A DNA stretch of 64,000 nucleotides. It comes from an uncultured Thermoleophilia bacterium (GTDB lineage: Bacteria; Actinomycetota; Thermoleophilia; UBA2241). Each line of letters opens with the position of its first letter. Positions within the stretch are counted from its first letter, which is position 1. The stretch lies in contig CAIYOD010000139.1 of NCBI GenBank assembly GCA_903927755.1, forward strand, positions 185 to 64,184. Reading direction: 5' to 3'. Below the pieces are notes generated by a model. That model had not been told where the DNA came from and did no database searches. It saw nothing but the letters and a program-made list of their open reading frames with translations. Below are positions 1-64,000 of the stretch, piece by piece. A program made the translations under genes and the position numbers.

Positions 1-1694
1 ACCTGGGCGGTGATCCCTTTCGTGTAGGTGATGACGTTGTCGGTCACCTGGATCCCCGAGCCGGAGATGAAGAATGCCTGCTGTACCGAGTACCCCACAC
101 CGTTGTCGACGTCGAGATCGAACGTGTTGTCGGTGATGATCGTGCCGGGGCCGGTCTCATGCACGTGGGCGAAGTTGATGGTCTGCGCATAGCCGTGCCA
201 GATGGTGTTGTTGCGGATGACGACGCCGGTCGGACACTCGAGGCAGATGGCGTAGCCCCACGTCGTCCCGGTCTTGCCGCCGCCCTTCAGCAGGCAGTCC
301 TCGATGAGCACGCCGTTGGCGCGACCGTCGGCCGCGTCGGCCAGGTCGATGCAGTGGATGTCCATCGCTTCGAAGGTGCAGCCGCGGATGGTGATGTCCT
401 GCCAGCCGAGGCCGCTGCCGCCTTCGGACTTCTGCACCGTGTAGCACTCGAGGCCCATGCGGGGGGAGCCGGTGGCGATCCCGTTCGAGACACCCACGTG
501 ACAGCCGTCGAGTGTGACGCCGGTGACCTGAGCGTTGGTCGTGTTGAAGACGCCCATGTCGTTGTAGTCGTTGGAGTAGCTCGCGTCCTCGGTGCCCATA
601 TTGCGCTCGATCTCACAGTCCTTGAAGAGCACGTCGGTGACGTTGGCGCGGAAACCGAGACCGACGACCTGATGGCCCATCCAGGCGCCGCCACCGCCGC
701 GGAAATGGCAGCGCACGAAGCTCGAGTTGGCGGACGTACCGTAGTCGGTGGCGCGGAACATCTTGCCGGTGTCGCCGATCTTGAGGTCGCTCATGTACAC
801 GTTGCTGCCGAACGTGATCTCACCCTTGAGCCAGCTGGTCGTCATCCCGGCACCGCCCACGATCGCGTTGCTCGGGACGTCGATCCGGCTGGCAAGCACG
901 TAGGTGCCGGCGGGGAAGGAGAGGGTCTTGCCGGTGCCGGCGACGGCGGCGAGGGCGATGCGCACCGCGCCGCTGTCGTCGATCGAGTCCGAACCGTTGG
1001 CGCCGTACTGCGTCACCGGGACGCTCGTGGCGAGGGCAGTCGGGGTGGGGGTCGGGGTCGGTGTGGCAGTGGCCGTCGGCGTCGGCGCAGGGGTCGCCGT
1101 GGCTGTGGGCGCGGGTGTCGGCGTCGCCGTGGCTGTCGGCGCGGGTGTCGGCGTCGCCGTGACCGTCGGCGTCGGCGTCGGTGTCGGTGTCGGTGTCGCA
1201 GTGGGCGTCGGTGTCACAGTCGGGGCGGGAGCCGGAGTCGCGGCGGCGTACAGCTTCCACTCCTTGACACCGGCGCTGCCAGACGAAAGCGAGCCCACAC
1301 GAATGCGCACGTAGCGCCAACTGCCGCCGATGACCGTGTGCGTCGACTTCAGGAGATTCTTGTCCTGGTTGGCCAGCTCAGTCCAGACCGTCGCGTCGTT
1401 GCTCCCGTACACACGGAAGCCGACGGTGCCACGGACGTTCCAGGAGACGTCTGTCGCGGTCAGGATCTTCGCGGACCCGAGGTCGAGGGTGATGATCTGC
1501 GGGACGGCCTTGCTGGATGCCGCCCAGTAGGTCGTCGTCTTGCCGTCGTTCATGTACGAGGCGGGATGGCTCCAGGCCGATGTCCCGGCCGACGCCTTTC
1601 CCGAGACGAGCGTGTCCGCCGCCAGTGCGGTGGACGTTGTGAGGAGGCTCACGGCACAGACGGCCGCTGCCAGGATCAGGAGAACACGATACAT
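1..1694 (-). CDS. Secreted carbohydrate-active protein with signal peptide, F5/8 type C (discoidin/CBM32-like) domain, Pro/Thr linker and right-handed beta-helix domain. The C-terminus runs off the window start.
   Basis: Absent from the supplied ORF track because it is open at the window edge. Hand translation of the minus strand from the ATG at 1694-1692 (GGAAGGA-like SD a few nt upstream) gives [28 protein letters not shown].... This is followed by a discoidin-like stretch ([33 protein letters not shown]...[16 protein letters not shown]), a TPTPTATP linker and a beta-helix region colinear with the 1930..3969 protein. Shared runs include [33 protein letters not shown] and [10 protein letters not shown]. 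Confidence 0.85.
1030..1245. repeat. Imperfect tandem DNA repeats encoding the Pro/Thr/Ala linker of the 1..1694 protein
   Basis: Reiterated gtcggcgtcgccgtggctgt(c/g)ggcgcgggt-type units, read on the plus strand. They translate on the minus strand to [59 protein letters not shown]. Confidence 0.8.
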
Positions 1695-1870
1695 CGCCAG
1701 GTCCTTCCGGAGGGGAGAGCTTTGCGGGGGCTCTCCGGTTCAAACCTTCACAACTGGCATCGGAAGAGCCGGGGATCCGTACAGGAGGCGGCTTGCTCGT
1801 TCTCGCTGGGCGGAATACCCAGATTAGCTGGGTACATCGGGGCGGCCTCCGAACAGACGCCGGCGCGACC

Positions 1871-1894
1871 GCCTCATCACTGGTGCGATGAGGC
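1871..1894 (-). terminator. Candidate stem-loop terminator downstream of the 1930..3969 gene
   Basis: Perfect 8-bp inverted repeat gcctcatc / gatgaggc with an 8-nt loop, about 35-60 nt past the stop codon on the minus strand. No U-tract follows, so function is uncertain. Confidence 0.3.
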
Positions 1895-1929
1895 CGCCGC
1901 GCCGGTCCACAGCCTGCTGGCGCCGACGG

Positions 1930-3969
1930 CTACTTCAGCACGTTCGGCGTATACACGTTGTTCGTGTTGGTGTTGTACAGCACCGAGAACGCCTTCGTGC
2001 CCTTGGTGATCGTGTTGCCGGTGACGGTGCAGTTGCTCGAAGTGTTGAACTGGAAGACCTGGGCAGCCGGACCCTTGGTGAAGTTGATCGTGTTGTTGGT
2101 CACCTGGATGCCGTCGCCGGAGATATGGAAGGCCTGGTAGACGGTGTAGGGGATGCCGTTGTCCACGTCGAGATCGAAGGTATTGCCGGTGATGATCGTG
2201 CCGGGGCCGGTCTCGTGTATGTGGGCGAACATGATCGTCTGCTGCCAGGCGTGCCAGAACGTGTTGTTGCGGATGACGACGCCGGTAGCGCACTCGACGT
2301 CGATGTCGGAGCCGTACATCACTTGACGGGCGCCGGCGCCTTTGATCAGGCAGCCCTCGATGAGCGCGCCGTTGGCGCGGCCGTCGACGGCATCGGCGAG
2401 ATCGATGCCATGCAGGTCGCAGACTTCGAAGATGCAGTCACGGACGGTGACGTTCTGCCAGCCCTTGCCGCTGCCGCCTTCGGACTTCTGCACGGTGTAG
2501 CACTCAAGGCCCATGCGCGGGCAACCGCTCCTGACGCCGTTGAAGACGCCGACGTGACAGCCTTCGAAGGTGACGCCGGTGACCTGGGCGTTCGTGGTGT
2601 TGTAGATGCCGAGGTTGTTGTAGTCGTTGGTGTAGCCCGCGTCCTCAGTGCCGAGGTTGCACTCGACCTCGCAGTCCTTGAACAGGACGTTGGTGACGTT
2701 GGCACGGAAGCCAAGGCCGATGACCTGGTGGCCCATCCAGGCTCCGCCGCCGCCGCGGAAATGGCAGCGCTCGAACGTGGAGTCGCTCGACGTTCCGTAG
2801 TCGGTGGCGCGGAACATCCTGCCTGCGTCGCCGATCTTCAGGTCACGCATCACGACGCTGCTGCCGAAGGTGACCTCGCCCTTCAGCCAACTCTGGGCCA
2901 TGCCGGCGCCGACGAGGGTGCTGTTGCTCGGCACGTCGATCCTGCCGGAGAGCACATACGTGCCGGCGGGGAAGGAGACGATCTTGCCCGTGCCGTCGTT
3001 CGCGGCAAGGGCGGCCTTCACGGCGCTCGTGTCGTCCAGGTTGTCCGAGCCGTTGGCGCCGTACTGCGTCACCGGGACGCTCGTGGCCGTGGCGGTCGGA
3101 GTGGGCGTCGGAGTCGGCGTGGCCGACGCGGTGGCGGTCGGAGTCGGCGTCGGAGTCGGCGTGGCCGACGCGGTGGCGGTCGGAGTCGGCGTCGGAGTCG
3201 GCGTGGCCGACGCGGTGGCGGTCGGAGTCGGCGTGGCCGACGCCGTGGCGGTCGGAGTGGGCACAGGAGTCGGCGTGGCCGACGCCGTGGCGGTCGGAGT
3301 GGGCGCAGGAGTCGGCGTGGCCGACGGGGTCGGGGTGACGGTCGGCGTGGGCGCAGGCGCAGGCGTCTCGGCCAAGGTCACGCTGAGAAGCCCGTCGGAG
3401 GAGTCCTCCGAGATCGTCTGGCCGTCAGAGTTGCAGTAGCGGACCCAGACGCGGTAGCCGCCCGCAGGCTGCGTGACGGTCCACGGCGCGCTGTACGAGG
3501 TCCATCCGCGGTGGGCCGACACGCCTTGCGGCGCCGTAAGCGCGGTCGCGGCGCCTGTGACGGCATCCTTGAGGATGACCTGAAAGTACCCTCGGGACAC
3601 GCTCGAGGACACCTTCCACATGACGCGGGTCACCGCTCCTGCCGTCACGGTCCCGCCGTTGGGGGACGTGACGGTCGGCCTGCACACCGACGCCTTGATG
3701 GCAGTCTGGAGGACGAGATACTTGTTCGTCCTCCTGACCACGGTGCAGCGGCCGAGGCGCTTCAAGCGGATCTTGTGCGCCCCGTGCCGGATGAGGAATC
3801 GGTGCGCGTGGCCCTTCACTACGTCGAACCGATCGGTGTGCTTGACCACGCTGAAGCGAAGAGCGACCGATGACTGGTCTTGGGCGGCGGCGCTCGACGC
3901 AAGGGCAAGACTGAGAGTGAAGAAGACGGCGATGGCGACTGCGAGGGCTGCGCGGCTCTTCCCTGACAC
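1930..3969 (-). CDS. Secreted beta-helix (pectate-lyase-fold) protein, paralogue of the 1..1694 gene. It has a signal peptide, a different beta-sandwich-like N-terminal domain, a long Pro/Thr/Ala repeat linker and a right-handed beta-helix domain.
   Basis: 679-aa ORF with a GTG start at 3969 and GGGGAG 5 nt upstream. N-terminus [29 protein letters not shown] looks like a signal peptide. The linker is ([12 protein letters not shown])n. The C-terminal region is rich in N/G/T-x-V/I-type beta-helix rungs and is colinear with the neighbouring paralogue. Confidence 0.9.
3085..3365. repeat. Near-perfect tandem repeats (about 42-bp and shorter units) encoding the PT/ATAS linker of the 1930..3969 protein
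   Basis: The unit ggccgacgcggtggcggtcggagtcggcgtcggagtcggcgt recurs head-to-tail at least three times, then as shortened or variant copies. The protein reads ...[40 protein letters not shown].... Confidence 0.9.
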
Positions 3970-4301
3970 CTTGACTCCCCTGGGTCATGGAGTGAGCGAG
4001 CCGCATCGGCAACTCGGGTGGTGTGTCGCACCTGCGCGACTCGCTCGACTTCCGTGTACAGATCCGGTACCGAGGGTCTCGGCACTCACTGCATGAAGTC
4101 GGTCCGTCAGGGGCTTACTTGAGTGCTGCAGCGATGTCCGCGTAGCCGGTCCGGACAACGCCGGGGCAGGCTCGGCATGCAGTACATCCGTCTAGAAGGC
4201 GGGGACGAGCGGGGGCTGGTGCAGGTGGGAGTGGGGCAGCGCCTGGAGCGCGGCCCGAGGTCACGGCGCGCGGCCGGCCGGGACCGCGCGCAGGAGGCGC
4301 T

Positions 4302-5963
4302 CTAGCTGTTGCGGACGCTCGTGCCGCTCGCGGGACGCGTGAGCGCCTTGGGCGACCCGCGCCCATCGCCGCTCGCCTCGTAGGAGTAGGCGTAGTGATC
4401 GCCTTGCCGCCGGGCGCTCGGGCTCAGCACGACGAGCCCCAGCTTGCGGCAGGGCATCTGGGCGATCTGCGACTCCGCCTCCACGAGCAGTGGCCGCCGT
4501 GCCTGCGAGAGATCGACGAGGAACATGAGGCCGTCCACGCAACGGGCGATGGCGCTGGTATCGCCGACGGCCAGGAGCGCCGGCGCGTCGATGATCACCA
4601 GGTCGAACCGCTCCTGGAGCTCCGCGACGACGCGGGCGAAGCTCTTGGAGGCGATCATCTCCGCCGGGTTCGGCGGCAGCGGCCCGCTGGTGAGGACGGC
4701 CAGCTGGTTCTCCGCCTGGTCGGCATCGTTCTGCCGCCTGACGGCCGGCCCTGTCGTGAGGACCGGCGCGAAGGCCCTGTAGGTGATCGCGCCGGCGAGT
4801 TCCGTCTTGCCGCTGAGCACGGAGGTGAGGCCCTGCCCGTTTTGCAGCTCCAGGTATCGATGCACCTGCGGCCTGCGGAGATCGCCGTCCACCAGGATCA
4901 CGCGGTTGCCCGAGGCGGCGAGCGAGAGCGCCAGATTGCACACGGTCACGCTCTTGCCCTCGTGCTGCAGCGTGCTGGTGATGAACAGCGACCTGAGGTC
5001 CCCATCGACGTTGGCGAACTCGAGGTTGCTGCGCAGTTTGCGGATCGACTCCGCCGTCTGACTGCGCGAGTCCGTGAGCAGGACCAGCGGGTGCTTGGCG
5101 ACCTGCTGCGGCGACATCTTACGGACGCGAGCGAGCAGGGGAATGTCGAAGAGGCTGACCACCTCGTCCACCGACCGAACCCGCGTGTCGAACTGCTCGA
5201 CCAGCAGGGCGATGGCGATCCCGATGATCAGGCCGGCGATGATCCCCATAGCTCCGTTGCGGATCGGCTTGGGCGTGAATGGACTCGTGGGGACGCTCGC
5301 GGGGATGAGCACACGGAAGTTCCCCGTGACGGTCGCCTGGAGGATCTGAAGGTCCTGGAGGCGCTGCTGAAGCGTCAGGTACTCCGCCGTCTGACGACCG
5401 GAAGAGCCGAACGCGTCGATACGGGCCTGGATGACGTCCTCGGCCTTGCGCACGCGCTCCTGCGCCTGAGTCTTGCGGAAGGCGACGAAGGCGGTCGCAT
5501 AAGCGTTGGCGGCCCGCGCCGCGGTCTGCGCGTCCGGACTCACCGCCTCGATCGCCACGGTGCTGCTGCTCACCGAGCCGGAACTTGACGACGACGCCAC
5601 CGAGCTGACCGAGAAGCCGGCGGACTGGTCCGAGGCCGAGAGGTCCTCGTAGGCGGCCTTGATGAGCTCGGGACTGGCGATCACGCTCGCGACGTTCGCG
5701 ATCTCGAGCGCCTGCGTGCCCGCGTCGATGCTGCTGGAGGACGCCAGCGGGTCGGCAACGTTGATGGAGCCTTCGTAGATGAGCTGCGCGGACGCCGAGT
5801 AGAGCGGAGTCTTGAGGAAGGAGTACGCAAGTGCCGCCGCCGTCAGGAGGACGACGCAAGCTATGACGATCCCCTTGCGTCGCCACACCCCGCGCGCATA
5901 GTCGCGCAGCGTCGGGTCCTCACGCGTACGATCCACTTCGCCCCTTCCCTGGATGGCCCTCAA
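4302..5963 (-). CDS. Polysaccharide co-polymerase / tyrosine autokinase (Wzz-type chain-length domain fused to a BY-kinase, Wzc-like)
   Basis: 553-aa ORF with TM segments IVIACVVLLTAAALAYSF and MGIIAGLIIGIAIALLV flanking a coiled periplasmic-type region. The C-terminal P-loop has Walker A STLQHEGKSV, Walker A' VILVDGDLRRP and Walker B DLVIIDAPALL. A terminal Tyr cluster HYAYSYE is present. Confidence 0.9.
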   Translation of the reverse strand: MRAIQGRGEVDRTREDPTLRDYARGVWRRKGIVIACVVLLTAAALAYSFLKTPLYSASAQLIYEGSINVADPLASSSSIDAGTQALEIANVASVIASPELIKAAYEDLSASDQSAGFSVSSVASSSSSGSVSSSTVAIEAVSPDAQTAARAANAYATAFVAFRKTQAQERVRKAEDVIQARIDAFGSSGRQTAEYLTLQQRLQDLQILQATVTGNFRVLIPASVPTSPFTPKPIRNGAMGIIAGLIIGIAIALLVEQFDTRVRSVDEVVSLFDIPLLARVRKMSPQQVAKHPLVLLTDSRSQTAESIRKLRSNLEFANVDGDLRSLFITSTLQHEGKSVTVCNLALSLAASGNRVILVDGDLRRPQVHRYLELQNGQGLTSVLSGKTELAGAITYRAFAPVLTTGPAVRRQNDADQAENQLAVLTSGPLPPNPAEMIASKSFARVVAELQERFDLVIIDAPALLAVGDTSAIARCVDGLMFLVDLSQARRPLLVEAESQIAQMPCRKLGLVVLSPSARRQGDHYAYSYEASGDGRGSPKALTRPASGTSVRNS

Positions 5964-6024
5964 TGCTACGGTAGTCGTGCCCGCCCTTCAATTCGCCAGC
6001 GGTCCACAGGTTCCGCCCCACAGT

Positions 6025-7245
6025 TCAGGATGGGTGTCTCCCGGCCGGCCGGACATCAAGGTCGGCAACGAACGCCGAGACCTGTAGCCCTATCGTGCGG
6101 TAGTCGAACCGTTTCTCCGCCACTTCCCTGCCCCGCCGGCCGACGGCCTCGGCCTCCTCGGGGTGAGCGAGCACGTGGCGCAGCGCGTCCGCCAGCGCCC
6201 CGACGTCCCCCGGAGGGACGAGGTAGGCGTCCTCGCCGGCGCGCAGGAAGGTCTCGAGCTCTCCCGTACGCGTGAGGACGGTCGGCACGCCGGAGGCGAG
6301 GTACTCCGCAACCTTCGTCGGCATGCCGGCGTCCGCCTGCGCGCTGCGTGGCCGCGCCAATACGAGGACCGCACAGCTGTTGAGAAGCTCGGGGATCTCG
6401 GCGCGAGGCACGTTCCCCAGGAACGCGACCGTCTGGCCGATCCCGAGACTCTCGGCGATCGAACGATACTCGGGGATGCGCGTCCCCTTCCACCAGTCCC
6501 CGATCAGCCGCAGCTCCGCCCGAGGAAGGTCGGGGGCGATCCTCGCGAAGGCCTCCATCAGGCTGACGACGCCGTCCTTCTCCTGATTGAGGTAGCCACA
6601 GTAACCCACGATCCGCGAGGCCCCGGCGGTTCTCGAGGCGGGACGGAACTGCCGCACGTCGGTCATCACCGGCACCTTGAGGACGGCCACTCCCGGCCGG
6701 CCGAAGGCCTGCGCGTGCCGCCTCAGCAGGTCGGAGATCGCGACCACCCCGTCGAACCAGCGGAAGAAAAACCGGTTGTAGGCATCGCGCCGGATCGCGG
6801 CCGGCGATCCTTGCCGGGCGTCCGGGAAAGGTAGTTCGCACAACTCCGCCAGGAGAGGACGCCCACGGGTCGCCAACCGGATGACCACAGCGTCGACGGG
6901 GGACTTGGAGTAGAGCAGCACCGCGTCGAGTGATCCCTCGGCGGCGAGACGACGGAGGCGAGCGGCCGCGGCGAACAACCCCCGCGCCTTGGTCAGCCGC
7001 CGCCGCCACAGTCGTGACTGACGGACGGTCCGGCCACTCGTGTACTCGAAACGAACACCGTCCACCACTCCGCGCGTGTGCGTGTTGAGGGCAGTGGCGG
7101 GAGGGCTCGGTTCGCTCGCGTTGAGACACAGGACGAGCACCTCCCTCCCCGCGTCCCGCAGTCCTTTCGCATAGCCCATGATCCGCGCCGTCGGGGCCGT
7201 GCCATTCGGAAAGCCGATCCCGGATTCCGCAACGATGACGATCAT
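6025..7245 (-). CDS. GT-B fold glycosyltransferase (GT4-like)
   Basis: The ORF 6025..7323 probably starts at the ATG at 7245 (MIVIVAESGIGFPNGTA, GAGG upstream). The C-terminal donor-binding motif is AGMPTKVAEYLASGVPTVLTRTGE (EX7E-type). Confidence 0.85.
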   Translation of the reverse strand: MIVIVAESGIGFPNGTAPTARIMGYAKGLRDAGREVLVLCLNASEPSPPATALNTHTRGVVDGVRFEYTSGRTVRQSRLWRRRLTKARGLFAAAARLRRLAAEGSLDAVLLYSKSPVDAVVIRLATRGRPLLAELCELPFPDARQGSPAAIRRDAYNRFFFRWFDGVVAISDLLRRHAQAFGRPGVAVLKVPVMTDVRQFRPASRTAGASRIVGYCGYLNQEKDGVVSLMEAFARIAPDLPRAELRLIGDWWKGTRIPEYRSIAESLGIGQTVAFLGNVPRAEIPELLNSCAVLVLARPRSAQADAGMPTKVAEYLASGVPTVLTRTGELETFLRAGEDAYLVPPGDVGALADALRHVLAHPEEAEAVGRRGREVAEKRFDYRTIGLQVSAFVADLDVRPAGRHPS

Positions 7246-7523
7246 CGTCGGCTCGCCTCTAGCGTCCGGGGAGGAGGCTGTCGGCGCCGCTCGACCCCAT
7301 GAATCCCGCCCCGCCCGACACAAGAGCCTTCACGTGCCCCCCAGATGGTCCACCCGAGCGCTTCCGACCTCGGTTACCTTATCATCGGCCTTGCTCCCCA
7401 CCCGCCGCAGCGCGGACACCCGAGGATCGGCATCAGGAGGGCCCTGAGCGGTCAGCAACACTGCTATCTCCGTACCCAGCCTCGCAAGGACTGGGCGACC
7501 CCGGGCGCGAACCAGTGAGGCGC

Positions 7524-8963
7524 ATGCAGCGATCAACACCCCAGTCATGGACCCCGAGCGGACCGCGGTCTCAGGTCCCACGCGTCATCGATGCGTCAGC
7601 CTACCCCCGGGTCCTGCTCATCAACGCTCAGCCGATCGGCCTGCGCTTCGCCACGGGGATCACGATGGGCAATCTCTTCCGCGGGTGGCCGCCGGACCGC
7701 ATCGCCCAGCTCTTCGTGGAGGAGACGGAGCCCGACCTAAGTGTCTGCCCCATCTCGTGGTGGCTCGACGAGCTGGTCGATCTCCGGCTTCCCGGACCGC
7801 TGCGCCGACAGATCGCCGCGAGGCGGGCAGAGGCCGTGAACGTGGAGGCTCCGGGTGTCCGCGCGCCGGACGTGACGCCGAGCGCCGGTCTGAGCGCGTC
7901 GCCGACGAGGGCCGCCAAACTCGCCTACCGCCGAGCGACGCGGCTCGTTCCGTACTCCATCCCTGCGCAGATCCGGAGTGAGATCCTCTCGTTCCGCCCC
8001 CAGGCGATCTACTCGGTCCTGGAGCACCGGCGCGTCGTCCGGCTCGCGCTCGACTGCGCTCTCAGGCTCGGGGTCCCGGTGGTTCCGCACTTCATGGATG
8101 ACTGGTTGACCACGCCCTCACACCCTCCACGAGGGGTCCTGGGGCGCCGGGAGCATCGCGACCTCGTCACGACGACGATGAAGGTGCTCTCCCATGCGCC
8201 TGTGCGCATGACGATCAGCGACGACATGGCACAGGCGTACGCCATGCGCTACGGTCGCCGGTTCCTCGCCTTCGCGAACTGCGTCGACCTGGAGGAGCGC
8301 CCTCCTGTCGTCGCCGGCGCGGGCGCCGGCGCCGGCGCCGGCGGATCATTTCGCTTCGGCTTCACCGGCCGCCTGACGCTCGCGAGAGACGAGGCGTTCG
8401 GCGACGTGGTCGCGGCGCTGCAGAGCTTGCGCGACGACGGCTTCGACCCGGAGCTCGTCATCTACCAGCACGACCCGCGCGAGGCGCTGCCGGATCTCGT
8501 CCGGGAGTCGCCCCTCGTGCGGCTGGCGGACCCCGAAGAAGAGGCGCTCCTGCACACCGCCCGCGCCCGGCTGGACGCCCTGCTGCACGTCGACACCTTC
8601 GACGCGACGGCGTCGTCCTACCTGCGCCTCTCCCTGTCCGGCAAGATGCCCTGGTACCTGGCGGCCGGCCTTCCCGTGTTCGCGTATGGAGCGGCAACGC
8701 TCGGGACCATGCGCTTTCTCGAGGAGCAGGCGTGCGCCGCCGCAGTCGATCGCAGGGACCCGCGCCTGCTGAAGCTGCGTCTGGGCGAGTTCATGAGCGA
8801 CGCCGACGAGCGCCGGACCCTTGCTGCGCGGGCGCTGCAGGTGGCGCGTTCGAGGTTCGATGCGCAGGTGGTGCGGGACCACTTCCGCGCGGCGCTGCTG
8901 TCCTCCGCCGAGGGCTTCCGGCAGGACTTCCCACGCTTCGGCGGCCAGGGGACGCCGGCATGA
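7524..8963 (+). CDS. Putative glycosyltransferase (GT-B-like C-terminal half); product uncertain
   Basis: This is the long ORF 7299..8963. The N-terminal 75 codons are Pro/Arg-rich and overlap the divergent promoter region, so the ATG at 7524 (MQRSTPQSW) is preferred. The C-terminal GKMPWYLAAGLPVFAYGAATLGTMRFLEE resembles a GT1/GT4 nucleotide-sugar pocket. The stop overlaps the next start (ATGA). Confidence 0.6.
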   Translation: MQRSTPQSWTPSGPRSQVPRVIDASAYPRVLLINAQPIGLRFATGITMGNLFRGWPPDRIAQLFVEETEPDLSVCPISWWLDELVDLRLPGPLRRQIAARRAEAVNVEAPGVRAPDVTPSAGLSASPTRAAKLAYRRATRLVPYSIPAQIRSEILSFRPQAIYSVLEHRRVVRLALDCALRLGVPVVPHFMDDWLTTPSHPPRGVLGRREHRDLVTTTMKVLSHAPVRMTISDDMAQAYAMRYGRRFLAFANCVDLEERPPVVAGAGAGAGAGGSFRFGFTGRLTLARDEAFGDVVAALQSLRDDGFDPELVIYQHDPREALPDLVRESPLVRLADPEEEALLHTARARLDALLHVDTFDATASSYLRLSLSGKMPWYLAAGLPVFAYGAATLGTMRFLEEQACAAAVDRRDPRLLKLRLGEFMSDADERRTLAARALQVARSRFDAQVVRDHFRAALLSSAEGFRQDFPRFGGQGTPA

Positions 8964-10210
8964 GAATCCTCTGGTTCAGCAACCGGGCATTCTCGGACCG
9001 GGCAGCCACCGATTCCGGGACCTGGCTGTCCGCGCTCGGCGACGCTCTCGCGACCAGCGATGAAGTCGAACTGTGCAACATCACCTTTGGCGACGGGGCG
9101 CTGCCGGAGCGCCGGGATCACGGACGGATACGGCAGTGGCTGCTGCCTCGATCGGCACTCGCCGCGGAAGGCATGCCATCGGCCCACGCCTTGGCGGCGG
9201 TCACCGATGAAGTCTCCCGACTCGCACCAGACGTCGTACACGTGTGGGGCACGGAGAGCTTCTGGGGTCTGCTCACCGCGAGAGGAGCCATCCGAGGTCC
9301 TTCGCTCCTCGAGATCCAAGGCCTCAGAGAGCCTTGCATCCCCGTGTACTGGGGAGGACTGAACGCCCGGGACCGCCTGGCCTGCCTGGGGCCAAGAGAG
9401 ATCCTCCGGCCACACAACAGCATCTCCGCGGAGCGAGCCACGAACCTCCGCTGGGGTCGCAGAGAGCGCGAGATCATCGCAGGGCATCGTTTCATCGTCA
9501 CGCCATCCCCGTGGGCTGAGGACTGGGCGAGGGAGATCAACGGCAAGGCAGAGTACGCACACGCGGACCTTCCGCTCCGTCCAGCGTTCTACGCGGCGGA
9601 GCCGTGGGCCGTGTCGCCGCCCCGGCAGAACGTGTTCTGCTCGGCGGCGTATCTCGCACCGTTCAAAGGCGTGCACGACGCGATCAGGTCCTTCGCGCTG
9701 CTCAGGCGCGACCTCCCCGCCGCGAGGCTGAGGATCGCCGGAGCCGTCCCGCGCATCACCGGTCTGCGCCGCGAAGGCTACGCGGCGTGGCTGCGCAGGC
9801 TGAGCGCGCGCCTCGGAGTCGCGGACGCTGTGGACTGGCTTGGCGCCCTTCCCGGGGACGCGCTCGTCCGGGAGTTGCAGTCCTGCGGCGCCATGGTGAT
9901 GCCGAGCTACTGCGAGTCGTACTGTATGGCGCTCGCCGAGGCTCTGTACCTCGGCGTGCCGGCGGTGACGACTCGGGTCGGCGGGACGGAATGGCTCGCC
10001 GGCGCCGGACCCTCCGCGCTGTTCTTCGCGCCGGGCGATGTGGCGGAGTGCGCCGCCCAGCTTCAGCGCGTGCTCTCCGACGCGGACCTTGCCGCAGGCC
10101 TGTCGCAGACCGCCAGGTCGGCGGCCCTCGGGCGCCACGATCTCGGCCATCTGGTCGCCGATCAGCTGGCGCGGTACAGAAAGGCCTCCACGATGCCGAT
10201 GAGACAGTGA
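8960..10210 (+). CDS. GT-B fold glycosyltransferase (GT4 family)
   Basis: Starts MRILWFSNRAFSDRAATDSGTW at the ATG at 8960, overlapping the upstream stop. It carries the canonical motif MPSYCESYCMALAEALYLGVPAVTTRVGGTEWL. Confidence 0.9.
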   Translation: MRILWFSNRAFSDRAATDSGTWLSALGDALATSDEVELCNITFGDGALPERRDHGRIRQWLLPRSALAAEGMPSAHALAAVTDEVSRLAPDVVHVWGTESFWGLLTARGAIRGPSLLEIQGLREPCIPVYWGGLNARDRLACLGPREILRPHNSISAERATNLRWGRREREIIAGHRFIVTPSPWAEDWAREINGKAEYAHADLPLRPAFYAAEPWAVSPPRQNVFCSAAYLAPFKGVHDAIRSFALLRRDLPAARLRIAGAVPRITGLRREGYAAWLRRLSARLGVADAVDWLGALPGDALVRELQSCGAMVMPSYCESYCMALAEALYLGVPAVTTRVGGTEWLAGAGPSALFFAPGDVAECAAQLQRVLSDADLAAGLSQTARSAALGRHDLGHLVADQLARYRKASTMPMRQ

Positions 10211-10439
10211 CCGCACGTCCGGCATGCGATCGGGCAGCAGCCGGAGCGGGCCCGCGGTCGAACGCACATGCAGACACGCTCCAGGCCCGCCGTCAGTGGG
10301 AATACACGACACCGGACCACCGGGGCGCACGATGAGAAGAACGACCAGAGACAGCCACGGTTCGACAAGGGGCGGCGCACCCGCCATCGGCGTCCGCTTG
10401 CCCAAGGTCAGAACGCCCCTCGAGAGACCCTACTCCACC

Positions 10440-12053
10440 ATGTACGGTTCCGACCTGGTCGCGGCCAGGTACTGCGGGCTGGACCGGCCCCCGACTCCGC
10501 CGATCGGCCTGTGGATGCACGGCTGGTATCCCGAGGCCTGGCCGCTCGAACAGGCCGATCACCTCTTCTACGTGACGCTGGCCGGGCTCCAGAACACGCG
10601 CCTGTGGGTGACGACCAAACGGCAGGAGACCTTCCTCCGCGGTCGCGGCTACACCGAGGCCCGGGCGATCGGCCTCCCGATCGCCTACGTGAAGGACCCC
10701 CGGGTCACCAGAGAGGCGGGCAGTCTCCTCGTGATGCCGGCGCACTCACTCCCCGGGAACGACCGTGCCGCGGCGACCAGAGAATACGTCGACTCCATCA
10801 AGGCGCTCCGTCCGCACTTCGCACGCATCTGCGTCTGCATCAACGGCCACGACTGGGACCGCGGCAACTGGATCGGCGAGTTCAGCGAGCAAGGATTCGA
10901 GGTCATGCGTGGAGCGGGAGACAAGTCGACCTTCCAGCGGAACGTCGCGCTGTTCTCCCGGTTCGAGGCCGTGACCACCAACGGCTTCGGCTCTCTCATC
11001 GCCTATGCCTCCGCCTGTGGCGCCAAGGCGTCGTTCTACGGGCGCTTCTCGGAGGTCGGACCCGACACTCTGAGGAACCTCCCCTTCTTCATCGACAATC
11101 CGGGGCTGATCGAAGCGGAGGCCCAGTACACCACCGAGCACTTCTGCAGGGAGACACTCCCGCAGTTCTTCTGCCATCCGGCCGAAGCCGAGGAGCATGT
11201 GGACTGGGGCCGGGCGGAGATCGGTCGGCCCGATCGGGTGTCTCCCGAGGAGATGCGGGAGTTCTTCGGATGGTCGCCCGCCTCGCGCGCCCGCTCGGCC
11301 GCCCGATCGGCTGTGACCCGGCTGGCGTCGTCGGCCGCGTCCTCGGCGCGAGCAGCGGTGCGGCGGCGACGGGAGCGTGGAGACCAGCTGCAGACTGAGC
11401 GCCGCCGCCTCGAGGCGCTGCGGGGCGACTCGCCGGGCGCCGCGCCTCTCTTCGGCGGGTCGTTCGCCTTCCGCTCGCCCCGCGAGCTCCTGGCAGCGTA
11501 CGATGACTGCTTCATCCGCGAGTCGTATCGGTTCCGCGCAACGTCCGAGGAGCCGCGGGTGATCGACGGCAGCGCAGGGACCGGCATGGCGGTCCTGTAC
11601 TGCAAATCGCTCTACCCGCGGGCGCGGGTCCTCGCCTTCGAGCAGTCTCGCGAGGCCTTCGCCGCACTCGAGGCGAACTGCGAGACGTTCGGGCTCGAGG
11701 ACGTGCAACTCAGGCTCGAATCGTCGTGGGGAGTAGGCGCGCGGCGAGCCCTTCGGGACTGGCTCACGGACGGCGACCGCATCGATCTCGTCAAGATGGA
11801 CCTCGCGCCGGCGAACGCTGCTTCCCTGCCCGAGCTCTCGGAGTTGTTTGCCAGCGCAGAGAGCGTCGTCATCGACTACACGGCCCGGGGCGATGAGTCG
11901 CAGAACCTCGCGCCGGTGTTCCGGCAACTTCAGGACGCCGGCCTCAGGGCGGCCATCCAGACGGGTGATCTCGCGCGGCGACGTCCGCTCGTGACGCTGC
12001 CGAGCATCGGGGACAGAGTCACGCGTCTGCGGATCCTGGGCTTCCGGCTCTGA
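10440..12053 (+). CDS. Two-domain glycan-modifying protein. The N-terminal domain (about 300 aa) is uncharacterised; the C-terminal domain is an FkbM-family SAM-methyltransferase-like domain.
   Basis: In-frame ATG at 10440 (MYGSDLVAARY) within ORF 10224..12053. The upstream extension is Arg/Gly/Pro-rich. The C-terminal VIDGSAGTGMAVLYCKSLYPRARVLAFEQSREAFAALEANCETFGL matches the FkbM-type pattern (I/V)D(V/G)GAN(I/T)G...(A/V)FEP. The start is uncertain. Confidence 0.6.
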   Translation: MYGSDLVAARYCGLDRPPTPPIGLWMHGWYPEAWPLEQADHLFYVTLAGLQNTRLWVTTKRQETFLRGRGYTEARAIGLPIAYVKDPRVTREAGSLLVMPAHSLPGNDRAAATREYVDSIKALRPHFARICVCINGHDWDRGNWIGEFSEQGFEVMRGAGDKSTFQRNVALFSRFEAVTTNGFGSLIAYASACGAKASFYGRFSEVGPDTLRNLPFFIDNPGLIEAEAQYTTEHFCRETLPQFFCHPAEAEEHVDWGRAEIGRPDRVSPEEMREFFGWSPASRARSAARSAVTRLASSAASSARAAVRRRRERGDQLQTERRRLEALRGDSPGAAPLFGGSFAFRSPRELLAAYDDCFIRESYRFRATSEEPRVIDGSAGTGMAVLYCKSLYPRARVLAFEQSREAFAALEANCETFGLEDVQLRLESSWGVGARRALRDWLTDGDRIDLVKMDLAPANAASLPELSELFASAESVVIDYTARGDESQNLAPVFRQLQDAGLRAAIQTGDLARRRPLVTLPSIGDRVTRLRILGFRL

Positions 12054-12073
12054 CCGCCGGCGACGACCACTCC

Positions 12074-12865
12074 ATGCCGACCGGATCCGCGTCCACCGCC
12101 ACCCTCGCCGTCGTCGTGCCGGTCTATCGCCCGGACCTCAGCGCGGACGAGCGCCTGACGCTGAGGCAGCTGGAGCACTACCTGCCGGCGGCGGAGAAGC
12201 ACCTGCTCATGCCCGAAGGCCTCTCGTTCCACCGTCCCGGATATCACGAGGCACGCTTCGCGCCAGCCTTCTTCGCGGACCTCCGCGGCTACAACCGCCT
12301 CATGCTCGACGACCGCCTGTACGCCCACTTCGACCGCTACGAGTACATTCTCATCCACCAGCTGGACGCTCTCGTCCTGAGCCCCGACATCGGGCGGTTC
12401 CTGGACCTCGGCGTCGATTATCTGGGCGCTCCCTGGATCGACTACGGTCCGGATGGGGCTCCGCGTCTGGCGAGGGTCGGCAACGGCGGGTTGTCGCTGC
12501 GGAGAGTGAGCGCCTTCCGGCGCCTGCTGTCCTCGCACATCTCGGCGCGGCAGTACTACCGACACGCCTATGAGGGATCTTCCCGTCTGGTGGGCTTGCT
12601 CAAGGCCGGACTGAAGGGGCTGGGCGTGCGCAGCGCGATCGGGCGAGACATCCTGGACTCACTGGGGAACGAGGACGAGTTCATTGCCGAGCGCGCCACC
12701 GTCTACGACCGCGGCTTCAGGATCGGCGACCTCCCACAGGCGCTCGCCTTCGCCTTCGAACGAGAGCCGCGCTTCTGCTTCGCCGAAGCCGGGGGCAGGC
12801 TCCCATGGGGCGTCCACGCCTGGGAGAAATACGACCGCGGCTTCTGGGAGCCGCACATCGTCTGA
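12074..12865 (+). CDS. Conserved glycan-cluster protein, DUF5672-like (function unknown)
   Basis: 263-aa ORF with high third-position GC. The motifs LAVVVPVYRP, YLGAPW and GNGGLSLRR recall the DUF5672 family; the family assignment is from memory only. Confidence 0.6.
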   Translation: MPTGSASTATLAVVVPVYRPDLSADERLTLRQLEHYLPAAEKHLLMPEGLSFHRPGYHEARFAPAFFADLRGYNRLMLDDRLYAHFDRYEYILIHQLDALVLSPDIGRFLDLGVDYLGAPWIDYGPDGAPRLARVGNGGLSLRRVSAFRRLLSSHISARQYYRHAYEGSSRLVGLLKAGLKGLGVRSAIGRDILDSLGNEDEFIAERATVYDRGFRIGDLPQALAFAFEREPRFCFAEAGGRLPWGVHAWEKYDRGFWEPHIV

Positions 12866-12926
12866 ACGCACCGAGAGAGGGTCGCATGCCGGATCTCACG
12901 AACAGGGGATGGGATACGCTTAGGAG

Positions 12927-13868
12927 ATGATGGACCGGATTCTCGTCACCGGCTGCGCCGGCTTCATAGGCTCGTCTCTCACCGACCGGCTGCTGGCCGC
13001 CGGTCATTCGGTCGTGGGCATCGATTCCTTCGAAGACTATTACGCGCGCGCCGACAAGGAGCGCAATCTCGTCGGCGCACTCGACGACGAGCGATTCACG
13101 CTCGTCGAGCAGGACCTCGTCGAGGCCGATCTCGCGCGACTGGTCGACGGCGTCTCGTGCGTCTATCACCTTGCCGCCCAAGCCGGGGTCCGGGCGAGTT
13201 GGGGCTCGAGCTTCGACGTGTACGCGCGCAACAACGTGCTCGCCACGCAGCGGCTACTGGAGGCGAGCCGCGCGGCCGGGGTCCCCAAGCTGGTCTACGC
13301 GTCCTCCTCCTCCGTATACGGCGATCAGGACGAGTTGCCGCTGCGCGAAGACATGACGCCGCGCCCGCGCTCGCCCTACGGCGTCACCAAACTCGCCGGT
13401 GAGCACCTCTGCCTTCTCTATCAGGCCAACTACGGCCTCGACACGGTGGCGCTCCGGTTCTTCACGGTCTACGGCCCCCGGCAGCGCCCCGACATGGCCT
13501 TCAACCGGTTCATCAGGGCGATCGTCGCCGACGAGGAGATCGCCGTGTACGGCGACGGCTCGCAGACGAGGGACTTCACCTTCATCGACGACATCGTCGA
13601 CGGCCTCGTGCGCGCCCCCAGGGCGCCGGCCGGAGCCGTGATGAACCTCGGCGGCGGAAACCGCGTGACGCTCATGGATACGCTGTCGACGCTCGGGGAG
13701 ATCCTGGGCAGGACGCCCCGGCTGCGGTTTCAGCCGGTCGAGGCGGGCGACGTCCGGGACACCTGGGCCGACGTGACCGCCGCCGAGACGCTCATCGACT
13801 ACCGTCCGACCACCGGTCTCGCCGACGGCCTCGCGCGCGAGTGCGAGTGGATGGCAAGGGGCGCGTGA
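12927..13868 (+). CDS. NAD-dependent nucleotide-sugar epimerase/dehydratase (extended SDR)
   Basis: AGGAG lies directly upstream of ATGATG. Rossmann motif VTGCAGFIGS; catalytic SPYGVTKLAGE (YxxxK). Confidence 0.9.
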   Translation: MMDRILVTGCAGFIGSSLTDRLLAAGHSVVGIDSFEDYYARADKERNLVGALDDERFTLVEQDLVEADLARLVDGVSCVYHLAAQAGVRASWGSSFDVYARNNVLATQRLLEASRAAGVPKLVYASSSSVYGDQDELPLREDMTPRPRSPYGVTKLAGEHLCLLYQANYGLDTVALRFFTVYGPRQRPDMAFNRFIRAIVADEEIAVYGDGSQTRDFTFIDDIVDGLVRAPRAPAGAVMNLGGGNRVTLMDTLSTLGEILGRTPRLRFQPVEAGDVRDTWADVTAAETLIDYRPTTGLADGLARECEWMARGA

Positions 13869-14728
13869 TGGCCAAAGACGCGCACACGGAGACTCGCGTC
13901 TACACGCCGGAATCCGAGGTCCGTCATCCCCTCCGGCTCATCCGCAGCATGGGCTCCGACGTCCTGGCGGGCAGAGAGTTGGCCTGGCGTCTGTTCGTCA
14001 GGGACACCGCGGCGCAGTACCGCCAGTCGGCCTTGGGCTACTTCTGGGTCATCCTGCCGCCGCTCGTCACGAGCCTCATCTTCATCCTGCTCAACTCCGC
14101 GAACGTGCTCGTCAGCGACGACCTCGGCATGTCGTACCCCGTCTACGTCCTGACGGGCACGGTCTTCTTCGGCCTCTTCTCAGACGGCATGGCCGCCCCC
14201 CTGCGGACGATCGCGGCCTCCAAGCCGCTGCTGATCAAGGTCAACTTCCCGAGGGAGGCGCTGCTCCTCACCGCGTGGATGCAGACGGCACTCAGCTGCC
14301 TCATCAGGATCGCACTGCTGGCCGTCTGCCTGCTGTTGCTGCAGGCGCACATCGCTGCGACTGCGCCCCTGGTCATCATCCCGGCCGCCGGCCTCATGCT
14401 CTTCGGCATCATGCTCGGCGTCCTGATGGTGCCGATGGGAGCGCTGTTCCAGGACATCACCTACGGCATGGTCCTGATCACCAACGCCCTCATGCTCATC
14501 ACCCCGGTGGTCTACGCCCCACCGGACAGCGGCACGCTGGCGACCATCATGAAGTACAACCCGCTGTCGCCACTCATCTTGTGCTCAAGGGACCTGCTGA
14601 TCACCGGGGACACGACCTACCTGCCGGCCACGCTGGTCGTCATGGCAGTCTGCCTGGTGCTCTTCGTCGTAGGCTGGATCCTCTTCCGTCTCGCGGTCCC
14701 GATCCTCGTGGAGCGCCTCGGATCGTGA
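13868..14728 (+). CDS. wzm: ABC-2 type polysaccharide export permease (Wzm/TagG-like)
   Basis: The ATG at 13868 overlaps the upstream TGA. There are about six hydrophobic helices (e.g. YFWVILPPLVTSLIFILL, LVVMAVCLVLFVVGWILF). It lies immediately upstream of, and overlaps, the ATPase gene. Confidence 0.85.
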   Translation: MAKDAHTETRVYTPESEVRHPLRLIRSMGSDVLAGRELAWRLFVRDTAAQYRQSALGYFWVILPPLVTSLIFILLNSANVLVSDDLGMSYPVYVLTGTVFFGLFSDGMAAPLRTIAASKPLLIKVNFPREALLLTAWMQTALSCLIRIALLAVCLLLLQAHIAATAPLVIIPAAGLMLFGIMLGVLMVPMGALFQDITYGMVLITNALMLITPVVYAPPDSGTLATIMKYNPLSPLILCSRDLLITGDTTYLPATLVVMAVCLVLFVVGWILFRLAVPILVERLGS

Positions 14729-16110
14729 CAGAAGCAGCCGAACTGGTGGTCTGCAATGGCCTGTCGAAGCGGTTCTGCCGCCGTCTCAAGCGCTCGCTCT
14801 GGTACGGGCTCCTCGACATCGGTGCGGAGGCCATCGGACGCCGGAGCGCGGAGGGACGGCTTCGCCGCGAGGAGTTCTGGGCGCTGGACGGCGTGGACTT
14901 CAGCGTGAAGCGCGGCGAGATGCTCGGCCTCATAGGCGTCAACGGATCCGGGAAGAGCACCCTGCTCAAGATGCTGAACGGGTTGATGAAGCCCGACGGG
15001 GGCAGCCTCACGCTCCACGGAGAGGTGCAGGCCCTCATCGAGCTCGGCGCCGGATTCAACCCCATCCTCTCGGGACGCGAGAACGTGCGCATCAACGCAT
15101 CCGTACTCGGACTGACCAAGACACAGATCGACCGGGTCCTCCCGAACATCATCGAGTTTGCCGGCCTCGAGGCCTTCATCGACGCCCCCGTGCAGAACTA
15201 CAGCTCCGGCATGAAGGCGCGTCTCGGGTTCGCCGTCGTGAGCCAACTGGACCCCGACGTCCTCCTGATCGACGAAGTCCTTGCAGTCGGAGACACGGCG
15301 TTCCAGGAGAAGTGCATGCGGCGCATGGATGCCCTGCGCAAGTCCGACAAGGCGATCATCTTCGTGACGCACAGCCTCTATCAGGTCGAGGCGCTCTGCG
15401 ACTCGGCCATGTGGCTCGAGCACGGAAGGGTCCGCGAATACGGCCCGGCGAACGAGGTCGTGCGCTCGTACCTCGACCACCAGGAACAGCAGGCCATGAG
15501 CGACTCGAAGGACGAGGGCGTCGACTACGAGGGCAGGGGGACGGCAGCCACCCGGGCGTTCTTCGACGCCCGCGACGCCACAGCGGACCAGGCGCAGCAC
15601 GCCGCCAAGGACGGGCACGCGATGGTGATCGAGGGTGTCGACCTCCTCTCGGCGGACGGCGAGCCGTGCGACGAGTTGCCGTTCCTGTCGAGCTGCACGA
15701 TCAGGATCCGGTACGACTGTCCCCGGCCCATCGCCGAACCTCTCTTCAACCTCAGGTTCTACCAGAACGGTGCCGGCATCCTGGAGGCGAGCATGCTCAT
15801 CGACGGGGCCGGCCCGGAGTCCGCCGAAGGCAAGGGCGTGGTCGAATGCCACATCCCATCCCTGCCGCTCACGCCGAAAGTCTACGAAGTGAAGCTCTTC
15901 GTGCGCAGCGGAGAGGGCATCGCGAACCTCATCGAGATGCGCACCGTGGCACGCTTCCGCGTGACCGACGAAGGAATCGACGCGGTCCCGCTGCGAGGCC
16001 CGATGGCCGTCAATCACCTCCGGCAAGGAGCTCCCGTCTACGTCCCGAGAGAATGGCGCTTCTACAAAGACGGAGAGCTCACGGACACGGTCCGCTCCTC
16101 AGACGACTGA
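14725..16110 (+). CDS. wzt: Polysaccharide ABC exporter ATP-binding protein with a C-terminal Wzt_C-like glycan-binding domain
   Basis: GTG start at 14725 overlaps the wzm stop (GTGA). Walker A GVNGSGKST, signature YSSGMKARLGF, Walker B LLIDEVLAVGD. A roughly 200-aa C-terminal extension (MVIEGVDLLSADGEP...VYEVKLFVRSG...) sits beyond the NBD. Confidence 0.9.
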   Translation: MTEAAELVVCNGLSKRFCRRLKRSLWYGLLDIGAEAIGRRSAEGRLRREEFWALDGVDFSVKRGEMLGLIGVNGSGKSTLLKMLNGLMKPDGGSLTLHGEVQALIELGAGFNPILSGRENVRINASVLGLTKTQIDRVLPNIIEFAGLEAFIDAPVQNYSSGMKARLGFAVVSQLDPDVLLIDEVLAVGDTAFQEKCMRRMDALRKSDKAIIFVTHSLYQVEALCDSAMWLEHGRVREYGPANEVVRSYLDHQEQQAMSDSKDEGVDYEGRGTAATRAFFDARDATADQAQHAAKDGHAMVIEGVDLLSADGEPCDELPFLSSCTIRIRYDCPRPIAEPLFNLRFYQNGAGILEASMLIDGAGPESAEGKGVVECHIPSLPLTPKVYEVKLFVRSGEGIANLIEMRTVARFRVTDEGIDAVPLRGPMAVNHLRQGAPVYVPREWRFYKDGELTDTVRSSDD

Positions 16111-16128
16111 TGCGCCCGCGATAGACTC

Positions 16129-17142
16129 TTGCCCAACCACTCAACCCTGAAATGGGGGTCGCCCGTCGTGTCCACATCTCAGACCGTCCTCGTCACCGGC
16201 GGAGCCGGCTACATCGGCTCCCTGCTCGCGCGCGAACTGCTGGCAGGCGGGCACCGCGTCGTCGCGGCGGACGCCCTGCTGTTCGGCGGCGAAGCCCTGC
16301 TCGACCTGCTGTCGCATCCGGACTTCACGTTCTCGAAGACCGACGTCACCGACTCCGCCCAGCTCGCCGCCCTGTTCGACGGCCGTCACTTCGACGCCGT
16401 CGTCCACCTCGCCTCGATCGTCGGTGATCCGGCCTGCAAGGCCCAGCCGGAGCTCGCCGAGCGCACCATCTGGGACGGATCACGGGAGCTCTTCGAATCG
16501 TGCGAGCGCTCCGGCGTGCAGCGGTTCATCTTCGCCTCGACCTGCAGCAACTACGGGAAGATGGAAGGCCAGGACATGCTCGACGAAGACGCGGAACTGC
16601 GCCCCGTCAGCCTGTACGCCGAGCTCAAGGTCCGCTTCGAGCGCTACCTCCTGGAACGATCGACCCCGGTCGACTACACGCTGCTCCGGTTCGCCACGGT
16701 CTACGGACTCTCCCTGCGGCCGCGCTTCGACCTCACCATCAACGAGTTCGCGAGAGACGCGCTCCTCAAGGGTGAGCTGGAGATCTACGGACCGCGATTC
16801 TGGCGTCCCTACTGCCACGTGAGCGACATCGTGCGCGGCGTGATCCACGTCCTGGAGTCCGACCGCGACAGGGTCGCGCGCCGGACGTTCAACGTGGGAT
16901 GCAACGAGGAGAACTACCAGAAGGGCACCATCGCCGAGGAGGTCGGCAGGCAGATCCCGACGCAGATCACGCTGGTCGAGCGAGACGAGGACCCGCGCGA
17001 CTACAGGGTCAACTTCGACCGCATCGCCGCACTCGGGTTCCAGCCACGGATGCGCCTGGCCGACGGCATCAGGGAGATCGCCCGCGCGGTGGGCGACGGC
17101 CTCATCGCGGACCCCTACGATCCTCGCTACCGGAACTCGTGA
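16129..17142 (+). CDS. NAD-dependent nucleotide-sugar epimerase/dehydratase (extended SDR)
   Basis: VTGGAGYIGS Rossmann motif; SLYAELKVRFE (YxxxK). The start is either TTG at 16129 or in-frame GTG at 16168. Confidence 0.85.
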   Translation: MPNHSTLKWGSPVVSTSQTVLVTGGAGYIGSLLARELLAGGHRVVAADALLFGGEALLDLLSHPDFTFSKTDVTDSAQLAALFDGRHFDAVVHLASIVGDPACKAQPELAERTIWDGSRELFESCERSGVQRFIFASTCSNYGKMEGQDMLDEDAELRPVSLYAELKVRFERYLLERSTPVDYTLLRFATVYGLSLRPRFDLTINEFARDALLKGELEIYGPRFWRPYCHVSDIVRGVIHVLESDRDRVARRTFNVGCNEENYQKGTIAEEVGRQIPTQITLVERDEDPRDYRVNFDRIAALGFQPRMRLADGIREIARAVGDGLIADPYDPRYRNS

Positions 17143-17155
17143 GGGCGGAACGCCC

Positions 17156-18295
17156 ATGATCCCTCTCAGCGAGCCCGTCCTCCAGGGACGAGAGCTGGAG
17201 TACGTCGGCGAGTGTCTCGAGACCGGTTGGGTCTCGTCCAACGGGGAGTTCGTGGTGCGGTTCGAGCGCACCCTCGCCGAGTACCTCCACGTACGGCACG
17301 CGGTCGCCTGCGACTGCGGCACCTCGGCCCTGCACGTCTCCCTCCTGCTGTCGGGTGTGGGGACGGACGACGAGGTCCTCGTCCCGTCGCTGACCTTCAT
17401 CGCGCCGGTGAACTCCGTGCGCTACGTCGGAGCCTGGCCGGTGTTCATCGGCTGCGACGACTACTGCTGTCTCGATGTGGCGGCGATGCGCGACTTCCTC
17501 ACGAAGGAGTGCTTGCGTGTGGAGGGCGTCACCGTCAACCGGCGGACCGGCCGCAGGATCGCGGCCGTCATCCCCGTCCATGTCTTCGGCACGCCGGCGG
17601 ACATGGACGCCGTCCAGGAGCTGGCGAGCGACCACGGTCTCGCGGTCGTGGAAGACGCCAGCGAAGCTCTGGGATCGACCTACAAGGGCAGGAACTGCGG
17701 GTCCCTCGCCGCGCTCGCCTGCCTCAGCTTCAACGGCAACAAGATCGTCACCAGCGGCGGCGGAGGCGCGATCCTCACCGATGACGACGCCCTCGCGGAG
17801 AGGGCCCGCTACCTCACGACGCAGGCGAAGGACCCGGGCATCGAGTACGTCCACGGCGCCGTCGGCTACAACTACCGCATGAACAACATCCTGGCGGCGC
17901 TGGGACTGGCACAGCTGGAGACGATCGGCGACCGCCTCGCCGTCAAGCGAGCGAACCTCACGCGGTATGAGGCGGCGCTCGGCCCGGCGGGGGCCTCACG
18001 GCTGCTCGGACAGCCGTCGTGGAGCGACGCCAACCGCTGGTTCTACGCATACCTCTGCGACGACGTCGCGGCGAAGGACGAGCTGCTGACGGCCTGCGGC
18101 GCGGCCGACATCCAGGCGCGACCGCTGTGGTACCCGAATCACCTGCAGCGTCCTTACACCGACATGCAAGCGTACCGGGTCGAGCGCGCCGTGTGGTTCT
18201 ACGAGCGCCTCGTCAATCTGCCGTGCTCGGTGACGCTGACTCCCGGGCAGATCGAGCAGGTCGTCTCGGTCATCGAGCGGGTGCGGACGGCGTAG
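17156..18295 (+). CDS. DegT/DnrJ/EryC1/StrS-family PLP-dependent sugar aminotransferase
   Basis: 379-aa ORF. MIPLSEPVLQGRELEYVGECLETGWVSS and the PLP-lysine context SFNGNKIVTSGGGGAILTDD are typical of the family. Confidence 0.9.
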   Translation: MIPLSEPVLQGRELEYVGECLETGWVSSNGEFVVRFERTLAEYLHVRHAVACDCGTSALHVSLLLSGVGTDDEVLVPSLTFIAPVNSVRYVGAWPVFIGCDDYCCLDVAAMRDFLTKECLRVEGVTVNRRTGRRIAAVIPVHVFGTPADMDAVQELASDHGLAVVEDASEALGSTYKGRNCGSLAALACLSFNGNKIVTSGGGGAILTDDDALAERARYLTTQAKDPGIEYVHGAVGYNYRMNNILAALGLAQLETIGDRLAVKRANLTRYEAALGPAGASRLLGQPSWSDANRWFYAYLCDDVAAKDELLTACGAADIQARPLWYPNHLQRPYTDMQAYRVERAVWFYERLVNLPCSVTLTPGQIEQVVSVIERVRTA

Positions 18296-18299
18296 TCTC

Positions 18300-19610
18300 T
18301 CAGCCGTCCGCCGCGGCGGCCAGGCGCTTGAGGTAGGTGACGTTGTCCCAGCTGCGCGCGGCCTCGCCCGCGGCCCAGGTCCGGATCCTCTCGCGGAACC
18401 CGTCGCCGGCCTCCAGCAGCTCGAACAGCGCGCCGGCGAGCTCTTCCGCCTCTCCTTCCAGTTGCAGCGCATCGAAGGTGCGCTCGGGCAGCGACGCGGC
18501 GCGCATCAACGACTGCATCTTGAAGGTCTTGGACGAGAGCGCGACGACGGGCGCCCCGCCACGGAGGGCGAAGATCGCGGGATGCCACCGGCCCCCGATG
18601 TAGGCATCGGCGTTTCCCACGATGTCGACCGCCTGCTGCACCGGCGTCGTGACGCCGACGAGGGGCAAGCCGGTCTCGAAGGCGAGTAGCTCGAAGATCC
18701 TCTGATCCGGGATGTCCGACGCCGTGAGGACGATCTGCCCGTGGTACACGCCGCGAAGAGCCTCAATGAGAGTGGCGAACCCGTGGACCCGTCCCGGTGG
18801 ATCCCAGCGCGACCAGAGGATGGATGACCCGCCGATGCACAGGTACGGACGCGCCGGATCGAAGCCGGCGACGTGCGGCCAGATGTCGAAGTAGGAGGGG
18901 CGTCCGGCGATCACCGCCCAGGCATCTCTCTCGGCCGGCTCGTACGTGAAGGCGGTGTCGGCGCCGAACCTCCCGCCGCACACGCCCCCGCTGACCTCAG
19001 CCGAGATCGGATCGCGGAACACGACGTCATCGAACAGCGGGTACACGTGCTCCGCGATCCGGCGCAGCACCGGATCGGCCAGGTCGGCCGTGTGGTTGAC
19101 GATGATGACCGGCTTGCCCAGCTTGGCCTTCAGGATGTAGGTCAGGAACAGTTCCGTCCGCGGGACGATGCCTGCGCCGTCCATCGAGGCGCCGTGGATG
19201 ACCGCCACCTGGGCCCGCTCCATCGCGTCGAGCAGCGCGGGCCAGCCGTAGCCCTGCTCGCGGCGCACGGCGCGCGCAGCCGGCTCGAAGTCCTCCCAGG
19301 TGCGCGGGATGAGGCCCGCTCCCCCGGGCTCGGGGCGGCGACTCATCAGCCGCCGCCTGACCCCGAGGATGCCCGGCGGCGTGCACAGCCTCACCACCCG
19401 CCGGAACGCGGTCTCGTCACCGTCTCCGTCGGGGTCGCCCAGCGATGGCTGCGCCGGGGCGAACGACGACGTCCACAGTGCGTCCTCGGTCACCCGGTGG
19501 GCGATGCGGCCGCCGCTCTCGTCCACCATCCGCATGAGAGCGGACGCCGCAGCCCGGTCCCCCCAGTTCGTGTTGGTCGTCGAATCGTTGATCAGGAGGA
19601 CGTCGATCAC
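18300..19610 (-). CDS. Polysaccharide pyruvyl-transferase-family protein (putative)
   Basis: 436-aa ORF. N-terminal LLINDSTTNTNWGDRAA and C-terminal YIGGRWHPAIFALRGGAPVVALSSKTFKM resemble the PS_pyruv_trans pattern (N-x-GD ... R-x-H ... P-x-I/V). Confidence 0.6.
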   Translation of the reverse strand: MIDVLLINDSTTNTNWGDRAAASALMRMVDESGGRIAHRVTEDALWTSSFAPAQPSLGDPDGDGDETAFRRVVRLCTPPGILGVRRRLMSRRPEPGGAGLIPRTWEDFEPAARAVRREQGYGWPALLDAMERAQVAVIHGASMDGAGIVPRTELFLTYILKAKLGKPVIIVNHTADLADPVLRRIAEHVYPLFDDVVFRDPISAEVSGGVCGGRFGADTAFTYEPAERDAWAVIAGRPSYFDIWPHVAGFDPARPYLCIGGSSILWSRWDPPGRVHGFATLIEALRGVYHGQIVLTASDIPDQRIFELLAFETGLPLVGVTTPVQQAVDIVGNADAYIGGRWHPAIFALRGGAPVVALSSKTFKMQSLMRAASLPERTFDALQLEGEAEELAGALFELLEAGDGFRERIRTWAAGEAARSWDNVTYLKRLAAAADG

Positions 19611-20929
19611 GTGCGGCCTTCGGACGTGACCTCGCGGATCAGGCCGGCCGCAAGGAGTACCGAGGCGAGCGGGTAGAGTCGCTTCACCGGCACGCCGATG
19701 GTGTCGCTGATGCCGATCAGGTCAGTCTGCCCATCCGCATACGCAAGCAGGTCCACGAGCTCGCCGACGTCCGCGTGGACCTCTCTCGTGCCCAGCGTGG
19801 GATACAGCGAGCGCCGCCCCAACTGCGGCTCTCCCAGGCAGGTGGCCTGATAGGTGCGGTTGCGCTCCAGGAGTTCCAGGCAGTCGCGCAGGACATCGAA
19901 CCCGCCCTGCAGGCCCTCGGGCGTGACCAGGCTCAGGTCGTCCAGCGACGTGTGGTACTCCGGGTACTCGCGGTACTTCGACCGCATGACGGAGGCCACC
20001 GGCAGATCCACGCCGGGGCTGCAGTACTGGCGCTCGTCGCTTCCCCGGTCGAGATACGTGTACTCGATGAACTCGGGATGCGAGGACCGCAGGACGTTCA
20101 GCGCCGCACGATCGGCCAGCGTGCTCCCGCGTCGAGAGGGCAGATAAGAGAACGCCCGGTCGTCGCCCACGCAGGTCACGTTGAAGCCCGCGACGACTCT
20201 CCGTCGGAGCTCGTCGAGGTGCCGGCTCAGGTAGGTGAGCGAGCCGATGGTCTCCGGTACGAACGCGACGCGGTACGTGTACCGGCGCTCCGGCAGGTCC
20301 GCGAGCCAGCGGGCGAGGAACGTGGTGACGACCGGACCCGACAGCTCGTTGTTGGCCATGGACGGGTGGCACACGTAGGTGGACAGGAAGACCTCCTCCT
20401 CCGACTCCCCCGGGATGATGAGCTCCCCGTAGGTCAGAGAGCCGTCGGAGAGGTCGCTGTCGATGACCACGTGGTAGGCGCCCTCCACAAGGCTGTCTCG
20501 CTGCCGCTGGGTCAGGCAGAACCCCCACCGCTCCTCGTAGTAGGAGGTGACATAGGGGATCGCGTCCGGCATGTCCTCGAGCGAATGAAGGTGGGGCTGC
20601 AGCTCTGCCAGAGAGAGATCGAGGTCCACCGGCACCGAATAGCCGACGACATGCAGGTTGTTTCGCCGGAAGTCCACGAGCCGCTCACCCTGTGCATCGC
20701 TGATGAACGCGTCGCGGATGTTCCATTCCCTCGGGACGACCCAGTCCAGGACCGGAGTGCCGGTGGGGACCTCGTGGATGGTGAGCGGCACGTAGTCCTG
20801 AAGCATCCGCAGCGTGGCCCTGACCCCATCGCCCGTGATGCTCCGGCAGATCGGAAAGAGCCGACGGACGAGGTCGTGCAACTCGAGCGCGTGCTCCTGC
20901 GAAACGGTGGATGTGGAGTCGTCGACCAT
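19607..20929 (-). CDS. Aminopeptidase-like DUF2172/DUF4910 protein, common in glycan gene clusters
   Basis: The run LHDLVRRLFPICRSITGDGVRATLRMLQDYVPLTIHEVPTGTPVLDWVVPREWNIRDAFI is characteristic of this family. The stop overlaps the downstream gene's start by 4 nt. Confidence 0.75.
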   Translation of the reverse strand: MVDDSTSTVSQEHALELHDLVRRLFPICRSITGDGVRATLRMLQDYVPLTIHEVPTGTPVLDWVVPREWNIRDAFISDAQGERLVDFRRNNLHVVGYSVPVDLDLSLAELQPHLHSLEDMPDAIPYVTSYYEERWGFCLTQRQRDSLVEGAYHVVIDSDLSDGSLTYGELIIPGESEEEVFLSTYVCHPSMANNELSGPVVTTFLARWLADLPERRYTYRVAFVPETIGSLTYLSRHLDELRRRVVAGFNVTCVGDDRAFSYLPSRRGSTLADRAALNVLRSSHPEFIEYTYLDRGSDERQYCSPGVDLPVASVMRSKYREYPEYHTSLDDLSLVTPEGLQGGFDVLRDCLELLERNRTYQATCLGEPQLGRRSLYPTLGTREVHADVGELVDLLAYADGQTDLIGISDTIGVPVKRLYPLASVLLAAGLIREVTSEGRT

Positions 20930-20961
20930 GGGTCTTCAGCATAGCGCGGCCTCGCCGGCCG

Positions 20962-22389
20962 CTATGCGCCGCCTCCGAGGTCCTCCTGAGCGCGCCGGTA
21001 GTCGTCCGGGCTGCCGATGTCGAGCCAGTACTCGATGATGGGAAAGCTCGCCACGACGCGGCCCTCCTCGATCAGCGCCTTGATGAGGTCGGTCATGTCG
21101 AAGTAGGTGCCCTCGGGGATACTGTCCCACGCGCTGGGTTCGAGCAGGTAGATGCCGGCGTTGATGAAGAACGTCAACGACGGCTTCTCGCGCAACTCGG
21201 ACACGCGGAACCCGTCGCACTCCACCACGCCGAACGGCACGTCGATGACGTACCGGCGCACGCCCACCGTGAGCTCCGCCTCGTACCCGCGATGGTAGTC
21301 GAGCATCTCCTCGAACGGGACGCCGGTGAGGATGTCGCCGTTGATCACCACGAAAGGTCCGGCCGGCCGATTGATGAGCTTGAGTCCGCCGGCGGTCCCC
21401 TGGGGCTGGTCCTCGTTCGCGTAGTTGATGCGGACGCCGAACCCCTCGCCGTCGCCGAAGTGCCCCTCGATGCGATCGCCCAGGTAGTGGGTCGTCATAC
21501 TGACGTCGCGGATGCCGGAGCGGCGCAACTGCCTGATGGTCCGCTCCAGCACGGGGCGATCGCCCACGGGCAGCATCGGCTTAGGCACGCTCTCGGTCAG
21601 CGGCATGAGCCGCTTGCCGAAGCCGCCGGCCATGATGACCGCGGAGAGCTCGGGACGGGTATCGACGGCGATGTCGCGGCGCAACAGCAGGTCCGTGACC
21701 GCGCCGCTCGCATCCAGGAGCGGGAGCTGGTCGATCTCGTGCTCGACCATCATATCCAGCGCGTCCGCCGTCGAGATCGAGGCATCGGCGGTCACCGGCC
21801 GGGCGAAGGCGATCGTCCGGCACGGGTCGGTGAGCGGCACGTCGCGCAGGATGGCGCGTCGCAGGTCGCCGTCGGCGAGCAGACCGGCGAGCCGGCGCCC
21901 CTCCGTGCAGAGGAGGAGCGCACCGGTGCCCGCCCGGTCGAGCTGCTCGATGGCCGTGGCGATGGGCGTGTCGGGATCCACGATGACAGAGGCGAGCCGT
22001 CGTTCCGACGCCTCCTCGACCGCCTCTCGCGTCGCCAGTTCGGTGCGCAGCAGCAGATCGACCAGCACGCCCTTCTCGTCCACCACCGGGAGATGGTTCA
22101 CATCGTGCCGGGTCATCAGGTGAAGCGCTTCGCCGGCGGAGATCGGCGACGGGACGACGACCGGCGAGTGATTGGCCACCTTCTCACAAGGATCCGCCGT
22201 CGACACGCCGTGCAGGACTGCTCTGCGGATGTCGCCGTCGGTGAGGAACGCGACCAGCTTGCCGTCCGCCGCGCACAGGACCAGTCCGCCTGTGCCCGCC
22301 GCGTCCATGCGCGCCAATGCGTCCGCGATGCTCGCCTCGGGCAAGATCGTGACCTCGTCGATCCGGGGGTTCCGGCCGCCCTCAGTCAT
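20962..22389 (-). CDS. Sugar-phosphate nucleotidyltransferase with two N-terminal CBS pairs (PtmE-like architecture)
   Basis: Two CBS-pair regions (GKLVAFLTDGDIRRAVL, RRLAGLLADGDLRRAIL) are followed by the NTP-transferase signature AVIMAGGFGKRLMPLTESVPKPMLPV. Confidence 0.85.
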   Translation of the reverse strand: MTEGGRNPRIDEVTILPEASIADALARMDAAGTGGLVLCAADGKLVAFLTDGDIRRAVLHGVSTADPCEKVANHSPVVVPSPISAGEALHLMTRHDVNHLPVVDEKGVLVDLLLRTELATREAVEEASERRLASVIVDPDTPIATAIEQLDRAGTGALLLCTEGRRLAGLLADGDLRRAILRDVPLTDPCRTIAFARPVTADASISTADALDMMVEHEIDQLPLLDASGAVTDLLLRRDIAVDTRPELSAVIMAGGFGKRLMPLTESVPKPMLPVGDRPVLERTIRQLRRSGIRDVSMTTHYLGDRIEGHFGDGEGFGVRINYANEDQPQGTAGGLKLINRPAGPFVVINGDILTGVPFEEMLDYHRGYEAELTVGVRRYVIDVPFGVVECDGFRVSELREKPSLTFFINAGIYLLEPSAWDSIPEGTYFDMTDLIKALIEEGRVVASFPIIEYWLDIGSPDDYRRAQEDLGGGA

Positions 22390-23788
22390 CGCCGGCGGCC
22401 CCCTTCGCTCCGGTACGTGACCCCGGCCAGACGGTCCTGGTCACGGCTCCCGTGGCCGCATCCAAAGTGGCCACCGTCGTGGCACCACTGGCATTGTTCG
22501 CAGCGACTCCGATTGCTTCGAGGGCGCGCAGCGGGAACGTGTCCTCGTCCAGCACGTACCGCCACTCGTGGAACGGCACGCCGATGTCGAAGTCGTCGTA
22601 GTGATACGTGCGGGCCTGCGTCTTCAGCGCCAGCCAGGGCTGCGGCCCGAAGGTCGGGGTCTGCGAGGCGACGCGCAGGACGTGCCTGCCGTCGTCCATG
22701 GCTTCCAGGGAGACGTCCAGCTCGCAGGGCGGCTGGACGGGCAGCCCGAGAGCGTCGCGCATGGCCTCGACGGCCTCGCTGTAGCGGAAGGGGACGTCAG
22801 GGAACTCCGCGGCCGCGGCGGCAAGAAGAGCCCGGACCGCGTCGACATCCGGCCGCATGTCGCGGAAGTCGTGGTTGGTCACCGCGAGCACCACCGGCTT
22901 GCCTGCGCGAGCCTCGCTGAACGCCTGGCGCACGTCGCGCTCGGTGAGGAGCCGATAACGCGTGCCGATGTTGAGGCAGCGGGCGATCCAGCGGCGGCAA
23001 TCGCCCGGCGTCTGGTAGTCGTCGTGCGCCGGGTGATAGGGCTGCCAGACGGCCGGCGCCCGGCGCCAGTCACCGAGCCGGCCACCCTCGAGATCCGCGT
23101 CCGCGCCGTCCTCACTCGAGGGCAGCATCGCCTGGCTGGAGAAGTCGAACGGGACGTACTGCTCGAGGAACCAGTGGCTTTCGGGACGGATCACGTGGAA
23201 GCCAGGGCGATGTGCAGCGGGGAACCACCCACGGTCGATCACCCGGCGGGAGAGCGTCTGGAACAGACTGTCGGAGGCGGCCCACCAGTGGGTGGCGCAG
23301 CGGTGGGCCTCCCGGCTGAACGCGTGCGGGTGGTAGTGGAAGTGGAGGCCGTCCTGGTCGGAGGCCGTCTCCCGGAGGATGCCGCGGTAGTGGTCGAACA
23401 CGTTGTGGTAGCCGATGTCCCGGCGCCGCGGATTGACGTCGTAGTCGACATGGTCGACGCAGAACCAGTTGTAGACCCAGCCGCCGCCGTACGAGTCGGG
23501 GAGTGCGTCGCGAAACGCCGGAGAAAGGCACTCGGCAAGCATCTCGTCGACCTTGTCCCACGTGTCGTTGTAGGCGAGCAGGTGCGGGTCGACGACCTTC
23601 TGCACGGCATCCTCGATGCCGCCGAGGTCGAGCTCTCCCGCCTGCAGACTGCGGAGCGTGGCGCGGCTGGGCTCGAGTTCGAGGCCGAAGATGTCGCGCA
23701 GACGGTCGAACGTTGCGTCCACCGACTCGTACAGCGGCCCCTCGGTGTCGATGCAGTGGACGATATGGACGGTGGCTGCGCCGCTCAT
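22382..23788 (-). CDS. Uncharacterised His-rich protein in the nonulosonic-acid module (possible metal-dependent hydrolase/deacetylase)
   Basis: 468-aa ORF with strong coding bias, tightly packed between the NTP-transferase and the NeuB-family gene. Motifs HIVHCIDTEGP, GLHFHYHPHAF and LAVTNHDFRD. I recognise no known family. Confidence 0.7.
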   Translation of the reverse strand: MSGAATVHIVHCIDTEGPLYESVDATFDRLRDIFGLELEPSRATLRSLQAGELDLGGIEDAVQKVVDPHLLAYNDTWDKVDEMLAECLSPAFRDALPDSYGGGWVYNWFCVDHVDYDVNPRRRDIGYHNVFDHYRGILRETASDQDGLHFHYHPHAFSREAHRCATHWWAASDSLFQTLSRRVIDRGWFPAAHRPGFHVIRPESHWFLEQYVPFDFSSQAMLPSSEDGADADLEGGRLGDWRRAPAVWQPYHPAHDDYQTPGDCRRWIARCLNIGTRYRLLTERDVRQAFSEARAGKPVVLAVTNHDFRDMRPDVDAVRALLAAAAAEFPDVPFRYSEAVEAMRDALGLPVQPPCELDVSLEAMDDGRHVLRVASQTPTFGPQPWLALKTQARTYHYDDFDIGVPFHEWRYVLDEDTFPLRALEAIGVAANNASGATTVATLDAATGAVTRTVWPGSRTGAKGAAGDD

Positions 23789-24841
23789 CTAGACGAGATC
23801 CTCCCAGCGAAGCACGTGGTCCTCTTCCAGGTCGAGGGCAAGGCTCCGGCCGACGACGTAGGGCAGCTCGGCCGGGGAGATGCCGGTCCCGGGTCGTTTG
23901 GCCGTGAGGTCCTCCTCCCGGAGGATGTCGCCACGGCCGAGCGCCCGCCCGGTCACGAGGCTGCGGCGGAACCGCTCGCGCTTCTCGATCTCCGCCGGCG
24001 TCACGATGCGCGTCCTGCCGCCGAGCGAGGCGAAGACGTTCTGCCCCTCCTCGACGATGACGCGCAGCTCGGCCGGATCGGCCGAGATGGCGTGATCCCA
24101 GCCCTCCATCTCCTTGTCGACCGTGAAGTGCTTCTCGATCACGCAGGCGCCGAGCGCGATGGCCGCGAGAGGCACCGACGTCCCGAGCGTGTGGTCGCTG
24201 AAGCCCACCGGCACGCCGAACGCGTCGCGCAGCATCGGGATGTTCAGCAGCCGGACCGCGGCGTAGTCGGGAGGGTAGATGGAGACGCAGTGCAGCAGCG
24301 CGATGTCCTCAGTGCCGGCCTCGCGGATGACGGCGACCGCCCGCTCGATCTCACCCAGCGTCGCCATCCCGGTCGCGAACAGAATGGGGCGCCGCTTGCC
24401 GGCGACGTACTCGATCAGCGGCAGATTGGTGACGTCCATGGAAGCGATCTTGTAGAACGGAACGTCCATCCCGTCCAGCAGGTCGGCCTCCTCGGGTGAG
24501 AACGCGCTCGAACAGAACGCGATCCCACGCTCCCGACACCAGCCCTGCGCGACCACGTGCTGCTCCGGCGTGAACTGGTACGCGCGCACCATCTCGCGCA
24601 GCGTCCCGAAGTGCTTCTTCTTGTCGTCGTAGGCGAGATTGCGCTCGTACTCCTCGTGAGCGATGAGCGACGACTCGCTCCAGGACTGGAACTTGACGGC
24701 GTCGGCGCCGGCATCCGCCGCGGCGTCGATGAGCCGGTGACACAGGTCCATGTCGCCGTTGTGGTTGGACCCGATCTCGGCGATCACGTACGGGGGCCGT
24801 CCGTCGCCGATAGCGACGTCCCCCAGCGAGATGCTCTTCAC
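23789..24841 (-). CDS. neuB: Nonulosonic acid synthase (NeuB/LegI/PseI family)
   Basis: Family signature PYVIAEIGSNHNGDMDL, a TIM-barrel region and a C-terminal SAF-like domain (LTAKRPGTGISPAEL). The preferred start is GTG at 24841 (VKSISLGD), abutting the upstream stop. The ORF track extends it to 24904. Confidence 0.9.
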   Translation of the reverse strand: MKSISLGDVAIGDGRPPYVIAEIGSNHNGDMDLCHRLIDAAADAGADAVKFQSWSESSLIAHEEYERNLAYDDKKKHFGTLREMVRAYQFTPEQHVVAQGWCRERGIAFCSSAFSPEEADLLDGMDVPFYKIASMDVTNLPLIEYVAGKRRPILFATGMATLGEIERAVAVIREAGTEDIALLHCVSIYPPDYAAVRLLNIPMLRDAFGVPVGFSDHTLGTSVPLAAIALGACVIEKHFTVDKEMEGWDHAISADPAELRVIVEEGQNVFASLGGRTRIVTPAEIEKRERFRRSLVTGRALGRGDILREEDLTAKRPGTGISPAELPYVVGRSLALDLEEDHVLRWEDLV

Positions 24842-25755
24842 TACTCCCCCTCTTCGGTCGCCCACAGGTGCCGCAGCGCCGGGTGCGCGACCCACGCCCA
24901 CCATAGCATCGGAGTACCCAGTTCGTTGAGTGCGGCCACGTACCGGCTGAGGACCTCCCCGCGCCCGACCACCCGGGCCTTGAACGTATCGACCTCTTCG
25001 GCCGCGGCCTCAAGCGCGGCGAGGCGGTCGGGTCGTGCGCCCGACAGGTCGGACGCACGGACCAGACGGTAGTGCTCCACCACGAGATCCGCGTCCTCCG
25101 CGACCTGCGACGCCGGATACGGCCCGCGTACGCGGGCCGTGTTGGCGCCGTACTGCCGGTAGTCCATCTCCACCCGGTCGCCGTAGGCGAACCGGGCGCC
25201 GAAGAGCCAGGCTCTTGTCGCGAGGTACCAGTCCACAAGGACGGCGGCGGCCGGGATCGGCATGCACCTCTCCAGGAGGCCGGCACGTACCGCCGAGTTC
25301 GACATGCCGAACGCGTTGGTGTGAGGGAAGATGGCGGCGAGGTCCGCGCCGGCCGGCGGTGCGAAGGTCATCCCGAGACCGGCGCCGCGGACGTCCACCA
25401 CTCGCAGCGGGCACCCCACGAACTCGTCGGCGGCAAGCATGGCGCGGGCGGTCGCGACGCGCGACGGATGCAGCAGGTCGTCGCTGTCGACGAGCACGAC
25501 GGCGTCGTGCCGTTCCACGACCTGTGCCAGCGCCCGCTGACGGAGAGACCCCGGCGTGTCGCCGGGGATGCCCTGCACCCAGACCGCATCAGGCTCGGCC
25601 CCCATCGCCGCCGTGGCGGCCTCGACGTCCATGACGTCGAGGCCGATCCAGAGCCGGAAGTCGGCGTCCGTCTGCCGCGCTACGGAGGCGTGCCAGTCGG
25701 CGAGGAACGACTCCACCCCGGGATAGACGGTCGTATAGAGGGCGAGGCTCGTCAC
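24841..25755 (-). CDS. GT-A fold (GT2-like) glycosyltransferase, putative
   Basis: The N-terminus LALYTTVYPGVESFLADWHASVARQT and the DxD-type motif AVVLVDSDDLLHPSRV resemble family 2 glycosyltransferases. Confidence 0.6.
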   Translation of the reverse strand: MTSLALYTTVYPGVESFLADWHASVARQTDADFRLWIGLDVMDVEAATAAMGAEPDAVWVQGIPGDTPGSLRQRALAQVVERHDAVVLVDSDDLLHPSRVATARAMLAADEFVGCPLRVVDVRGAGLGMTFAPPAGADLAAIFPHTNAFGMSNSAVRAGLLERCMPIPAAAVLVDWYLATRAWLFGARFAYGDRVEMDYRQYGANTARVRGPYPASQVAEDADLVVEHYRLVRASDLSGARPDRLAALEAAAEEVDTFKARVVGRGEVLSRYVAALNELGTPMLWWAWVAHPALRHLWATEEGE

Positions 25756-25758
25756 GGC

Positions 25759-26472
25759 CTAGGCAGGCTCGCTCCGCTCCATGCTGAGCAGCACGAGCGC
25801 CATGTCCAGGTCGTCCTGCGTGTCGATGTCGACGCCGCGCTGCCAGGGGATCTCCCAGCCGGTCCGGCCGGCCATATGGAAGGTGCCCTCGCGACGCAGG
25901 GCGTCGGCCCTCGCCCACCACACCGCGCCCGTCGGGCAGAACAGCTCCGGGAGGTCCTGGCTGCGGGCGGTCGCGGCCTCGGTGAAGAGCGGTTCGAGGG
26001 CGAGGTCGTCGCCGCGCCGCATCGCCCACCACGGGTTCTGCCATCCATAACGCACCACGGAGATCTGCGACTCCGCCTCGGTGCGCTCGAACTGCTCGCA
26101 ACTCGAGACCAGGTCGCGGGCGTCACGCAAGGGGCAGTTCGGCATGAGCTGGCAGACGGAGGCGAATCCGTCGCCCGAGGGATCGAGCCGCTCGAGAGCG
26201 TCGACGGTGGCCGCCGAGACCGGCACGAAGTCGTCGGACAGCCGAGCCTCCCGCAGGAAGGGGACCTCGGCGCCGTGACGGCTGGCGGCCTCCGCGATCT
26301 CCTCGCTGTCCGTCGAGACCACGACGCGCTCGAACAGACCGCTCTCGAGAGCCGCCTCAAGGGTGTAGGCGAGCAGCGGCCGGTCCAGCAGCGGCACGAG
26401 GTTCTTGCCGGGGATCCTCTTGGAGCCGCCGCGGGCGGGGATCACCGCGAGACGGCCCGGAACCGCGCTCAC
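25759..26472 (-). CDS. neuA: CMP-nonulosonic acid synthetase (acylneuraminate cytidylyltransferase family, NeuA/LegF/PseF-like)
   Basis: Signature LAVIPARGGSKRIPGKNLVPLLDRPLLAYT; 237 aa. Confidence 0.9.
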   Translation of the reverse strand: MSAVPGRLAVIPARGGSKRIPGKNLVPLLDRPLLAYTLEAALESGLFERVVVSTDSEEIAEAASRHGAEVPFLREARLSDDFVPVSAATVDALERLDPSGDGFASVCQLMPNCPLRDARDLVSSCEQFERTEAESQISVVRYGWQNPWWAMRRGDDLALEPLFTEAATARSQDLPELFCPTGAVWWARADALRREGTFHMAGRTGWEIPWQRGVDIDTQDDLDMALVLLSMERSEPA

Positions 26473-27098
26473 GACAGCCTCCTGGCAGGGCTGCCTACGT
26501 ACACGCCGGGTTCGGAGACGTCCGCGACCACGACGGCGCCGGCGCCGACGACGCTGCCGGCGCAGATGGAGACGCCGTGGATGACGGTGGCGCCGGCGCC
26601 GATCATGCAGTGATCGCCGATCCGCACGCCGCCGCTCACGGTCGCGCCGGGCGCCACATGAACGTCGTCGCCGAGGATGCAGTCGTGCTCGATCGTCGCG
26701 TTGGTGTTGAGGATGCAGGCGTCGCCGGTCTGCGCGCCACTGTTCACGATGACGCCGTCGAACACCATGGTGCCGGCGCCGAGCCGCACCTCTTCATTCA
26801 CGACCGAGTGTGGCGAGACGACCACCGGCGTCTCGAAGCCGACTGCGGCGGCGGCGCGCTGCAGTCGCAGCCGGAGCGAGGAGCCGTCGACCTTACCGAC
26901 GCCGACAAGCGCTGCGCAGCCGGGGTGCCCGGCGAGGACGCCGGCCAGCGCGTCGTCGCTTCCGAGGCGCGCCGCGCCGAGGATCACGCCCCGATCGTCC
27001 CGGTCCGTATAGCCGACGATGCTCCAGCCCAGCTTGCGCAGGACCGCGATGAGCACCTTGGCGTGCCCCCCGCCCCCGATGACGACCGCATCAGCCAC
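26469..27098 (-). CDS. neuD: NeuD/PglD/LegH-type sugar N-acetyltransferase (hexapeptide repeat)
   Basis: N-terminal VVIGGGGHAKVLIAVLRKLGW is followed by a left-handed beta-helix hexapeptide region (IGDHCMIGAGATVIHGVSICAGSVVGAGAVV). Overlaps the downstream gene by 4 nt. Confidence 0.85.
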   Translation of the reverse strand: MADAVVIGGGGHAKVLIAVLRKLGWSIVGYTDRDDRGVILGAARLGSDDALAGVLAGHPGCAALVGVGKVDGSSLRLRLQRAAAAVGFETPVVVSPHSVVNEEVRLGAGTMVFDGVIVNSGAQTGDACILNTNATIEHDCILGDDVHVAPGATVSGGVRIGDHCMIGAGATVIHGVSICAGSVVGAGAVVVADVSEPGVYVGSPARRLS

Positions 27099-27286
27099 GT
27101 CTGCCCACCACTCCTCTCTTGCGGTCCGGCCGCAGCCCGACCACTACACGATAGCATCGGCCCGACAGACTCCGCGCAAGCCGCCAGCCTGCTGAGCGAC
27201 CCGTGCGAGGCGAGGGGGTGCTCGGCCGGCCGCGCGCAAGGAGGGCTTCGTCGTCCTGGGCCCGCGCGAGTTGGCGCCCGCTCAGC

Positions 27287-28912
27287 TCAGTACGCCCCGC
27301 GCTTATTGAGCACCGCGGGCACCGTCTCCATCAGGAGCTTGATGTCCCAGCTCAGGCTCCAGCCCGTGACGTACATGTAGTCGAGCTTCACCATCTCGTC
27401 GAACGGGATGTTGGTCCGCCCGAGCACCTGCCACAGGCCGGTGATCCCGGGCGTGATGTCCAGGCGCTTCTGCGTCCACCCGCGGCACTGCTTGGCCTCC
27501 TCGATCCACAGCGGCCGCGGGCCGACAAGGCTCATGTCGCCCTTCATCACGTTGAGGATCTGCGGCAGCTCGTCGATGCTCCAGCGACGCAGAGACCCGC
27601 CGATGCGCGTGATGCGCGGGTCTTCCTTGAGCTTGAACATGGGCCCGTCGTAGTCGTTCTGCATCTCCGCGAGCTCGAGCCGCGCCTCATCGGCGCCGAC
27701 GTACATCGAGCGGAACTTGAAGATCAGGAACGGCTTGCCCCCCCGCCCCATGCGCTCCTGGCGGTAGAAGACCGGCCCACGAGAATCCAGCTTGATGATG
27801 ATCGCCACGACGCCCATGAACGGCAGGATGGGGATGCAGAGCAGGCCGCCGACGACAAGGTCGAACGCGCGCTTGACGGCCATGTTGAAGCGGCTGAGCT
27901 CCACGTGGCCGACGTCGAGGAGCGGGATGCCCTCGACGTCGTCGACCAGCGCCCGCGAGCTCACGACCTCGAACAGCCGCGGCACGATGTTGACCTTGAC
28001 GCCGCTGTCGGCGCAGGCGCGCACGACGCGCAGGAAGTCGTTATGGCGCGCGCGAGAGAACGCCACGATCACCCGGTCGACCTGCTGCCCGGCGACGATC
28101 GCGTCCAGGTCGTCCAGCGCGCCAATGACCTTGACCTCAGGACCGCCGCGGCCGTTGCGCCGCGGCTCGCCGTCGTCCAGGAACCCGATGAGGTCGACGC
28201 GATACTCGGGATGCGCGGCGATCTTGGCCGCCAGCGTGTGGCCGACCTCTCCGGCTCCGATGATGAGCACTCGTTCCTTGAACGAGCGCCGCGACCAGAC
28301 CGTGACACGTCCGATCCACCGTGCGGACGGAACGAGGACCGCGGCGAAGGCCCAGAACACGATCAGCATGGCGATCGGCGCATCGGCGCCGAGGACCAGC
28401 GCCAGGACGATCAGGAGCAGCCAGCTCGCCGACGTCAGCGCGGTCAGGCCGTTGAGAGACTCGGCGAGGTTGAAGCCGCCGATGCTCCGCCCCGGCTCGC
28501 GGTACAGCCCGAACCCCCAGAGTGCCGCGATCCAGTACGGCGTGAGCACCAGAAGGAGAAGCGCCCCGGCGCCCGGCCTGCCCGCGAACGACCCGTTCAG
28601 CTCCCCAAGGAGCGGCAGGTGATGCAGCTCGAGGGCGAGCCCGACGGCGAGGAGCGCCGAGATCACGAGCGCGGTCGTGTCGGCGGTAAGCGTCGCTGCG
28701 ACGCGAAGACTCGACGGCCGGTGCGTCCTCACGCCGTCCTCACGGGTCCCCGCAGCAGTGCTGGACGCGTGTCGCGCCCGGTGTTGTTCGAGTGTGCCAT
28801 CAGTCACGTTCACAATATCGGCAACACCTGACGGACGCATGAGCGGAGACTCGCCCGCGGCAGGAGGAATCTCGCGAGGAGGCGGCTTCCCGGGTGGAGC
28901 GTGCAGTGCCAT
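27287..28912 (-). CDS. Polyprenyl-phosphate glycosyl-1-phosphate transferase (WbaP/large PGT type, priming enzyme)
   Basis: N-terminal TM bundle and a central Rossmann-like region (VLIIGAGEVG). The C-terminal Bac_transf domain reads KRAFDLVVGGLLCIPILPFMGVVAIIIKLDSRGPVFYRQERMGRGGKPFLIFKFRSM...DELPQILNVMKGDMSLVGPRP. Confidence 0.9.
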   Translation of the reverse strand: MALHAPPGKPPPREIPPAAGESPLMRPSGVADIVNVTDGTLEQHRARHASSTAAGTREDGVRTHRPSSLRVAATLTADTTALVISALLAVGLALELHHLPLLGELNGSFAGRPGAGALLLLVLTPYWIAALWGFGLYREPGRSIGGFNLAESLNGLTALTSASWLLLIVLALVLGADAPIAMLIVFWAFAAVLVPSARWIGRVTVWSRRSFKERVLIIGAGEVGHTLAAKIAAHPEYRVDLIGFLDDGEPRRNGRGGPEVKVIGALDDLDAIVAGQQVDRVIVAFSRARHNDFLRVVRACADSGVKVNIVPRLFEVVSSRALVDDVEGIPLLDVGHVELSRFNMAVKRAFDLVVGGLLCIPILPFMGVVAIIIKLDSRGPVFYRQERMGRGGKPFLIFKFRSMYVGADEARLELAEMQNDYDGPMFKLKEDPRITRIGGSLRRWSIDELPQILNVMKGDMSLVGPRPLWIEEAKQCRGWTQKRLDITPGITGLWQVLGRTNIPFDEMVKLDYMYVTGWSLSWDIKLLMETVPAVLNKRGAY

Positions 28913-28943
28913 CTGTCGTGTCTCCCCCGCCGGTCTCGACGCA

Positions 28944-29717
<774 letters not shown>

Positions 29718-29791
29718 AGCTCCATCCTACCCGACCTCCACCGGGAGAGACCCCAGCGCGTCCGGACTGGTCGTGCCATACTCAGCGCACG

Positions 29792-30046
29792 ATGAACGAG
29801 CCGGACTGCCCCTACCTCATCCGCGAGACGATCGCGTATCGCGAGAGCCTCGACCTGTCCCGGACGGCGCCGACCACGGTGATCGTGAGCTGGCAGTGCT
29901 CGCACCCGTTCCACGGCATCCGCCTGGAGCTCGGGGACGCACCCGGCCACGTCGCCGACCACTGTTCGGCCTGCACGTTGCCGCGACCGGGTGGAACGAA
30001 GCGAAGGGATGAGCCGCGGCGCCGGCAGCCGGACGCCGTCGAGTGA
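29792..30046 (+). CDS. Small Cys/His-rich hypothetical protein (84 aa)
   Basis: It fills the gap between ymdB and nuoN. Third-codon positions are almost uniformly G/C over the first 60 or so codons. Four Cys (C6, C35, C58, C61; HCSAC) and several His are present. No obvious SD. Confidence 0.55.
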   Translation: MNEPDCPYLIRETIAYRESLDLSRTAPTTVIVSWQCSHPFHGIRLELGDAPGHVADHCSACTLPRPGGTKRRDEPRRRQPDAVE

Positions 30047-30061
30047 CGCGGCCGGCCTGGC

Positions 30062-31603
30062 TCAGCCGCCGATGAGAAGGCGCAGCGCGCCTTCCGCGGC
30101 ATCGAGGAGCGGGCCCGGGAAGAGACCCACGAGCACGACGCCGAGCGCCGCGACCGTGACGGCGGTGATCACGCCGACCTGCGAGCTCTCGACTTCTTCC
30201 GTGACCTCCGCCCCTTCGGGCGCCTCCCGGAAGTACATGTACCAGACGACGCGCAGGTAGTAGTACGCGGACACGGCGCTCATCACGACGGCGATGATGG
30301 CGAGCCACGTGAGGTCCGCCTGGATGACCGCCGTGAACAGGTAGAACTTGCCCCAGAAGCCGACTGTCGGCGGGATGCCCGTCAGCGACACCATGAACAG
30401 CGCCATGAGGATCGCCGGCCACGGCAGGGTGCGGCCCAGGCCGGCGAGGCCTTCCAGCGAGTAATCGTACTCGCGGCGCGCCCGGATCCAGATGAGCACG
30501 CCGAAGGCGCCGAGGTTCATGAGCGCGTAGGCGGCCAGGTAGAACAGGATGGCGCTGACGCCGAGCGTGTCCCCGCTCTTGCCGGCGGCGATGATGCCCA
30601 GAGTCAGGTAGCCGGCGTGGGCGATGCTCGAGTAGGCGAGCATGCGCTTGAGGTTGCGCTGAGGCAGCGCGAGCACGTTCCCCACCACCATCGTGAGGAT
30701 CGCGAGAATGATCATGATGTGGCCCCAGTGGGTCCAGTCGGCGCCGGCGGCCATCAGGAAGAGCTTGGCGAAGCCGAGGAAGGCGGCGGCCTTGACGCCG
30801 GTGGCCATGAAGGCGGTGACCGGGGTGGGCGCCCCTTCGTAGACGTCAGGCGCCCAGCTGTGGAACGGCACGGCCGAGACCTTGAAGCCGAAGCCGGTGA
30901 CGACGAGCACGAAGGCGACCACCAGGAAGCCGTCGGCGGCGAGCCCGTTCAGCTGCAGGCCGGCGAGGCCGGCGGCGATGCCCGAGTAGGTCGTCGCGCC
31001 GGTCGCCGCGTACAGCAGCGCCAGGCCGAAGGCCAGGATCGCCGACGAGAAGGCGCCGGTGACGAAGTACTTGAGCGACGCCTCGGTCGACTTCTCGTCG
31101 CGCCAGATGTAGCCGGCGAGGATGTAGGTCGGCAGCGACATGAGCTCGAACGAGACGAAGAAGGCGATGATGTCGGTGCTGATCGCCATGCCGATCATGC
31201 CGGTGACGATCAGAAGGAGCAGGCCGTAGAACTCGCCGCGCGCGGCCTGCCGCCTGGCGAGGTATGCATCGGAGAGCAGCACGGCCAGGACGCCGATGGC
31301 GCAGAACAGCACGACCGCGTACAGCGCGTACCGGTCGTGCCCGATCATCCCCGCGAAACCGACGACGGCCTCGCGGCGACCGAACGTCAGGCCCCCGGTG
31401 AAGACACGCCAGACGGCGAAGCCCGCGGTCCACTGGCCCCACTGCCCGATGGCCACGGCGGCTCCGCACAGCAGGCCGGCCACGGCGATCCAGGCGAGCC
31501 CGCCCTTGCGCTTGAGGAAGAGGTCGGCGAGGAAGACCACGATCGCGGCGACCGCGACGACGACACCGGGGAGGATCACGGAGACGGTGTTGTTCAGCGG
31601 CAT
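30062..31603 (-). CDS. nuoN: NADH:quinone oxidoreductase subunit N
   Basis: 513-aa polytopic antiporter-like protein, last gene of the nuo operon and directly abutting nuoM. Confidence 0.9.
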   Translation of the reverse strand: MPLNNTVSVILPGVVVAVAAIVVFLADLFLKRKGGLAWIAVAGLLCGAAVAIGQWGQWTAGFAVWRVFTGGLTFGRREAVVGFAGMIGHDRYALYAVVLFCAIGVLAVLLSDAYLARRQAARGEFYGLLLLIVTGMIGMAISTDIIAFFVSFELMSLPTYILAGYIWRDEKSTEASLKYFVTGAFSSAILAFGLALLYAATGATTYSGIAAGLAGLQLNGLAADGFLVVAFVLVVTGFGFKVSAVPFHSWAPDVYEGAPTPVTAFMATGVKAAAFLGFAKLFLMAAGADWTHWGHIMIILAILTMVVGNVLALPQRNLKRMLAYSSIAHAGYLTLGIIAAGKSGDTLGVSAILFYLAAYALMNLGAFGVLIWIRARREYDYSLEGLAGLGRTLPWPAILMALFMVSLTGIPPTVGFWGKFYLFTAVIQADLTWLAIIAVVMSAVSAYYYLRVVWYMYFREAPEGAEVTEEVESSQVGVITAVTVAALGVVLVGLFPGPLLDAAEGALRLLIGG

Positions 31604-33196
31604 CTAGAACAGCCCCCTGACTGAGTCGACGAGCTGCGCCAGTGCGCCGATGCCCGCGCTCGTGTCGTTCAGCGACGGGGTGACGCGGTGGAGGATCACT
31701 TGCACGGGCACGTGCAGGAACTCGAGGAACGTCTGCGGGTAGACGCCCATCCAGATGACGAAGACGACCAGCGGGAGCAGCGAGACGATCTCGCGCAGGC
31801 CGAGGTCCTTGAGCGCGAACGAGGGCTTGACCTCGTCGTCGCCGCGGTCGTTGAACATCGTGCGCTGGAACATCCAGAGGAGATAGGCGGCGGCGAGGAT
31901 CACGCCGAGCGCCGCCACCGCCGCCATCCAGCGCGAGTACTCGAAGACACCGAAGAGGCTGAGGAACTCGCCCACGAAGCCGCTCAGCCCCGGCAGGCCC
32001 AAGGAGCCGAAAGCGAAGAACAGCAGGAAGCCGGCGGCAATCGGCATCGGCTTGGCGAGCGAGCCCATGTCGGCGATCAGCCGCGTGTGCGTGCGCTCGT
32101 AGATGAAACCGACCATGAGGAAGAGGGCGCCTGTGAGGAACCCGTGGCTGAGCATGACGAGGATCGCGCCCTCGATGCCCGCGGCGTTGCCGACGAGGGC
32201 GATGCCCGCGAAGATGCCCGCCGTGACGAAACCCATGTGGCTCACGCTCGAGTAGGCGACGAGCTTCTTGAGGTCCTTCTGCATCAGCGACACCAGCGCG
32301 CCGTACACGATCGCGACCACCGACAGGCCGACGACCCACGGGACGAAGGTGACGGCGGCGTCCGGGAAGAACGGCAGGCAGAAGCGCAGCATGCCGTAGC
32401 CGCCCATCTTCAGGAGGACGCCGGCCAGGATGACGGACCCTGCCGTCGGCGCCTCGACGTGCGCGTCGGGGAGCCAGGTGTGGACCGGGAACATCGGCAC
32501 CTTGATGGCGAAGGCCACGAAGAAGGCGAGGAACGCCCAGAACTGCAGGTGGTAGGAGTACACGACCTTGCTGAGCGCCTGGATGTCGAACGTCAGCGCC
32601 CCGCTCGAGTCCTTGACGTAGTACACGACGGCGATGATCGCCAGCAACATGAGCAGGCTGCCGATGAGCGTGAACAGGAAGAACTTGATCGCCGCGTAGA
32701 TGCGCCGCGGACCACCCCACACGCCGATGATGAAGTACATCGGGATGAGCATGGCCTCCCAGAACACGTAGAAGAGGAAGAGGTCGGTGGCGCAGAACAC
32801 GCCGACCATGCCGACCTGGAGCAGCAGCAGCGAGACGAAGAAGCCCAGCTCGCGGTCCTTGACGTAGTTCCAGCTGGCGATGATGACGATCACGCCGAGC
32901 AGCGTCGTGAGGAAGACGAGCAGGGCGGCGATGCCGTCGACGCCCATCCCGTAACGGATGTTGAGCGGCTTGATCCAGCTGATGTTCTCGGCGAACTGCA
33001 TGCCGGGCAGCTTGGTCTTGAAGGCGAAGAGCATCCACGCCGACAGCGCGAACGCGGCCAGCGTCACGATGAGCGAGATCACCTTGTAGACGACCGGCTT
33101 GCCACGGCCGACGAGCAGGATCAGCACCACGCCGGCGAGCGGCAGGAAGGTGATGACGGAGAGCAGCGGGAACCCGATCTGATCGCTCCAGCTCAT
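31604..33196 (-). CDS. nuoM: NADH:quinone oxidoreductase subunit M
   Basis: 530-aa antiporter-like membrane protein (MSWSDQIGFPLLSVITFLPLAG...), positioned between nuoL and nuoN. Confidence 0.9.
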   Translation of the reverse strand: MSWSDQIGFPLLSVITFLPLAGVVLILLVGRGKPVVYKVISLIVTLAAFALSAWMLFAFKTKLPGMQFAENISWIKPLNIRYGMGVDGIAALLVFLTTLLGVIVIIASWNYVKDRELGFFVSLLLLQVGMVGVFCATDLFLFYVFWEAMLIPMYFIIGVWGGPRRIYAAIKFFLFTLIGSLLMLLAIIAVVYYVKDSSGALTFDIQALSKVVYSYHLQFWAFLAFFVAFAIKVPMFPVHTWLPDAHVEAPTAGSVILAGVLLKMGGYGMLRFCLPFFPDAAVTFVPWVVGLSVVAIVYGALVSLMQKDLKKLVAYSSVSHMGFVTAGIFAGIALVGNAAGIEGAILVMLSHGFLTGALFLMVGFIYERTHTRLIADMGSLAKPMPIAAGFLLFFAFGSLGLPGLSGFVGEFLSLFGVFEYSRWMAAVAALGVILAAAYLLWMFQRTMFNDRGDDEVKPSFALKDLGLREIVSLLPLVVFVIWMGVYPQTFLEFLHVPVQVILHRVTPSLNDTSAGIGALAQLVDSVRGLF

Positions 33197-33197
33197 G

Positions 33198-35096
33198 TCA
33201 GCTCCCCCACACCCAGGCGAGGACGACGACGAGCGCGATCATGCCGCCGAACACGTACAGTGCGTAGTTCTGCACGCGGCCGGTCTGGATGGGCCGCAGC
33301 CGGTCGCCGATCCAGCCCCACAGCAACGCGATGCCGTTGACGGCGCCGTCGATGATCTTGGCGTCGACGAAGGTCCAGAGCCAACCGGCGAAGCCGAGCG
33401 TGGCGCCGACGGGCACGACCGCGTAGATGTCGTCCATGTAGACCTTGTTGAGGCTCGCCTTGTACGCCCACGGCACGCGCTCGGCGATGCGGCCGGGGAC
33501 GTCGGTCTGGCGCATGTACAGCCACCAGGCGATGGCGATGCCGACGAGCGCCAGCACCAGGGAGACTCCCATGAGCGCGCCGCCCTCGCCGATCCACGTG
33601 AACGGCTCGTGCTCCAGGTCGAAGAACACCGGCTCGAGGAAGCCGTGCAGCCAGCCCGACTCGGGCGGCACGCCGACCAGCAGGCCGAGCCCGAGCGCCG
33701 GTATCGAGAGAAGGATGAGCGGCACGGTCATGACCGGCGGCGACTCGTGGATGTGCGCCTGCACCTCGGCGTCGGAGCGGTTCTCGCCGAAGAACGTGAG
33801 GAAGATGAGGCGGAACACGTAGATGCCGGTGAGCAGCACGATGAGGAGCCCGACGGCCCAGACCAGGTAGTAGCCGTCGATGAAGGTCGCACCGAGGATC
33901 TCGTCCTTCGCCCAGAAGCCGGCGAAGGGGATGACGCCCACCATCGAAAGAGCGCCGATGAGCATCGTCCAGAACGTGATGGGGATCTTCTTGCGCAGCC
34001 CGCCCATCTTGCGCATGTCCTGCTCGCCGCCCATGGCGTGGATCACCGAGCCGGAGCAGAGGAACATGAGGCCCTTGAAGAAGCCGTGCGCGAACAGGTA
34101 GAAGATCCCGGCCACCCACGCTCCGGCCCCGAGGGCCACGAACATCAGCCCCAGGGACGAGATGGTGGAGTAGGCGATCACCTTCTTGATGTCGTTCTGG
34201 GTGATCGCGATGTACGCCGCGAAGATGGAGGTGAAGATCCCCACCACCATGACCACGGTCATCGCCGTGTCGCTCTGGATGAACAGCGGGTAGGAGCGCG
34301 CGACCATGTACACGCCGGCGTTGACCATGGTGGCGGCGTGGATGAGCGCGCTGACCGGCGTGGGGCCTTCCATGGCGTCCGGGAGCCAGACGTGCAGGGG
34401 GAACTGCGCGCTCTTGCCGATCGCGCCGGTGAAGAGCAGCAGGCAGATCCAGGTCATGAGGCTCGGCGCGATCTCGCCCTTCTCCGCCGCCTCGAACACG
34501 CCGGTGAACTGCAGCGTGCCGGTGGCGACGAAGATCGCGAACATCGCCAATGTGAAGCCGAAGTCGCCGACTCGGTTGACGATGAACGCCTTCTTGCCCG
34601 CCTGACTCGCGCTCTTCTTGCGGAACCAGAAGCTGATCAGCAGGTACGAGCAGAGGCCGACGCCCTCCCAGCCGAGGAACAGCAGGAGGTAGCTGTCGGC
34701 GAGGATGAGCACGAACATCGCGAACATGAACAGGTTGAGGTAGGCGAAGAACCGGTAGTAGCCCTCGTCCCCGTGCATGTAGCCGATCGAGTAGTAGTGC
34801 ACGAGCATGCCGATCACGCCGACGACCAGCAGCATGACGCCGGTCAGCGTGTCGACCTGGAAGCCCCACGGCACCGTGAACTGGCCGGCGGCGATCCAGG
34901 TGAAGGCGTTCCAGACGAACGTCTCCTCCTGGTGGCGGAACGCCCACTCGAAGCCGTAGACGGACAGCACGGCCGAGATGGTCACCATGGCCACCGGGAA
35001 GATGTGCGCGTGCTTGCCCCAGCGCTTGCCGAACAGCAGCGTCACGATGAACCCCAGCAGCGGCAGCAGCGGGATGAGCGCGACGGCGATCTTCAT
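33198..35096 (-). CDS. nuoL: NADH:quinone oxidoreductase subunit L
   Basis: Antiporter-like subunit with a long C-terminal extension. The preferred start is ATG at 35096 (MKIAVALIPLLPLLGF), preceded by GGAGGGGA. The ORF track starts it at 35114. Confidence 0.9.
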   Translation of the reverse strand: MKIAVALIPLLPLLGFIVTLLFGKRWGKHAHIFPVAMVTISAVLSVYGFEWAFRHQEETFVWNAFTWIAAGQFTVPWGFQVDTLTGVMLLVVGVIGMLVHYYSIGYMHGDEGYYRFFAYLNLFMFAMFVLILADSYLLLFLGWEGVGLCSYLLISFWFRKKSASQAGKKAFIVNRVGDFGFTLAMFAIFVATGTLQFTGVFEAAEKGEIAPSLMTWICLLLFTGAIGKSAQFPLHVWLPDAMEGPTPVSALIHAATMVNAGVYMVARSYPLFIQSDTAMTVVMVVGIFTSIFAAYIAITQNDIKKVIAYSTISSLGLMFVALGAGAWVAGIFYLFAHGFFKGLMFLCSGSVIHAMGGEQDMRKMGGLRKKIPITFWTMLIGALSMVGVIPFAGFWAKDEILGATFIDGYYLVWAVGLLIVLLTGIYVFRLIFLTFFGENRSDAEVQAHIHESPPVMTVPLILLSIPALGLGLLVGVPPESGWLHGFLEPVFFDLEHEPFTWIGEGGALMGVSLVLALVGIAIAWWLYMRQTDVPGRIAERVPWAYKASLNKVYMDDIYAVVPVGATLGFAGWLWTFVDAKIIDGAVNGIALLWGWIGDRLRPIQTGRVQNYALYVFGGMIALVVVLAWVWGS

Positions 35097-35124
35097 GTAC
35101 CCGGTCCCCTCCACGTGACCCCCG

Positions 35125-35433
35125 TCAGCCCTTGAGCTCGTCGAAAGTGTCGGTCTGCACGGTGCGCCTGTTGCGGTAGTTGGCGATCACGATCGCCAGG
35201 CCGACGGTCACTTCGGCGGCGGCCAGCACGATGATGAAGAGCGCGAAGAGCGTGCCCGCACCCTTGGCGCCGGCGCGGAAGTTGGCGGTCGCGACCAGAG
35301 CCAGGTTCACGGCGTTGAGCATGATCTCGAGGCTCATCACCACGAGGATGACGTTGCGGCGCGCGAGCACGCCGAACGCGCCGATGCAGAACAGCAGGAA
35401 CGAGAGCAGCAGCCACCAGTACAGGGCGTTCAC
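35125..35433 (-). CDS. nuoK: NADH:quinone oxidoreductase subunit K
   Basis: GTG start at 35433 preceded by GAAGGAG. The product reads VNALYWWLLLSFLLFCIGAFGVLARRNVILVVMSLEIMLNAVNLALVA.... The ORF-track entry 35125..36060 is an over-extension through nuoJ in another frame. Confidence 0.9.
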   Translation of the reverse strand: MNALYWWLLLSFLLFCIGAFGVLARRNVILVVMSLEIMLNAVNLALVATANFRAGAKGAGTLFALFIIVLAAAEVTVGLAIVIANYRNRRTVQTDTFDELKG

Positions 35434-35942
35434 GGGCGCTCCTTCTCGCGCGTCGCCAGCACGATGGCGCCGATCATGGCGGCGACGAGCACGAGCGAGA
35501 CGAGCTCGAACGGGAACACGTAGCGGTCGAAGATGAGCCGGGAGAGCTGGCGCAGGCCCGGTGTCAGCGACTTGTCGCCGATCTGGCCGATGTCGGACGA
35601 CAGCGCAACGAAGGCGAGCACCGCGGCGCCGACGAGCGCCACGACGGCGGCGATCGCCGTCTGGCGGTTGAAGAAGAGGTCGTACCCGCCGTGCTGCACC
35701 TCGGTGAGCATGATCGCGAAGATGATGACGATCGAGATGGCGCCGACGTACACGAGGATCTGGATGATGGCCACGAGCGGCGCGTTGAGCAGCGCGTAGG
35801 CGAACGCCACGCCGAGGAAGCAGAACACCATCGAGACGGCGGAGTACATGATCTTCCTGAACAGCACGACGCCGAGGCCGCAGACGAGCACCCACGCGGC
35901 CACGATGACGAAGAACCAGGGATGGAAGTCGCCGCCGGGCAT
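35430..35942 (-). CDS. nuoJ: NADH:quinone oxidoreductase subunit J
   Basis: 170-aa protein with about 5 TM helices (…IQILVYVGAISIVIIFAIML…). It overlaps nuoK by 4 nt and the upstream fusion gene by 1 nt. Confidence 0.9.
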   Translation of the reverse strand: MPGGDFHPWFFVIVAAWVLVCGLGVVLFRKIMYSAVSMVFCFLGVAFAYALLNAPLVAIIQILVYVGAISIVIIFAIMLTEVQHGGYDLFFNRQTAIAAVVALVGAAVLAFVALSSDIGQIGDKSLTPGLRQLSRLIFDRYVFPFELVSLVLVAAMIGAIVLATREKERP

Positions 35943-38416
35943 CAGGCCTCTCCCCCCGGGTCGTCCAGCGAAACCGGGTCGTCCTTGATCGGCTGCCAGA
36001 CCCAGCCCAGGCCACGCTCGGCGTCGAGGGCGTGCGGGACGAGATCGGCGACGGTCTCACGCAGCGAAGCGACCGGGCGCGACTCGCGGATGTAGAGCGA
36101 CTCGCGCGACATCGTCGTGCGGCTGTAACCGGCGAGCTCGAAGAAGTCGGTCTGCTCGAGAGCGTCGTAGGGACAGACCTCGACGCACTCGCCGCAGAAG
36201 ATGCAGCGGCTCTCGTCGAGGTCGTAGCTGCCGAGGATGCGCGGGTTGGTCTCGATGGAGCCCGTGGGGCACGTCTCGGCGCACTTGCCGCAGCTCACGC
36301 AGCCGACCAGCTGGAGCGGCAGGTTGTCGGCGGTGCTGACGATGGTGTCGAAGCCGCGGTCCATGTTGTCGTAGCAGCTCGACCCGACCTCCATGCGGCA
36401 CACGCGCACGCAGCGGCCGCAATTGATGCAGCGATTGGGCTCGCGCATGATGAAGTCGTGGCGGAAGTCGGCCGGGTAGTCGTGGGCGTCGCCACCGTGG
36501 AAACGATTCTTGAACACCTCGTACTCGATGCCGTACCGCTGCAGGTCGCACTTGCCGTTGGCCGGGCAGTAGCACTGCAGGCAGAGCTCGGCGCCGCGGA
36601 CGGCCTCGTCCTCACTGAAGCCGAGCTCGATCTGCGTGAAGTTGGTCTTGCGGTCGCCCGGCTCGAGCTTGGGCATCTCGGCCGGCGGGCTGGGATGCGA
36701 CACGTCGGTGGTCATGTCGATGAAGACCGGCGGGATCTCGGCCATGCGCGCGAGGCGCGGGTCCAGATCGGTCCGGTCGCTCAGCGCGTTGAAGAACGGC
36801 GTGGCCTTGAGCTCGGCGAGCGACTGTGAGAGGTCCGCCATGTCCTCGCCGCGCAGGAAGGCGTCCATGCTCCAAGCGGCCTTCTTGCCCTGGGCGACGG
36901 CTTGGATCACGGTCTGCGCGCCGAGCACGGCGTCGCCGCCGGCGAACACGCGCGGGTCCTCCGTCTGGAAGGTCCAGTCGTCCACCTGGATGGTGCGCCA
37001 CTTGGTGCGCTTGACGCCCTGCTCCTCGCTGGTGCCGTCGAGATCGGGGAACTGGCCGATGGCGGCGATGACCTGGTCGCACTCGATGACGAACTCGGAA
37101 CCCTCGACGGGTACGGGGCGGCGGCGGCCGGAGGCATCGGGCTCGCCGAGCTCCATGCGCTGCATCTCGATGCCGGTGACCTTGTTGGCGGCGTCGGCGA
37201 TCACGCGCACGGGGGCGCACAGGAGCTCGAGCTTGACGCCCTCCTCCTCAGCCTCGTCGACCTCGGTGTGGTGCGCCGGCATCTCCTTGCGGGAGCGGCG
37301 GTAGAGGCAGGTGACCTCGGCCGCGCCTTTGCGCACGCTGGTACGGCAGGCGTCCATGGCGGTGAAGCCGCCGCCGATCACCACGACCTTCTTCCCCACG
37401 TGCACGTCGCCGTTGAGCTCCAGCTCACCGAGGAAGTCGACCGCGGTGACGACGCCCTCGGCGTCCTCGCCGTCGCAGCCCATGCCGTTGCTGTTGAACG
37501 CGCCGAGAGCGAGGAACACGGCGTCGTACTCGGCGGTGAGCTCCTCGAGCTGGTAGTCGACGCCAAGCCGGCTGTTCGGCTGCAACTCGACGCCCATGCG
37601 CCACAGCACGTTGATCTCCTTGTCCAGGAGGTCGCGCGGCAGGCGGTAGCTCGGGATGCCGTAGCGAAGCATGCCGCCCGGCTTGGGCAGGGCCTCGAAG
37701 ATCTTGACGGAGTGGCCCTCGAGCCGGGCGTAGAAGGCGGCGGCGAGGCCGGCGGGCCCGCCGCCCACGATGGCGATCTTCTTGCCGGTGTCGGCCTTGG
37801 GCTCGACCGGCAGCAGCAGCTCGCCCGTCTGCTCCTCGTCGATCGTCTGATCGGCCATGAAGCGGTGGAGCTGGCAGATGGTGATGGGGTGCTCGACGAG
37901 CTGGCGGCGGCAGGGACCCTCGCACGGTCGCGGGCACACGCGCCCGAGCACGGCCGGGAACGGCAGGTCCTCGCGCAGCTTGCGCACGCCGTTCTTGTAG
38001 TCCTTGTGCGCGATGTAGTCGAGGAACTGCGGGATCTTGATGTGCGTCGGGCAGGCGTCGCGGCAGGGCGGCGTGCAGAAGGAGTTGTGGTCGCTGAGCA
38101 GCAGCTCGAGGTAGAGGTGCCGCATGGCGCGGACCTTCTCGGTGCTCGTCTTGACGACCATGCCGTCGCTCACGGCCGCCGAGCAGCTCGGGACCATCTT
38201 GCGGGCGCCCTCGACCTCGACGATGCACATGCGGCACGCCGCCGTGGCGGGCAGGCGCGGCTCGTAGCAGAGCGTCGGGATGTGGACGCCGATGCGCTGG
38301 GCGGCCTCGAGGATGGTGTCGCCGCGGTCGCAGGCGACCTCCTGCCCGTCGATGGTGACCAGCACCTGATCGGGTCGCGGCTTGGCCTGCGTGATGTTCT
38401 CGACGGTGGTCGCCAT
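35942..38416 (-). CDS. Fusion protein. It has a NuoG-type N-terminal [2Fe-2S] domain, then a GltD-type FeS/FAD/NAD(P)H oxidoreductase module, then NuoG-type [4Fe-4S] motifs, then the C-terminal half of NuoI.
   Basis: 824-aa single ORF with four recognisable segments. The [2Fe-2S] region is TLCYEPRLPATAACRMCIVEV. The GltD Fer4_20-like region is FCTPPCRDACPTHIKIPQF...GRVCPRPCEGPCRR. The dinucleotide fold is KIAIVGGGPAGLAAAFY, with a second GKKVVVIGGGFTAMD. NuoG-like CYCPANGKCDLQ, NRCINCGRCVRVC and CVSCGKCAETCPTGSIE follow. The terminal SRCIFCGECVEVCPYDALEQTDFFELAGY matches NuoI motif 2. Confidence 0.85.
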   Translation of the reverse strand: MATTVENITQAKPRPDQVLVTIDGQEVACDRGDTILEAAQRIGVHIPTLCYEPRLPATAACRMCIVEVEGARKMVPSCSAAVSDGMVVKTSTEKVRAMRHLYLELLLSDHNSFCTPPCRDACPTHIKIPQFLDYIAHKDYKNGVRKLREDLPFPAVLGRVCPRPCEGPCRRQLVEHPITICQLHRFMADQTIDEEQTGELLLPVEPKADTGKKIAIVGGGPAGLAAAFYARLEGHSVKIFEALPKPGGMLRYGIPSYRLPRDLLDKEINVLWRMGVELQPNSRLGVDYQLEELTAEYDAVFLALGAFNSNGMGCDGEDAEGVVTAVDFLGELELNGDVHVGKKVVVIGGGFTAMDACRTSVRKGAAEVTCLYRRSRKEMPAHHTEVDEAEEEGVKLELLCAPVRVIADAANKVTGIEMQRMELGEPDASGRRRPVPVEGSEFVIECDQVIAAIGQFPDLDGTSEEQGVKRTKWRTIQVDDWTFQTEDPRVFAGGDAVLGAQTVIQAVAQGKKAAWSMDAFLRGEDMADLSQSLAELKATPFFNALSDRTDLDPRLARMAEIPPVFIDMTTDVSHPSPPAEMPKLEPGDRKTNFTQIELGFSEDEAVRGAELCLQCYCPANGKCDLQRYGIEYEVFKNRFHGGDAHDYPADFRHDFIMREPNRCINCGRCVRVCRMEVGSSCYDNMDRGFDTIVSTADNLPLQLVGCVSCGKCAETCPTGSIETNPRILGSYDLDESRCIFCGECVEVCPYDALEQTDFFELAGYSRTTMSRESLYIRESRPVASLRETVADLVPHALDAERGLGWVWQPIKDDPVSLDDPGGEA

Positions 38417-38418
38417 GC

Positions 38419-40332
38419 TCAGGCCTCAGCTCCCGAAGCGCCGACCACAGCCTGCTCGACGCCCGACCGTACTTTGACGGCGTCGAACTTGCAGACCTGG
38501 CGGCAGGTGTCGCACTTGATGCAGTTGGCGACGTCGATGACGTGCAGCTGCTTCTTCTCGCCGGTGATGCACGACGTGGGGCACTTCTTGGCACAGAGCG
38601 TGCAGCCGGTGCAGGCGTCGGCGTCGATGTAGTACGTGATGAGCGACTTGCACTTGCCGGCCGGGCAGCGCTTCTCGCGGATGTGGGCCTCGTACTCGTC
38701 GCGGAAGTACTTGATGGTCGTGAGCACCGGGTTCGGGGCGGTGCCGCCGAGCGCGCAGAGGGAGCCCTCGATGATGTAGTGGCCCATCTCCTCGAGCAGC
38801 TCGATGTCGCCCTCGCGACCGTCGCCCTCGATGATGCGGTCGAGGGTCTCGAGCATGCGCTTGGTGCCGAGGCGGCAGGGGACGCACTTGCCGCACGATT
38901 CCTTCTGCGTGAAGTCGAGGAAGAAGCGCGCGAGGTCGACCATGCAGGTCTCTTCGTCGACCACGACCATGCCGCCGGAGCCGACGATGGCGCCGGTCGC
39001 GGCGAGGCTCTCGTAGTCGACCGGCGTGTCGAGCAGGTGTGCCGGGACGCAGCCGCCGGACGGGCCGCCGAGCTGGACGGCCTTGAACTGCTTGCCGCCC
39101 TTGATGCCGCCGCCGACGTCGAAGATCAGGTGGCGGAGACTGGAGCCCATGGGCACCTCGACGAGCCCGCCGTTGACGATCTTGCCGGCGAGGCTGAAGG
39201 CCTTGGTGCCGCGGCTGGTCTCGGCGCCGAGCGTAGCGTAGGCCTCGGCGCCGTTCTTGACGATCCACGGGACGTTGGAGAACGTCTCGACGTTGTTGAT
39301 GTTCGTGGGCTTGCCCCAGAGGCCGCTGACCGCCGGGAACGGCGGCCGCGTGCGCGGCATGCCGCGCTTGCCCTCGATGGAGGCGATGAGCGCCGTCTCC
39401 TCGCCGCAGACGAAGGCGCCGGCGCCGAGCTTGAGATGCAGGTTGAACTCCCAGCCGGTGCCGAAGATGTCGTTACCCAGATAGCCGCGCTCCTCGGCGG
39501 CGGCGACCGCCATGGTGAGGCGCTTGACGGCCGTCGGGTACTCGGCGCGCACGTACACGTAGCCCTCGTGGGCGCCGATGGCGTAGCTGCCGATGATCAT
39601 GCCCTCGATGACGGCGTGCGGGTCGCCCTCGAGGATGGAGCAGTCCATGAACGCGCCGGGGTCGCCCTCGTCGGCGTTGCAGATGAGGTACTTCTCGTCG
39701 CTCTTGGACTGGTTGGCGAATTTCCACTTGACGCCCGTGGGGAACCCGGCGCCGCCGCGGCCGCGGATGCCCGAGTCGGTGATCTCTTCGATGATCCACT
39801 CGGGAGTCTTCTCCGTGAGAGCCATCCGGGCGGCCTCGTACCCGCCGACGGCGACGTAGGCGTCGATGGTCTCGGGGTTGATGACGCCGACGTCGCGCAG
39901 CGCGATGCGCGTCTGCAGCTTGTAGAAGCCGATGTCGCGCCAGTCGCGGATGCGCTCGCCGGTCTGCTCGTCCTTGTAGAGGAAGCGCTCGACCGGCTGA
40001 CCGCCCTTGAGGTGCTCCTCCACCACCTTGGTGACGTCCCTGGGCTTGAGGTGGCCATACAGCGTGTCGTCGCTGAGCACCACGACGGGGCTCATCGAGC
40101 ACAGGCCGTGGCAGCCGATGATGCTGACCTCGACCTTGTCGCCGAGACCGGCCGTCTGGACCTCCTGCACGAACGCATCGTAGACGGCCATGGAGCCGGC
40201 GAACAGGCAGGCGGTGCCGGCGCAGACCTTGACGTTGTAGCCGCCGCCCGGACGCTCGCCGACGCTCACGTTGCGAGCCTCGGTCTCGGGAGCCGGGATG
40301 GTGATCTCGTCAGTCATGGTGCCTCTGCTCAC
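38419..40332 (-). CDS. NuoF-like NADH-binding flavoprotein of the HydB/HndC/StnC type. It has an extra N-terminal thioredoxin-like [2Fe-2S] domain and a C-terminal 2x[4Fe-4S] domain.
   Basis: 637-aa ORF. N-terminal VKVCAGTACLFAG...IIGCHGLCSMSP. FMN/NADH motifs GRGGAGFPTG and ICNADEGDPGAF. N3-type cluster ESCGKCVPCRLG...SLCALG. C-terminal CTGCTLCAKKCP and CIKCDTCRQVC. Confidence 0.9.
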   Translation of the reverse strand: MSRGTMTDEITIPAPETEARNVSVGERPGGGYNVKVCAGTACLFAGSMAVYDAFVQEVQTAGLGDKVEVSIIGCHGLCSMSPVVVLSDDTLYGHLKPRDVTKVVEEHLKGGQPVERFLYKDEQTGERIRDWRDIGFYKLQTRIALRDVGVINPETIDAYVAVGGYEAARMALTEKTPEWIIEEITDSGIRGRGGAGFPTGVKWKFANQSKSDEKYLICNADEGDPGAFMDCSILEGDPHAVIEGMIIGSYAIGAHEGYVYVRAEYPTAVKRLTMAVAAAEERGYLGNDIFGTGWEFNLHLKLGAGAFVCGEETALIASIEGKRGMPRTRPPFPAVSGLWGKPTNINNVETFSNVPWIVKNGAEAYATLGAETSRGTKAFSLAGKIVNGGLVEVPMGSSLRHLIFDVGGGIKGGKQFKAVQLGGPSGGCVPAHLLDTPVDYESLAATGAIVGSGGMVVVDEETCMVDLARFFLDFTQKESCGKCVPCRLGTKRMLETLDRIIEGDGREGDIELLEEMGHYIIEGSLCALGGTAPNPVLTTIKYFRDEYEAHIREKRCPAGKCKSLITYYIDADACTGCTLCAKKCPTSCITGEKKQLHVIDVANCIKCDTCRQVCKFDAVKVRSGVEQAVVGASGAEA

Positions 40333-41090
40333 CCCTTCGCACCGCCGACCTCTTCCATGAGGTCGCGGATGATCTTGCGTGTCTGGTCAGGGGTGAGGCC
40401 GCCGTAGGTCTGGTCGCCGATGCGCATGACGGGAGCCTGCGAGCAGGCGCCCATGCAGGCGACGGACGACAGCGTGAACTTCATGTCCGTGGTCGTCTTG
40501 CCGTCGGCGATCCCGAGTTCTTCCTCCAGAGCCTCGGTGATCTGGACCGCTCCCGCGACGTGGCAGGCGGTGCCGTGGCAGACGTCGATGATGTACTCGC
40601 CGACCGGTGAGAGCCGGAACTGGTTGTAGAAGCTGGAGACGCCGTAGATCTGGCTCAGCGAGACGCCGGTCTGCAGGCTGAGCTCCTGGAGAGCGACGCG
40701 CGGCAGATAGCCATAGACCTCCTGCGCGTTCTGCAGCATGGCGATGAGGCCGGTGCCGTGCTCGTAGTAGTCGTCGAGCACCGGCTGCAGATCCTTGAGC
40801 TCGATGCCCTGCTGCGCCGCGAGGCGCGCCTCGGCGATGCGCGCCGCGTTGGGCACCGGCAGACGGTACTTGCTCGTGTGATTGACGCGGATGACCTGCA
40901 CCGGGCAGTTGCTCTCGCACAGGGTGCAGGAGCGGCAGCGCGGCTCGCCGCTCGCGGGGTCGATGACCACGCGGAAGAGGCCGCGGCTGCGCGCCGGCAG
41001 CGCCTCGCGCTGCTCCGGGTACTGGACGGTGAGCTTCTTCTTGGGCAGATGGCTCATCGTCTGCCGCATGGCCTTGAACATGCCGAGCAT
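40329..41090 (-). CDS. Fusion protein: N-terminal half of NuoI (first [4Fe-4S] motif) joined to a complete NuoE-type [2Fe-2S] domain
   Basis: 253-aa single ORF. LTVQYPEQREALPARSRGLFRVVIDPASGEPRCRSCTLCESNCPVQVIRV matches the NuoI N-terminal half. IAMLQNAQEVYGYLP...DVCHGTACHVAG...SVACMGACSQAPV matches NuoE. The ATG overlaps the nuoH stop by 1 nt, and the stop overlaps the next start (ATGA). Confidence 0.85.
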   Translation of the reverse strand: MLGMFKAMRQTMSHLPKKKLTVQYPEQREALPARSRGLFRVVIDPASGEPRCRSCTLCESNCPVQVIRVNHTSKYRLPVPNAARIAEARLAAQQGIELKDLQPVLDDYYEHGTGLIAMLQNAQEVYGYLPRVALQELSLQTGVSLSQIYGVSSFYNQFRLSPVGEYIIDVCHGTACHVAGAVQITEALEEELGIADGKTTTDMKFTLSSVACMGACSQAPVMRIGDQTYGGLTPDQTRKIIRDLMEEVGGAKG

Positions 41091-42208
41091 CAGGCGCTCA
41101 CCACCGGCTGGCGCTCACGCTGCTTGCGCAGGCGGCGCTTGAGGATCGGGTCGAACAGGCCCACGAAGGCGAAGAAGGAGACCCAGCCGAAGACCAGGAG
41201 GCCCCACTTCCAGCTCGGTACCCACAGGATGATCGCCGCCGTGGCGAGGATGTTGACGAGCCCGAGCGGGATGAGGATCTTCCAGGCGAACGCCATGAGC
41301 TGATCCACCTGCAGGCGCGGGATGCTGAAGCGGATCCAGACCAGCGCCGACACGAGCACGTACGTCTTGGCGAGGAACCAGAAGATACCGATCCACTCGA
41401 TGCCCCAGAACTGGATGGCGCCGGCCCAAGGGCCCATCCAGCCGCCGAAGAACAGCGTCACGGCGACCATGGACATGATCGTGAGGCCCGCGTACTCGTT
41501 GAGGTAGAACATGCCGAAGCGCATGCCCGAGTACTCGGTGGCGTAGCCGGCGACCAGCTCGGACTCGGACTCGGGCAGGTCGAACGGGCCGCGGTTAAGC
41601 TCGGCGATCGAGGCGATGTAGAACATGAGGAAGGTGAACGGCGCGTAGAAGCCGATCCACTCGTAGTTCGCCTGGAAGGCGACGATGACGTCGACGCGCA
41701 GCGACCCGACGATCATCGCCACGATGAGCAGGCTGAGGAGCATCGGGATCTCGTAGCTGATCATCTGGGCGGCGGCGCGCAGCGCGCCGACCAGCGAGTA
41801 CTTGTTGCGCGACGCCCAGCCGCCCATGAGGATCGAGAGCGTCGTGAAGCTGGTGATGGCGACGAGGAAGATGACGCCGACGTTGAGACTCGTCGCCATG
41901 AAGCCGCCGGTGTACGGGATCACGAGCTGGATGGAGACGGCGCCGATCATCACCGTCACCGGCGCGAGCGTGAACAGCACCGGGTCGGCGAGCAGCGGAC
42001 GGAAGTCCTCCTTGCCCATCATCTTGAAGGCGTCGGCGACGCTCTGCAGCACGCCCTGCGGGCCGGTCCGGTTGGGGCCGAGCCGGTCGCCGATGAACGC
42101 CATGAAGCGGCGCTCGTAGAAGATGTTGACCAGCGCCGCGACGAACACCACCGCGTAGGCGATGACGACGAAGAGGACGGCCCTGAGGATGTCGACGAGG
42201 ATGTCCAC
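41090..42208 (-). CDS. nuoH: NADH:quinone oxidoreductase subunit H
   Basis: 372-aa polytopic protein. FYERRFMAFIGDRLGPNRTGPQGVLQSVADAFK matches the NuoH/ND1 N-terminal signature. Confidence 0.9.
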   Translation of the reverse strand: MDILVDILRAVLFVVIAYAVVFVAALVNIFYERRFMAFIGDRLGPNRTGPQGVLQSVADAFKMMGKEDFRPLLADPVLFTLAPVTVMIGAVSIQLVIPYTGGFMATSLNVGVIFLVAITSFTTLSILMGGWASRNKYSLVGALRAAAQMISYEIPMLLSLLIVAMIVGSLRVDVIVAFQANYEWIGFYAPFTFLMFYIASIAELNRGPFDLPESESELVAGYATEYSGMRFGMFYLNEYAGLTIMSMVAVTLFFGGWMGPWAGAIQFWGIEWIGIFWFLAKTYVLVSALVWIRFSIPRLQVDQLMAFAWKILIPLGLVNILATAAIILWVPSWKWGLLVFGWVSFFAFVGLFDPILKRRLRKQRERQPVVSA

Positions 42209-43423
42209 TTAGCGGTCGATGCCTCCGAGCACGAGGTCGATGCTGCCCGAGATGGCCACCGCGTCGGCGATCTTGTTGCCGCTGAGGAGCTTCGGGAACA
42301 GCTGCAGGTTGCAGAAGCAGGGGTCGCGGTACTTGAGCCGGTACGGATACCGCGACCCGTCGCTCTCGATGTACGTGCCGTACTCGCCGCGCGGGTTCTC
42401 CTGGCCGACGTAGGCGGAGCCCGGCGGCGGCGTGATGACGTAGGGAGCGCGCAGCGAGCCCAGCTGGACCGGGCCTTTAGGGAGCATGTCCAGGCACTGT
42501 TCGATGATCTTGAGACTCTCACGCATCTCGTCCATGCGGCAGCGATAGCGGTCGAAGATGTCGCCGTGCTGCGCCGTGATGACCTCGAAGTCGAGCTCCG
42601 GGTACACCGAGTACGGCCGCGTGCGGCGCAGGTCGAGGTCGATGCCGGAGGCCCGCGCGTTGGGGCCGGTGATGCCGTAGTCGACCACGTCCTGCTGGGT
42701 GATGACGCCCTTGGCCTGCGTGCGCTGCAGGAAGACGGCGTTCGTGTCGACCAGCGCCTCGTACTCCTTGATCTTCTTCGGGAACATCTTGAGGAAGTCG
42801 CGGCACTTCTCCACCCAGCCGTCGGGGAGGTCGTAGCGCACGCCGCCGAAGCGATAGTAGTTGAACATCATGCGCGCGCCGGTGAGCTCCTCCATGAGGT
42901 CGAGGATGATCTCGCGGTCGCGGAACATGTAGAAGACCATCGCGGTGCCGAGCGGCGAGAGGTCGGCGGTGAACGTGCCGACCGCCACAAGGTGGCTGGC
43001 GATGCGCATGAGCTCGCCGGTGATGACGCGGATGAACTCCGCCCGCCGCGTGACCTGCATGCCGGCGAGCTTCTCGACGGTCATGACGTAGGCCCACTCG
43101 CAGTTGATGCTGGCGAGGTACTCCGTGCGGTCGACGATCGGGATGTACTGGAAATACGTGCGCTTCTCGGCCAGCTTCTCCTTGCAGCGATGCAGGTAGC
43201 CGATGACCGGGATCACGTCCTTGACGAGCTCGCCGTCGAGGGTCACGACCAGGCGCAGCACGCCGTGCGTGCTCGGATGCTGCGGCCCCATGTTGACGAC
43301 GACCTCGTTGAAGGCCAGGCCGTCGACGTCGGAGCCCTCGCCGCGCGCCGTCGACTCCTCGATGCGGCGCAGGGCGAGCTTCACGGCCTCGTCCGGCTCG
43401 GGAGTCTCGAACTGGTCATACAT
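42209..43423 (-). CDS. nuoD: NADH:quinone oxidoreductase subunit D
   Basis: Start at ATG 43423 (MYDQFETPEP). Contains NMGPQHPSTHGVLRL and the C-terminal SIDLVLGGIDR. The ORF track extends it to 43483. Confidence 0.9.
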   Translation of the reverse strand: MYDQFETPEPDEAVKLALRRIEESTARGEGSDVDGLAFNEVVVNMGPQHPSTHGVLRLVVTLDGELVKDVIPVIGYLHRCKEKLAEKRTYFQYIPIVDRTEYLASINCEWAYVMTVEKLAGMQVTRRAEFIRVITGELMRIASHLVAVGTFTADLSPLGTAMVFYMFRDREIILDLMEELTGARMMFNYYRFGGVRYDLPDGWVEKCRDFLKMFPKKIKEYEALVDTNAVFLQRTQAKGVITQQDVVDYGITGPNARASGIDLDLRRTRPYSVYPELDFEVITAQHGDIFDRYRCRMDEMRESLKIIEQCLDMLPKGPVQLGSLRAPYVITPPPGSAYVGQENPRGEYGTYIESDGSRYPYRLKYRDPCFCNLQLFPKLLSGNKIADAVAISGSIDLVLGGIDR

Positions 43424-43910
43424 GCGGGTGGTTCTCCGCGAGGTCGACGTAGTCTTTGCGCAGCGGGTGGCCGACGAAATCATCCTTGAGCAGAATGCGG
43501 CGCAGGTCGGGGTGGCCGGTGTAGACGATGCCGACCATGTCCCAGGACTCGCGCTCGTGCCAGTCGGCCGCCGGCCAGACGCCGGTCACCGTGTCGACCT
43601 CCGGCTTGGCGCGCGGCAGGTCGACATGCAGCTCGAGATAGGTGTTCGTCTTCCAGGAGTACACGTGGTAGACGCTCTCGAACGAGGTGCCGCGGTCGAC
43701 GCCGGCGATCCAGTTGAGCGTCTCGTAGCCGGCGTCGGCGTCGGCCTTGAGGCGCGCGGCGACGTCCTTGAGCTTCGCCGGCGTGCAGCGGGCGACGACG
43801 GTGTCCGGCTCCTGGATGCGCACGTCGTCCAGCTCGCCGGCGAAGCGCTCCACGAGGAGCGCCGCGATGGCGTCCATGCTCATCGGATTGCTGCCGACCT
43901 GCAGGCCCAT
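43416..43910 (-). CDS. nuoC: NADH:quinone oxidoreductase subunit C
   Basis: The in-frame ATG at 43910 gives MGLQVGSNPMSMDAIAALLVERF.... Contains PAADWHERESWDMVGIVYTGHPDLRRIL (NuoC signature). The upstream part of ORF 43416..44255 overlaps nuoB in another frame. Confidence 0.85.
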   Translation of the reverse strand: MGLQVGSNPMSMDAIAALLVERFAGELDDVRIQEPDTVVARCTPAKLKDVAARLKADADAGYETLNWIAGVDRGTSFESVYHVYSWKTNTYLELHVDLPRAKPEVDTVTGVWPAADWHERESWDMVGIVYTGHPDLRRILLKDDFVGHPLRKDYVDLAENHPHV

Positions 43911-43912
43911 GA

Positions 43913-44482
43913 TCAGGCGTCCGATTCCGAAGCGACGTCGGAGGCCGGCGCGAGCGCCTCGGCGGCGGCCGGCTTGGAGGGCACGAACTGGTACTGCTGG
44001 ATCTTGCCCTGCAGCTCCAGCAGGCCCTGGAACAGCGCCTCGGGGCGCGGCGGGCAGCCGGGGATGTACACATCGACCGGCACGATCTTGTCGACGCCGT
44101 TGACCACGTTGTAGCCGTCGTAGAACGGGCCGCCGCTGGTGGCGCAGGCGCCCATGCTGATGACCCACTTGGGCTCCGACATCTGGTCGTACAGGCGCTT
44201 GAGCACCGGCGCCATCTTCTCGTTGACGGTGCCGGCCACGATCATGAGGTCGCACTGCCGCGGCGTGGGGCGGAACACCTCCATGCCGTAGCGGGCGATG
44301 TCGTAGCGGGCGAACCCCGACGTGAGCATCTCGATGGCGCAGCAGGCCAGGCCGTACGTGAACGGGAAGACCGAGTGCGAGCGCGCCCAGCTGAAGATGA
44401 AGTCGGCGGTGGTGGTGATGACGTTCGGCTCGCTGAAGTGCTCGAGCTTCGGGTACCTGACCGCCTTGACGCGCTCACTCAT
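43913..44482 (-). CDS. nuoB: NADH:quinone oxidoreductase subunit B
   Basis: The start at 44482 ([12 protein letters not shown]) overlaps the nuoA stop (ATGA). N2-cluster cysteine motifs [19 protein letters not shown] and IPGCPP are present. Confidence 0.9.
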
Positions 44483-44847
44483 GCCCACTCGAGGGCCCCC
44501 TTGCGCCAGGCGTACAGCAACCCGAAGGCGAGCACGGCGATGAACAGCAGCATCTCGATGAACCCGGCGGTGCCGAGGCCGCGGAAGACGAGCGCCCACG
44601 GGAACAGGAAGGCCGACTCGACGTCGAAGACGAGAAAGAGGAGACCGTAGACGAAGTAGCGGACCGCGAACGGCTGCCACGGATTGCCGACCGGCGGGAT
44701 GCCGCATTCGTAGGGCTGCAGCTTCTCCGGCGTGAGGTGGCTCGGATTGATGAGCTTGGAGAACAGAAGGATGACGACGACCAGCGCGGCTCCGGCGACG
44801 ATGAAGAGCCAGACATACAGCCAGTCTGTGAGGTATGCATTCGTCAT
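44479..44847 (-). CDS. nuoA: NADH:quinone oxidoreductase subunit A
   Basis: The ATG at 44847 gives [25 protein letters not shown].... Contains YECGIPP and [15 protein letters not shown] motifs. Confidence 0.9.
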
Positions 44848-44898
44848 AAGATGAAGACGTCCGCACTCCCCCCCTGGGAGCCCCCGGACGCCTCGCGT

Positions 44899-44928
44899 AC
44901 TGTACCAAAGCGCCTTCCTCAGAAGCAA
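44899..44928 (-). promoter_or_regulatory. Candidate sigma70-type promoter for the nuo operon
   Basis: The minus strand reads TTGCTT-N18-TACAGT, about 50 nt upstream of the nuoA ATG in the divergent nuoA/tatA spacer. This is a pattern match only. Confidence 0.25.
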
Positions 44929-45004
44929 ACCCCCTTCTACACCGGTGGGGGTATACGGGTCTCTCGCGGATTTGCAGGTATTTCCTCCGCACGAGGAGGC
45001 CGCG

Positions 45005-45033
45005 TTGCACTTCGGCCCCGCGGCTCGTACGAT
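45005..45033 (+). promoter_or_regulatory. Candidate sigma70-type promoter for tatA-tatC
   Basis: TTGCAC-N17-TACGAT, 38 nt upstream of the tatA ATG. GAGGTGA lies just before the start. This is a pattern match only. Confidence 0.3.
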
Positions 45034-45070
45034 GGAGCGGCATCGCTACCACGACCGAGGTGACCCCCAC

Positions 45071-45640
45071 ATGAGCATCGGCCCCGCCGAGATCATCATC
45101 GTCCTCGTGCTCGCCCTGCTGGTCTTCGGACCCAAGCGGCTCCCGCAGATGGGCAAGTCGCTCGGCAAGGGCGTGCGCGAGTTCCGCAAGGCCGCGGACA
45201 CGGCCAAGACCGAGCTCGGTCTGGGCGAGGTCACCGACCAGATCAACGAGGTCAAGTCGACCTTCACCGAGCCTCTCAAGGGCGTCACCAGCACGATCGG
45301 CGACCTCAAGTCGAGCGTCGATCTCAAAGCGAGCATCGAAGCGCCGGCCGGCGCGGTCGCGGCGGCAGGCGCCGCCGGAGCCGCCGCGAGCGCGAGCACC
45401 CCCAGAAGCGGCTCCGCGCCGGCGTCACCGACGCCGGCTGCCGGAGCGTTCGACGAAGGACCGGAGACGCCGGCGGTCACCCCGCAGACGGCATTCGCCG
45501 ACGTTCCACGATCGCCGGCGGCGCCGCAGGAGCCGGTCGCCGAAGCGCCCGTCGATTCACCGGAGGCGCCGGTCGCGCCCAAGGCGCCGGAAGGCCCTGT
45601 GGCCGCCGGCTCGCCGGCGGGTCCCGCGACCGGAGCCTGA
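45071..45640 (+). CDS. tatA: Twin-arginine translocase TatA/E-family protein with a long Ala/Pro-rich C-terminal tail
   Basis: [41 protein letters not shown] is the canonical TatA TM plus amphipathic helix. About 120 further low-complexity residues follow. Confidence 0.9.
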
Positions 45641-45644
45641 CCGC

Positions 45645-46451
45645 GTGGCGCTCACCCCCGAAGAACGACTGACGCTGTTCGAGCACCTCGACGAGCTGCG
45701 CAAGCGCCTGTTCGTCTGCCTCCTCGCCGCGACCGTCGGCGTCCTCGTCGCGGCGCTCTTCAACAGCTTCATGTTCGAGGCGCTGCTCTATCCGCTGCGC
45801 CAGGTGGCCAATCTCCCCGAGTCGGCCACCAAGATCACCACGTTCAGCCCGGCCGAGCCGTTCATGGTCAGCCTCAAGGTGTGGGTGGTCGGCGGGCTCA
45901 TCCTGGCCGCGCCGATCATCATCTACGAGCTCTGGGCCTTCCTCGCGCCGGCCTTCAGCGCCAACGAGAAGAAGTACTTCTACCCGATCGTGCTCGCCAC
46001 CACGGCCCTCTTCTTCATGGGCGTGGCGCTCGCCTACTTCCTCGTGCTGCCCAAGGGCCTCGCCTTCCTGCTCACCTTCAGCGCCGGCTTCTTCAACGTC
46101 CAGCTGCGCGCCAGCGACTACTTCACCTTCATGGCGCTCTTCATCCTCGCCTTCGGCGTGGTGTTCGAGCTCCCGGTCGTCCTCGTGCTGCTCGCCAAGC
46201 TGGGCGTCGTCGACGACAAGTGGCTGCGCAAGAACCGGCGCTGGGCGATCGTCGCCCTGGCCCTCGCGGCCGCCATCATCACGCCCAGCCAGGACGCCTT
46301 CAGCATGCTGGCGATGTTCATCCCTCTCTACGTCCTCTACGAGGTCTCGATCGTCCTCGCCCGGTTCGTCCAGCCGAAGAGGGAGGCCGGCGCCGTCGTT
46401 GAAGACTCCCCAGGAGACGACGACGACTCAGCCAGCCCTGCGCCCGCGTGA
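45645..46451 (+). CDS. tatC: Twin-arginine translocase subunit TatC
   Basis: GTG start. LTLFEHLDELRKRLFVCLLA... and six TM helices are typical of TatC. Confidence 0.9.
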   Translation: MALTPEERLTLFEHLDELRKRLFVCLLAATVGVLVAALFNSFMFEALLYPLRQVANLPESATKITTFSPAEPFMVSLKVWVVGGLILAAPIIIYELWAFLAPAFSANEKKYFYPIVLATTALFFMGVALAYFLVLPKGLAFLLTFSAGFFNVQLRASDYFTFMALFILAFGVVFELPVVLVLLAKLGVVDDKWLRKNRRWAIVALALAAAIITPSQDAFSMLAMFIPLYVLYEVSIVLARFVQPKREAGAVVEDSPGDDDDSASPAPA

Positions 46452-46498
46452 ACGCGCGCGGGGCGTGCCGCGTCCCCTCTCGGGTAGAATGAGGAGCC

Positions 46499-48787
46499 AT
46501 GGCTGACTACAACCGATACAGCGTCGAGCCCGAGGACATCCCGCGGCGCCGGCGCGAGCGCAAGAAGAAGAGGGCGAAGTCCAAGAGCCGCGTCTGGCTC
46601 ATCGTCAAGCTCTTCGTCGTCGCCCTGCTCCTCGCCCTCATCGCCGGCCTCGCCGTCGCCGCCGGCGCCATCTACGCCATCTCACGCGACCTGCCGTCGC
46701 TCGACGAGCTGCAGCGAAGCCCGCTGGCCGTCAACACCACCATCTACGACCGCACCGGCAAGGTCCTCATCGCCGAGCTCCACGGCGGCGAGAACCGCGT
46801 GCTCGTACCGACCAGGAAGATCCCCGAGGTCATGAAGCAGGCCACGGTGGCCGTGGAGGACGAGCGCTACTACGAGCATCACGGCATCGACTACCAGGCC
46901 GTCGTCCGCGCCATGGTCCTCAACCTGCGCGCCGGCGGCGTCGTCCAGGGCGGCTCGACCATCACCGAGCAGTACGTCAAGAACGCCTACGTCGGCGACG
47001 AGCGCACCTATACGCGCAAGCTCCGCGAGGCCGTGCTCGCCTGGCAACTCGAGGACAGGTGGGACAAGGACAGGATCCTCGGCGCCTACCTCAACACGGT
47101 GTACTACGGCGCCGGCGCCTACGGCATCGAGGCGGCGGCACGCACCTACTTCCACAAGCACGCCTCGGGCCTCAACATCAAGGAGGCGGCGCTGCTCGCC
47201 GCGCTGCCCAAGTTCCCCTCCGCCTATTCGCCGACGACGGACAAGGAAATGGCCAAGGAGCAGCGCAATAAGGTGCTGCAGCTCATGGCCGACCAGGGCT
47301 ACGTCACGCAGGAGCATGCCGACAAGCTCATGGCCAGCAAGGTCCGCGTCTACCGGCACCCGCCGAACTACAACAAGAGTCTGGCCGACTACTTCGTCTC
47401 CTACGTGACGAAAGAGCTCACCAAACGCTACGGCTCCGCCATGGTCTTCGACGGCGGCCTCAAGGTCACCACCAGCATCGACGTGAAGTGGCAGCAGGAG
47501 GCGATCGACATCATCAAGTCGACCACCGGACCGCTCGACTTCGGGTTCAAGCCGTCGGCCGCGCTCGTGGCCGTCGATCCGGCCAACGGCTACATCCGCA
47601 CCATGGTCGGCGGCCTCGACTACAAGAAGCAGCAGTTCAACCTCGTCACGCAGGCGAAGCGGCAGCCGGGTTCTGCGATGAAGCCCTTCGTGCTCACCAC
47701 GGCGGTCGAGCAGGGCATGGACCCCGACACCACCTACTACTCGTCGAAGAGTCCCATCATCATCCCGATGGGCGCCTACGCCCAGCCGTGGCTGGTCAAC
47801 GGCGACGGACCGGGCGGGCCGGAGAGCGTGTCCGCGGCCACCACGATCTCCGACAACGTCGTGTTCGCACAGCTCAGCGTGGACGTCGGCCCGGACAACA
47901 CCGTGGAGACGGCTCACCGGATGGGCATCACCAGCCCGCTGGACGCGGTCCCGTCGATCACGCTGGGTACCTCCGGCGTCACGCCGCTCGAGATGGCCGA
48001 CGCCTATGCCACGCTGGCCGCCGGCGGCATCCGTCACAAGCCGCAGGCGATCGTCCGGGTGGAGCGCCGCGGCAAGGTCATCTGGAAGCCGACGACCAAG
48101 GGCAAGCGGGCCATCCCGGCCGGTGTCGCCAGCGTCGTCACCCAGTGCCTCGAGCGCGTCGCCTCGGCCGGCACAGGCTCCGCGACCGGCGCCTACTTCC
48201 CGTATCCGCGCGCCGGCAAGACGGGCACCACCGAAGACGGAGCCGACCTCTGGTACTGCGGCTACACCCCGAACCTCTCGGCCGCCGTCTGGATGGGCGA
48301 CGACGACAAGCGCTCGGCCATGCCCGTGTACGGCGGCGACTACCCCGCGCCGATGTGGGGCAAGTTCTTCGCCGCGGCGCTCAAGGACCAGCCGCATCCG
48401 GGCTTCAAGACGTACCCGTGGTCGTTCAGCCCGTGGGAGGGCAAGATGCAGGCCATGTCGCCGTCCGCGTCGGCGTCGCCGTCGGAGAGCGCCAGCGGCA
48501 AGCCGAGCCCCGGTCCGACCAAGACCATCACGCCGGCGCCGGAGCCCACCAAGACCAAGCCGCCGACGCCGCAGCCGACGCCGACCAAGACCAAGCCGCC
48601 CAAGCCGACGCCCACGCCGACCGGCACTCCCAGTGCGGGTCCCAAGCAAGTGGTCTCCGCGACCCTTTCGCCGGTCTGGAGCCGCAGCTTCGCCGCCGCG
48701 AGCGTCACGACCGCGGGCACCGGCAGCGGCGACACGGGACTGGCGGGCGACCTCGTGCACTGGCTCGCCGGCGTCCTGGGGCTTTGA
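46499..48787 (+). CDS. Class A penicillin-binding protein (bifunctional transglycosylase/transpeptidase, PBP1A-type) with a Pro/Thr/Lys-rich C-terminal tail
   Basis: GAGGAG SD. GT51 motifs EDERYYEHHGID and GGSTITEQYVKN. Transpeptidase motifs SAMKP (SxxK), SDN and KTGTT. C-terminal KTKPPTPQPTPTKTKPPKPTPTPT. Confidence 0.9.
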   Translation: MADYNRYSVEPEDIPRRRRERKKKRAKSKSRVWLIVKLFVVALLLALIAGLAVAAGAIYAISRDLPSLDELQRSPLAVNTTIYDRTGKVLIAELHGGENRVLVPTRKIPEVMKQATVAVEDERYYEHHGIDYQAVVRAMVLNLRAGGVVQGGSTITEQYVKNAYVGDERTYTRKLREAVLAWQLEDRWDKDRILGAYLNTVYYGAGAYGIEAAARTYFHKHASGLNIKEAALLAALPKFPSAYSPTTDKEMAKEQRNKVLQLMADQGYVTQEHADKLMASKVRVYRHPPNYNKSLADYFVSYVTKELTKRYGSAMVFDGGLKVTTSIDVKWQQEAIDIIKSTTGPLDFGFKPSAALVAVDPANGYIRTMVGGLDYKKQQFNLVTQAKRQPGSAMKPFVLTTAVEQGMDPDTTYYSSKSPIIIPMGAYAQPWLVNGDGPGGPESVSAATTISDNVVFAQLSVDVGPDNTVETAHRMGITSPLDAVPSITLGTSGVTPLEMADAYATLAAGGIRHKPQAIVRVERRGKVIWKPTTKGKRAIPAGVASVVTQCLERVASAGTGSATGAYFPYPRAGKTGTTEDGADLWYCGYTPNLSAAVWMGDDDKRSAMPVYGGDYPAPMWGKFFAAALKDQPHPGFKTYPWSFSPWEGKMQAMSPSASASPSESASGKPSPGPTKTITPAPEPTKTKPPTPQPTPTKTKPPKPTPTPTGTPSAGPKQVVSATLSPVWSRSFAAASVTTAGTGSGDTGLAGDLVHWLAGVLGL

Positions 48788-48830
48788 CAGCCAGTCGCTG
48801 AACGTCCGTCGGCTCCGTCGCCACGCCCTG

Positions 48831-48875
48831 AGTCGCCGGCTGCTCAGTCGCCGGCTGCTCAGTCGCCGCCCGCTT
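48831..48875. repeat. Short tandem repeat, 15 nt x 3 (third copy degenerate), just downstream of the PBP gene
   Basis: agtcgccggctgctc | agtcgccggctgctc | agtcgccgcccgctt. Each unit with its flank forms an imperfect palindrome (ctgagtcgcc/ggctgctcag), so it may act as a terminator-like structure. Confidence 0.7.
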
Positions 48876-49284
48876 CGCGCCTCCCGCACGCCGGATCCAG
48901 CTCGCTCCCGGCTTCGCTCTCCATCTGGACCAGAGCGTCATACACGAGTGCACGTCGCGGCGCCCATGACCCCCAGCGCCGACCCTGCTACACGCCCACA
49001 ACGTCGCGCCACATGACCGAGTGCTCCGGCCCGGACATATCGCTCACGAGGACGGGTGCGACGCGCCACGGTCACGAGAAGAACTCGGGGAGCGCTGCTG
49101 CCTGCGGACTCTGCAGGCCACTGCGGGGATGGCGCATGGTAACCCAGTCAGGAGGACTGGTGACCCCAGTCGACCACACGATGCGACGGCTTCATTGGAT
49201 CGCGCAGCGCGAAGAGTCACGCGATCTGCGTCTGAGGAGGGTTCGTCTCGCCGCCGGTCAGAAGGCGGCACACCGGGGGTCAGG

Positions 49285-50496
49285 CTAGTTCAAGCGCTGG
49301 AACGCGTACCAGGCAGGCTTCTTGCTCTGGTCGATGTAGCGAAGGCCGCAGTAGTTGCCCTGGTAGTCGCCGGCACGGCCAGACGGGGACCAGTCGTCCA
49401 GCAGGAACCACATGAGCAGCTTCACCTGAGGATACTTCCTGGCGACGTAGGAATAGGCATCCTTCAGGTACTTCGCCTGAACGGCAGGTGTGACGAACTG
49501 GCCGCTCCACGACGAGCACGCTGCCGTCTGGTAGCCGTACTCCGTGAGATAGAACGGCTTCGTCGGGAAGAGCTTGATCAGCGTGCCGAGGTTCTGCAGG
49601 TTCACGCAGGTCGAGGGGTCTCGCGGCGGCGCCGACGGCCACTTGTCGCGGGTAGCGCCGGGGGCGTATGGGTGGTGAGCGTAGGCGTCGAAGTACTTGC
49701 TTGCCCCTCTTGCTTTGAGCTCGCGCGCAAAGCGCTGCGGCGACGTCATCATCCGCCGAGAGGACAAAGGGGCCGACGCCGAGTAGCCTCGGGATGAGGT
49801 CGATCCCGCGATGCGCACGGCCCTCGTCCCGTCCGTGGGGTCTGCTGCGCGGATGCCGGCCGAGAACTGGCGCAACATCTTGATGTAGACGTGAGCGCCG
49901 AAGTTCGGGTCCTTCTTCGTGCTTTGGGGGTAGAGCGTGATGTGCAGGTTCGGCTCGTTCCAACACTCGTAAGCCGACGCCTGGAACCGCTCCGCCATCT
50001 CCCGGCAGAAGTCCCGGAACGCCGTCATCGTTGTCTCATCATCCGTCTTGGGCACGTACCGCGCGTTGTACCCTTTGATGTCGTACGGATTGGAGGTCCC
50101 GTTCCAGTAGTTCCGATCCGACGCCCACTTGGGAACGTAGCAGAAGGTGAGGATGACCTTCAGGCCGTCAGCCTTGGCCAGCGCCACCGCGCGGTCGACC
50201 CCCTGGAGATACGACTCGTCGTAGGCCGTCCGTGATATCGGCTGTGCAGCGGCCCACGAGACAACGAAGCGTACGTAGGAGGCGCCGAGCTGTGGCCCGA
50301 TCTGATCAAGCGCCTCCGCCTGCACGGACTCGATCATTCCTGACCCCGGCGTCGTGAGCGTCGGGTCGGCGATGCCTCGCGCGAGCTTGGCGCCGGCGAT
50401 CTGCGGCACGACGGCAAGCGCGGCCAAGAGCAAGAGTGGGACAGTGATGGCGAAGGCGGCGCGCAGCCGGCGCGCGTGCGTCGTTGCTGCAAGCAT
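49285..50496 (-). CDS. Secreted clan GH-A (TIM-barrel, GH5/GH39-like) glycoside hydrolase
   Basis: Preferred start at ATG 50496: MLAATTHARRLRAAFAITVPLLLLAALAVVPQIAGA, a signal peptide with an RR pair. ECWNEPNL is the acid/base Glu context and FYLTEYGYQ the nucleophile Glu context. The ORF-track extension to 50916 is Arg/Pro/Gly-rich wrong-frame sequence. Confidence 0.8.
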   Translation of the reverse strand: MLAATTHARRLRAAFAITVPLLLLAALAVVPQIAGAKLARGIADPTLTTPGSGMIESVQAEALDQIGPQLGASYVRFVVSWAAAQPISRTAYDESYLQGVDRAVALAKADGLKVILTFCYVPKWASDRNYWNGTSNPYDIKGYNARYVPKTDDETTMTAFRDFCREMAERFQASAYECWNEPNLHITLYPQSTKKDPNFGAHVYIKMLRQFSAGIRAADPTDGTRAVRIAGSTSSRGYSASAPLSSRRMMTSPQRFARELKARGASKYFDAYAHHPYAPGATRDKWPSAPPRDPSTCVNLQNLGTLIKLFPTKPFYLTEYGYQTAACSSWSGQFVTPAVQAKYLKDAYSYVARKYPQVKLLMWFLLDDWSPSGRAGDYQGNYCGLRYIDQSKKPAWYAFQRLN

Positions 50497-50552
50497 ACGG
50501 AAGACAATAGCCGAGGCACCGCGGAGACGCAACCGAGGAGCGGAGCCGAGAT

Positions 50553-50886
50553 CTACAGCTGGCCAAGCATGTGCCGCGTACCGGGGTGCCTGGGATTCAG
50601 CTCGAACGCCTTGAGGTACCACTGACGCGCCGCGGCTTTGTCTCCGAGGCTCAGAAGCTGCGGGTTCCCCATCTGGTGGTACGGCTCGTAGTTGTCCGGC
50701 TGCCGACGGACGGCCCCCAGCTTGGGGGCGACCTGGTCCAGCGCCTCCTCTTGGACCGCGGGGTCGAACCTCGGCCCCAGCTGCGTATGGAACTCCCGCG
50801 CCGACGGCCAGGGCGAGGGCGACGAGGAGTGCGACAAAGACGGCGTGCCGCAGGACGACAGGCGTGCGAGCAGGAATCATCTCCAT
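50553..50886 (-). pseudogene. Possible frameshifted small TM-anchored TPR gene, a partial duplicate of the C-terminus of the 50960..53068 protein
   Basis: Frame B (50553..50837) encodes ...RRQPDNYEPYHQMGNPQLLSLGDKAAARQWYLKAFELNPRHPGTRHMLGQL. This parallels ...LQPHNYRPYYQMGTLFFESFHDEAAARAWYLRALELNPMHPGLRSALEGL at the end of the neighbouring gene. From the ATG at 50886, a frame offset by 1 nt encodes the hydrophobic N-terminus MEMIPARTPVVLRHAVFVALLVALALAVGAG. Third-position G/C bias switches from that frame to frame B near 50793-50803. Confidence 0.35.
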
Positions 50887-50959
50887 GACGACAGCGAACG
50901 CCGCACGGGGGGGCAACCCTAGCGCCGACGCAGGCAGATCGGGTGGCGGCGGCTTTCGC

Positions 50960-53068
50960 CTACAGGCCTTCGAGGGCGCTGCGCAGGCCCGGATGCATGG
51001 GGTTCAGCTCCAGAGCCCTGAGGTACCACGCCCGGGCCGCGGCCTCGTCGTGGAAGCTCTCAAAGAAAAGCGTGCCCATCTGGTAGTAGGGTCGGTAGTT
51101 GTGCGGCTGCAGCTGGACGGCGCGCTGCAGGGTCGCCGCCGCAGCGTCCGGATCGCCCTGCTGGGCTTGCACGTCGGCGAGCGTGAGCAGAGGGTCGATG
51201 GAGAGCGGGTCGAGGGAGGCGGCGCGGCGCGCGTCCGCCTCCGCCGCCTCCACCTGACCGCGGCTCAATTGGTCCTGGGCGCTGATCGTGGCGCGCTCGG
51301 CGAAGTACGGCAGCGCCCAGCCGACGACGGCGAAGAGCACCACGGACGTGGCGAGCACTCGGACGCTCAGGGACGGCGAGGCCGGACGCACGATCGAGGC
51401 CGCGGGGACCTCCGGAGCGAGACCGGACGCGGCCGGTCCCGGCGCGTGCGGCGCCGCGGCCGTCATGACGCGACGGTCCCGTACGTAGGACGCGCTCACC
51501 CCTGCCAGCAGCAGGAAGGCGAGAGTGATGGCGGCCATGTCCCAGCCCCAGTCGATCGACAGGTGGACCACAAAGGCCGCGACAGCCGCCTGACAGGCCG
51601 CGAGCAGCGAGCGGCAGGGGTCGTCCCGGACCCTGCCGACGTGGCGGAAGACCGCCACCAGAAGGCCGCAGACGGCGACCAGGAACAGCGCGAAGCCGAC
51701 CACTCCCAGTTCCGTGAGCACGTTGAGCCACTGGCTGTGACTGTGCTTCGCCTCGAACGTGGTGACCCGGTAAAGCTCGTCCGTGATGCCGAACGTGCCC
51801 GCGCCCGTACCGGCGAGCGGGTGCTGGCTGAAGCCGCGGATGGCCTCGCGAAACCAAGGTATGCGGCCGCTCGTGCCCAGCGAGGTGAGCCTCCGCACGC
51901 TGTTGGTGTAGTCGGTGTCGGTGAGGGCGGCGTGATACTGGTCGGCGATCCAGCTCACGCCGCCGTGTCGGATCATCGCGGACGTGCCGAGCGCGAGTGG
52001 CACGAGGACCACCACCGCGATGACGACCGTCCCGATCACGCGCGCCTGCCGCGGCGACAGGCTCCACCGGCGCTCGGCGAAGGCGACCGCGACCTGCGCG
52101 ACGCCGGCCAGCACCAGCGCCGCGATGGACCATGCGGCCAGCTGGTGCCCCTGCACCGCGCGCAGCGGGTCGTCAGTGGTCGTCGCGAACAGCGTGCTCA
52201 GCCCCCGTACCTGCAGGAGGACCGCCGACGTGAACACGACCGGAAGGGCGAGCGAGACGAGGGCCGAAAGGCGGCGTGTCGCCAGGGCGAAGTACACGAT
52301 CAGCGCGACGCCGAGCGCGACGTATCCGCCGCGCGAGAACGTGAAGAAGTACGTCAGGAGGAGGAGCACGATGGCACTCGCCGCCAGGCCGCGGACCCAT
52401 GGCTGCCGCCATCTCCGCGACGCGGTCACCAGGTACGCCGGGAGCGCCATCACGACGAGCGCCGCAAGGACGTTCCAGTATCCCACCGGCGCCCTGAGAC
52501 GAGCGAAAAGATGGGCGTGGGTGACGACGTCCGGGGCGACCTTGCCGAAGAAGGCGTAGGCGGAGACTACGAGGACGATGAGCGCGAAGCCGCGTACCGC
52601 CAGGCGGATCTGCCGCGGGCCGACGGGCAGCAGCCCGACGGCGACCATCACCAGCAGATAGAGCACGGCGACGTCGAACGCGACCCACGACAGATCCGGT
52701 CCGGTCGACCAGAGCACGGACAGCCCGATCCAGGCGACCAGAGCGGCGAACGCGCCCAACGCGATGAGGTAAGGGCGCGACGGTCGCAAGAAACCTCGGC
52801 CTCGCCACACTCCCCACAGCGCGAATGCCGCCAGCACGAAGACCACGGGCGCGGTGCGCTGCGGGAGGTAGCCGCCCGAGAGGAAGCTCAGGGCGGCGAT
52901 CGCGGCCAGCAGGACCGCGATGGTCCACCTCGAGAGCCGGCGCCCGTCTGCGGCCGCATCAGCCCGAGGATCGGCCGGCCGGCGGTCGCCTGCCCGAGGA
53001 GATGGGGACGCTGGATACAGCTCTGCTCCCTTCGTTGCCGATCCCGACGCTGCTGCTCCGCAGCGCAC
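50960..53068 (-). CDS. O-antigen ligase/polymerase-like (Wzy_C-type) polytopic membrane protein with a C-terminal TPR domain
   Basis: 702-aa ORF with more than 10 hydrophobic helices and a large loop (GTGAGTFGITDELY...HSHSQWLNVLTELG, typical of the Wzy_C/O-antigen ligase family). The C-terminal roughly 130 aa are TPR-like. The exact start is uncertain. Confidence 0.8.
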   Translation of the reverse strand: MRCGAAASGSATKGAELYPASPSPRAGDRRPADPRADAAADGRRLSRWTIAVLLAAIAALSFLSGGYLPQRTAPVVFVLAAFALWGVWRGRGFLRPSRPYLIALGAFAALVAWIGLSVLWSTGPDLSWVAFDVAVLYLLVMVAVGLLPVGPRQIRLAVRGFALIVLVVSAYAFFGKVAPDVVTHAHLFARLRAPVGYWNVLAALVVMALPAYLVTASRRWRQPWVRGLAASAIVLLLLTYFFTFSRGGYVALGVALIVYFALATRRLSALVSLALPVVFTSAVLLQVRGLSTLFATTTDDPLRAVQGHQLAAWSIAALVLAGVAQVAVAFAERRWSLSPRQARVIGTVVIAVVVLVPLALGTSAMIRHGGVSWIADQYHAALTDTDYTNSVRRLTSLGTSGRIPWFREAIRGFSQHPLAGTGAGTFGITDELYRVTTFEAKHSHSQWLNVLTELGVVGFALFLVAVCGLLVAVFRHVGRVRDDPCRSLLAACQAAVAAFVVHLSIDWGWDMAAITLAFLLLAGVSASYVRDRRVMTAAAPHAPGPAASGLAPEVPAASIVRPASPSLSVRVLATSVVLFAVVGWALPYFAERATISAQDQLSRGQVEAAEADARRAASLDPLSIDPLLTLADVQAQQGDPDAAAATLQRAVQLQPHNYRPYYQMGTLFFESFHDEAAARAWYLRALELNPMHPGLRSALEGL

Positions 53069-53111
53069 GAGTATAATCGACTCTTGAGGGGCGCCGGCTC
53101 ATCCGGAGCGG

Positions 53112-53735
53112 GTGCCGCGGTCACCGGAGGGAACCGGCTTGACGAGAAGATCACTTGCGCTGTTCGTGCTGACCCTCATGCTCCTGGCCGTCGTCGGCGG
53201 GAGCGGCGCGTCAACGGCGCGGGCGGGCGGCAGCGCGGGCGCCCTCCTCAAGGACGCCTCAGACGGTGTGGTCGACGGGACGTACAGCGCGTCCACCGTC
53301 CGCAGCGCGCTGTCCCTGGTGCGCAGCGACCCCGCCTACATGATGTACAGCGACATCGAAGGCGTCATGGTCGACTACCTCGCCTCGCTCACCGGGGGCT
53401 CCGGCGGGGGCGGGGGCGGCAGCACTCCCAGGCCGGTGGGCGAGAACACCAAGGGGTCTTCGGGGTCCGCGACGCCCGGCGGAAAGGCGACGCCCGGCGG
53501 AAAGGCGAAGCCCGGCGCCACCCCGACCACGAAGGACTCCCCGGGGGCGTCCGGGACGCGGACACCCACACCCTCTTCATCCGCTGCGAGCGTACCGCTT
53601 TCCCCGGCGCCCAGCGCCACCGCGTGGAACCAGGCCAAGTCCCGCCTGGCTGCCGTGCCGTGGTTCTTCCTCCTGCCGGTCGCGGGGGTCGTCGCGGTGG
53701 GCGTCGTCCTGATTCGGCGGCGCCGCTCGGCGTAG
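53112..53735 (+). CDS. Secreted low-complexity protein with a C-terminal TM helix and basic tail (sorting-signal-like)
   Basis: N-terminus LALFVLTLMLLAVVGGSGASTARA. Central Gly/Ser/Pro/Thr/Lys-rich region (GKATPGGKATPGGKAKPG). C-terminus VPWFFLLPVAGVVAVGVVLIRRRRSA. Confidence 0.7.
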   Translation: MPRSPEGTGLTRRSLALFVLTLMLLAVVGGSGASTARAGGSAGALLKDASDGVVDGTYSASTVRSALSLVRSDPAYMMYSDIEGVMVDYLASLTGGSGGGGGGSTPRPVGENTKGSSGSATPGGKATPGGKAKPGATPTTKDSPGASGTRTPTPSSSAASVPLSPAPSATAWNQAKSRLAAVPWFFLLPVAGVVAVGVVLIRRRRSA

Positions 53736-53798
53736 CCGGCGCGGCGCCTCATTGACCGGCGCAGCGGAGTCAGTTGGCGTGCGCCGAAGGCACACCGG

Positions 53799-54407
53799 CT
53801 ACCAGGTCTCGTAGCGGTCCGACCCCTTGCGGTACTCTTTGACCTGCTCGCCGAGGCCGTCGGCGATGGTCATGATGCGGCAGGCCATCTCCAGCACGCT
53901 GGTGAGCTGGTAGGCCTCCTCGAGCAGGTGGCCGATGGCGAAGGGGCCGTGGCCGCGAAGCATCACGATGTCGTACTCCTTGAGCCATCGAGGAAGCAGG
54001 TCGGCGACCTCTTTGGACCCGGCCGTCAGCTCCGTGTGCACCACGGGCACCTTATGCAGCAGGTACGAGCCCTCGCTGTCGATGGGGACGATCTCGTCGC
54101 ACATCAGCGAGCGGGCGATCGCGTAAGGCGGGTGCGCGTGCACGATCGCCTGCGCGGCCGTTCCCTGGTAGATGGCCCGGTGGACGTTGATCTCCGTGCT
54201 GGCAAGCATCACGTTGGCGTCGTTCTCCTCGAGGCCCGTCTCGATGATGTCCCGCTCCTCGAGACGGGCGAGCATCGAGCCGCGGCGGGTGATGAGGATG
54301 CGGTCGCCCATGCGCACGCTGAGGTTGCCGCCGTGCGAGCTGATGACGCCGGCGACGAAGAGGTCCCGGCCGATCTGCTGGAACTGCTCGAGGACGGCCG
54401 AGCTCAC
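53799..54407 (-). CDS. Class II aldolase/adducin-family protein (fuculose-1-phosphate aldolase / MtnB-like)
   Basis: The GTG start at 54407 overlaps the AOR stop (GTGA). Contains GGNLSVRMGDRILITRRG and the metal-binding context AIVHAHPPYAIA. The ORF-track extension to 55286 overlaps the AOR gene in another frame. Confidence 0.85.
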   Translation of the reverse strand: MSSAVLEQFQQIGRDLFVAGVISSHGGNLSVRMGDRILITRRGSMLARLEERDIIETGLEENDANVMLASTEINVHRAIYQGTAAQAIVHAHPPYAIARSLMCDEIVPIDSEGSYLLHKVPVVHTELTAGSKEVADLLPRWLKEYDIVMLRGHGPFAIGHLLEEAYQLTSVLEMACRIMTIADGLGEQVKEYRKGSDRYETW

Positions 54408-56317
54408 GGCGCGGCCGTCCCGGCAGGCGCGGGGACGGAGCCGGCGATGCCGGCGGCCGCGGCGGTCTCGGTCAGGCCGAGGCGCTCGAGCTTCGCGGCC
54501 GAGGGCACGCCGTCCTCGTCCCAGCCGCGCGAGATGTAGTACTCGTCGAGCATCGGCGGCAAGTCCACCACCTGGCCGGCGGACGGCCCGGCAGGTACCG
54601 GCTCGTGCAGCAGCCGTGGCGGCAGTGTGTCCTCCGCGCGGGAGAACCCGGCCGCGAGATTGAAGAGCCGCTCGGCGTTCCAGATGCGCTCGCCGAGCAG
54701 CAGCAGCTCCTGCGGCTCCACCTGCTCGCCCCACACGGCACTGAGCTGGCGGGCATAGTAGTCCTCCTTCATGGCGAAGGCGGTGAACTTGCAGACGCTG
54801 AGCGAGTCGAGCACGGCGTTGAGGTTCTGGAGGTTGATGAGCAGGCCGGCCTTGCCGAGCGTGGCGAAGCGGTCGACCATCTTGGGCACGCCGAGGATCT
54901 CGGGGCTGAGCATGTTGGCGCGCAGATGGCAGCCGCCGCGGTTGCTGGTGGCGTACGCGAGGCCCTGAGCCTTCATGCCTCGTGGGTCGTACGCGGGAAT
55001 CTCGAGCTGCTTGACGCTCATGGAGAGCTCCGGCCTGCCGTACAGGGCCGCGAAGCGCGCCGAGCCGAGCGCGAGCTCGGCGCCGAGGCCCTCGCCCGCG
55101 GCCGTCGCCTCGGCGAGCTCGATGATGGCCCGCGCATCGCCGAAGCGCGGGCCGCCCGGCAGGAGGCCGAGCTCGGTGAGCTCCATGGCGCAGGCGATCG
55201 TGGAGCCCATGGTGATGGTGTCCATACCGGCGCGGTTGCAGGCGTAGTTGGCCTGCACGATCGCCGTGAGGTCGCTGACGCCGCACTGGGCCCCGAGCGC
55301 CCAGATGGTCTCGTACTCGGGGCCTTCGCCGGTCTGGCCGCCGGCGCTCGTGCGCCGGGCGCAGCCGATGATGCAGCCGCGGCAGGCGGAGCGGCGCTGC
55401 ACGTGGTCCTTCTTCAGCATCTCGCCGCAGATGCTGGCGGCGCCCTCGAACTGGCTCTCGCGATGATTGCGCGTCGGCATGGCTCCGGCCTGGTTCAGGA
55501 CGTTGACCAGCACCGACGTGCCGAACTCGGGAAGCGCCGTGGAGGTGATCGGATTGGACTTGAGCAGCTTCTCCGCCTCGTAGACGATGAACTCGAGGCG
55601 CTCCGGATCGGCGACCGTCGGCTTGTGGTCGCCGTGACCACCCAGGACCAGTGACTTGAGGCGCTTGGCGCCCATCACGGTGCCCAGGCCTCCGCGACCG
55701 ATCGAGCGGCCGCGGTTGTTGACGATGCTCGCGAACAGCACGCCGCGCTCCCCGGCCGGGCCGATGACGGCGGCCTCGGACTTGGGGTGCAGTTCGCGCA
55801 CGCGCTCGAGCGCCGCCGGGACCTCGAGGCCCCAGAGACCGGCGGCGGGACGCAGCGTCGCGTCGCCGGGACCGGCGAAGGGCTCCGCGGAGGGATCGGC
55901 CGGCGCAGCCTCGCCGGCGCCGTCCAGCCCGACGGTCACGTAGCCGGGCTCATCGAGCGCGCCGGTCACGACCAGGTAGTCCCAGCCGAGGCGGCGCAGG
56001 GCGTTGCCGAAGTTGCCGCCGGAGTTGCCGTCGAAGACGGTCCCGGTGAGCGGCGAGCGGCTGGTGACGCTGTAGCGGCCGCTCGCGGGGGCGCCGGTGC
56101 CCGTCAGCGGGCCCGGTGCGAAGATCAGCGGATTCTCAGGGGACAGCGGCTCCACGTCGTACAGCCGCTCGCGCAGGGCGAGGTAGGCGCCGAGGCCGCG
56201 CCCTCCGAGCCACAGGCGCGCGACCTCGGCCGGCAGTTCTTCTTCACTGGATGTCCGGTGTGAGAGATCGAGACGCAGGCCGCGAAGCGGCCGAAGGGCT
56301 GAGGCGGACGGTGTCAC
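54404..56317 (-). CDS. aor: Aldehyde:ferredoxin oxidoreductase (tungstopterin AOR family)
   Basis: Colinear with the Pyrococcus-type AOR consensus. Matching runs include LRLDLS...WLGGRGLGAYL, SPENPLIFAPGPLTGTGAPASGRYSV, the CRGCIIGC cluster motif, GEGPEYETIWALG, PAYDPRG and NRGGCH. The GTG at 56317 is the nearest plausible start; the ORF track over-extends to 57130. Confidence 0.9.
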   Translation of the reverse strand: MTPSASALRPLRGLRLDLSHRTSSEEELPAEVARLWLGGRGLGAYLALRERLYDVEPLSPENPLIFAPGPLTGTGAPASGRYSVTSRSPLTGTVFDGNSGGNFGNALRRLGWDYLVVTGALDEPGYVTVGLDGAGEAAPADPSAEPFAGPGDATLRPAAGLWGLEVPAALERVRELHPKSEAAVIGPAGERGVLFASIVNNRGRSIGRGGLGTVMGAKRLKSLVLGGHGDHKPTVADPERLEFIVYEAEKLLKSNPITSTALPEFGTSVLVNVLNQAGAMPTRNHRESQFEGAASICGEMLKKDHVQRRSACRGCIIGCARRTSAGGQTGEGPEYETIWALGAQCGVSDLTAIVQANYACNRAGMDTITMGSTIACAMELTELGLLPGGPRFGDARAIIELAEATAAGEGLGAELALGSARFAALYGRPELSMSVKQLEIPAYDPRGMKAQGLAYATSNRGGCHLRANMLSPEILGVPKMVDRFATLGKAGLLINLQNLNAVLDSLSVCKFTAFAMKEDYYARQLSAVWGEQVEPQELLLLGERIWNAERLFNLAAGFSRAEDTLPPRLLHEPVPAGPSAGQVVDLPPMLDEYYISRGWDEDGVPSAAKLERLGLTETAAAAGIAGSVPAPAGTAAP

Positions 56318-56355
56318 CCCGCGAGTATAGACGGTCGAGGGGACCCGGACCGCCC

Positions 56356-57432
56356 TCAGCCGCGCGCCGGGGACGGCCCCGCGGCGTCTCGCCACTCCCC
56401 GAGGGACAGCGCGTGCTCCGCCATGGCCGCGCCGTAGCACTCGCGCCGGCCGTGGCGCGTCATGCCGAGCTTGTCGAGCACGTGCAGCGAGGCGGCATTG
56501 GCCGGGTCCGCGACGGCGACGATGCGGTGCAGGCGCAGACCGGCGAACCCCCAGCGCACGACGGCTCGCGCCGCCTCGGTCGCGTAGCCGCGACCCCAGG
56601 CGGCGCGCGCCAGCGTGTAGCCCATCTCGATATCCGGGCCGGCCTCCAGGTGCTGCAGGCCGGCCTCTCCCACCAGCCGCCCGGTGTCGCGTTCGGTGAT
56701 CGCCAGCAGGCCGAACCCGTGCTCGGACCAGTCCGCGTCCGCCCTCGCGAGCAGAGCCTCGACCTGCTCTCGCCCGAGCGGCCGCCGTTCTGCACCGACG
56801 TAGCGCATGACCTCGGCGTCGCCGAAGACGTCGAGCAGCGGCTCGAGGTCGGCGGCGGTGAACCGCCGCAGCTCGAGCCGTTCGGTCAGCAGAGGGGGCA
56901 CGGCCGCCGCCCGCTCGGCCCGCCAGTCGGCGGCGGCCACCTCGTACTTCGCCCAGCGCTTGCCCCAGTACTCGGCCTCGCCGAGCGCCCGCATCCCGAG
57001 CTTCGCGAGCACGCGGAGCGACGCGACGTTCTCCGGCTTCGCGATGCCGACGACGCGCTCGAGACCGGCTTCGTCGAAGGCGAGCTCGAGTGCGACGGCG
57101 CCGGCCTCCGTGGCGTAGCCGGCCCCCCACGACGACGGCTCCAGCGCGTACGTGAGCTCGACGTCCGGTCCGCCGTCCAACGGCTGCAGGCCGGCGATGC
57201 CGACCAGACGGTCGCCGTCACGCTCGCTCACCCGCCACTGCGAGTAGCCGAGGCGCCGCTGCATCTCTTCCAGGTGCGCCGCCCACTCCCCGGCCTCGGC
57301 CACATCCGAGGGCGGCGCGCCGTTCCAGAAGCGCATGACCCGCGGCGCGGCGAAGACGGCGAAGACGTCGGCGCCGTCGCCGGCCGTCAGCGGCCGGATG
57401 GTCAACCTAGTGGTGACGAGCGGGAGCGGCAT
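56356..57432 (-). CDS. Tandem-domain GNAT N-acetyltransferase (two RimJ/RimL-like Acetyltransf_3 domains)
   Basis: There are two similar halves, beginning TTRLTIRPLTAGDGADVFAVF and TERLELRRFTAADLEPLLDVF. Each has a GNAT core (RLVGIAGL... / RLVGEAGL... followed by WGxGYATEA). Confidence 0.85.
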   Translation of the reverse strand: MPLPLVTTRLTIRPLTAGDGADVFAVFAAPRVMRFWNGAPPSDVAEAGEWAAHLEEMQRRLGYSQWRVSERDGDRLVGIAGLQPLDGGPDVELTYALEPSSWGAGYATEAGAVALELAFDEAGLERVVGIAKPENVASLRVLAKLGMRALGEAEYWGKRWAKYEVAAADWRAERAAAVPPLLTERLELRRFTAADLEPLLDVFGDAEVMRYVGAERRPLGREQVEALLARADADWSEHGFGLLAITERDTGRLVGEAGLQHLEAGPDIEMGYTLARAAWGRGYATEAARAVVRWGFAGLRLHRIVAVADPANAASLHVLDKLGMTRHGRRECYGAAMAEHALSLGEWRDAAGPSPARG

Positions 57433-57553
57433 GCGGACAGGATAGACGACCGCCGGGCCGGCCGCGGAACCGGGCGACCCCGGGACGCAGGACGGCGGCG
57501 GGAGAGGCTGCCGCGCAGCGCAGCCCCGCCCGCCGCCGTCCGGATCCTTGGCC

Positions 57554-58903
57554 TTACAGCGCCTTGCGCCGGTCGACGACGCGCACGGCCTTGCCCTCGG
57601 AGCGCTGGATCGTCTTGGGCTCCTTGAGCTTCACCGCGCACTGGATGTTGAGCACGTTGTAGATCTGCGACTGCACGCTGCGCTGGAAGCGCTCCAGGTC
57701 GCCCATGGTCTCGGCGAAGATGTCTTCGCCCACCTCGACCCACACCTCGATGATGTCGAGGTAGCCCTTGCGGTCCACCACGATCTGGTAGTGCGGCTCG
57801 ATCGACGGGATGCTCATGAGCACCTCTTCGATCTGGCTCGGGAAGACGTTGACGCCCCTGATGATGAGCATGTCGTCGCTGCGTCCGATGGGCTTGCTCA
57901 TGCGCACCGAGGTGCGGCCGCAGGCGCACGGCTCGGCGATGAGCGTGCACAGGTCGCGGGTGCGGTAGCGGATGAGCGGCTGGGCCACCCGGCTGAGGGT
58001 CGTGAACACGAGCTCCCCGACCTCGCCGTAGGGCAGCGGCCGCAGCGTCTCCGGATCGATGATCTCGGCGAGGTAGTGGTCCTCGCTCACGTGCATGCCT
58101 GCCTTGCACAGGCACTCGTAGCCGACGCCGGGGCCGCCCATCTCGGAGAGGCCGTAGATGTCGAGCGCGTGCTCGCCGAGCCCGGCCTCGATCTGCACGC
58201 GGAGCTCGTTGGTCCACGGCTCCGCACCGTGGAAGCCCACGCGCAGCGGCAGGTCCTCCGGCCGCAGCCCGCGGTCGCGCGCGGCGTCGGCCAGGTACAT
58301 GGCGTAGGACGGCGTGCAGCTGAGCGCGGTGGCGCCGAAGTCGCGCATGATCTTGAGCTGCCGCTCGGTGTTGCCGCCGGAGATCGGCACGACGGTGCAG
58401 CCCAGGCGCTCGGCGCCGAGGTGCAGGCCGAGCCCGCCGGTGAAGAGGCCGTAGCCGAAGGCGTTCTGGAGGAGGTCGCCCGGCGCCACGCCGCCTGCGG
58501 CGAGGGTCCGGGCGATCAGGTCGGCCCAGACGTCCAGGTCGCCGCGCGTGTACCCGACGGTGGTCGGGTTGCCCGTGGTGCCGGAGCTGGCGTGCACGCG
58601 CACGACGTCTTCACGCGGGCTCGCGAACATCCCGAACGGGTAGTGGTCGCGCAGGTCGATCTTGGTGGTGAAGGGCAGGTCGGCGACGTCGCCGTGGCAG
58701 GTCACGTCGCCGGGCTTCACGCCGAGCTCGTCCAGCTTCTTGCGGTAGAACGGGACGTTCTCGTACGCGTTCTCCAGCGTCGCCCGCAGGCGCTCGATCT
58801 GGAGGTCGCCGAGCTGCCTGGTCGGCAGCGTCTCGGCGGCCGGCTGCCAGTACAGCCCGCCGGCGGCGTCCTTGGTCAGGTGTTCCTCGGAGGCCGTGGT
58901 CAC
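57554..58903 (-). CDS. paaK: Phenylacetate-CoA ligase (PaaK family adenylate-forming enzyme)
   Basis: The GTG at 58903 overlaps the upstream stop (GTGA). Contains LENAYENVPFYRKKLDELGV, HASSGTTGNPTTVGYT, YGLSEMGGPGV and IIRGVNVFPSQIEEV. Confidence 0.9.
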   Translation of the reverse strand: MTTASEEHLTKDAAGGLYWQPAAETLPTRQLGDLQIERLRATLENAYENVPFYRKKLDELGVKPGDVTCHGDVADLPFTTKIDLRDHYPFGMFASPREDVVRVHASSGTTGNPTTVGYTRGDLDVWADLIARTLAAGGVAPGDLLQNAFGYGLFTGGLGLHLGAERLGCTVVPISGGNTERQLKIMRDFGATALSCTPSYAMYLADAARDRGLRPEDLPLRVGFHGAEPWTNELRVQIEAGLGEHALDIYGLSEMGGPGVGYECLCKAGMHVSEDHYLAEIIDPETLRPLPYGEVGELVFTTLSRVAQPLIRYRTRDLCTLIAEPCACGRTSVRMSKPIGRSDDMLIIRGVNVFPSQIEEVLMSIPSIEPHYQIVVDRKGYLDIIEVWVEVGEDIFAETMGDLERFQRSVQSQIYNVLNIQCAVKLKEPKTIQRSEGKAVRVVDRRKAL

Positions 58904-59313
58904 AGCGCCCGCACCTCCTCGTCGCTGAGCAGCGTCACCTTGCCGTCCAGCAGCTCGACGGCGCGGTCGATGTCGCGCACCGCGAAGCAGATGTTCCAGA
59001 ACGAGATGCTGTAGAGGTAATCGATGGACACGCCCGCGTCCCGGAGTTGGTCGAGGACCCCGGCGAGTCCGCCGGGCACGTCGTCGACTTTGACGCAGAG
59101 CACCTGCGAGAAGTGCGTCGTGAATCCGGCCTCGTGCAGCAGCGCTCGCGCGCGATCGGGGTCGGTGAGGATGAGACGGACGATGCCGTACTCGGCAGCC
59201 TCCGTCGTGGAGAAACCGCGGATGTTGATGCCGGCCTGGCCGAGGATATCGGCGACTTCGGCCAGACGACCGCTGCGGTTCTCGAGGAACACGGTGAGCT
59301 GCGTGACCTTCAC
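58900..59313 (-). CDS. ACT-domain protein (tandem ACT, small-molecule binding)
   Basis: The GTG at 59313 overlaps the iorB stop. VKVTQLTVFLENRSGRLAEVADILGQAGINIRGF is a typical ACT beta-alpha-beta start, and a second ACT-like half follows. Confidence 0.8.
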   Translation of the reverse strand: MKVTQLTVFLENRSGRLAEVADILGQAGINIRGFSTTEAAEYGIVRLILTDPDRARALLHEAGFTTHFSQVLCVKVDDVPGGLAGVLDQLRDAGVSIDYLYSISFWNICFAVRDIDRAVELLDGKVTLLSDEEVRAL

Positions 59314-59906
59314 GACTCGACCTCCTGGCTCGCGACCGCGGCACGCCCGAGTTCGAACGCGCGCAGATTGACTTCGAGGATCCTGGCCGGCACGGCGGTC
59401 TCGAGGCCGCGCCGCCATTCTGCTTCACTGAAGGGAAGGACGGTGGAAGCGGCGCCGAGCAGCGCGACGTTGACGGCGCGCAGCGTGCCGGCCTGCAGCG
59501 CGATGCCCTCGGCGTCGACGGCGACCAGCCGCACGCCGCGCAGCGCGGCCGCGCCGGCCAGGTCGTCCGGGTAGTCCTCCTCGCGCCGCAGCACGCTTCC
59601 CGGCGTGATGCGCGTCGTGGACGCGCAGACCATCGTGCCCCTAGCGCCCAGCAGATCGAGGCCGCGGATGCCCTCCAGGAGCTCGGTGGCGATGACGACA
59701 TCGGCGTGCGAGCCGACCGGCGACCACACGTGCTCGCCGAAACGCACCGTGCTGAGGACGCTGCCGCCGCGCTGCGCCATACCCTTGACCTCGCTGGCCT
59801 TGACCTCGAGGCCGGCGCCGGCCGCGGTCTCGGCGAGGACGGCGGCGCCCAGCAGGATGCCCTGGCCGCCGACGCCGGCGAGCGTGACCGTCGTCGTGCC
59901 GTTCAC
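59310..59906 (-). CDS. iorB: Indolepyruvate:ferredoxin oxidoreductase beta subunit
   Basis: The GTG at 59906 overlaps the iorA stop. TVTLAGVGGQGILLGAAVLAETA...EVKGMAQRGGSV is typical of the POR-gamma/IorB family. Confidence 0.85.
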   Translation of the reverse strand: MNGTTTVTLAGVGGQGILLGAAVLAETAAGAGLEVKASEVKGMAQRGGSVLSTVRFGEHVWSPVGSHADVVIATELLEGIRGLDLLGARGTMVCASTTRITPGSVLRREEDYPDDLAGAAALRGVRLVAVDAEGIALQAGTLRAVNVALLGAASTVLPFSEAEWRRGLETAVPARILEVNLRAFELGRAAVASQEVES

Positions 59907-61690
59907 GACGGGTCCTCGGCGCAGGAGAGGCTGAGCGCTCCGCGCTTGCACACCGAGACGCACAGGCCGCACCCGGTGCACGTCTCGAGCACGGCGATCG
60001 CGTCCTCGCCAGGCGCGATGGCGGGACAGCCGAGGTCGACGCACAAGCCGCAGAGATTGCAGCGCTCCTCGTCAACCACGACCTCGCCGGCCTGCTCGCG
60101 CGTCACGAGCACGCAGGGCGCGAGCGCGATGATCACGCCGAGCCCCGCCGCCTTCGCCTCTTCCTTGATGGCTGTGTCCAGCGCCTTGTGGTCGGTGGCG
60201 TCGACGGTGACGCAGCGCACGCCGATGCCCTCGCACAACTTCTGGATGTCCACCGAGGGGCCCTGGGCGCGGTCCGGGCGCAGCCCAGTGCCGGGGTGTC
60301 CCTGGTGGCCGGTCATGGCCGTCGTCCGGTTGTCGAGGATGACGACCATGCCCTCGACCTCGTTGTAGAAGGCGTCGATGAGCGGCGTGACGCCGGAGTG
60401 GAAGAAGGTGGAATCGCCGATCACGCCCACTGCCGCCTTGCGACCGAGCGCCTTGTTGAAGCCGGCCATCATCCCGATGCTCGCGCCCATGCAGAGGCAG
60501 CTGTCGAGCGCCAGCAGAGGCGGCAGGGCGCCAAGCGTGTAGCAGCCGATGTCACCCATCGGGGCGAGCCGGCGCTTGCGCAGCGCGGAGTAGACGGAGC
60601 GGTGCGAGCAGCCGGGACAGAGCACCGGCGGCCTGACGGGCAGGCCCGGCGCCGGCTGCGGTGGCGTGGCGAGCTTGGGCGCCGGCGGCATGACCGGCCT
60701 CCGGCGCCGCGGCGGCTTGCGCTGCACGTAGGGCTCGAGCGCGCGGAAGACCTTCTCCTGGTCGAGCTCTCCGTCGGCCGGGATGGCGGCCTTGCCGATC
60801 ACGGGGAGGCCGAGCGCGCGCACCTGCTCTTCGAAGAACGGGTCGAGCTCCTCGACGACCGCGACGCGAGAGACATGATCGTAGAGGCGCGCGACCTTGG
60901 CGTACGGCAGCGGATGCGACATGCCCAGCTTGAGGAACCAGGCCTTGGGGAACGCCTCGCGGGCGTAGGCATACGCGACGCCCGAGGCGATGATGCCGAA
61001 GTCGGAGGAGCCTGCCTCGAGGACGTTGAGCGGGCTCTCCTCCGCGCGCCTCCGCAGCTTCTCGAGGCGCTCGAGGACGAGCCGGTTACGCTGCCGTGCG
61101 TACTGCGGGACCATGACGTACTTGCTGATGTCCCGCGCGTAATCGCGCGGCTCCACCTCGACCGGCACGCGCGGCAGAACCTGCCCACGGCCGTGCGAGA
61201 TCCGCGTCGTGGTCCGGAGCATGACCGGCGTGTCGAACTCCTCGGAGAGTGCGAACGCCTCGGCGACGAAGTCGTAGGCCTCCTGGCTGTCGGAGGGTTC
61301 GAGCATCGGGATCTTGGCGAACTTCGCGTAGTTGCGGTTGTCCTGCTCGTTCTGCGACGAGTGCATGCCGGGGTCGTCGGCGCTGATGATGACGAGGCCG
61401 GCGTTGACGCCCGTGAGCGACAGCGTCATGAACGGGTCGGCGGCGACGTTGAGCCCCACGTGCTTCATGGTGACGATGGTGCGCACGCCGGCGAGCGAGG
61501 CGCCCACCGCGGTCTCGAGCGCGACCTTCTCGTTGACGCACCACTCGCTGTGGATGCCCTCCAGCCCGGCGGTCGCCTCGATGATCTCGGTGGAAGGCGT
61601 GCCGGGATAGCCGCACGCGAACCGCGCCCCGGCGCGGACGGCGCCGTGGGCGATCGCTTCGTTCCCGGAGAAGAAGAGCTGGCGTTCCAT
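59903..61690 (-). CDS. iorA: Indolepyruvate:ferredoxin oxidoreductase alpha subunit
   Basis: Start at ATG 61690 (MERQLFFSGNEAIAHGAVRAGARFACGYPGTPSTEI). TPP-binding GDSTFFHSG. Two C-terminal [4Fe-4S] motifs, CNLCGLCVDLGCP and CTGCGLCVSVC. Confidence 0.9.
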   Translation of the reverse strand: MERQLFFSGNEAIAHGAVRAGARFACGYPGTPSTEIIEATAGLEGIHSEWCVNEKVALETAVGASLAGVRTIVTMKHVGLNVAADPFMTLSLTGVNAGLVIISADDPGMHSSQNEQDNRNYAKFAKIPMLEPSDSQEAYDFVAEAFALSEEFDTPVMLRTTTRISHGRGQVLPRVPVEVEPRDYARDISKYVMVPQYARQRNRLVLERLEKLRRRAEESPLNVLEAGSSDFGIIASGVAYAYAREAFPKAWFLKLGMSHPLPYAKVARLYDHVSRVAVVEELDPFFEEQVRALGLPVIGKAAIPADGELDQEKVFRALEPYVQRKPPRRRRPVMPPAPKLATPPQPAPGLPVRPPVLCPGCSHRSVYSALRKRRLAPMGDIGCYTLGALPPLLALDSCLCMGASIGMMAGFNKALGRKAAVGVIGDSTFFHSGVTPLIDAFYNEVEGMVVILDNRTTAMTGHQGHPGTGLRPDRAQGPSVDIQKLCEGIGVRCVTVDATDHKALDTAIKEEAKAAGLGVIIALAPCVLVTREQAGEVVVDEERCNLCGLCVDLGCPAIAPGEDAIAVLETCTGCGLCVSVCKRGALSLSCAEDPS

Positions 61691-61827
61691 GGGGGGGACG
61701 ATTCTAGCCGAGGCGGAGCCTCGCGCGCCACTCCCTCCGGGCTCCCGGAGTCGTCCCCTCGGGCAAGAGGCGCCGCCTGCGCGCGATAACGCACATGCCG
61801 GCCTCAACCCAAACCCTTAACCAGACC

Positions 61828-61856
61828 TTGAAGGATTCGCGTTTTCCTGACAGAAT
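61828..61856 (+). promoter_or_regulatory. Candidate sigma70-type promoter upstream of the GGDEF-like gene
   Basis: TTGAAG-N17-CAGAAT in a locally AT-richer stretch of the iorA/61913 divergent spacer. This is a pattern match only. Confidence 0.3.
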
Positions 61857-61912
61857 AGTCACGGCATGCAGCGCGCATCCTTCACGCCTCGCATGATCCG
61901 GACGGCCTTCGA

Positions 61913-62911
61913 GTGAGCCGCCCGTCTCGCAGACGCCGCGACCCGGCGCTCCTGCGAGCACGCTACCGGACCCTCTTCTTTCTCTTCCTGACCGCGCTGG
62001 CGCTGGCGCTGGGGCACCTCGCCGCGGCGGCGCCGGCCTTGGCCGGCGCCCTCGTCGGCGCGTATTCGATCCGCGTGGCCGGCAAACGGCCCGCGGAGCT
62101 CGCGCACACGTTCGTGGTGCTCGACTGGGCGCTCCTCGGCATCGCGCTCGTGCTCTCCGGCGGCGCCGGAAGCTGGCTGCTCGTCACCGTACCGTTCCTG
62201 GCGATGGGCCAGCTCGCGGGGGCGCCGCGCGACGAGTGGCCGTTCCTCGTCGGACCGTCCCTGCTCCTCGTCGTCATCCTCGCGATCGCCGACCCGTCGC
62301 TGGCCGGCAGCCGTTTCCTTTCCGTCACCAAGGTGGCCGTGCTGGTCGCCGGCGGTTGCGTCGCGGCCACGCGACTCAGGCGCCGCCCGGCCCCCGCCCA
62401 CAGGCGGCAGCAGCACGCCCCCAAGGTCGACGTCAGCACCGGCCTGTCCACGGGCACGTGCCTGCCCGGGTTCCTGGAGACGACCACGGCGGCCGCGCTC
62501 GGAGAGCACCAGCCGCTCAGCGTCGTGTTCGTGCGGCTCGAGCACTACGAGGACAGCCGCAACTTCCTCGGCGCCGAGGGCAGCGAGGAACTGGTCCGCG
62601 GCGTGGCGCGACGGGCCGAGCGGCGCGCCGGCGCCGACGGGCGCGCCTTCAGGGTGCGGCCGGACAGCCTCGTGCTGGTGCTCCCGGGCCTCTCGCTCGG
62701 TGAGGCGCGGCAAGCCGCCGCCGAGCTCGCGCACGAAGTCAGCTCGAGCCTCATCGCCGGGCGCCGGCAGACGCTGGCCACCGGCGCTTCCTCGTTCCCC
62801 ACGGTGCGGCGCATCGAGGACCTCCTCGCCGCTGCCCGCGACGAAGCCCTCCCCGCGCCGGCGACCGCGCAGGTCACGGGTACGGTCGTGCCGCTGGCGG
62901 CAGCGCAGTAG
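61913..62911 (+). CDS. Membrane protein with a degenerate GGDEF (diguanylate-cyclase-like) domain
   Basis: GTG start and 4-5 N-terminal TM helices. The C-terminal domain is colinear with GGDEF domains (SVVFVRLEHYEDSRNFLGAEGSEELVRGVARR...), but the active-site position reads RVRPDSLVLVLPG instead of R-x-GG(D/E)EF. Confidence 0.75.
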   Translation: MSRPSRRRRDPALLRARYRTLFFLFLTALALALGHLAAAAPALAGALVGAYSIRVAGKRPAELAHTFVVLDWALLGIALVLSGGAGSWLLVTVPFLAMGQLAGAPRDEWPFLVGPSLLLVVILAIADPSLAGSRFLSVTKVAVLVAGGCVAATRLRRRPAPAHRRQQHAPKVDVSTGLSTGTCLPGFLETTTAAALGEHQPLSVVFVRLEHYEDSRNFLGAEGSEELVRGVARRAERRAGADGRAFRVRPDSLVLVLPGLSLGEARQAAAELAHEVSSSLIAGRRQTLATGASSFPTVRRIEDLLAAARDEALPAPATAQVTGTVVPLAAAQ

Positions 62912-62921
62912 CCGATGTGCC

Positions 62922-62936
62922 GGGCCGTGACGGCCC
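62922..62936 (+). terminator. Candidate short stem-loop after the GGDEF-like gene
   Basis: gggccg-tga-cggccc (6-bp GC stem, 3-nt loop), 11 nt after the stop and followed by acgtcttg. The T-tract is weak. Confidence 0.3.
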
Positions 62937-62976
62937 ACGTCTTGCCACTCCCCATGCGCCTCGTTAGTCTTCGCTT

Positions 62977-63276
62977 GTGGAGATCGACATCACCAGCCAG
63001 CAGGTGCCCGAGGGCGTGGCCGTCCAGGTCAAGGTGCTGCTCTCGGGGCGTGAGACCAGCCGGCTGTTCGTGAGCGGCGACACCCTCATCCAGCTCCCGC
63101 TGGACGGGTCCCTGCCCGACACCGACGGCTCCCCCGTCCCCCGCTCGAGCATCTTCCTCAGCGAATTGGCCGGCAAGCGTGACGGCCTCTTCCGGACCTT
63201 CGGCGACGCCGCGGCGGCGCAGGCCTTCGCGGGCGTCGTGCGCAGCCAACTCGAGACCGCCTTGGAGGCGTCATGA
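62977..63276 (+). CDS. Hypothetical protein (99 aa), translationally coupled to the Roadblock/LC7 gene
   Basis: GTG start and very high third-position GC throughout. The stop overlaps the downstream ATG (ATGA). I recognise no family. Confidence 0.65.
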   Translation: MEIDITSQQVPEGVAVQVKVLLSGRETSRLFVSGDTLIQLPLDGSLPDTDGSPVPRSSIFLSELAGKRDGLFRTFGDAAAAQAFAGVVRSQLETALEAS

Positions 63277-63614
63277 CCGACCAGGCCGACATCCTCGCCG
63301 CCCAGCTCGCCCCCTACCGGGAGACACCCGGGATCGTCGCCGCCCTGCTCATCTCCCGGGACGGGTTCGTGATCGCGGCCGACGCCGACCCCGGCTTCAA
63401 CGCCGACGCCGTCGCCGCCCAGGTGGCCGGCGTGATCGACATCGGCGCCCGGCTCGCGACCGAGCTGCGACGGCCGGAGGCCAAGTACATCTCGGTCGGC
63501 TTCGACGACCTCAACCTCGTGCTCGCTCCCTTCGGCAGCGAGCTCATGCTCGTGCTCGCCGGCGCGCCCAGCGCCCTCGCCTGCGAGTACCGCCTCACCA
63601 GACCAGGCGCGTGA
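63273..63614 (+). CDS. Roadblock/LC7 (MglB-like) domain protein
   Basis: ETPGIVAALLISRDGFVIAADADPGFNADAVAAQVAGVIDIGARLATEL...LNLVLAPFGSELMLVLAG matches the Robl_LC7 pattern. Confidence 0.8.
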   Translation: MTDQADILAAQLAPYRETPGIVAALLISRDGFVIAADADPGFNADAVAAQVAGVIDIGARLATELRRPEAKYISVGFDDLNLVLAPFGSELMLVLAGAPSALACEYRLTRPGA

Positions 63615-63658
63615 CCGCCCGGCCGGCGCAGCCGGCCGGACCGACCAAGGAGACTCTC

Positions 63659-64000
63659 ATGGAAGACGCGGTCGAACAGCTGGACAACCTGGCGCGGAGC
63701 GTCGGCGAGTGCACCCGCTGCGACGAGCTCGTGGCGAGCCGGCTCCGCGCCGTACCCGGAGGCGGCCATCCTCACTGCACGGTGATGGTCGTCTCACTCG
63801 CGTCGGACCCCACCGACGAGGAGGACGGCGGGCTCGCCGGCGAGTCGCTGCTCGCCGACCTCGCCGAGTTCATGCCCGCCCTCGCGAAGAGCCGTGACCA
63901 GGTGTACGTCACGGCTCTGGCCAAGTGCGTGCCGCGCAGCGACGGCGCCGTGCGCGACCCTCTCCCCCAGGAGCTCGAGAACTGCTTCCCGTACCTGTCC
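63659..64000 (+). CDS. Uracil-DNA glycosylase superfamily protein (family 4-like); the 3' end is beyond the window
   Basis: AAGGAG SD 7 nt upstream of the ATG. SVGECTRCDELVASRLRAVPGGGHPH...VMVVSLASDP...YVTALAKCVP follows the family-4 UDG layout. The GE(A/S)PG motif is divergent. Confidence 0.65.
   Translation, partial: MEDAVEQLDNLARSVGECTRCDELVASRLRAVPGGGHPHCTVMVVSLASDPTDEEDGGLAGESLLADLAEFMPALAKSRDQVYVTALAKCVPRSDGAVRDPLPQELENCFPYLS

Follow-up and report, generated by a model that had tools for sequence, protein, structure and literature searches.

A complex I locus with a displaced input module

In the window, by which we mean the whole 64,000-nucleotide stretch of DNA analysed here, 13 tightly packed genes on the minus strand occupy positions 30062-44847, with intergenic gaps of -8 to +10 nt. 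The initial annotation had described this run as a complex I locus whose input module sits in a non-canonical position, and the description held: its start and end coordinates were exact, and Pfam and NCBIfam agreed with every subunit and every claimed domain. The gene order is nuoA-B-C-D-H-[NuoI N-half::NuoE-like]-[HydB/BfuB-like]-[2Fe2S::GltD::FeS::NuoI C-half]-J-K-L-M-N, as follows:

44479-44847, minus strand: nuoA, 122 aa (Pfam Oxidored_q4, E 2.6e-37)
43913-44482, minus strand: nuoB, 189 aa, with the N2 cluster ligands (Pfam Oxidored_q6; tandem Cys47/Cys48, Cys113, Cys143)
43416-43910, minus strand: nuoC, 164 aa (Pfam Complex1_30kDa, E 6.6e-41)
42209-43423, minus strand: nuoD, 404 aa, quinone-site subunit (Pfam Complex1_49kDa; motifs GPQHPSTHG and DRTEY)
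41090-42208, minus strand: nuoH, 372 aa (Pfam NADHdh, E 2e-106)
40329-41090, minus strand: I_N::E fusion gene, 253 aa
38419-40332, minus strand: F* (BfuB/HydB/StnB type), 637 aa (Pfam domains)
35942-38416, minus strand: G'::GltD::I_C fusion gene, 824 aa
35430-35942, minus strand: nuoJ, 170 aa (Pfam Oxidored_q3)
35125-35433, minus strand: nuoK, 102 aa (Pfam Oxidored_q2, E 2e-27)
33198-35114, minus strand: nuoL, 638 aa (Pfam Proton_antipo_N and Proton_antipo_M)
31604-33196, minus strand: nuoM, 530 aa (Pfam Proton_antipo_M and Oxidored_q5_N)
30062-31603, minus strand: nuoN, 513 aa (Pfam Proton_antipo_M)

The open reading frame first listed for nuoK (35093-35416) does not follow the correct frame; the gene itself lies at 35125-35433. 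Envelope polysaccharide, Tat and PBP genes flank the locus within the window.

The 11 core complex I subunits are complete, including the N2 ligands and the His and Tyr of the NuoD quinone site, as in the canonical 14-subunit complex I (Nuo/Nqo). The same core is found in the 11-subunit relatives (cyanobacterial/chloroplast NDH-1, Fpo with FpoF, Mbx-like complexes), and NuoD scored slightly higher against NdhH of NDH-1 (348 bits) than against any other solved homologue, Nqo4 following with 335 bits. On the other hand, the inputs of these relatives are ferredoxin, F420H2 or a GltD subunit substituting for NuoI, and a Bfu trimer interrupting NuoI occurs in none of them. For Thermotoga, Mbx-like operons have been noted in which a complex-I-like membrane complex carries a GltD-related flavoprotein (PMC4758237).

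The split NuoI and the inserted module

The two fusion proteins are built from the following parts:

40863-41090, minus strand: NuoI N-half, aa 1-76 of the 253-aa fusion, motif C52-x2-C55-x2-C58-x3-C62-P
40782-40862, minus strand: 27-aa linker joining the NuoI N-half to the NuoE-like domain (37-100% identity, dN/dS 0.4-0.9)
40353-40781, minus strand: NuoE/BfuC/StnA-like thioredoxin-fold [2Fe-2S] domain, aa 104-246 (Pfam 2Fe-2S_thioredx, E 8e-47)
38117-38368, minus strand: N1b-like N-terminal [2Fe-2S] domain, aa 17-100 of the 824-aa protein (Pfam Fer2_4), followed by His110
36842-38089, minus strand: GltD/NfnL-like insertion, aa 110-525 (Pfam Fer4_20 and Pyr_redox_2; NCBIfam PRK12814)
36251-36601, minus strand: HydA/NuoG-type Fe-S domain, aa 606-722 (Pfam Fer4_Nqo3, NCBIfam FeFe_hydrog_A)
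35942-36250, minus strand: NuoI C-half, aa 723-824, motif C738-x2-C741-x2-C744-x3-C748-P

NuoI is genuinely split into two complementary halves, as had been claimed from the first reading. In NCBIfam TIGR01971, positions 3-66 correspond to aa 9-74 of the 253-aa protein, and the model continues with positions 69-114 in aa 724-769 of the 824-aa protein, whose C-half also matches NF004537 positions 103-167. The N-half by itself matched residues 30-95 of human NDUFS8 with 37 bits; once aa 1-76 and aa 723-824 were joined in silico, a single contiguous alignment to NDUFS8 residues 30-142 was obtained (74.8 bits, E 8e-20). The motif cysteines of both halves are 100% conserved (n=50 sequences for the four of the N-half). 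Between nuoH and nuoJ we found no intact nuoI, either in the window or in any related locus; consequently, the core cannot obtain its N6a/N6b subunit from the operon without both fusion proteins. The poorly conserved linker behind the N-half may act as a flexible tether.

By sequence comparison, the three inserted proteins are far nearer to the soluble Bfu enzymes StnABC and NfnABC (8oh5, 9n5u, 9bov), which are electron-bifurcating transhydrogenases, than to NuoEFG. Among solved structures, all three matched Bfu enzymes best, with very strong similarity (E 1e-169 to 1e-243), in agreement with the domain-for-domain correspondence to StnABC proposed in the initial annotation, and the three subunits, their gene order and their domains are shared. 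The NuoE-like domain, whose Cys171/176/212/216 are 100% conserved, matched NfnC (9n5u_C), 9bov_C and StnA (8oh5_A) best. F* comprises an N-terminal [2Fe-2S] cluster, an FMN/NADH site, the [4Fe-4S] cluster N3/B1, a Cys556/561 hinge, whose equivalent linker in StnB binds Zn, and a C-terminal 2x[4Fe-4S] domain. It scored about 805-812 bits against 7t2r_B, 9bov_B, 8oh5_B and 9n5u_B (StnB/NfnB/HydB) and 407 bits against T. thermophilus Nqo1, being thus about half as similar to the canonical subunit as to the BfuB proteins. The folds of this module are homologous to NuoE, NuoF and N-terminal NuoG, but canonical complex I differs in gene order and has a large molybdopterin-like NuoG domain that is missing here, whereas the window locus has an extra FAD/NADPH domain, extra clusters and the split NuoI.

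The 824-aa protein matched 9bov_A (E 1e-192), StnC (8oh5_C, E 8e-169) and NfnA (9n5u_A, over aa 17-744), and the StnC-like alignments stop at about aa 745. Its N1b-like domain aligns to StnC residues 3-101 (Cys50/61/64/78 100% conserved), and its HydA/NuoG-type domain, with Cys612/615/617/623 and two CxxCxxCxxxC motifs, also aligns to StnC with all cysteines 100% conserved. As in StnC, the GltD insertion separates the His of the N5-like cluster from its Cys motif; it holds two [4Fe-4S] clusters, an FAD site that retains the Arg of StnC (R239), and a predicted NADPH site (aa 336-459, nt 37040-37411). NADPH specificity is predicted from motif identity with StnC and NfnA only: GGGFTAMDA...LYRRSRKEMPA has its counterpart in the corresponding stretch of StnC and 9bov_A, including YRR...EMPA. 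Two StnC positions differ, namely the strictly conserved Lys170, which is His184 here, and Ala167, replaced by a new cysteine, Cys181. Unlike StnABC, which is soluble and tetrameric via an FdhF-like C-terminal domain, the module lacks that domain and carries the NuoI C-half in its place, while its NuoE-like subunit bears the N-half. The AlphaFold monomer of the 824-aa protein (mean pLDDT 57.8) was too poor for cluster placement.

Conservation and decay across Thermoleophilia

The initial annotation had called for a comparison of synteny across relatives. Among 73 species-level Thermoleophilia MAG loci from many studies, all those with a long enough contig showed the same order, and in a set of 1.84 billion representatives the fusion is confined to a single cluster at 50% identity. 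The hosts are uncultured soil and sediment Thermoleophilia (actinobacteria), and many source samples are anoxic judging by their record titles (anaerobic bioreactors, digesters, bog, fen, lake sediment).

The dN/dS of the three inserted genes (0.17-0.34) is similar to that of the core subunits, which together with the recurrence in related loci argues against chance or an assembly artefact. Every domain is under purifying selection, both NuoI halves included, with values of 0.16-0.23 for the NADPH subdomain and 0.04-0.25 for the C-terminal BfuB domain. No cofactor motif is missing, and across 44-50 orthologs the cluster cysteines, those of F* included, are with few exceptions 97-100% conserved. 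One could still suppose that a soluble Nfn-Bfu enzyme and an 11-subunit ferredoxin-type complex I merely share an operon, given the general tendency of operons to mix functions, or that the locus is an assembly or pseudogene artefact. This reading is already contradicted and extremely improbable: NuoI is present solely as halves fused to Bfu subunits, 73 independent MAGs share the arrangement, and the reading frames are intact under purifying selection.

Of 48 G' sequences, 40, the window's among them, preserve the NADPH motif strictly; in the other eight it is degenerate, and these fall at four or more separate positions in a neighbour-joining tree of NuoD and NuoH. Given this repeated loss, the NADPH site is not essential in every lineage. 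Among 44 F* sequences, all but two retain the FMN loop RGRGGAGFPTG (42 of 44); of the two degenerate cases, locus L066 has an intact NADPH motif and locus L054 a partly degenerate one. The Fe-S domains remain 79-92% identical. Such a pattern of decay suggests that each of two entry sites can be lost on its own, while the single wire that both feed cannot be spared, a model that L054 fits poorly.

The same observations bear on the alternative that this is a complex I of the ordinary NADH:menaquinone kind, whose GltD domain, left over as a structural element from the captured enzyme, would bind no NADPH in vivo. Independent decay of the motif in eight of 48 lineages with persistence of the complex, and the change of the StnC Lys170 ligand to His, would fit it. 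We nonetheless regard it as quite unlikely, since the motif is strictly conserved in the majority and matches StnC and 9bov_A, its subdomain is under the constraint given above, and L066 retained it despite losing the FMN loop.

A candidate NAD(P)H:menaquinone complex I

We favour, with moderate confidence and from sequence comparisons, a single proton-pumping NAD(P)H:menaquinone complex I whose input module is an Nfn-Bfu (StnABC-type) flavoprotein trimer. The three genes of this trimer, an operon of their own, would have entered an 11-gene nuo operon by in-frame insertion into nuoI. Independent recruitment onto such a core, as the initial annotation had put forward, is the most parsimonious origin: an E-F-G-ordered operon placed into nuoI of A-B-C-D-H-I-J-K-L-M-N yields exactly the observed order. 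The NuoI halves on the BfuC-like and BfuA-like subunits may co-fold into a 2x[4Fe-4S] NuoI (N6a, N6b) seated on NuoB and NuoD, thus forming a covalent anchor between input and quinone modules. NADH would give up its electrons to the FMN in the BfuB subunit and NADPH to the FAD in the GltD insertion; the two routes would merge in the BfuA Fe-S wire and continue through N6a/N6b and N2 to menaquinone, while the membrane arm would pump protons. The acceptor is taken to be menaquinone, the quinone used by cultured Thermoleophilia. The proposed dual NADH/NADPH input gains support from these comparisons.

It had also been proposed that the quinone chain replaces the ferredoxin branch of a bifurcating enzyme. 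A branch is indeed replaced, but not that one: the ferredoxin branch (C-terminal 2x[4Fe-4S] and N-terminal [2Fe-2S] of BfuB, Zn hinge, BfuC cluster) is complete. Instead, the N6a/N6b/N2-quinone chain takes the place of the C-terminal FdhF-like domain of StnC, a branch described in the StnABC paper as a non-functional remnant.

A Bfu module on complex I is an idea already known, the closest precedent being the 'Nuo-Bfu' predicted by Schut et al. 2022 (PMC9304861), which likewise joins complex I membrane and quinone modules to a Bfu flavoprotein with the extra [2Fe-2S] and C-terminal 2x[4Fe-4S], with menaquinone as presumed acceptor. The Nuo-Bfu operon, however, has 14 genes with the module where E-F-G canonically lie, its nuoI is intact and its BfuA is without the NADP(H)-binding GltD domain; the window locus counts 13 genes, its NuoI is split with each half covalently fused to a Bfu subunit, and its BfuA is of the Nfn type. 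The reported hosts of Nuo-Bfu are Deferribacteres, Proteobacteria, Planctomycetes and Nitrospirae; Actinobacteria are not among them (PMC9304861).

Since the ferredoxin-binding domain of BfuB is intact, reduced ferredoxin may be a third donor to the proposed complex, and Nfn-type transhydrogenation may survive as a side activity. An obligately ferredoxin-coupled mode, with the BfuBC core as a confurcating or bifurcating site, goes further: either NAD(P)H and reduced ferredoxin would be co-oxidised, which would increase the driving force available for pumping when the acceptor is low-potential menaquinone, or NADH electrons would be divided between menaquinone and ferredoxin. The retention of the whole BfuB signature, the constraint on its C-terminal domain, the anoxic origin of many samples and the same proposal made for Nuo-Bfu by Schut et al. 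(PMC9304861) speak for it. We consider it unlikely, as the potential of menaquinone is far above those of NADH and ferredoxin, so that thermodynamics does not demand coupling, no member of the Nuo-Bfu group has been characterised, and the sequence is equally compatible with independent entry.

A main role in reverse, in which menaquinol and the proton-motive force reduce NADP+ (and NAD+ or ferredoxin), would make the complex an energy-linked NADPH source or transhydrogenase. Complex I is reversible, and an Fe-S wire would join FAD, FMN and the quinone site. Moreover, the Nitrospirae and Planctomycetes, where Nuo-Bfu has been reported, include nitrite oxidisers and anammox bacteria, in which reverse electron flow is plausible. 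Such a role seems decidedly improbable here: nothing in the window points to lithotrophy, the flanking genes included, and lineages without the NADPH motif retain the whole complex.

Returning to the favoured NAD(P)H:menaquinone complex, a fully conserved ferredoxin domain would be superfluous in its simplest form and hints at coupling with ferredoxin. If the model is true, this proton pump likely accepts electrons from NADPH besides NADH.

Operon structure and the split NuoI

All 13 genes of the nuo locus lie in one direction on the minus strand (window 30062-44847), and their intergenic gaps, between -8 and +10 nt, fit a single translationally coupled operon. Pfam and NCBIfam searches identified each of nuoA, B, C, D, H, J, K, L, M and N, and placed three atypical genes between nuoH and nuoJ. 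Together with an ORF check, these searches confirmed the locus coordinates and the domain map of the initial annotation; its first-listed nuoK ORF was in the wrong frame, the true nuoK being 35125-35433. A search of both ends of the operon for promoters and terminators detected none, and Rfam and tRNA scans of the whole window returned no match. The three atypical genes are the following.

40329-41090, minus strand: 253-aa protein (I_N::E), with aa 9-74 matching positions 3-66 of the NuoI model (of 121) and aa 104-244 a NuoE-type [2Fe-2S] thioredoxin fold
38419-40332, minus strand: 637-aa protein (F*), a NuoF core (FMN domain and [4Fe-4S] helical domain) with an N-terminal [2Fe-2S] domain and a C-terminal 2x[4Fe-4S] domain
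35942-38416, minus strand: 824-aa protein (G'::GltD::I_C), a [2Fe-2S] domain followed by a GltD-like unit, a HydA/NuoG-type Fe-S region and the C-terminal half of NuoI

The second part of NuoI was recognised by NCBIfam at aa 724-796 of the 824-aa protein, and each half carries one CxxCxxCxxxCP motif. When aa 1-76 of the 253-aa protein and aa 723-824 of the 824-aa protein were joined, they aligned as a single stretch to residues 30-142 of NDUFS8 (74.8 bits, against about 37 bits for the N-terminal half by itself), with a lone one-residue gap at the junction. The break point corresponds to the surface loop separating the two ferredoxin half-motifs. In the 2x[4Fe-4S] ferredoxin fold every cluster is ligated from both motifs, so neither half should function alone. 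NuoI is genuinely split, and both halves would be required. We found no intact nuoI between nuoH and nuoJ, either in the window or in any related locus, and the split NuoI without an intact copy excludes the possibility that two independent enzymes merely share an operon. The 27-aa linker that follows the N-terminal half evolves nearly neutrally (dN/dS 0.4-0.9), as expected of a tether.

The set of complex I core homologues (A, B, C, D, H, I, J, K, L, M and N) is complete, NuoI being present as two complementary halves only. NuoB retains the N2-cluster ligands (tandem Cys47/48, Cys113 and Cys143), and NuoD the His and Tyr motifs of the quinone site (GPQHPSTHG and DRTEY), whose residues we take to correspond to His38 and Tyr87 of T. 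thermophilus. Compared with solved structures, NuoD scored 348 bits against NdhH of NDH-1, 335 bits against Nqo4 and 300 bits against M. smegmatis NuoD. This marginal proximity to NDH-1 hints, if weakly, that the core belongs to a non-canonical lineage; the same comparison for NuoH was ambiguous as to the origin of the core. GC at the third codon position is 0.81-0.98 in the nuo genes (at least 0.89 in all except the nuoA frame) and 0.79-0.98 in the other retained frames of the window, so that the comparison with the flanks may be read as a weak hint of high expression.

Affinity of the inserted module

The 824-aa protein aligned without interruption over aa 17-744 to the A-type subunits of the Bfu family, namely 9bov_A (E 1e-192), StnC (8oh5_C, E 8e-169) and NfnA (9n5u_A, E 5e-160). 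Its GltD-like unit is complete, with two [4Fe-4S] clusters, FAD and NAD(P)H sites, and the domain boundaries of the whole protein match those reported in the StnC paper. The 637-aa protein scored 780-812 bits against BfuB-type subunits (7t2r_B, 9bov_B, StnB, NfnB and HydB), compared with 407 bits against T. thermophilus Nqo1, while the best solved-structure matches of the NuoE-like part were NfnC, 9bov_C and StnA. The features of the Bfu family are present, i.e. the FMN, the B1 [4Fe-4S], the N-terminal [2Fe-2S] and the C-terminal 2x[4Fe-4S] of BfuB and the [2Fe-2S] of BfuC, as is that of Nfn-Bfu enzymes, a BfuA in which an inserted NfnL/GltD-like domain for FAD and NADP(H) follows the N-terminal [2Fe-2S] domain.

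As in StnC, a conserved His precedes the GltD unit and the next Cys motif comes after it, and the order of the inserted genes is that of stnABC (E-like, F-like, G-like). The StnABC-type nature of the inserted proteins, proposed in the initial annotation, is thus borne out by the StnC, StnB and StnA alignments and by gene order. An origin from canonical NuoEFG was rejected, as the Bfu-type signatures and the GltD insertion site in common with StnC speak against it. The most parsimonious scenario would be the in-frame insertion of a three-gene operon into the nuoI of an A-B-C-D-H-I-J-K-L-M-N operon, since an stnABC-like operon entering nuoI would give precisely the gene order and both fusions that we see.

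Beyond about aa 697, StnC continues into an inactive FdhF-like domain whose clusters belong to a branch that the StnABC paper calls a non-functional remnant, needed for tetramer stability; this NuoG/FdhF-like C-terminal domain is long in S. ovata StnC and shorter in T. sibiricus NfnA. Unlike the A subunits of the soluble StnABC and Nfn-Bfu enzymes, the 824-aa protein lacks it, and the C-terminal half of NuoI begins at the same point, the StnC-like alignments ending at about aa 745. The earlier proposal that the ferredoxin branch had been replaced by a quinone chain is contradicted by the intact ferredoxin branch of the BfuB-like subunit. Judging from these alignments, the quinone chain is instead predicted to extend the A subunit, where it is grafted on the branch that is a dead end in StnC, and to leave the ferredoxin branch in place.

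A further difference concerns Lys170 of StnC, an unusual ligand of cluster C7, reported to be strictly conserved in StnC homologues and replaced here by His184; in addition, Ala167 of StnC corresponds to Cys181. Both His184 and Cys181 are invariant in 24 family members, and the site lies at window 37867-37875 (aa 181-184 of the 824-aa protein). These substitutions suggest that the cluster beside the FAD may be differently ligated and differently tuned.

The nearest known concept is Nuo-Bfu, a predicted 14-subunit complex I in which BfuABC replaces NuoEFG, proposed for Geobacter and relatives, Deferribacteres, Planctomycetes and Nitrospirae (Schut et al. 2022, PMC9304861). The concept is shared, but whereas Nuo-Bfu clusters have 14 genes, with BfuABC where NuoEFG would normally be and a BfuA that resembles NuoG, the present locus has 13 genes, a module lying in a split nuoI between nuoH and nuoJ, and an Nfn-type BfuA with GltD; the fused NuoI halves and the phylum differ as well. 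A GltD-related subunit has also been noted on Mbx-like complexes (Degli Esposti 2015, PMC4758237). Apart from these two nearest reports, our literature search retrieved no account of such an arrangement, and the term Nuo-Bfu was not found in the later literature searched. We conclude that the present system is a variant of a kind hitherto only predicted.

Distribution and variation among lineages

At least 120 full-length relatives of the 824-aa protein were found (75-92% identity), the named ones mostly from Thermoleophilia MAGs, and at least 120 relatives of the 253-aa fusion (65-96% identity). In a broader HMMER search against 1.84 billion 50%-identity representatives, a single other full-length protein (P0121, 64% identity) covered the NuoI tail, accompanied by a few short family fragments (66-91% identity). 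The remaining strong matches were StnC-like proteins whose alignments did not extend past about aa 745. The majority have lengths of 1000-1250 aa, and the shorter examples that we inspected are truncated by the end of a contig.

Across GTDB, with each species represented by a single genome, a scan yielded 73 loci, all from MAGs and none from a cultured isolate. The source genomes are labelled Thermoleophilia, Actinomycetota or Actinomycetes in 72 cases, the exception being a 2.7-kb contig binned as Deltaproteobacteria. According to record titles, the samples came from soil, palsa, bog, fen, lake sediment, digesters and anaerobic membrane bioreactors. Every sufficiently long locus has the order A-B-C-D-H-IE-F-G-J-K-L-M-N, and nearly all cluster-ligand Cys residues are 97-100% conserved (44-50 orthologs). 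Pairwise dN/dS is 0.17-0.34 for the three inserted genes and 0.07-0.48 for the core genes. An assembly artefact or a pseudogene is ruled out by the recurrence in 73 MAGs and by this purifying selection.

The second Rossmann motif of GltD (GGGFTAMDA...LYRRSRKEMPA), whose YRR lies at aa 372-374 and which matches the corresponding stretch of StnC and 9bov_A, is strictly conserved in 40 of the 48 sequences and degenerate in eight (loci L033, L034, L054, L056, L061, L062, L063 and L065), as well as in P0121. Within those eight loci the NADPH subdomain retains 38-73% identity (38-60% in seven of them), compared with 79-92% for the Fe-S domains, and the losses fall at no fewer than four separate positions in a neighbour-joining tree of NuoD and NuoH. 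We considered in this context that the GltD domain might be vestigial. Of 44 sequences, 42 retain the FMN loop RGRGGAGFPTG; in the other two, L066 and L054, it is degenerate.

L066 (DIWP01000060.1, Thermoleophilia UBA6103) is the mirror image of the eight lineages losing the NADPH motif, as its FMN/NADH glycine loop reads RTRVGDPGSVG and its GltD NADPH motif is intact. L054 (PLTW01000035.1, bog_752 MAG) carries a further fusion: at about 8000-12500 of the locus, a single continuous frame, F*::G'::GltD::I_C, encodes both the BfuB-like and the BfuA-like part, with an Ala/Pro-rich linker between them. This protein has lost the hinge residues Cys556/561, its FMN loop has degenerated, and its NADPH motif has done so in part. 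The pattern of motif loss would be consistent with two electron-entry sites, either of which can be lost, and a common wire that is always retained, a reading that fits L054 poorly.

The rest of the window tells little of physiology. Positions 1-29000 hold a large envelope polysaccharide/nonulosonic-acid cluster, whose products include NeuB, a cytidylyltransferase, a PglD-like acetyltransferase, a DegT aminotransferase, epimerases, glycosyltransferases, Wzz and two beta-helix proteins, one also with an F5/8 type C domain. Upstream of nuoA, on the opposite strand (44945-48787), lie a putative tatA ORF (44945-45640), tatC (Pfam TatC) and a class A penicillin-binding protein. L001, a 77%-identical locus, shares this upstream penicillin-binding protein and a YmdB-like gene downstream of nuoN.

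Proposed function and significance

We regard a proton-pumping NAD(P)H:quinone oxidoreductase as the most likely function of the system. The two NuoI halves would fold together where NuoI normally lies and tether the Bfu trimer there. Electrons from NADH would pass through FMN, cluster B1 and the A-subunit clusters to N6a/N6b, N2 and menaquinone, those from NADPH would reach the same wire through FAD and the two GltD clusters, and the membrane arm would pump protons. Ferredoxin may be a third partner, via the conserved ferredoxin domain. The AlphaFold2 monomer of the 824-aa protein, built from a 24-sequence alignment, had a mean pLDDT of 57.8 and values below 50 in the C-terminal Fe-S region, too poor for a fold search or cluster geometry.

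As less likely rivals to this mechanism, we considered an obligate ferredoxin-coupled confurcation, as put forward for Nuo-Bfu, and a reverse mode in which the membrane potential drives NADP+ reduction. A bolder and, in our judgement, improbable extension is a four-terminal hub, i.e. a membrane-bound Nfn coupled to the proton-motive force, with NAD(H), NADP(H), ferredoxin and menaquinone on one flavin/Fe-S bifurcation core, where quinone reduction or a membrane potential acting through reverse flow would drive or gate how electrons are shared out between NADPH and ferredoxin. If true, such a hub would represent an as yet undescribed type of energy-linked transhydrogenase and ferredoxin reductase.

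Public annotation conceals the system. The proteins at 40329-41090 and 35942-38416 are labelled 'NADH-quinone oxidoreductase subunit E', 'FAD-dependent oxidoreductase' and 'formate dehydrogenase major subunit', and for the 253-aa protein precomputed Pfam lists PF01257 alone, so that the NuoI halves go unrecognised. Metabolic reconstructions would be expected to score complex I here as lacking NuoI and NuoG.

The modular origin of the complex I N-module has long been debated. The present locus looks like a second, independent capture of a soluble flavoprotein by complex I as an input module, and the event can be read with unusual ease, as the captured operon lies within nuoI; such a readable event makes the modular origin testable by comparison. 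To our knowledge, a working NADPH site would make this the first complex I with a dedicated NADPH entry. As judged from record titles, the system is carried by uncultured Thermoleophilia of soils, peat, sediments and anaerobic reactors. Since cells keep NADPH more reduced than NADH, an NADPH entry could add driving force for menaquinone-dependent organisms in low-energy habitats.

Follow-up and report, generated by a model that had tools for sequence, protein, structure and literature searches.

The 64,000-nucleotide stretch of DNA analyzed here (the window, 64 kb) encodes an 824-aa protein from an intact ORF with an ATG start (35942-38416, minus strand, as are all features below). The initial annotation read this protein as a NuoG-like subunit of complex I which carries an inserted GltD-type oxidoreductase unit, lacks the molybdopterin-like domain, and ends with the C-terminal half of NuoI. 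The question raised by this locus is thus whether the protein is a newly modified NuoG. Much of the proposed layout was borne out. A Pfam scan placed Fer2_4 at aa 17-92 (E 1e-19), which corresponds to the HydA/NuoG-type [2Fe-2S] domain (cluster A1; 38141..38368) with invariant Cys50, 61, 64, and 78. The translation contains TLCYEPRLPATAACRMCIVEV and LLLSDH, and right after the His residue of the latter (His110) the His-cluster motif is interrupted by a GltD/NfnL-type module (aa 111-611; 36584..38086), which comprises two [4Fe-4S] sites (A6 and A7) and the FAD and NADPH folds. The module matched Fer4_20 at aa 114-194 (E 1e-22) and Pyr_redox_2 at aa 213-510 (E 2e-35), and a PDB sequence search aligned it to the large subunit of NfnI (5jca_L, E 5e-95). 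FCTPPCRDACP and GRVCPRPCEGPCRR as well as KIAIVGGGPAGLAA and KKVVVIGGGFTAMD are also present in the translation. The rest of the His-cluster motif (CxxCxC...C at 612-623; C612, C615, C617, C623) follows His110 at a spacing of ~500 aa, as had been claimed, and leads into a HydA-type 2x[4Fe-4S] domain with CINCGRCVRVC and CVSCGKCAETCP. This region (aa 612-725; 36242..36583) was aligned to NfnA/StnC, its cluster Cys residues are invariant in 119 sequences, and Pfam detected a weak match of Fer4_Nqo3 at aa 655-720 and Fer4_7 at aa 706-752. CYCPANGKCDLQ, NRCINCGRCVRVC, and CVSCGKCAETCPTGSIE were likewise found. The Pfam scan gave no Molybdopterin or Molybdop_Fe4S4 match, and the chain stops at residue 824.

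The reading of the GltD-type unit needs to be refined. The NuoG model TIGR01973 yielded 110.9 bits in total against a cut-off of 470, and its best stretch covered aa 20-114 only. In the PDB sequence search, the protein matched 9bov_A (Csac NfnA) over residues 18-744 with E 1e-192, 8oh5_C (StnC) with E 9e-169, and 9n5u_A with E 5e-160. The same three chains were the top three Foldseek hits of the AF2 model (pLDDT 83) with ~716-719 aligned columns, and the structural alignment revealed that residues 17-725 are 39-44% identical to NfnA/StnC. Thus, this part of the protein is the known, structurally solved large subunit of the Bfu-type Nfn/Stn transhydrogenases (NfnA = StnC; BfuA), indicating that the GltD insertion was inherited and is not a new event in NuoG. 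Since the GltD-type interruption of the His-cluster motif is a trait of the NfnA/StnC family, a newly modified NuoG is ruled out. In the structure paper, the large subunit of Stn bears the name StnC and not StnA, as used in the initial annotation. What is novel is the genomic context, a module located inside nuoI, and not the GltD insertion itself.

The family to which the protein belongs differs from the soluble relatives at several positions. The A7 ligand position is occupied by His (His184) in 14 of 14 family alignment rows, whereas 76 of the 77 soluble relatives have Lys there. Each of the eight variants listed for the 119 sequences of the family reads LHRF or LHRY at residues 183-186. 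The A7 lysine ligand was reported to be strictly conserved across the Stn family (PMC10482914). Cys181 and Cys681 are family-specific in the alignment with the soluble relatives. Toward the C-terminus, the family has a CxxCxxCxxxCP motif and lacks the A5 motif, whereas the soluble relatives have a Mo-type CxxCxxxC there. The FdhF-like domain of the soluble enzymes, which is partial in T. sibiricus NfnA, was reported to be necessary to purify an active soluble Stn complex (PMC10482914).

In the present protein, the C-terminal ~100 residues (aa 726-824; 35942..36241), which consist of SYDLDESRCIFCGECVEVCPYDALEQTDFFELAGY and a conserved tail, are found where NfnA/StnC has its FdhF-like domain. 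NCBIfam NuoI models matched the protein at aa 724-796 only and were aligned there by their second halves (PRK05888 positions 103-167 of 204; TIGR01971 positions 69-114 of 121), which agrees with the NuoI C-terminal half proposed earlier. The initial annotation missed the other half. The N-terminal half of NuoI, with TVQYPEQREALPARSRG and the first CxxCxxCxxxCP motif, forms aa 1-80 of a 253-aa protein (40851..41090), the rest of which is BfuC. This segment matched TIGR01971 positions 3-66 of 121 (E 6e-13), aligned over aa 4-70 to NDUFS8/NuoI chains, and is conserved in 52 distinct family sequences. The NuoI models matched the N-terminal half only in the BfuC protein and the C-terminal half only in BfuA. 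When the halves were joined in silico, TIGR01971 covered positions 3-114 of 121 in one stretch with 97 bits, compared with 48 and 56 bits separately, although neither the joined sequence nor either half reaches the curated cut-off (113 bits). The joined sequence is colinear with residues 30-142 of human NDUFS8, and the likeness extends beyond the Cys motifs (YPE..LP.R.RG at the N-terminus and FELAGY.R after motif 2). Apart from the two halves, tblastn detected no NuoI-like segment in the window, an intact nuoI was not found there, and no other nuoI is located between nuoH and nuoJ. These results indicate that NuoI is split: its N-terminal half fronts BfuC and its C-terminal half replaces the FdhF-like domain that ends BfuA. 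Since the BfuC gene lies two genes upstream of the BfuA gene, the entire three-gene module is inside nuoI. In the AF2 model of BfuA, pLDDT dropped from residue 727, was below 50 at aa 727-769 and 790-824, and had block means of 51-54 in between. Such values are compatible with a half-domain modeled without its partner, but the shallow alignment of this region could equally explain them. The joined NuoI modeled with AF2 without an alignment gave a pLDDT of 31.

The BfuC part of the fusion protein (aa ~92-253; 40329..40817) is a thioredoxin-like [2Fe-2S] subunit (NfnC/HydC; StnA in the Stn structure paper), which matched Pfam 2Fe-2S_thioredx with E 8e-47. Its best PDB matches were NfnC/HydC chains (9n5u_C, NfnC, with E 1e-48, and also 9bov_C and 8oh5_A). 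The next gene (38419..40332) encodes the 637-aa FMN/NAD(H) subunit BfuB, in which Pfam and alignments with HydB/NfnB/StnB revealed an N-terminal thioredoxin-like [2Fe-2S] domain, the FMN domain (Complex1_51K), NADH_4Fe-4S, a Zn-site motif, and a C-terminal 2x[4Fe-4S] ferredoxin-like domain. BfuB aligned full-length to bifurcating HydB/NfnB/StnB with ~805-812 bits, compared with ~300-410 bits for true NuoF/Nqo1 chains. The ligands of the N-terminal [2Fe-2S] cluster, the Zn site, and the C-terminal 2x[4Fe-4S] clusters are all present, and the ligand Cys residues are kept in 47 family sequences. The two neighbors are not ordinary NuoE and NuoF, the best matches of both being electron-bifurcating core subunits. 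By homology, BfuC and BfuB are the electron-bifurcating core, for which bifurcating activity is predicted.

Pfam analysis of the neighbors revealed the order D-H-[module]-J-K-L-M-N, and the complex I setting described initially was thus recovered. Upstream are nuoA (44479..44847; 122 aa from an internal ATG, with a 122-aa Oxidored_q4 gene at the same place in homologous loci), nuoB (43913..44482; 189 aa, with N2 ligand motifs including IPGCPPRPE in its translation and Oxidored_q6 at the same place in homologous loci), nuoC (43416..43910; 164 aa, Complex1_30kDa at the same place in homologous loci), nuoD (42209..43423; 404 aa from an internal ATG, Complex1_49kDa, E 5e-93), and nuoH (41090..42208; NADHdh, E 2e-106). 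Downstream are nuoJ (35430..35942; Oxidored_q3), the start of which overlaps the stop codon of the BfuA gene (TGATG), nuoK (35125..35433; Oxidored_q2, a 102-aa gene as in homologous loci), nuoL (33198..35114; Proton_antipo_N and Proton_antipo_M), nuoM (31604..33196; Proton_antipo_M), and nuoN (30062..31603; Proton_antipo_M). The 13 genes are arranged as nuoABCDH, I(N)::BfuC, BfuB, BfuA::I(C), and nuoJKLMN, an operon of the 11-subunit complex I type, with gene junctions of TGATG, GTGA, a 2-nt gap, and TGATG. The membrane subunits A, H, J, K, L, M, and N and the Q-module subunits B, C, and D are all present and ordinary. Among PDB chains, NuoD scored best with NDH-1 NdhH (348 bits), above Thermus Nqo4 (334 bits) and M. 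smegmatis NuoD (299 bits); its HPSTHG and TEYL stretches presumably hold the quinone-site His and Tyr, as in Thermus Nqo4. A 2-oxoacid:ferredoxin oxidoreductase is also encoded in the window.

The arrangement recurs at 74 loci among GTDB species representatives, all of them uncultured MAGs labeled Thermoleophilia, Actinomycetes, or Actinomycetota, except for one short contig labeled Deltaproteobacteria. The host clade is uncultured soil and peat actinobacteria (Thermoleophilia), with habitats including peat, sediment, and anaerobic reactors. When homologous loci were viewed with 10-kb flanks, the order D-H-I(N)-C-B-A-I(C)-J-L was held in every locus with enough flank. The I(N)::BfuC ORF is intact at 251-267 aa in 55 of 61 cases (251-254 aa in 54), and broken HSPs or short ORFs occur at some of the loci from long-read MAGs. 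All 30 cluster Cys residues of BfuA are invariant across the 119 family sequences. The GGGPAG, GGGFTAMDA, and YRR motifs are kept in most members, and the YRR motif is taken to bind the 2'-phosphate of NADPH, as in GltD/NfnL-type enzymes. It is lost in three divergent lineages (P0117, P0120, and P0121), which suggests that the use of NADPH may not be universal. The NuoI tail was found in only one other 50%-identity cluster, where the operon is identical in layout. In the remaining relatives (≤48% identity), the alignment stops at query residues 712-767, and most of these proteins are 1000-1390 aa long with the Mo-type motif at this place. The gene of a Bacillota relative belongs to a BfuC-BfuB-BfuA operon that stands alone, the 8 kb around it being free of nuo genes.

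Taken together, the sequence data make it probable that a Bfu module inside nuoI is anchored by the split NuoI and forms part of a proton-pumping NAD(P)H:menaquinone oxidoreductase. The two halves would reassemble into a single NuoI ferredoxin fold, in which N6a and N6b would each be ligated by Cys residues of both polypeptides, by analogy with 2x[4Fe-4S] ferredoxins. The reassembled NuoI would tie the module to the Q-module (NuoB, C, D, and H), and electrons would leave BfuA via the A2-A4 branch to reach N6a, N6b, N2, and menaquinone. If the electrons exit in this way, three input sites, namely the FMN/NAD(H) site, the FAD/NADP(H) site, and the ferredoxin-type domain (B3/B4), would all be wired to a proton-pumping quinone reductase. 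In the soluble enzymes, the A2-A4-A5 branch (Stn C1/C2) was called a non-functional remnant (PMC11829005, PMC10482914). A4 is where the partner subunits of Type 2 Bfu enzymes were predicted to feed in (PMC9304861). The predicted function is most likely that of a proton-pumping respiratory enzyme with NADH and NADPH as donors and reduced ferredoxin as a possible third through confurcation.

The complex could instead be chiefly a bifurcating or energy-linked device, which either bifurcates the electrons of NADH downhill to menaquinone and uphill to ferredoxin or NADP+ in the manner of FixABCX, or uses the pmf and quinol for reverse flow to NADPH or reduced ferredoxin. The hallmarks of the BfuBC core are kept (B1-FMN-C1 ligands, the Zn site, and the B3/B4 ferredoxin-like domain), the 2-oxoacid:ferredoxin oxidoreductase gene is in the same window, and peat, sediment, and anaerobic reactors are among the habitats, all of which are consistent with such a device. 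However, with a high-potential acceptor wired to the cluster chain, downhill NAD(P)H oxidation requires no bifurcation, and the sequence does not show which way the electrons flow. We regard this reading as unlikely, and it refines the main explanation rather than contradicting it. It is quite unlikely that the complex is a single-donor NADH dehydrogenase, in which the Bfu module stands in for NuoEFG and the GltD unit is structural or vestigial without NADPH turnover. The loss of YRR in the three lineages, the partial deletion of the NADPH domain in P0121, and the replacement of the Stn-conserved Lys ligand of A7 by His are in line with this idea, but a vestigial module of 500 aa would be expected to decay or vanish. 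Instead, the FAD, GGGFTAMDA, and YRR motifs and all A6/A7 Cys residues are intact in ~115 of the 119 sequences, and the FAD/NADPH segment averages 86% identity, on par with the rest of the protein.

The NuoI halves might also be generic ferredoxin motifs in a soluble Nfn/Stn operon that merely lies among nuo genes with no physical coupling. CxxCxxCxxxCP-type motifs are widespread, and the polyferredoxin FwdF scored above NuoI chains for the joined sequence, although this is because FwdF has repeated motifs. Since the NuoI-specific flanks were matched and the joined sequence is colinear with NuoI/NDUFS8 across the junction, nuoH and nuoJ enclose no other nuoI, the FdhF-like domain is missing (PMC10482914), and over 50 genomes have kept the arrangement along with its stop/start overlaps, this explanation is very improbable. 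An assembly chimera, a frameshift artifact, or a decaying pseudogene cluster, to which the broken HSPs and short ORFs of the long-read loci might point, is hardly conceivable, because the 74 MAG loci are independent and come from many studies, the same architecture is present in JGI, ENA, and Logan contigs, the ORFs in the window are intact, and the ligand residues are invariant at 58-92% identity. The anchored module feeding a proton-pumping quinone reductase thus remains the preferred explanation.

Among known systems, all three subunits are homologous to those of NfnABC/StnABC (C. saccharolyticus 9bov, S. ovata 8oh5, and T. sibiricus 9n5u), which are NADH-dependent ferredoxin:NADP+ oxidoreductases. 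The C-B-A gene order is shared with the one stand-alone soluble operon examined, BfuA has the same [2Fe-2S] domain, GltD/NfnL-interrupted His-cluster motif, and HydA-type 2x[4Fe-4S] domain, and every cofactor ligand of the bifurcating core is retained in BfuB and BfuC. In contrast to the soluble enzymes, the FdhF-like domain and the A5 cluster are swapped for the NuoI C-terminal half, BfuC bears the N-terminal half, the A7 ligand is His instead of Lys, the genes lie within a nuo operon and do not form a stand-alone three-gene operon, and the branch that is a dead end there would lead onward here. A canonical complex I (NuoE/F/G and NuoI) shares the FMN, the B1/N3-type cluster, the A1/N1b-type [2Fe-2S] cluster, [4Fe-4S] relays, N6a/N6b, N2, and the quinone. 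Unlike in the canonical enzyme, NuoI consists of two half-domains on two polypeptides, the NuoG model covers only aa 20-114 of BfuA, and, as homology suggests, NuoI would receive its electrons from the HydA FS4A/A4-side cluster and not from the His-ligated N5-type cluster, which would face the GltD unit.

Two complex I-like systems also share features with the locus. In Mbx-like operons, a GltD-related flavoprotein replaces NuoI in an Mrp/Mbx-type complex (Degli Esposti 2015, PMC4758237), so that a GltD-type NAD(P)H flavoprotein is found at the NuoI position of a membrane complex in both cases; the present locus differs in that it retains both NuoI halves and has gained a complete bifurcating BfuABC module, all within a true nuo operon. 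A "Nuo-Bfu" complex I-like enzyme with a BfuABC head was predicted in Geobacter, Deferribacteres, Planctomycetes, and Nitrospirae (Schut et al. 2022, PMC9304861). It was expected to reduce menaquinone and proposed to confurcate NADH and reduced ferredoxin. There, too, a Bfu-type module in the middle of a nuo cluster replaces the canonical NuoEFG. Nuo-Bfu was described with 14 separate subunits A-N, so that NuoI is presumably a subunit of its own and the genes are in their usual order, and its BfuA was described with clusters A1-A5 and no mention of a GltD flavin module (PMC9304861). The present locus, in contrast, has the order ABCDH-[C B A]-JKLMN, a split and fused NuoI, a second flavin/NADPH site, and a Thermoleophilia host, and the word "Actinobacteria" is absent from the main text and supplement text of that paper. 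The recruitment looks independent of Nuo-Bfu.

Complex I thus appears to have acquired a new hard-wired electron-input head. The full picture, in which a bifurcating core hard-wired into complex I through shared N6a and N6b couples NAD(H), NADP(H), ferredoxin, and menaquinone to the pmf and represents a second, independent recruitment of a head, is put forward tentatively. If it is true, the connection runs through the very cluster branch whose dead end in the soluble enzymes is a puzzle, and a second, independent electron-input head would have been recruited onto an 11-subunit complex I, with the seams of this event still visible.

The open reading frame at 35942-38416 on the minus strand encoded, from ATG to stop, a protein of 824 aa, and all the motifs quoted in the initial annotation were found in its translation. 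That annotation described the product as a NuoG-like subunit with an inserted GltD unit, in which the C-terminal half of NuoI takes the place of the molybdopterin-like domain. Three of the Pfam domains it proposed to scan for were located as Fer2_4 at aa 17-92, Fer4_20 at aa 114-194, and Pyr_redox_2 at aa 213-510, and were followed by a weak match to Fer4_Nqo3 at aa 655-720 and a Fer4_7 dicluster match at aa 706-752. The Pfam scan detected no molybdopterin-type domain, as had been claimed. The top NCBIfam model was PRK12814 ('putative NADPH-dependent glutamate synthase small subunit'), which covered aa 17-674; its 642 bits fell short of the cut-off of 916. The NuoG model scored best over aa 20-114 only, and NuoI models matched only aa 724-796, through the second half of these profiles, in agreement with the proposed NuoI C-terminal half. 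The protein is named 'FAD-dependent oxidoreductase' at NCBI and 'formate dehydrogenase major subunit' or 'GltD-like oxidoreductase/formate hydrogenlyase subunit...' at JGI.

The comparison with Stn and Nfn enzymes suggested in the initial annotation was made by a search of all PDB sequences. It identified aa 17-745 as the counterpart of the large subunit (NfnA or StnC) of the Bfu-type Nfn/Stn transhydrogenases, with NfnA of C. saccharolyticus (9bov_A, E 1e-192), StnC of S. ovata (8oh5_C, E 9e-169), and NfnA of T. sibiricus (9n5u_A, E 5e-160) as matches. The AF2 model built from a 91-sequence alignment was confident for aa 10-726 (mean pLDDT 83), and Foldseek ranked the same three chains first, with ~716-719 columns aligned. 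In Nfn/Stn large subunits, the GltD/NfnL FAD/NADPH module separates the His from the Cys residues in a HydA/NuoG-type His-ligated cluster motif. The 91-sequence alignment revealed that His110 and Cys612, 615, 617, and 623 are invariant both in the family, that is, the homologues carrying the NuoI tail in a nuo operon, and in 77 soluble relatives, indicating that the GltD insertion is an inherited family trait. Thus, the GltD-type module is present as claimed, but its new insertion into NuoG was rejected in favor of inheritance from NfnA/StnC, on the basis of the comparisons with the PDB and with a library clustered at 50% identity.

Directly upstream of this large subunit (BfuA) is a 637-aa FMN/NAD(H) subunit (BfuB), which scored ~810 bits to bifurcating HydB, NfnB, and StnB, whereas its scores to true NuoF/Nqo1 chains were ~300-410 bits. 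Alignment showed that BfuB carries an N-terminal thioredoxin-like [2Fe-2S] motif, an H..KRCPA..C Zn-site motif, and a C-terminal 2x[4Fe-4S] domain, and 47 family sequences retained all the ligands of these three sites. On a contig of one peat MAG (L003/L037), BfuB was predicted as two ORFs (457 and 185 aa; 5091-7021). Since the near-identical ENA contig L002 has a single 643-aa BfuB ORF, this split is probably an assembly frameshift. The 253-aa protein ahead of BfuB, referred to here as the BfuC fusion, matched NfnC and HydC over aa ~92-250 in the PDB sequence search. According to Pfam, the three genes are preceded by nuoD and nuoH and followed by nuoJ, K, L, M, and N, and nuoA, B, and C are located farther upstream. 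The operon order is therefore A-B-C-D-H-[BfuC-BfuB-BfuA]-J-K-L-M-N, without a separate nuoI. The four junctions (TGATG, GTGA, a 2-nt spacer, and TGATG) suggest translational coupling. NuoD scored 348 bits to NDH-1 NdhH, slightly more than to Thermus Nqo4 (334) and M. smegmatis NuoD (299), which together with the ABCDH...JKLMN order suggests an 11-subunit-type core. The N2 ligand motifs were found in NuoB, and NuoD contains HPSTHG and TEYL, which we take to hold the quinone-site His and Tyr known from Thermus Nqo4. Divergent from nuoA are a tatA-like ORF (44945-45640, plus strand), with the TatA-like sequence starting from an internal Met, and tatC (45645-46451, plus strand); both genes also adjoin the operon in a 64%-identity relative (locus L004).

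NuoI is encoded in two halves on either side of the inserted module. The first ~70 residues of the BfuC fusion matched NDUFS8/NuoI chains, and its N-terminus, which includes the stretch TVQYPEQREALPARSRG...CRSCTLCESNCP, corresponded to positions 3-66 of the 121 positions of the NuoI profile (E 6e-13). The last ~100 residues of BfuA corresponded to positions 69-114 of the same profile and included a NuoI-like FELAGY.R after the Cys motif. When aa 1-80 of the BfuC fusion were joined in silico with aa ~727-824 of BfuA, the product matched TIGR01971 in one stretch (positions 3-114 of 121) with 97 bits, compared with 48 and 56 bits for the separate halves, all of these scores being below the curated cut-offs, and it aligned unbroken to residues 30-142 of human NDUFS8. 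No further NuoI-like segment was detected by tblastn within the 64 kb window. The AF2 confidence collapsed at the fusion point of BfuA (aa ~726), and the joined NuoI, predicted without an alignment, gave an uninformative pLDDT of 31. The motif at the fusion point is ferredoxin-type CxxCxxCxxxCP in the family; at the same position, 75 of the 77 soluble relatives keep the flanking Cys residues and lack the third Cys (Gly in 60), resulting in a molybdopterin-type CxxCxxxC. The Fer4_7 match would pair Cys motifs 2 and 3 of BfuA as a self-contained dicluster domain. This pairing was rejected on two grounds: the HydA-type domain of NfnA/StnC aligns with motifs 1 and 2 together, and motif 3 and its flanks are NuoI-like, with the partner motif on the BfuC fusion. 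Beyond the NuoI core, aa ~775-824 (35942-36100, minus strand) contain a conserved tail motif, LVPHV.D...G.GW.W.PIK.D, which was matched by no profile and had an AF2 confidence below 50; in some relatives, of up to 880 aa, the tail is extended by an Ala/Pro-rich stretch. The sequence comparisons thus support the reading in the initial annotation and widen it: a whole NADH/NADPH/ferredoxin module of the bifurcating type is spliced into NuoI of complex I.

This architecture is conserved. At least 120 clusters at 90% identity shared 75-92% identity with the 824-aa protein at a similar length, and 74 loci were found when each GTDB species was represented by a single genome. All but one lie in MAGs of uncultured bacteria with the labels Thermoleophilia, Actinomycetes, or Actinomycetota; the habitats were soil, peat (palsa, bog, and fen), lake sediment, and anaerobic reactors. 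The exception is a 2749-bp contig (L010, JBLMXT010000054.1) in a Deltaproteobacteria bin, whose fusion gene is 91% identical to the query segment; this contig is probably misbinned. The order D, H, NuoI-N, BfuC, BfuB, BfuA, NuoI-C, J, L was found in every locus with enough flanking DNA, and the gene calls of independent contigs agreed with it. ORFs fusing the NuoI N-half to BfuC were intact in 55 of 61 cases (251-267 aa, 54 of them 251-254 aa), the remainder being from error-prone assemblies. All 30 cluster cysteines of BfuA were invariant across 119 sequences, and the mean identity of the FAD/NADPH segment (86%) was like that of the rest of the protein.

Relatives were sought among the 1.84 billion representatives of a library clustered at 50% identity. 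Among the top matches listed, only one further representative (P0121, 64% identity, same operon) had the NuoI tail; the others, mostly 1000-1390 aa long, showed identities of at most 48%, and their alignments stopped at query positions 712-767. The closest tail-less relatives among these matches were from Acidobacteriota and Bacillota. One Bacillota relative is encoded in a stand-alone BfuC-BfuB-BfuA operon with the gene order of the insert, and no nuo genes were present within 8 kb of it. In the 11-subunit-type core, nuoI may have been interrupted by the uptake of a soluble Nfn-type cassette; alternatively, nuoI may have been duplicated around the cassette, with subsequent loss of complementary halves.

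Several residues distinguish the family from soluble enzymes. The Lys ligand of the A7 cluster is described as strictly conserved in the Stn family (PMC10482914). The family has His184 at this position, whereas 76 of the 77 soluble NfnA/StnC-type relatives have Lys. Two further positions, Cys181 and Cys681, do not vary within the family but mostly hold other residues elsewhere, and residues 181, 184, and 681 could be altered cluster ligands. The YRR motif, presumably the binder of the NADPH 2'-phosphate as in GltD/NfnL-type enzymes, is replaced by YW.S, SS.R, and SP.C in three divergent lineages (P0117, P0120, and P0121; loci L002-L005), and P0121 additionally has a deletion in the NADPH domain. 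All three retain the FAD motifs and every Fe-S ligand, but given the loss of YRR they may no longer use NADPH or may use it in an altered way.

In soluble Nfn/Stn enzymes, the electron path runs through FAD, the Fe-S clusters A7, A6, A3, A2, and A1, the B1-FMN-C1 bifurcation site, and B3/B4 to ferredoxin, and the A2-A4-A5 branch (C1/C2 in Stn naming) is called a non-functional evolutionary remnant (PMC11829005, PMC10482914). A4 is the predicted partner-subunit port in Schut's Type 2 Bfu enzymes (PMC9304861). In the present protein, the HydA-type dicluster domain ends its Cys series at Cys716 and the NuoI C-half motif begins its own at Cys738, with only 21 residues in between. From this spacing and the predicted port we infer how the complex may be assembled and wired, with its substrates and direction of flow. 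The two NuoI halves would make up one ferredoxin fold, which would dock on NuoB, C, D, and H in the usual manner of complex I. In 2x[4Fe-4S] ferredoxin-type folds, each cluster is bound by three Cys of one motif and the CP cysteine of the other, so that N6a and N6b would each bridge both polypeptides. Electrons would reach menaquinone via A2, A4, N6a, N6b, and N2, the A2 node being fed by NADH (FMN, B1, A1, A2) and by NADPH (FAD, A7, A6, A3, A2). Ferredoxin could enter through the conserved B3/B4 domain, either in confurcation, as proposed for Nuo-Bfu, or in quinone-driven ferredoxin reduction.

Two other regions of the window were annotated. A 634-aa protein at 59903-61807 (minus strand) with POR_N, TPP_enzyme_C, and Fer4 domains resembles the alpha subunit of indolepyruvate/2-oxoacid:ferredoxin oxidoreductase, which implies that the organism uses or makes reduced ferredoxin. 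A large cluster at ~4300-28900 (both strands) for surface-polysaccharide and nonulosonic-acid biosynthesis encodes Wzz/GNVR, GT1/GT4 glycosyltransferases, two epimerase/dehydratases, a DegT aminotransferase, a pyruvyl transferase, NeuB, a CMP-sugar cytidylyltransferase, a PglD-like acetyltransferase, and a Bac_transf initiating transferase.

The module is a member of the Bfu family that departs from the Nfn/Stn enzymes in three defining features: the A7 Lys ligand, the FdhF-like domain, and the soluble stand-alone operon. There are similarities to the 'Nuo-Bfu' predicted for Geobacter and other organisms (PMC9304861), from which the module is set apart by its gene order, its second flavin/NADPH site, the splitting and fusion of NuoI, and its lineage. 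A more distant parallel is provided by Mbx-like operons (PMC4758237), where NuoI is replaced by a GltD-like protein. The literature searched, on StnABC/Bfu, complex I, NuoI, Thermoleophilia, and electron-input modules, contained no account of NuoI being split or of a nuo operon that harbors an Nfn-type module.

These results bear on the origin of the NADH-oxidising head of complex I. A soluble redox module of three genes, most closely related to those of anaerobe-type lineages, has here been added to an 11-subunit core through the splitting of one subunit with a ferredoxin fold, which suggests a possible or former use for the 'dead-end' A2-A4(-A5) branch of Nfn/Stn. A [4Fe-4S] ferredoxin domain built from two polypeptides would be an unusual case in protein evolution and assembly. 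A working NADPH site would allow a proton-pumping respiratory enzyme to oxidise NADPH directly, connecting respiration with anabolic reducing power; a working bifurcating core would unite chemiosmotic coupling with flavin-based bifurcation in a single complex. Since the carriers are widespread, uncultured Thermoleophilia of soil and peat, the enzyme may matter for their energy metabolism.

Follow-up and report, generated by a model that had tools for sequence, protein, structure and literature searches.

The best solved relatives of all three electron-bifurcating (Bfu) subunits encoded at the locus described here are the NfnABC/StnABC enzymes of S. ovata (8OH5), C. saccharolyticus (9BOV) and T. 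sibiricus (9N5U). These are soluble heterotrimers or oligomers thereof, and their A subunit carries a C-terminal NuoG/Fdh-like domain of the molybdopterin type. Schut et al. 2022 place their B subunits in clade 53. In NfnABC, the B3/B4 domain of the B subunit is reported to be the ferredoxin-reducing end, and a lysine that ligates cluster A7, present in all characterised NfnABC enzymes, is reported to be required for their bifurcating activity. The zinc site B2 (three Cys and one His) was defined in PMC12018979. Site B5 holds Zn in the NfnB structures of C. saccharolyticus and T. sibiricus, and a [2Fe-2S] cluster in those of NiFe-HydB and FeFe-HydB. Bifurcating enzymes are reported to conserve an AFM motif, a Phe in the GAGAF loop and a GGPSG loop that their non-bifurcating homologues lack. 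Schut et al. 2022 collected BfuB proteins by a NuoF-like FMN domain, an SLBB domain, the [4Fe-4S] region of NuoF and, at the C-terminus, a 4Fe-4S domain of the ferredoxin type.

That Bfu-type NuoF homologues occur in complex I operons is already known. Schut et al. 2022 predicted Nuo-Bfu (BfuB clades 38 and 39) in Geobacter and other Proteobacteria, Deferribacteres, Planctomycetes and Nitrospirae, and Luecker et al. 2013 reported NUO-2, with an extra-domain NuoF2, for Nitrospina and Kuenenia. Both have been put forward as Bfu enzymes that reduce quinone, pump protons and act on NADH and ferredoxin. The docking of a Bfu module on complex I, and the coupling of bifurcation to quinone reduction or proton pumping, are so far genomic predictions (Nuo-Bfu, 2022). 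Nuo-Bfu is described as a 14-subunit A-N cluster with BfuABC standing in for NuoEFG, so that its NuoI should be intact. In Por-Bfu and Mbh-Bfu, predicted in the same work, Bfu genes likewise sit within another enzyme's operon; the partner enzymes differ, and the accessible text mentions no split-ferredoxin fusions for them. Given these precedents, the preliminary description of the present locus overstated its case in calling a Bfu-type NuoF homologue within a complex I operon unexpected.

Operon organization

The window, i.e. the whole stretch of DNA that was analysed, comprises 64,000 nt. Pfam bears out the earlier placement of the BfuB gene inside a complex I operon, whose remaining stand-alone genes are as follows.

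44479-44847, minus strand: nuoA (Pfam)
43913-44482, minus strand: nuoB (Pfam)
43416-43910, minus strand: nuoC (Pfam)
42209-43423, minus strand: nuoD (Pfam)
41090-42208, minus strand: nuoH (Pfam)
35430-35942, minus strand: nuoJ (Pfam)
35125-35433, minus strand: nuoK (Pfam)
33198-35114, minus strand: nuoL (ORF/translation, synteny)
31604-33196, minus strand: nuoM (ORF/translation, synteny)
30062-31603, minus strand: nuoN (ORF/translation, synteny)

The 13 genes are ordered nuoABCDH-[NuoI N-half::BfuC]-BfuB-[Nfn-type BfuA::NuoI C-half]-nuoJKLMN, and an intact nuoI is absent. Gene junctions overlap or abut (TGATG, GTGA, TGAGCATG). No further NuoI- or NuoF-like sequence was found elsewhere in the 64,000-nt window. 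Genes for an aldehyde:ferredoxin oxidoreductase (AOR) and an indolepyruvate/2-oxoacid:ferredoxin oxidoreductase-like protein (IOR-like) lie 10-20 kb from the operon. Some source annotations label the fusion protein next to BfuB 'NADH-quinone oxidoreductase subunit E'.

As in Nuo-Bfu, BfuABC is encoded within a complex I gene cluster, and as in both Nuo-Bfu and NUO-2 the NuoF homologue carries extra [2Fe-2S] and 2x[4Fe-4S] domains. Unlike in Nuo-Bfu, the module sits between nuoH and nuoJ, inside nuoI, and there are 13 genes instead of 14. The C-B-A order of the cassette is shared with the Acetoanaerobium stn locus.

The BfuB subunit

The following features were assigned to BfuB.

38419-40332, minus strand: BfuB, NfnB/StnB/HydB-type NuoF homologue, 637 aa (Pfam, PDB search, NCBIfam, trees, ligand conservation)
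40015-40254, minus strand: N-terminal thioredoxin-like domain (aa 27-106) with site B5, Cys37/42/74/78 (Pfam)
39268-39783, minus strand: FMN/NAD(H)-binding domain (aa 184-355) with GRGGAGFPTG, NADEGDPGAFM and GAGAFVCGEETAL (Pfam Complex1_51K, 4e-48; motif conservation)
38683-38937, minus strand: four-helix bundle with the B1 (N3-equivalent) [4Fe-4S] cluster, Cys480/483/486/526 (Pfam NADH_4Fe-4S)
38650-38685, minus strand: linker with the Bfu-type B2 zinc site, His550, Cys556 and Cys561 plus the upstream Cys463 (spacing as in S. ovata StnB)
38473-38634, minus strand: C-terminal 2x[4Fe-4S] ferredoxin-like domain, B3/B4 (Pfam; PDB matches; Cys conservation)

The boundaries 38419-40332 given previously in plus-strand numbering are exact, and the ORF itself runs on the minus strand. 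Its start codon is GTG, with an ATG 15 nt downstream. All motifs quoted in the preliminary description (GRGGAGFPTG, ICNADEGDPGAF, ESCGKCVPCRLG, CAGTACLFAG...GCHGLCS, CTGCTLCAKKCP and CIKCDTCRQVC) occur in the 637-aa translation. Pfam recognizes 2Fe-2S_thioredx (aa 27-106, 9.5e-11), Complex1_51K (as listed), NADH_4Fe-4S (aa 466-550, 2.7e-33) and 4Fe-4S Fer4/dicluster models (aa 567-620), so that the domain set used by Schut et al. 2022 is found in the 637-aa protein. Ligands for B1, B2 (3 Cys and His), B3, B4 and B5 are all present.

The extra domains, which the preliminary description had proposed to be characteristic of Bfu-type subunits, are genuine, as their FeS ligands are conserved across 50 orthologues. 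Of the 51 sequences compared, BfuB itself included, all have the four B1/N3 cysteines, 50 have the zinc-site Cys/His/Cys/Cys, and 49-51 have the four N-terminal B5 cysteines and the eight cysteines of the ferredoxin domain at the C-terminus. The C-terminal domain matches exclusively Bfu B subunits in the PDB (81-129 bits). For the N-terminal domain, NiFe-HydB and A. woodii HydB are the top PDB matches, with the NfnB chains of C. saccharolyticus and T. sibiricus ranking behind; it retains four Cys and is closer to HydB, with its [2Fe-2S] cluster, than to NfnB, with its Zn, and B5 is probably a [2Fe-2S] cluster here. Respiratory NuoF lacks these additions, as had been stated: PDB NuoF/Nqo1 chains (418-464 aa) cover only positions ~147-558 of BfuB.

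The core (aa 131-550) was compared separately with the PDB using phmmer. The highest scores were those of NfnB from C. saccharolyticus (668 bits), StnB from S. ovata (666) and NfnB from T. sibiricus (649), followed by NiFe-HydB (646) and FeFe-HydB (525-610). FdsB (431), Nqo1 (401), E. coli NuoF (380) and the mitochondrial 51 kDa subunit (320) scored lower. The core is about 67-69% identical to NfnB/StnB and 42-48% identical to respiratory Nqo1/NuoF (372-401 bits). BfuB also stays below the cut-off of the NuoF equivalog TIGR01959 (498 against 558.65 bits), and below those of NF008436 (399 against 749) and NF010120 (387.8 against 389).

Neighbor-joining trees, built without Geobacter- or Kuenenia-type Nuo-Bfu sequences, place the Thermoleophilia core with the Bfu B subunits and away from NuoF, FdsB and HoxF. 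The grouping was recovered in 83% of 500 bootstrap replicates. A second taxon set, from which a variant locus (L066) was removed and to which a second lineage (L087) was added, gave 89% of 300; the NuoF-like core of L087 fell on the non-Bfu side of that tree. The position of the Thermoleophilia clade beside Nfn/Stn rather than Hyd B subunits has 21% support. Inspection of the FMN surroundings and the additional clusters agrees with the trees: the Bfu-specific AFM motif, the Phe in GAGAFVCGEE, GGPSG and the His-x5-Cys-x4-Cys linker of the zinc site are all conserved, with A227-F228-M229, F307 and GGPSG 422-426 kept in 49-51 of 51 sequences.

Core scores, trees, NCBIfam cut-offs, ligands and signature residues thus uphold the assignment of BfuB to the HydB/NfnB/StnB (Bfu) type rather than to respiratory NuoF. 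Two details of that assignment required correction. The NuoF-like Stn subunit had been named StnC; it is StnB, StnC being the GltD/NuoG-like subunit. NAD-dependent formate dehydrogenases had been listed among the carriers of the same extra domains, but Fds-type B subunits are without the C-terminal ferredoxin domain. The Nfn type of the module and its location in a split nuoI went unmentioned in the preliminary description.

Respiratory NuoF/Nqo1/NDUFV1 shares the homologous FMN/NADH domain, the N3 cluster and the location in a complex I operon. BfuB differs in its core, in the added N-terminal domain, zinc linker and C-terminal ferredoxin domain, and in carrying AFM and Phe where non-bifurcating homologues reportedly have other residues. 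The B subunit of HydABC and NiFe-HydABCSL has an identical domain set, with the closest N-terminal domain; the operon here is without a hydrogenase catalytic domain or subunit, and its BfuA has a GltD-like domain instead. The FMN site, reported to be lacking in Nitrospina NuoF2, is intact in BfuB.

Split NuoI and the flanking fusions

On either side of BfuB, the two halves of NuoI are fused to its partner subunits.

40836-41090, minus strand: N-terminal half of NuoI (aa 1 to ~85 of a 253-aa protein) with the first CxxCxxCxxxCP motif (TIGR01971, PDB NuoI/NDUFS8 matches)
40329-40793, minus strand: BfuC region of the 253-aa polypeptide, NuoE-like (NfnC/StnA/HydC), carrying the C1 [2Fe-2S] cluster (PDB matches)
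35942-38416, minus strand: BfuA, Nfn/Stn type, 824 aa (Pfam; NfnA alignment; Cys conservation)
36839-38077, minus strand: GltD/NfnL-like FAD- and NADPH-binding insertion in BfuA (aa 114-526) (Pfam Fer4_20, Pyr_redox_2; NfnI, GltD and DPD matches)
35942-36247, minus strand: C-terminal half of NuoI (aa 724-824 of BfuA) with the second CxxCxxCxxxCP motif and a NuoI-type tail (NCBIfam; NuoI/NdhI PDB matches)

The best PDB matches of BfuC are NfnC (169 bits) and StnA (159 bits), and those of BfuA within NfnABC/StnABC range from 538 to 645 bits. The C1 cysteines are conserved in 65 of 65 sequences, and the 11-residue linker that forms the hinge is retained among orthologues. A flexible-hinge BfuC partner with a C1 [2Fe-2S] site, as expected of the Bfu family, is therefore encoded. 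BfuA combines a [2Fe-2S] domain with the GltD-like FAD/NADPH domain, a Cys4 motif and a ferredoxin-like domain of the Nqo3 type, followed by the NuoI C-half. The GxGxxG, GGGxxA and YRR motifs of the GltD-like domain are conserved; no NADPH/GltD domain is described for Nuo-Bfu in the accessible text. The match to C. saccharolyticus NfnA (1178 aa, 645 bits) covers residues 4-698 only, after which the NuoI C-half follows. The molybdopterin-like domain of the NfnABC/StnABC A subunit is wholly missing. Shared with those enzymes are the FMN/NADH site, B1, B2(Zn), B3/B4, C1, the GltD-like FAD/NADPH domain, the Bfu signatures and the BfuC hinge. The A7 ligand differs: by alignment, the position of the NfnABC lysine is His184 in BfuA (44/44), with an extra Cys181 three residues upstream (44/44).

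Of the TIGR01971 (NuoI) profile, the 253-aa protein matches positions 3-66 and the 824-aa protein positions 69-114; the C-half also matches positions 103-167 of NF004537. When the two halves are joined artificially, the TIGR01971 match is continuous over positions 3-114 of 121 and scores 97.8 bits, just below the 113-bit cut-off. AlphaFold2, run on the joined halves without an alignment, returned a pLDDT of 31, too low for the model to be used. The Cys and Pro residues of the motifs are conserved in 65/65 (N-half) and 44/44 (C-half) sequences. The spacings do not vary either, being 85 residues in all 58 BfuC fusions and 32 in all 44 BfuA fusions.

The N-terminal extension of BfuC could be read as a generic ferredoxin motif. 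This was rejected because the operon would otherwise have no NuoI and because of the NuoI profile matches, which start at position 3, before the Cys motif. For the C-half, Pfam dicluster models also span the final motif of BfuA plus that of NuoI (aa 706-752), so the pairing of the NuoI halves rests on the NuoI-specific profiles and on the otherwise orphan N-half. Pairing of the C-half motif with the preceding BfuA motif was judged less likely, since the latter lies in the Nqo3-type domain (PF22117, aa 655-720) and the NuoI profile runs past the Cys motif.

Distribution and variants

The same architecture is present in every sufficiently long Thermoleophilia locus, in ~70 species genomes that were assembled independently in several projects with several sequencing technologies, and the 253-aa fusion occurs in >120 metagenome clusters at 90% identity. 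The hosts are abundant, uncultured Thermoleophilia (Actinomycetota) from soils, peat, sediments and anaerobic reactors. Thermoleophilia were not found in the accessible parts of Schut et al. 2022 or its supplement. Two short contigs are probably mis-binned Thermoleophilia fragments and were excluded as evidence of wider distribution: L007, labelled Deltaproteobacteria (3.8 kb, 94% identity), and L070, labelled Vicinamibacteria (2 kb). In L087 the split-nuoI module includes a NuoF-like protein without a C-terminal ferredoxin domain; in L066 the FMN site is decayed and the BfuB-type ferredoxin domain is kept. Some of the same Thermoleophilia/Actinomycetota genomes also carry a Por-linked copy of the cassette.

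The recurrence bears on whether the locus is a standard respiratory nuoF whose split nuoI and extra domains arose by gene-calling, assembly or chimera artefacts, or two unrelated enzymes. The 'subunit E' label of the fusion protein would fit such a reading, which is nevertheless scarcely credible and is refuted by the ~70 independent assemblies, by the core identities and the missed NuoF equivalog cut-off, and by the absence from the window of any NuoI other than the two fused halves.

Across full texts covering a part of the journals, a literature search for split nuoI, Nfn modules in complex I or Thermoleophilia complex I returned just the Nuo-Bfu and NUO-2 precedents. The architecture, an stnABC-like cassette inside nuoI with a BfuA lacking the molybdopterin-like domain, does look new.

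Proposed function

BfuB is probably the B subunit of a Bfu module that resembles NfnABC/StnABC and is built into complex I itself, with the cassette located inside nuoI. The operon most likely encodes a proton-pumping complex I with an input module for NADH, NADPH and ferredoxin.

A three-gene C-B-A cassette (NuoE-like, NuoF-like, GltD/NuoG-like) would have been inserted into nuoI of an 11-subunit-type operon, nuoABCDH-I-JKLMN, thereby fusing the N-half of NuoI to BfuC and the C-half to BfuA; BfuA would have lost the molybdopterin-like domain with which the A/NuoG subunit of its soluble Nfn/Stn relatives ends. In the 2x[4Fe-4S] ferredoxin fold, both Cys motifs contribute ligands to each cluster. 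The two polypeptides must therefore meet to rebuild NuoI with N6a and N6b, and the rebuilt NuoI would tether the Bfu module to the quinone module. We infer two entry routes: NADH would be oxidized at the BfuB FMN, with electrons passing through B1 to the BfuA clusters, and NADPH would be oxidized at the BfuA FAD, with electrons passing to the clusters of the GltD domain. Both routes may converge at the N5/N4-equivalent clusters of BfuA, adjacent to the reassembled NuoI, from where electrons would reach N2 and menaquinone, the reduction of which would drive proton pumping by NuoHAJKLMN. The C1 cluster of BfuC and the B3/B4 domain of BfuB may give ferredoxin access to the flavin site. With these routes the enzyme could confurcate, oxidizing NADH and reduced ferredoxin together as has been suggested for Nuo-Bfu, and could also pass electrons to and from NADP(H).

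The module could instead act as a plain dehydrogenase that passes electrons from NADH and/or NADPH to menaquinone without bifurcation, its Bfu-specific domains being remnants of structure or ancestry; we consider this rather unlikely, though it has to be weighed. Electron flow to menaquinone is downhill from NADH, NADPH and ferredoxin alike, so that bifurcation is not thermodynamically required and coupling would be needless, every donor being more negative than menaquinone. The replacement of the A7 lysine by His/Cys, and the NuoF-like protein of L087, point the same way. Yet the B5, B2, B3/B4 and C1 ligands, AFM/GGPSG and the hinge are all under clear purifying selection among orthologues of 50-96% identity, and L066 keeps its ferredoxin domain despite the decayed FMN site. 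In T. sibiricus NfnABC, moreover, B4 and the hinge are reported to be important solely for bifurcating activity.

The direction of operation proposed here, from the Bfu module towards menaquinone, might also be reversed. Complex I is reversible, and the proton-motive force could lift electrons from menaquinol to the Bfu module, yielding NAD(P)H and reduced ferredoxin. Reverse electron flow was proposed for Nitrospina NUO-2 (Luecker et al. 2013), a precedent among complexes with Bfu-like NuoF2/NuoG2. As the main mode it is improbable here: the window gives no sign of a lithoautotroph in need of reverse electron transport, and the nearby AOR and IOR-like genes encode ferredoxin-reducing catabolic oxidoreductases.

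A more far-reaching proposal is offered tentatively, with somewhat less than an even chance of being correct. The locus could encode a membrane-bound, four-substrate Bfu enzyme, in which an Nfn-type module is covalently clamped onto complex I via the split NuoI and couples NADH, NADPH and ferredoxin to menaquinone reduction and proton pumping, e.g. by confurcation for extra driving force or by the quinone branch pulling the Nfn reaction. The split-ferredoxin cassette would then be a portable docking device, reused in the Por-linked paralogue, and the locus a second, independent origin of an NADH module on the 11-subunit complex I. Independence from Nuo-Bfu is argued from two features, gene order and BfuA type.

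Implications

The coupling between a Bfu module and complex I would here be encoded in the polypeptides themselves, as the formation of NuoI would require BfuC and BfuA to be assembled on the complex. As genomic evidence for a Bfu-complex I enzyme the split NuoI is therefore unusually firm, and the operon is a defined target for expression, cryo-EM and multimer modelling. It also suggests one way in which an 11-subunit complex I, presumably linked to ferredoxin, may gain an NAD(P)H module, namely by insertion into nuoI and not at the canonical nuoEFG position, and it bears on the energy metabolism of an abundant, uncultured Thermoleophilia lineage.

BfuB gene and domains

The gene for BfuB, the NuoF-like B subunit (NfnB/StnB/HydB) of the electron-bifurcating (Bfu) enzyme family, lies on the minus strand of the window, which has a G+C content of 65-73%. 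Translation of the open reading frame recovered all motifs quoted in the preliminary description. The GTG start overlaps the stop codon of the preceding gene. Domain limits are from Pfam:

38419-40332, minus strand: BfuB, GTG start, 637 aa
BfuB aa 27-106: thioredoxin-like [2Fe-2S] domain
BfuB aa 184-355: Nuo51 FMN domain
BfuB aa 466-550: NuoF iron-sulfur region
BfuB aa 567-620: two-cluster ferredoxin domain

Ligand conservation was assessed in 50 orthologous B subunits (50-96% identity) plus the window sequence. Of these 51 sequences, 49-51 keep the B5 ligands (Cys37/42/74/78) and the eight cysteines of B3/B4; the B1 ligands (Cys480/483/486/526) are kept in all, and the Zn site (Cys463, His550, Cys556, Cys561) in 50. 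The extra N- and C-terminal domains are thus not spurious. The linker His-x5-Cys-x4-Cys has the same spacing as in S. ovata StnB, the correct name of the NuoF-like Stn subunit previously given as StnC. The N-terminal domain is closer to those of NiFe-HydB and A. woodii HydB, for which the literature reports a [2Fe-2S] cluster at B5, than to those of the C. saccharolyticus and T. sibiricus NfnB chains, for which it reports Zn.

According to a 2025 paper on T. sibiricus NfnABC, an AFM motif, the Phe of a GAGAF loop and a GGPSG loop are conserved in Bfu enzymes and missing in non-bifurcating homologues, and Bfu enzymes have an Asp beside the flavin instead of a positive charge. All four features are found in BfuB and are essentially invariant across the aligned B subunits; the residues near the FMN, like the extra clusters, thus bear out the proposed assignment on inspection.

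Five substitutions (P198S, T199A, A220G, Glu312 to Ser, R329K) each occur in 10-15 of the 51 B subunits. Glu312 is the Glu reported to confer NADH-over-NADPH selectivity. If the five co-occur in the same sequences, they would indicate a subclade whose nucleotide binding is altered.

Comparison with respiratory NuoF

Searched against all solved structures (PDB), full-length BfuB scored 646-812 bits with the B subunits of bifurcating-family enzymes, in nearly end-to-end alignments, and 300-407 bits with respiratory NuoF/Nqo1/51-kDa chains, in alignments confined to residues ~147-558. A second search used the core only (aa 131-550), which excludes the contribution of the extra domains.

Scores of the BfuB core against PDB chains (organisms for PDB codes taken from the data-availability statements of the structure papers)
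C. saccharolyticus NfnB (9BOV): 668 bits
S. ovata StnB (8OH5): 666 bits
T. sibiricus NfnB (9N5U): 649 bits
NiFe-HydB: 646 bits
FeFe-HydB: 525-610 bits
FdsB: 384-431 bits
Nqo1: 401 bits
E. coli NuoF: 380 bits
Aquifex NuoF: 372 bits
Mitochondrial 51 kDa: about 320 bits

Core identity is 67-69% with NfnB/StnB versus 42-48% with respiratory NuoF, and the 498 bits scored by BfuB fall below the cut-off (558.65) of the NCBIfam NuoF equivalog. Neighbor-joining trees of the core were built with NuoF, FdsB, HoxF, HydB and Stn genes of a plasmid collection, selected by annotation, and five PDB cores as references. BfuB and its orthologues fell on the Bfu side, apart from NuoF/FdsB/HoxF, in 83% of 500 bootstraps. 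With the degenerate locus L066 left out and the core of metagenome contig L087 included, Bfu and Thermoleophilia sequences separated from NuoF/FdsB/HoxF plus L087 in 89% of 300 bootstraps. The Thermoleophilia orthologues form their own clade (85-94%), whose placement relative to the Nfn/Stn and Hyd subunits has a support of just 21%. Core scores, tree, missed NuoF cut-off, ligands and signature residues all support a Bfu-type rather than a respiratory NuoF, and the phylogeny proposed as a check groups the core with Bfu B subunits.

Operon organization

The operon is encoded on the minus strand in the order nuoA, nuoB, nuoC, nuoD, nuoH, 253-aa protein, BfuB, 824-aa protein, nuoJ, nuoK, nuoL, nuoM, nuoN; each gene either overlaps the next or is separated from it by 2 nt.

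40329-41090, minus strand: 253-aa protein, NuoI N-half fused to NuoE-like BfuC (NuoI profile and PDB matches)
35942-38416, minus strand: 824-aa protein, GltD-containing, NuoG-like BfuA fused to NuoI C-half

In the 253-aa protein, residues 1 to ~75 match NuoI/NDUFS8 (PDB), followed by BfuC (NfnC 169 bits, StnA 159 bits). The 824-aa protein scores 645 bits with C. saccharolyticus NfnA, spanning the first 698 of 1178 NfnA residues, and 567 bits with S. ovata StnC. Its NfnA-like region comprises a [2Fe-2S] domain, a GltD-like FAD/NADPH domain, a Cys4 motif and a Nqo3-type ferredoxin-like domain; in alignment to NfnA/StnC the entire molybdopterin-like domain is missing, and the last ~100 residues correspond to the second half of NuoI/NdhI. 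In the NuoI profile TIGR01971, the 253-aa protein matches positions 3-66 and the 824-aa protein positions 69-114. Artificially joined, the halves match positions 3-114 of the 121-position profile without a break; the score of 97.8 bits narrowly misses the cut-off of 113. No further NuoI- or NuoF-like sequence was found within the 64-kb window. The simplest reading is that an stnABC-like cassette was inserted in nuoI of an 11-subunit-type operon (ABCDHIJKLMN), with both junctions in frame, the StnC C-terminal domain lost, and retention of the gene order of the Acetoanaerobium stn locus (StnA 175 aa, StnB 576 aa, StnC 1195 aa).

Third-position GC is 0.93-0.98 throughout the nuo operon, compared with 0.83-0.92 in the flanking genes, which may reflect codon-usage bias. 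The plus strand has a strong positive AT skew (+0.19 to +0.25) at 30000-36000, likely due to T-rich codons of the minus-strand membrane-subunit genes.

A Bfu-type NuoF within a complex I operon is real, but its description as unexpected has to be tempered, because two such systems were already reported: NUO-2 of Nitrospina and Kuenenia (Luecker et al. 2013), and Nuo-Bfu, a 14-subunit complex with BfuABC in place of NuoEFG that was predicted for Geobacter and other Proteobacteria, Deferribacteres, Planctomycetes and Nitrospirae (Schut et al. 2022). Unlike in these systems, the module here lies within nuoI, after nuoH, BfuA is of the Nfn type, with an NADPH site and without the molybdopterin-like domain, there are two NuoI-half fusions, and the host phylum differs. 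Actinobacteria are not mentioned in Schut et al. 2022 or in the supplement consulted, and a full-text literature search covering part of the journals gave no description of the arrangement. The split-NuoI, Nfn-type architecture is the real point of interest.

Distribution and variants

In a data set with one genome per species, 78 loci were found, nearly all in MAGs of uncultured Thermoleophilia or Actinomycetota; their sources were Danish soils and sediments, peat and anaerobic reactors. Every locus of sufficient length has the identical 13-gene architecture. The Cys/Pro motifs are invariant in the NuoI N-half (65/65) and C-half (44/44), as are the spacer lengths in both fusions across orthologues, and BfuA keeps all of its 28 other conserved Cys positions. 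Metagenomes contain more than 120 full-length relatives of the 253-aa fusion (65-96% identity), Thermoleophilia wherever named; a set of 1.84 billion representative proteins contains only two 50%-identity clusters of such full-length fusions.

Two short contigs carry copies of Thermoleophilia genes under other labels: L007 (3.8 kb, Deltaproteobacteria, 94% identical) and L070 (2.0 kb, Vicinamibacteria, about 70%). These are probably binning errors and were not taken as evidence of horizontal spread to other phyla.

The cassette also exists as a second, Por-linked copy that is not accompanied by nuo genes, in L076 (7727-15844) and L075, from the same genomes as loci L066 and L061, and also in L074. 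Its order is porG-porD-porA-[NuoI-N-like::BfuC]-BfuB-[BfuA::NuoI-C-like::PorB (TPP domain)]. Since the Por-linked BfuB nests within the nuo-embedded clade (100% bootstrap), this Por-Bfu looks derived from the complex I cassette. Locus L066 (9998-14270; MAG CAVXDR01, uncultured Actinomycetes) is a degenerate nuo-embedded variant. Its BfuB has a decayed FMN domain, with no Complex1_51K match and no GRGGAGFPTG, and has lost both extra domains; in its BfuA the NADPH subdomain is missing and a BfuB-type 2x[4Fe-4S] ferredoxin domain is present instead. As it comes from a single genome, it could be either a genuine rearrangement or a copy in decay.

Contig L087 (Logan SRR22388304 metagenome, 11.9 kb, 49% GC), from a different lineage of lower GC content, has a split-nuoI operon at 359-11571 with the order nuoH-[NuoI-N::NuoE-like, 251 aa]-[NuoF-like::GltD, 1048 aa]-[short NuoG-like::NuoI-C, 265 aa]-nuoJKLMN; its NuoF-like protein is without the C-terminal ferredoxin domain. 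In the neighbor-joining tree, the core of this protein falls neither within the Bfu clade nor as sister to the Thermoleophilia sequences; therefore nuoI was split for a NAD(P)H module more than once, or the module was exchanged.

Proposed function

In a ferredoxin fold, each [4Fe-4S] cluster takes three of its Cys ligands from one motif and the fourth from the other. As ligands are drawn from both motifs, N6a/N6b would form only once both fusion proteins assemble, and this assembly would clamp the Bfu module onto NuoB/C/D/H. The FMN/NADH, B1, Zn, B3/B4 and B5 sites of BfuB are intact in sequence, BfuC has C1 and an 11-residue hinge, and BfuA has FAD and NADPH motifs. Shortening of the BfuC hinge impairs bifurcation in T. 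sibiricus NfnABC, and the NfnABC electron path runs FAD-A7-A6-A3-A2-A1-B1-FMN, with ferredoxin reduced via C1-B3-B4. A3/A2 would correspond to N5/N4 of NuoG. In BfuA this node precedes the NuoI C-half by 22 residues and, being adjacent to it, would also feed N6a/N6b, N2 and menaquinone. Four redox partners, NAD(H), NADP(H), ferredoxin and menaquinone, are plausible.

Bifurcation proper is thermodynamically unnecessary. It is also opposed by the A7 site: the A7-ligating Lys, reported as needed for the bifurcating activity of NfnABC, is replaced in BfuA (within 36839-38077, minus strand) by an invariant His184, at the position aligned with this Lys in all characterised NfnABC enzymes, and by an invariant Cys181, which is an Ala in NfnA/StnC.

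Neither flank of the nuo operon has redox genes immediately next to it; two ferredoxin-linked genes lie farther upstream.

27287-29717, minus strand: YmdB-like phosphoesterase, polyprenyl-phosphate sugar transferase (downstream flank)
44945-48787, plus strand: tatA, tatC, class A penicillin-binding protein (upstream flank)
54404-57130, minus strand: aldehyde:ferredoxin oxidoreductase, AOR (AFOR_N, AFOR_C; listed ORF longer than the gene)
59903-61807, minus strand: indolepyruvate/2-oxoacid:ferredoxin oxidoreductase alpha-like, IOR-like (POR_N, TPP_enzyme_C, Fer4)

The AOR and IOR-like genes point to ferredoxin-linked catabolism in the host and fit a ferredoxin-reducing metabolism. Beyond family membership, we infer function rather than demonstrate it. 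The complex would most likely pass electrons from NADH (and reduced ferredoxin, with or without NADPH) on to menaquinone and pump protons, which is the direction that Schut et al. 2022 proposed for Nuo-Bfu.
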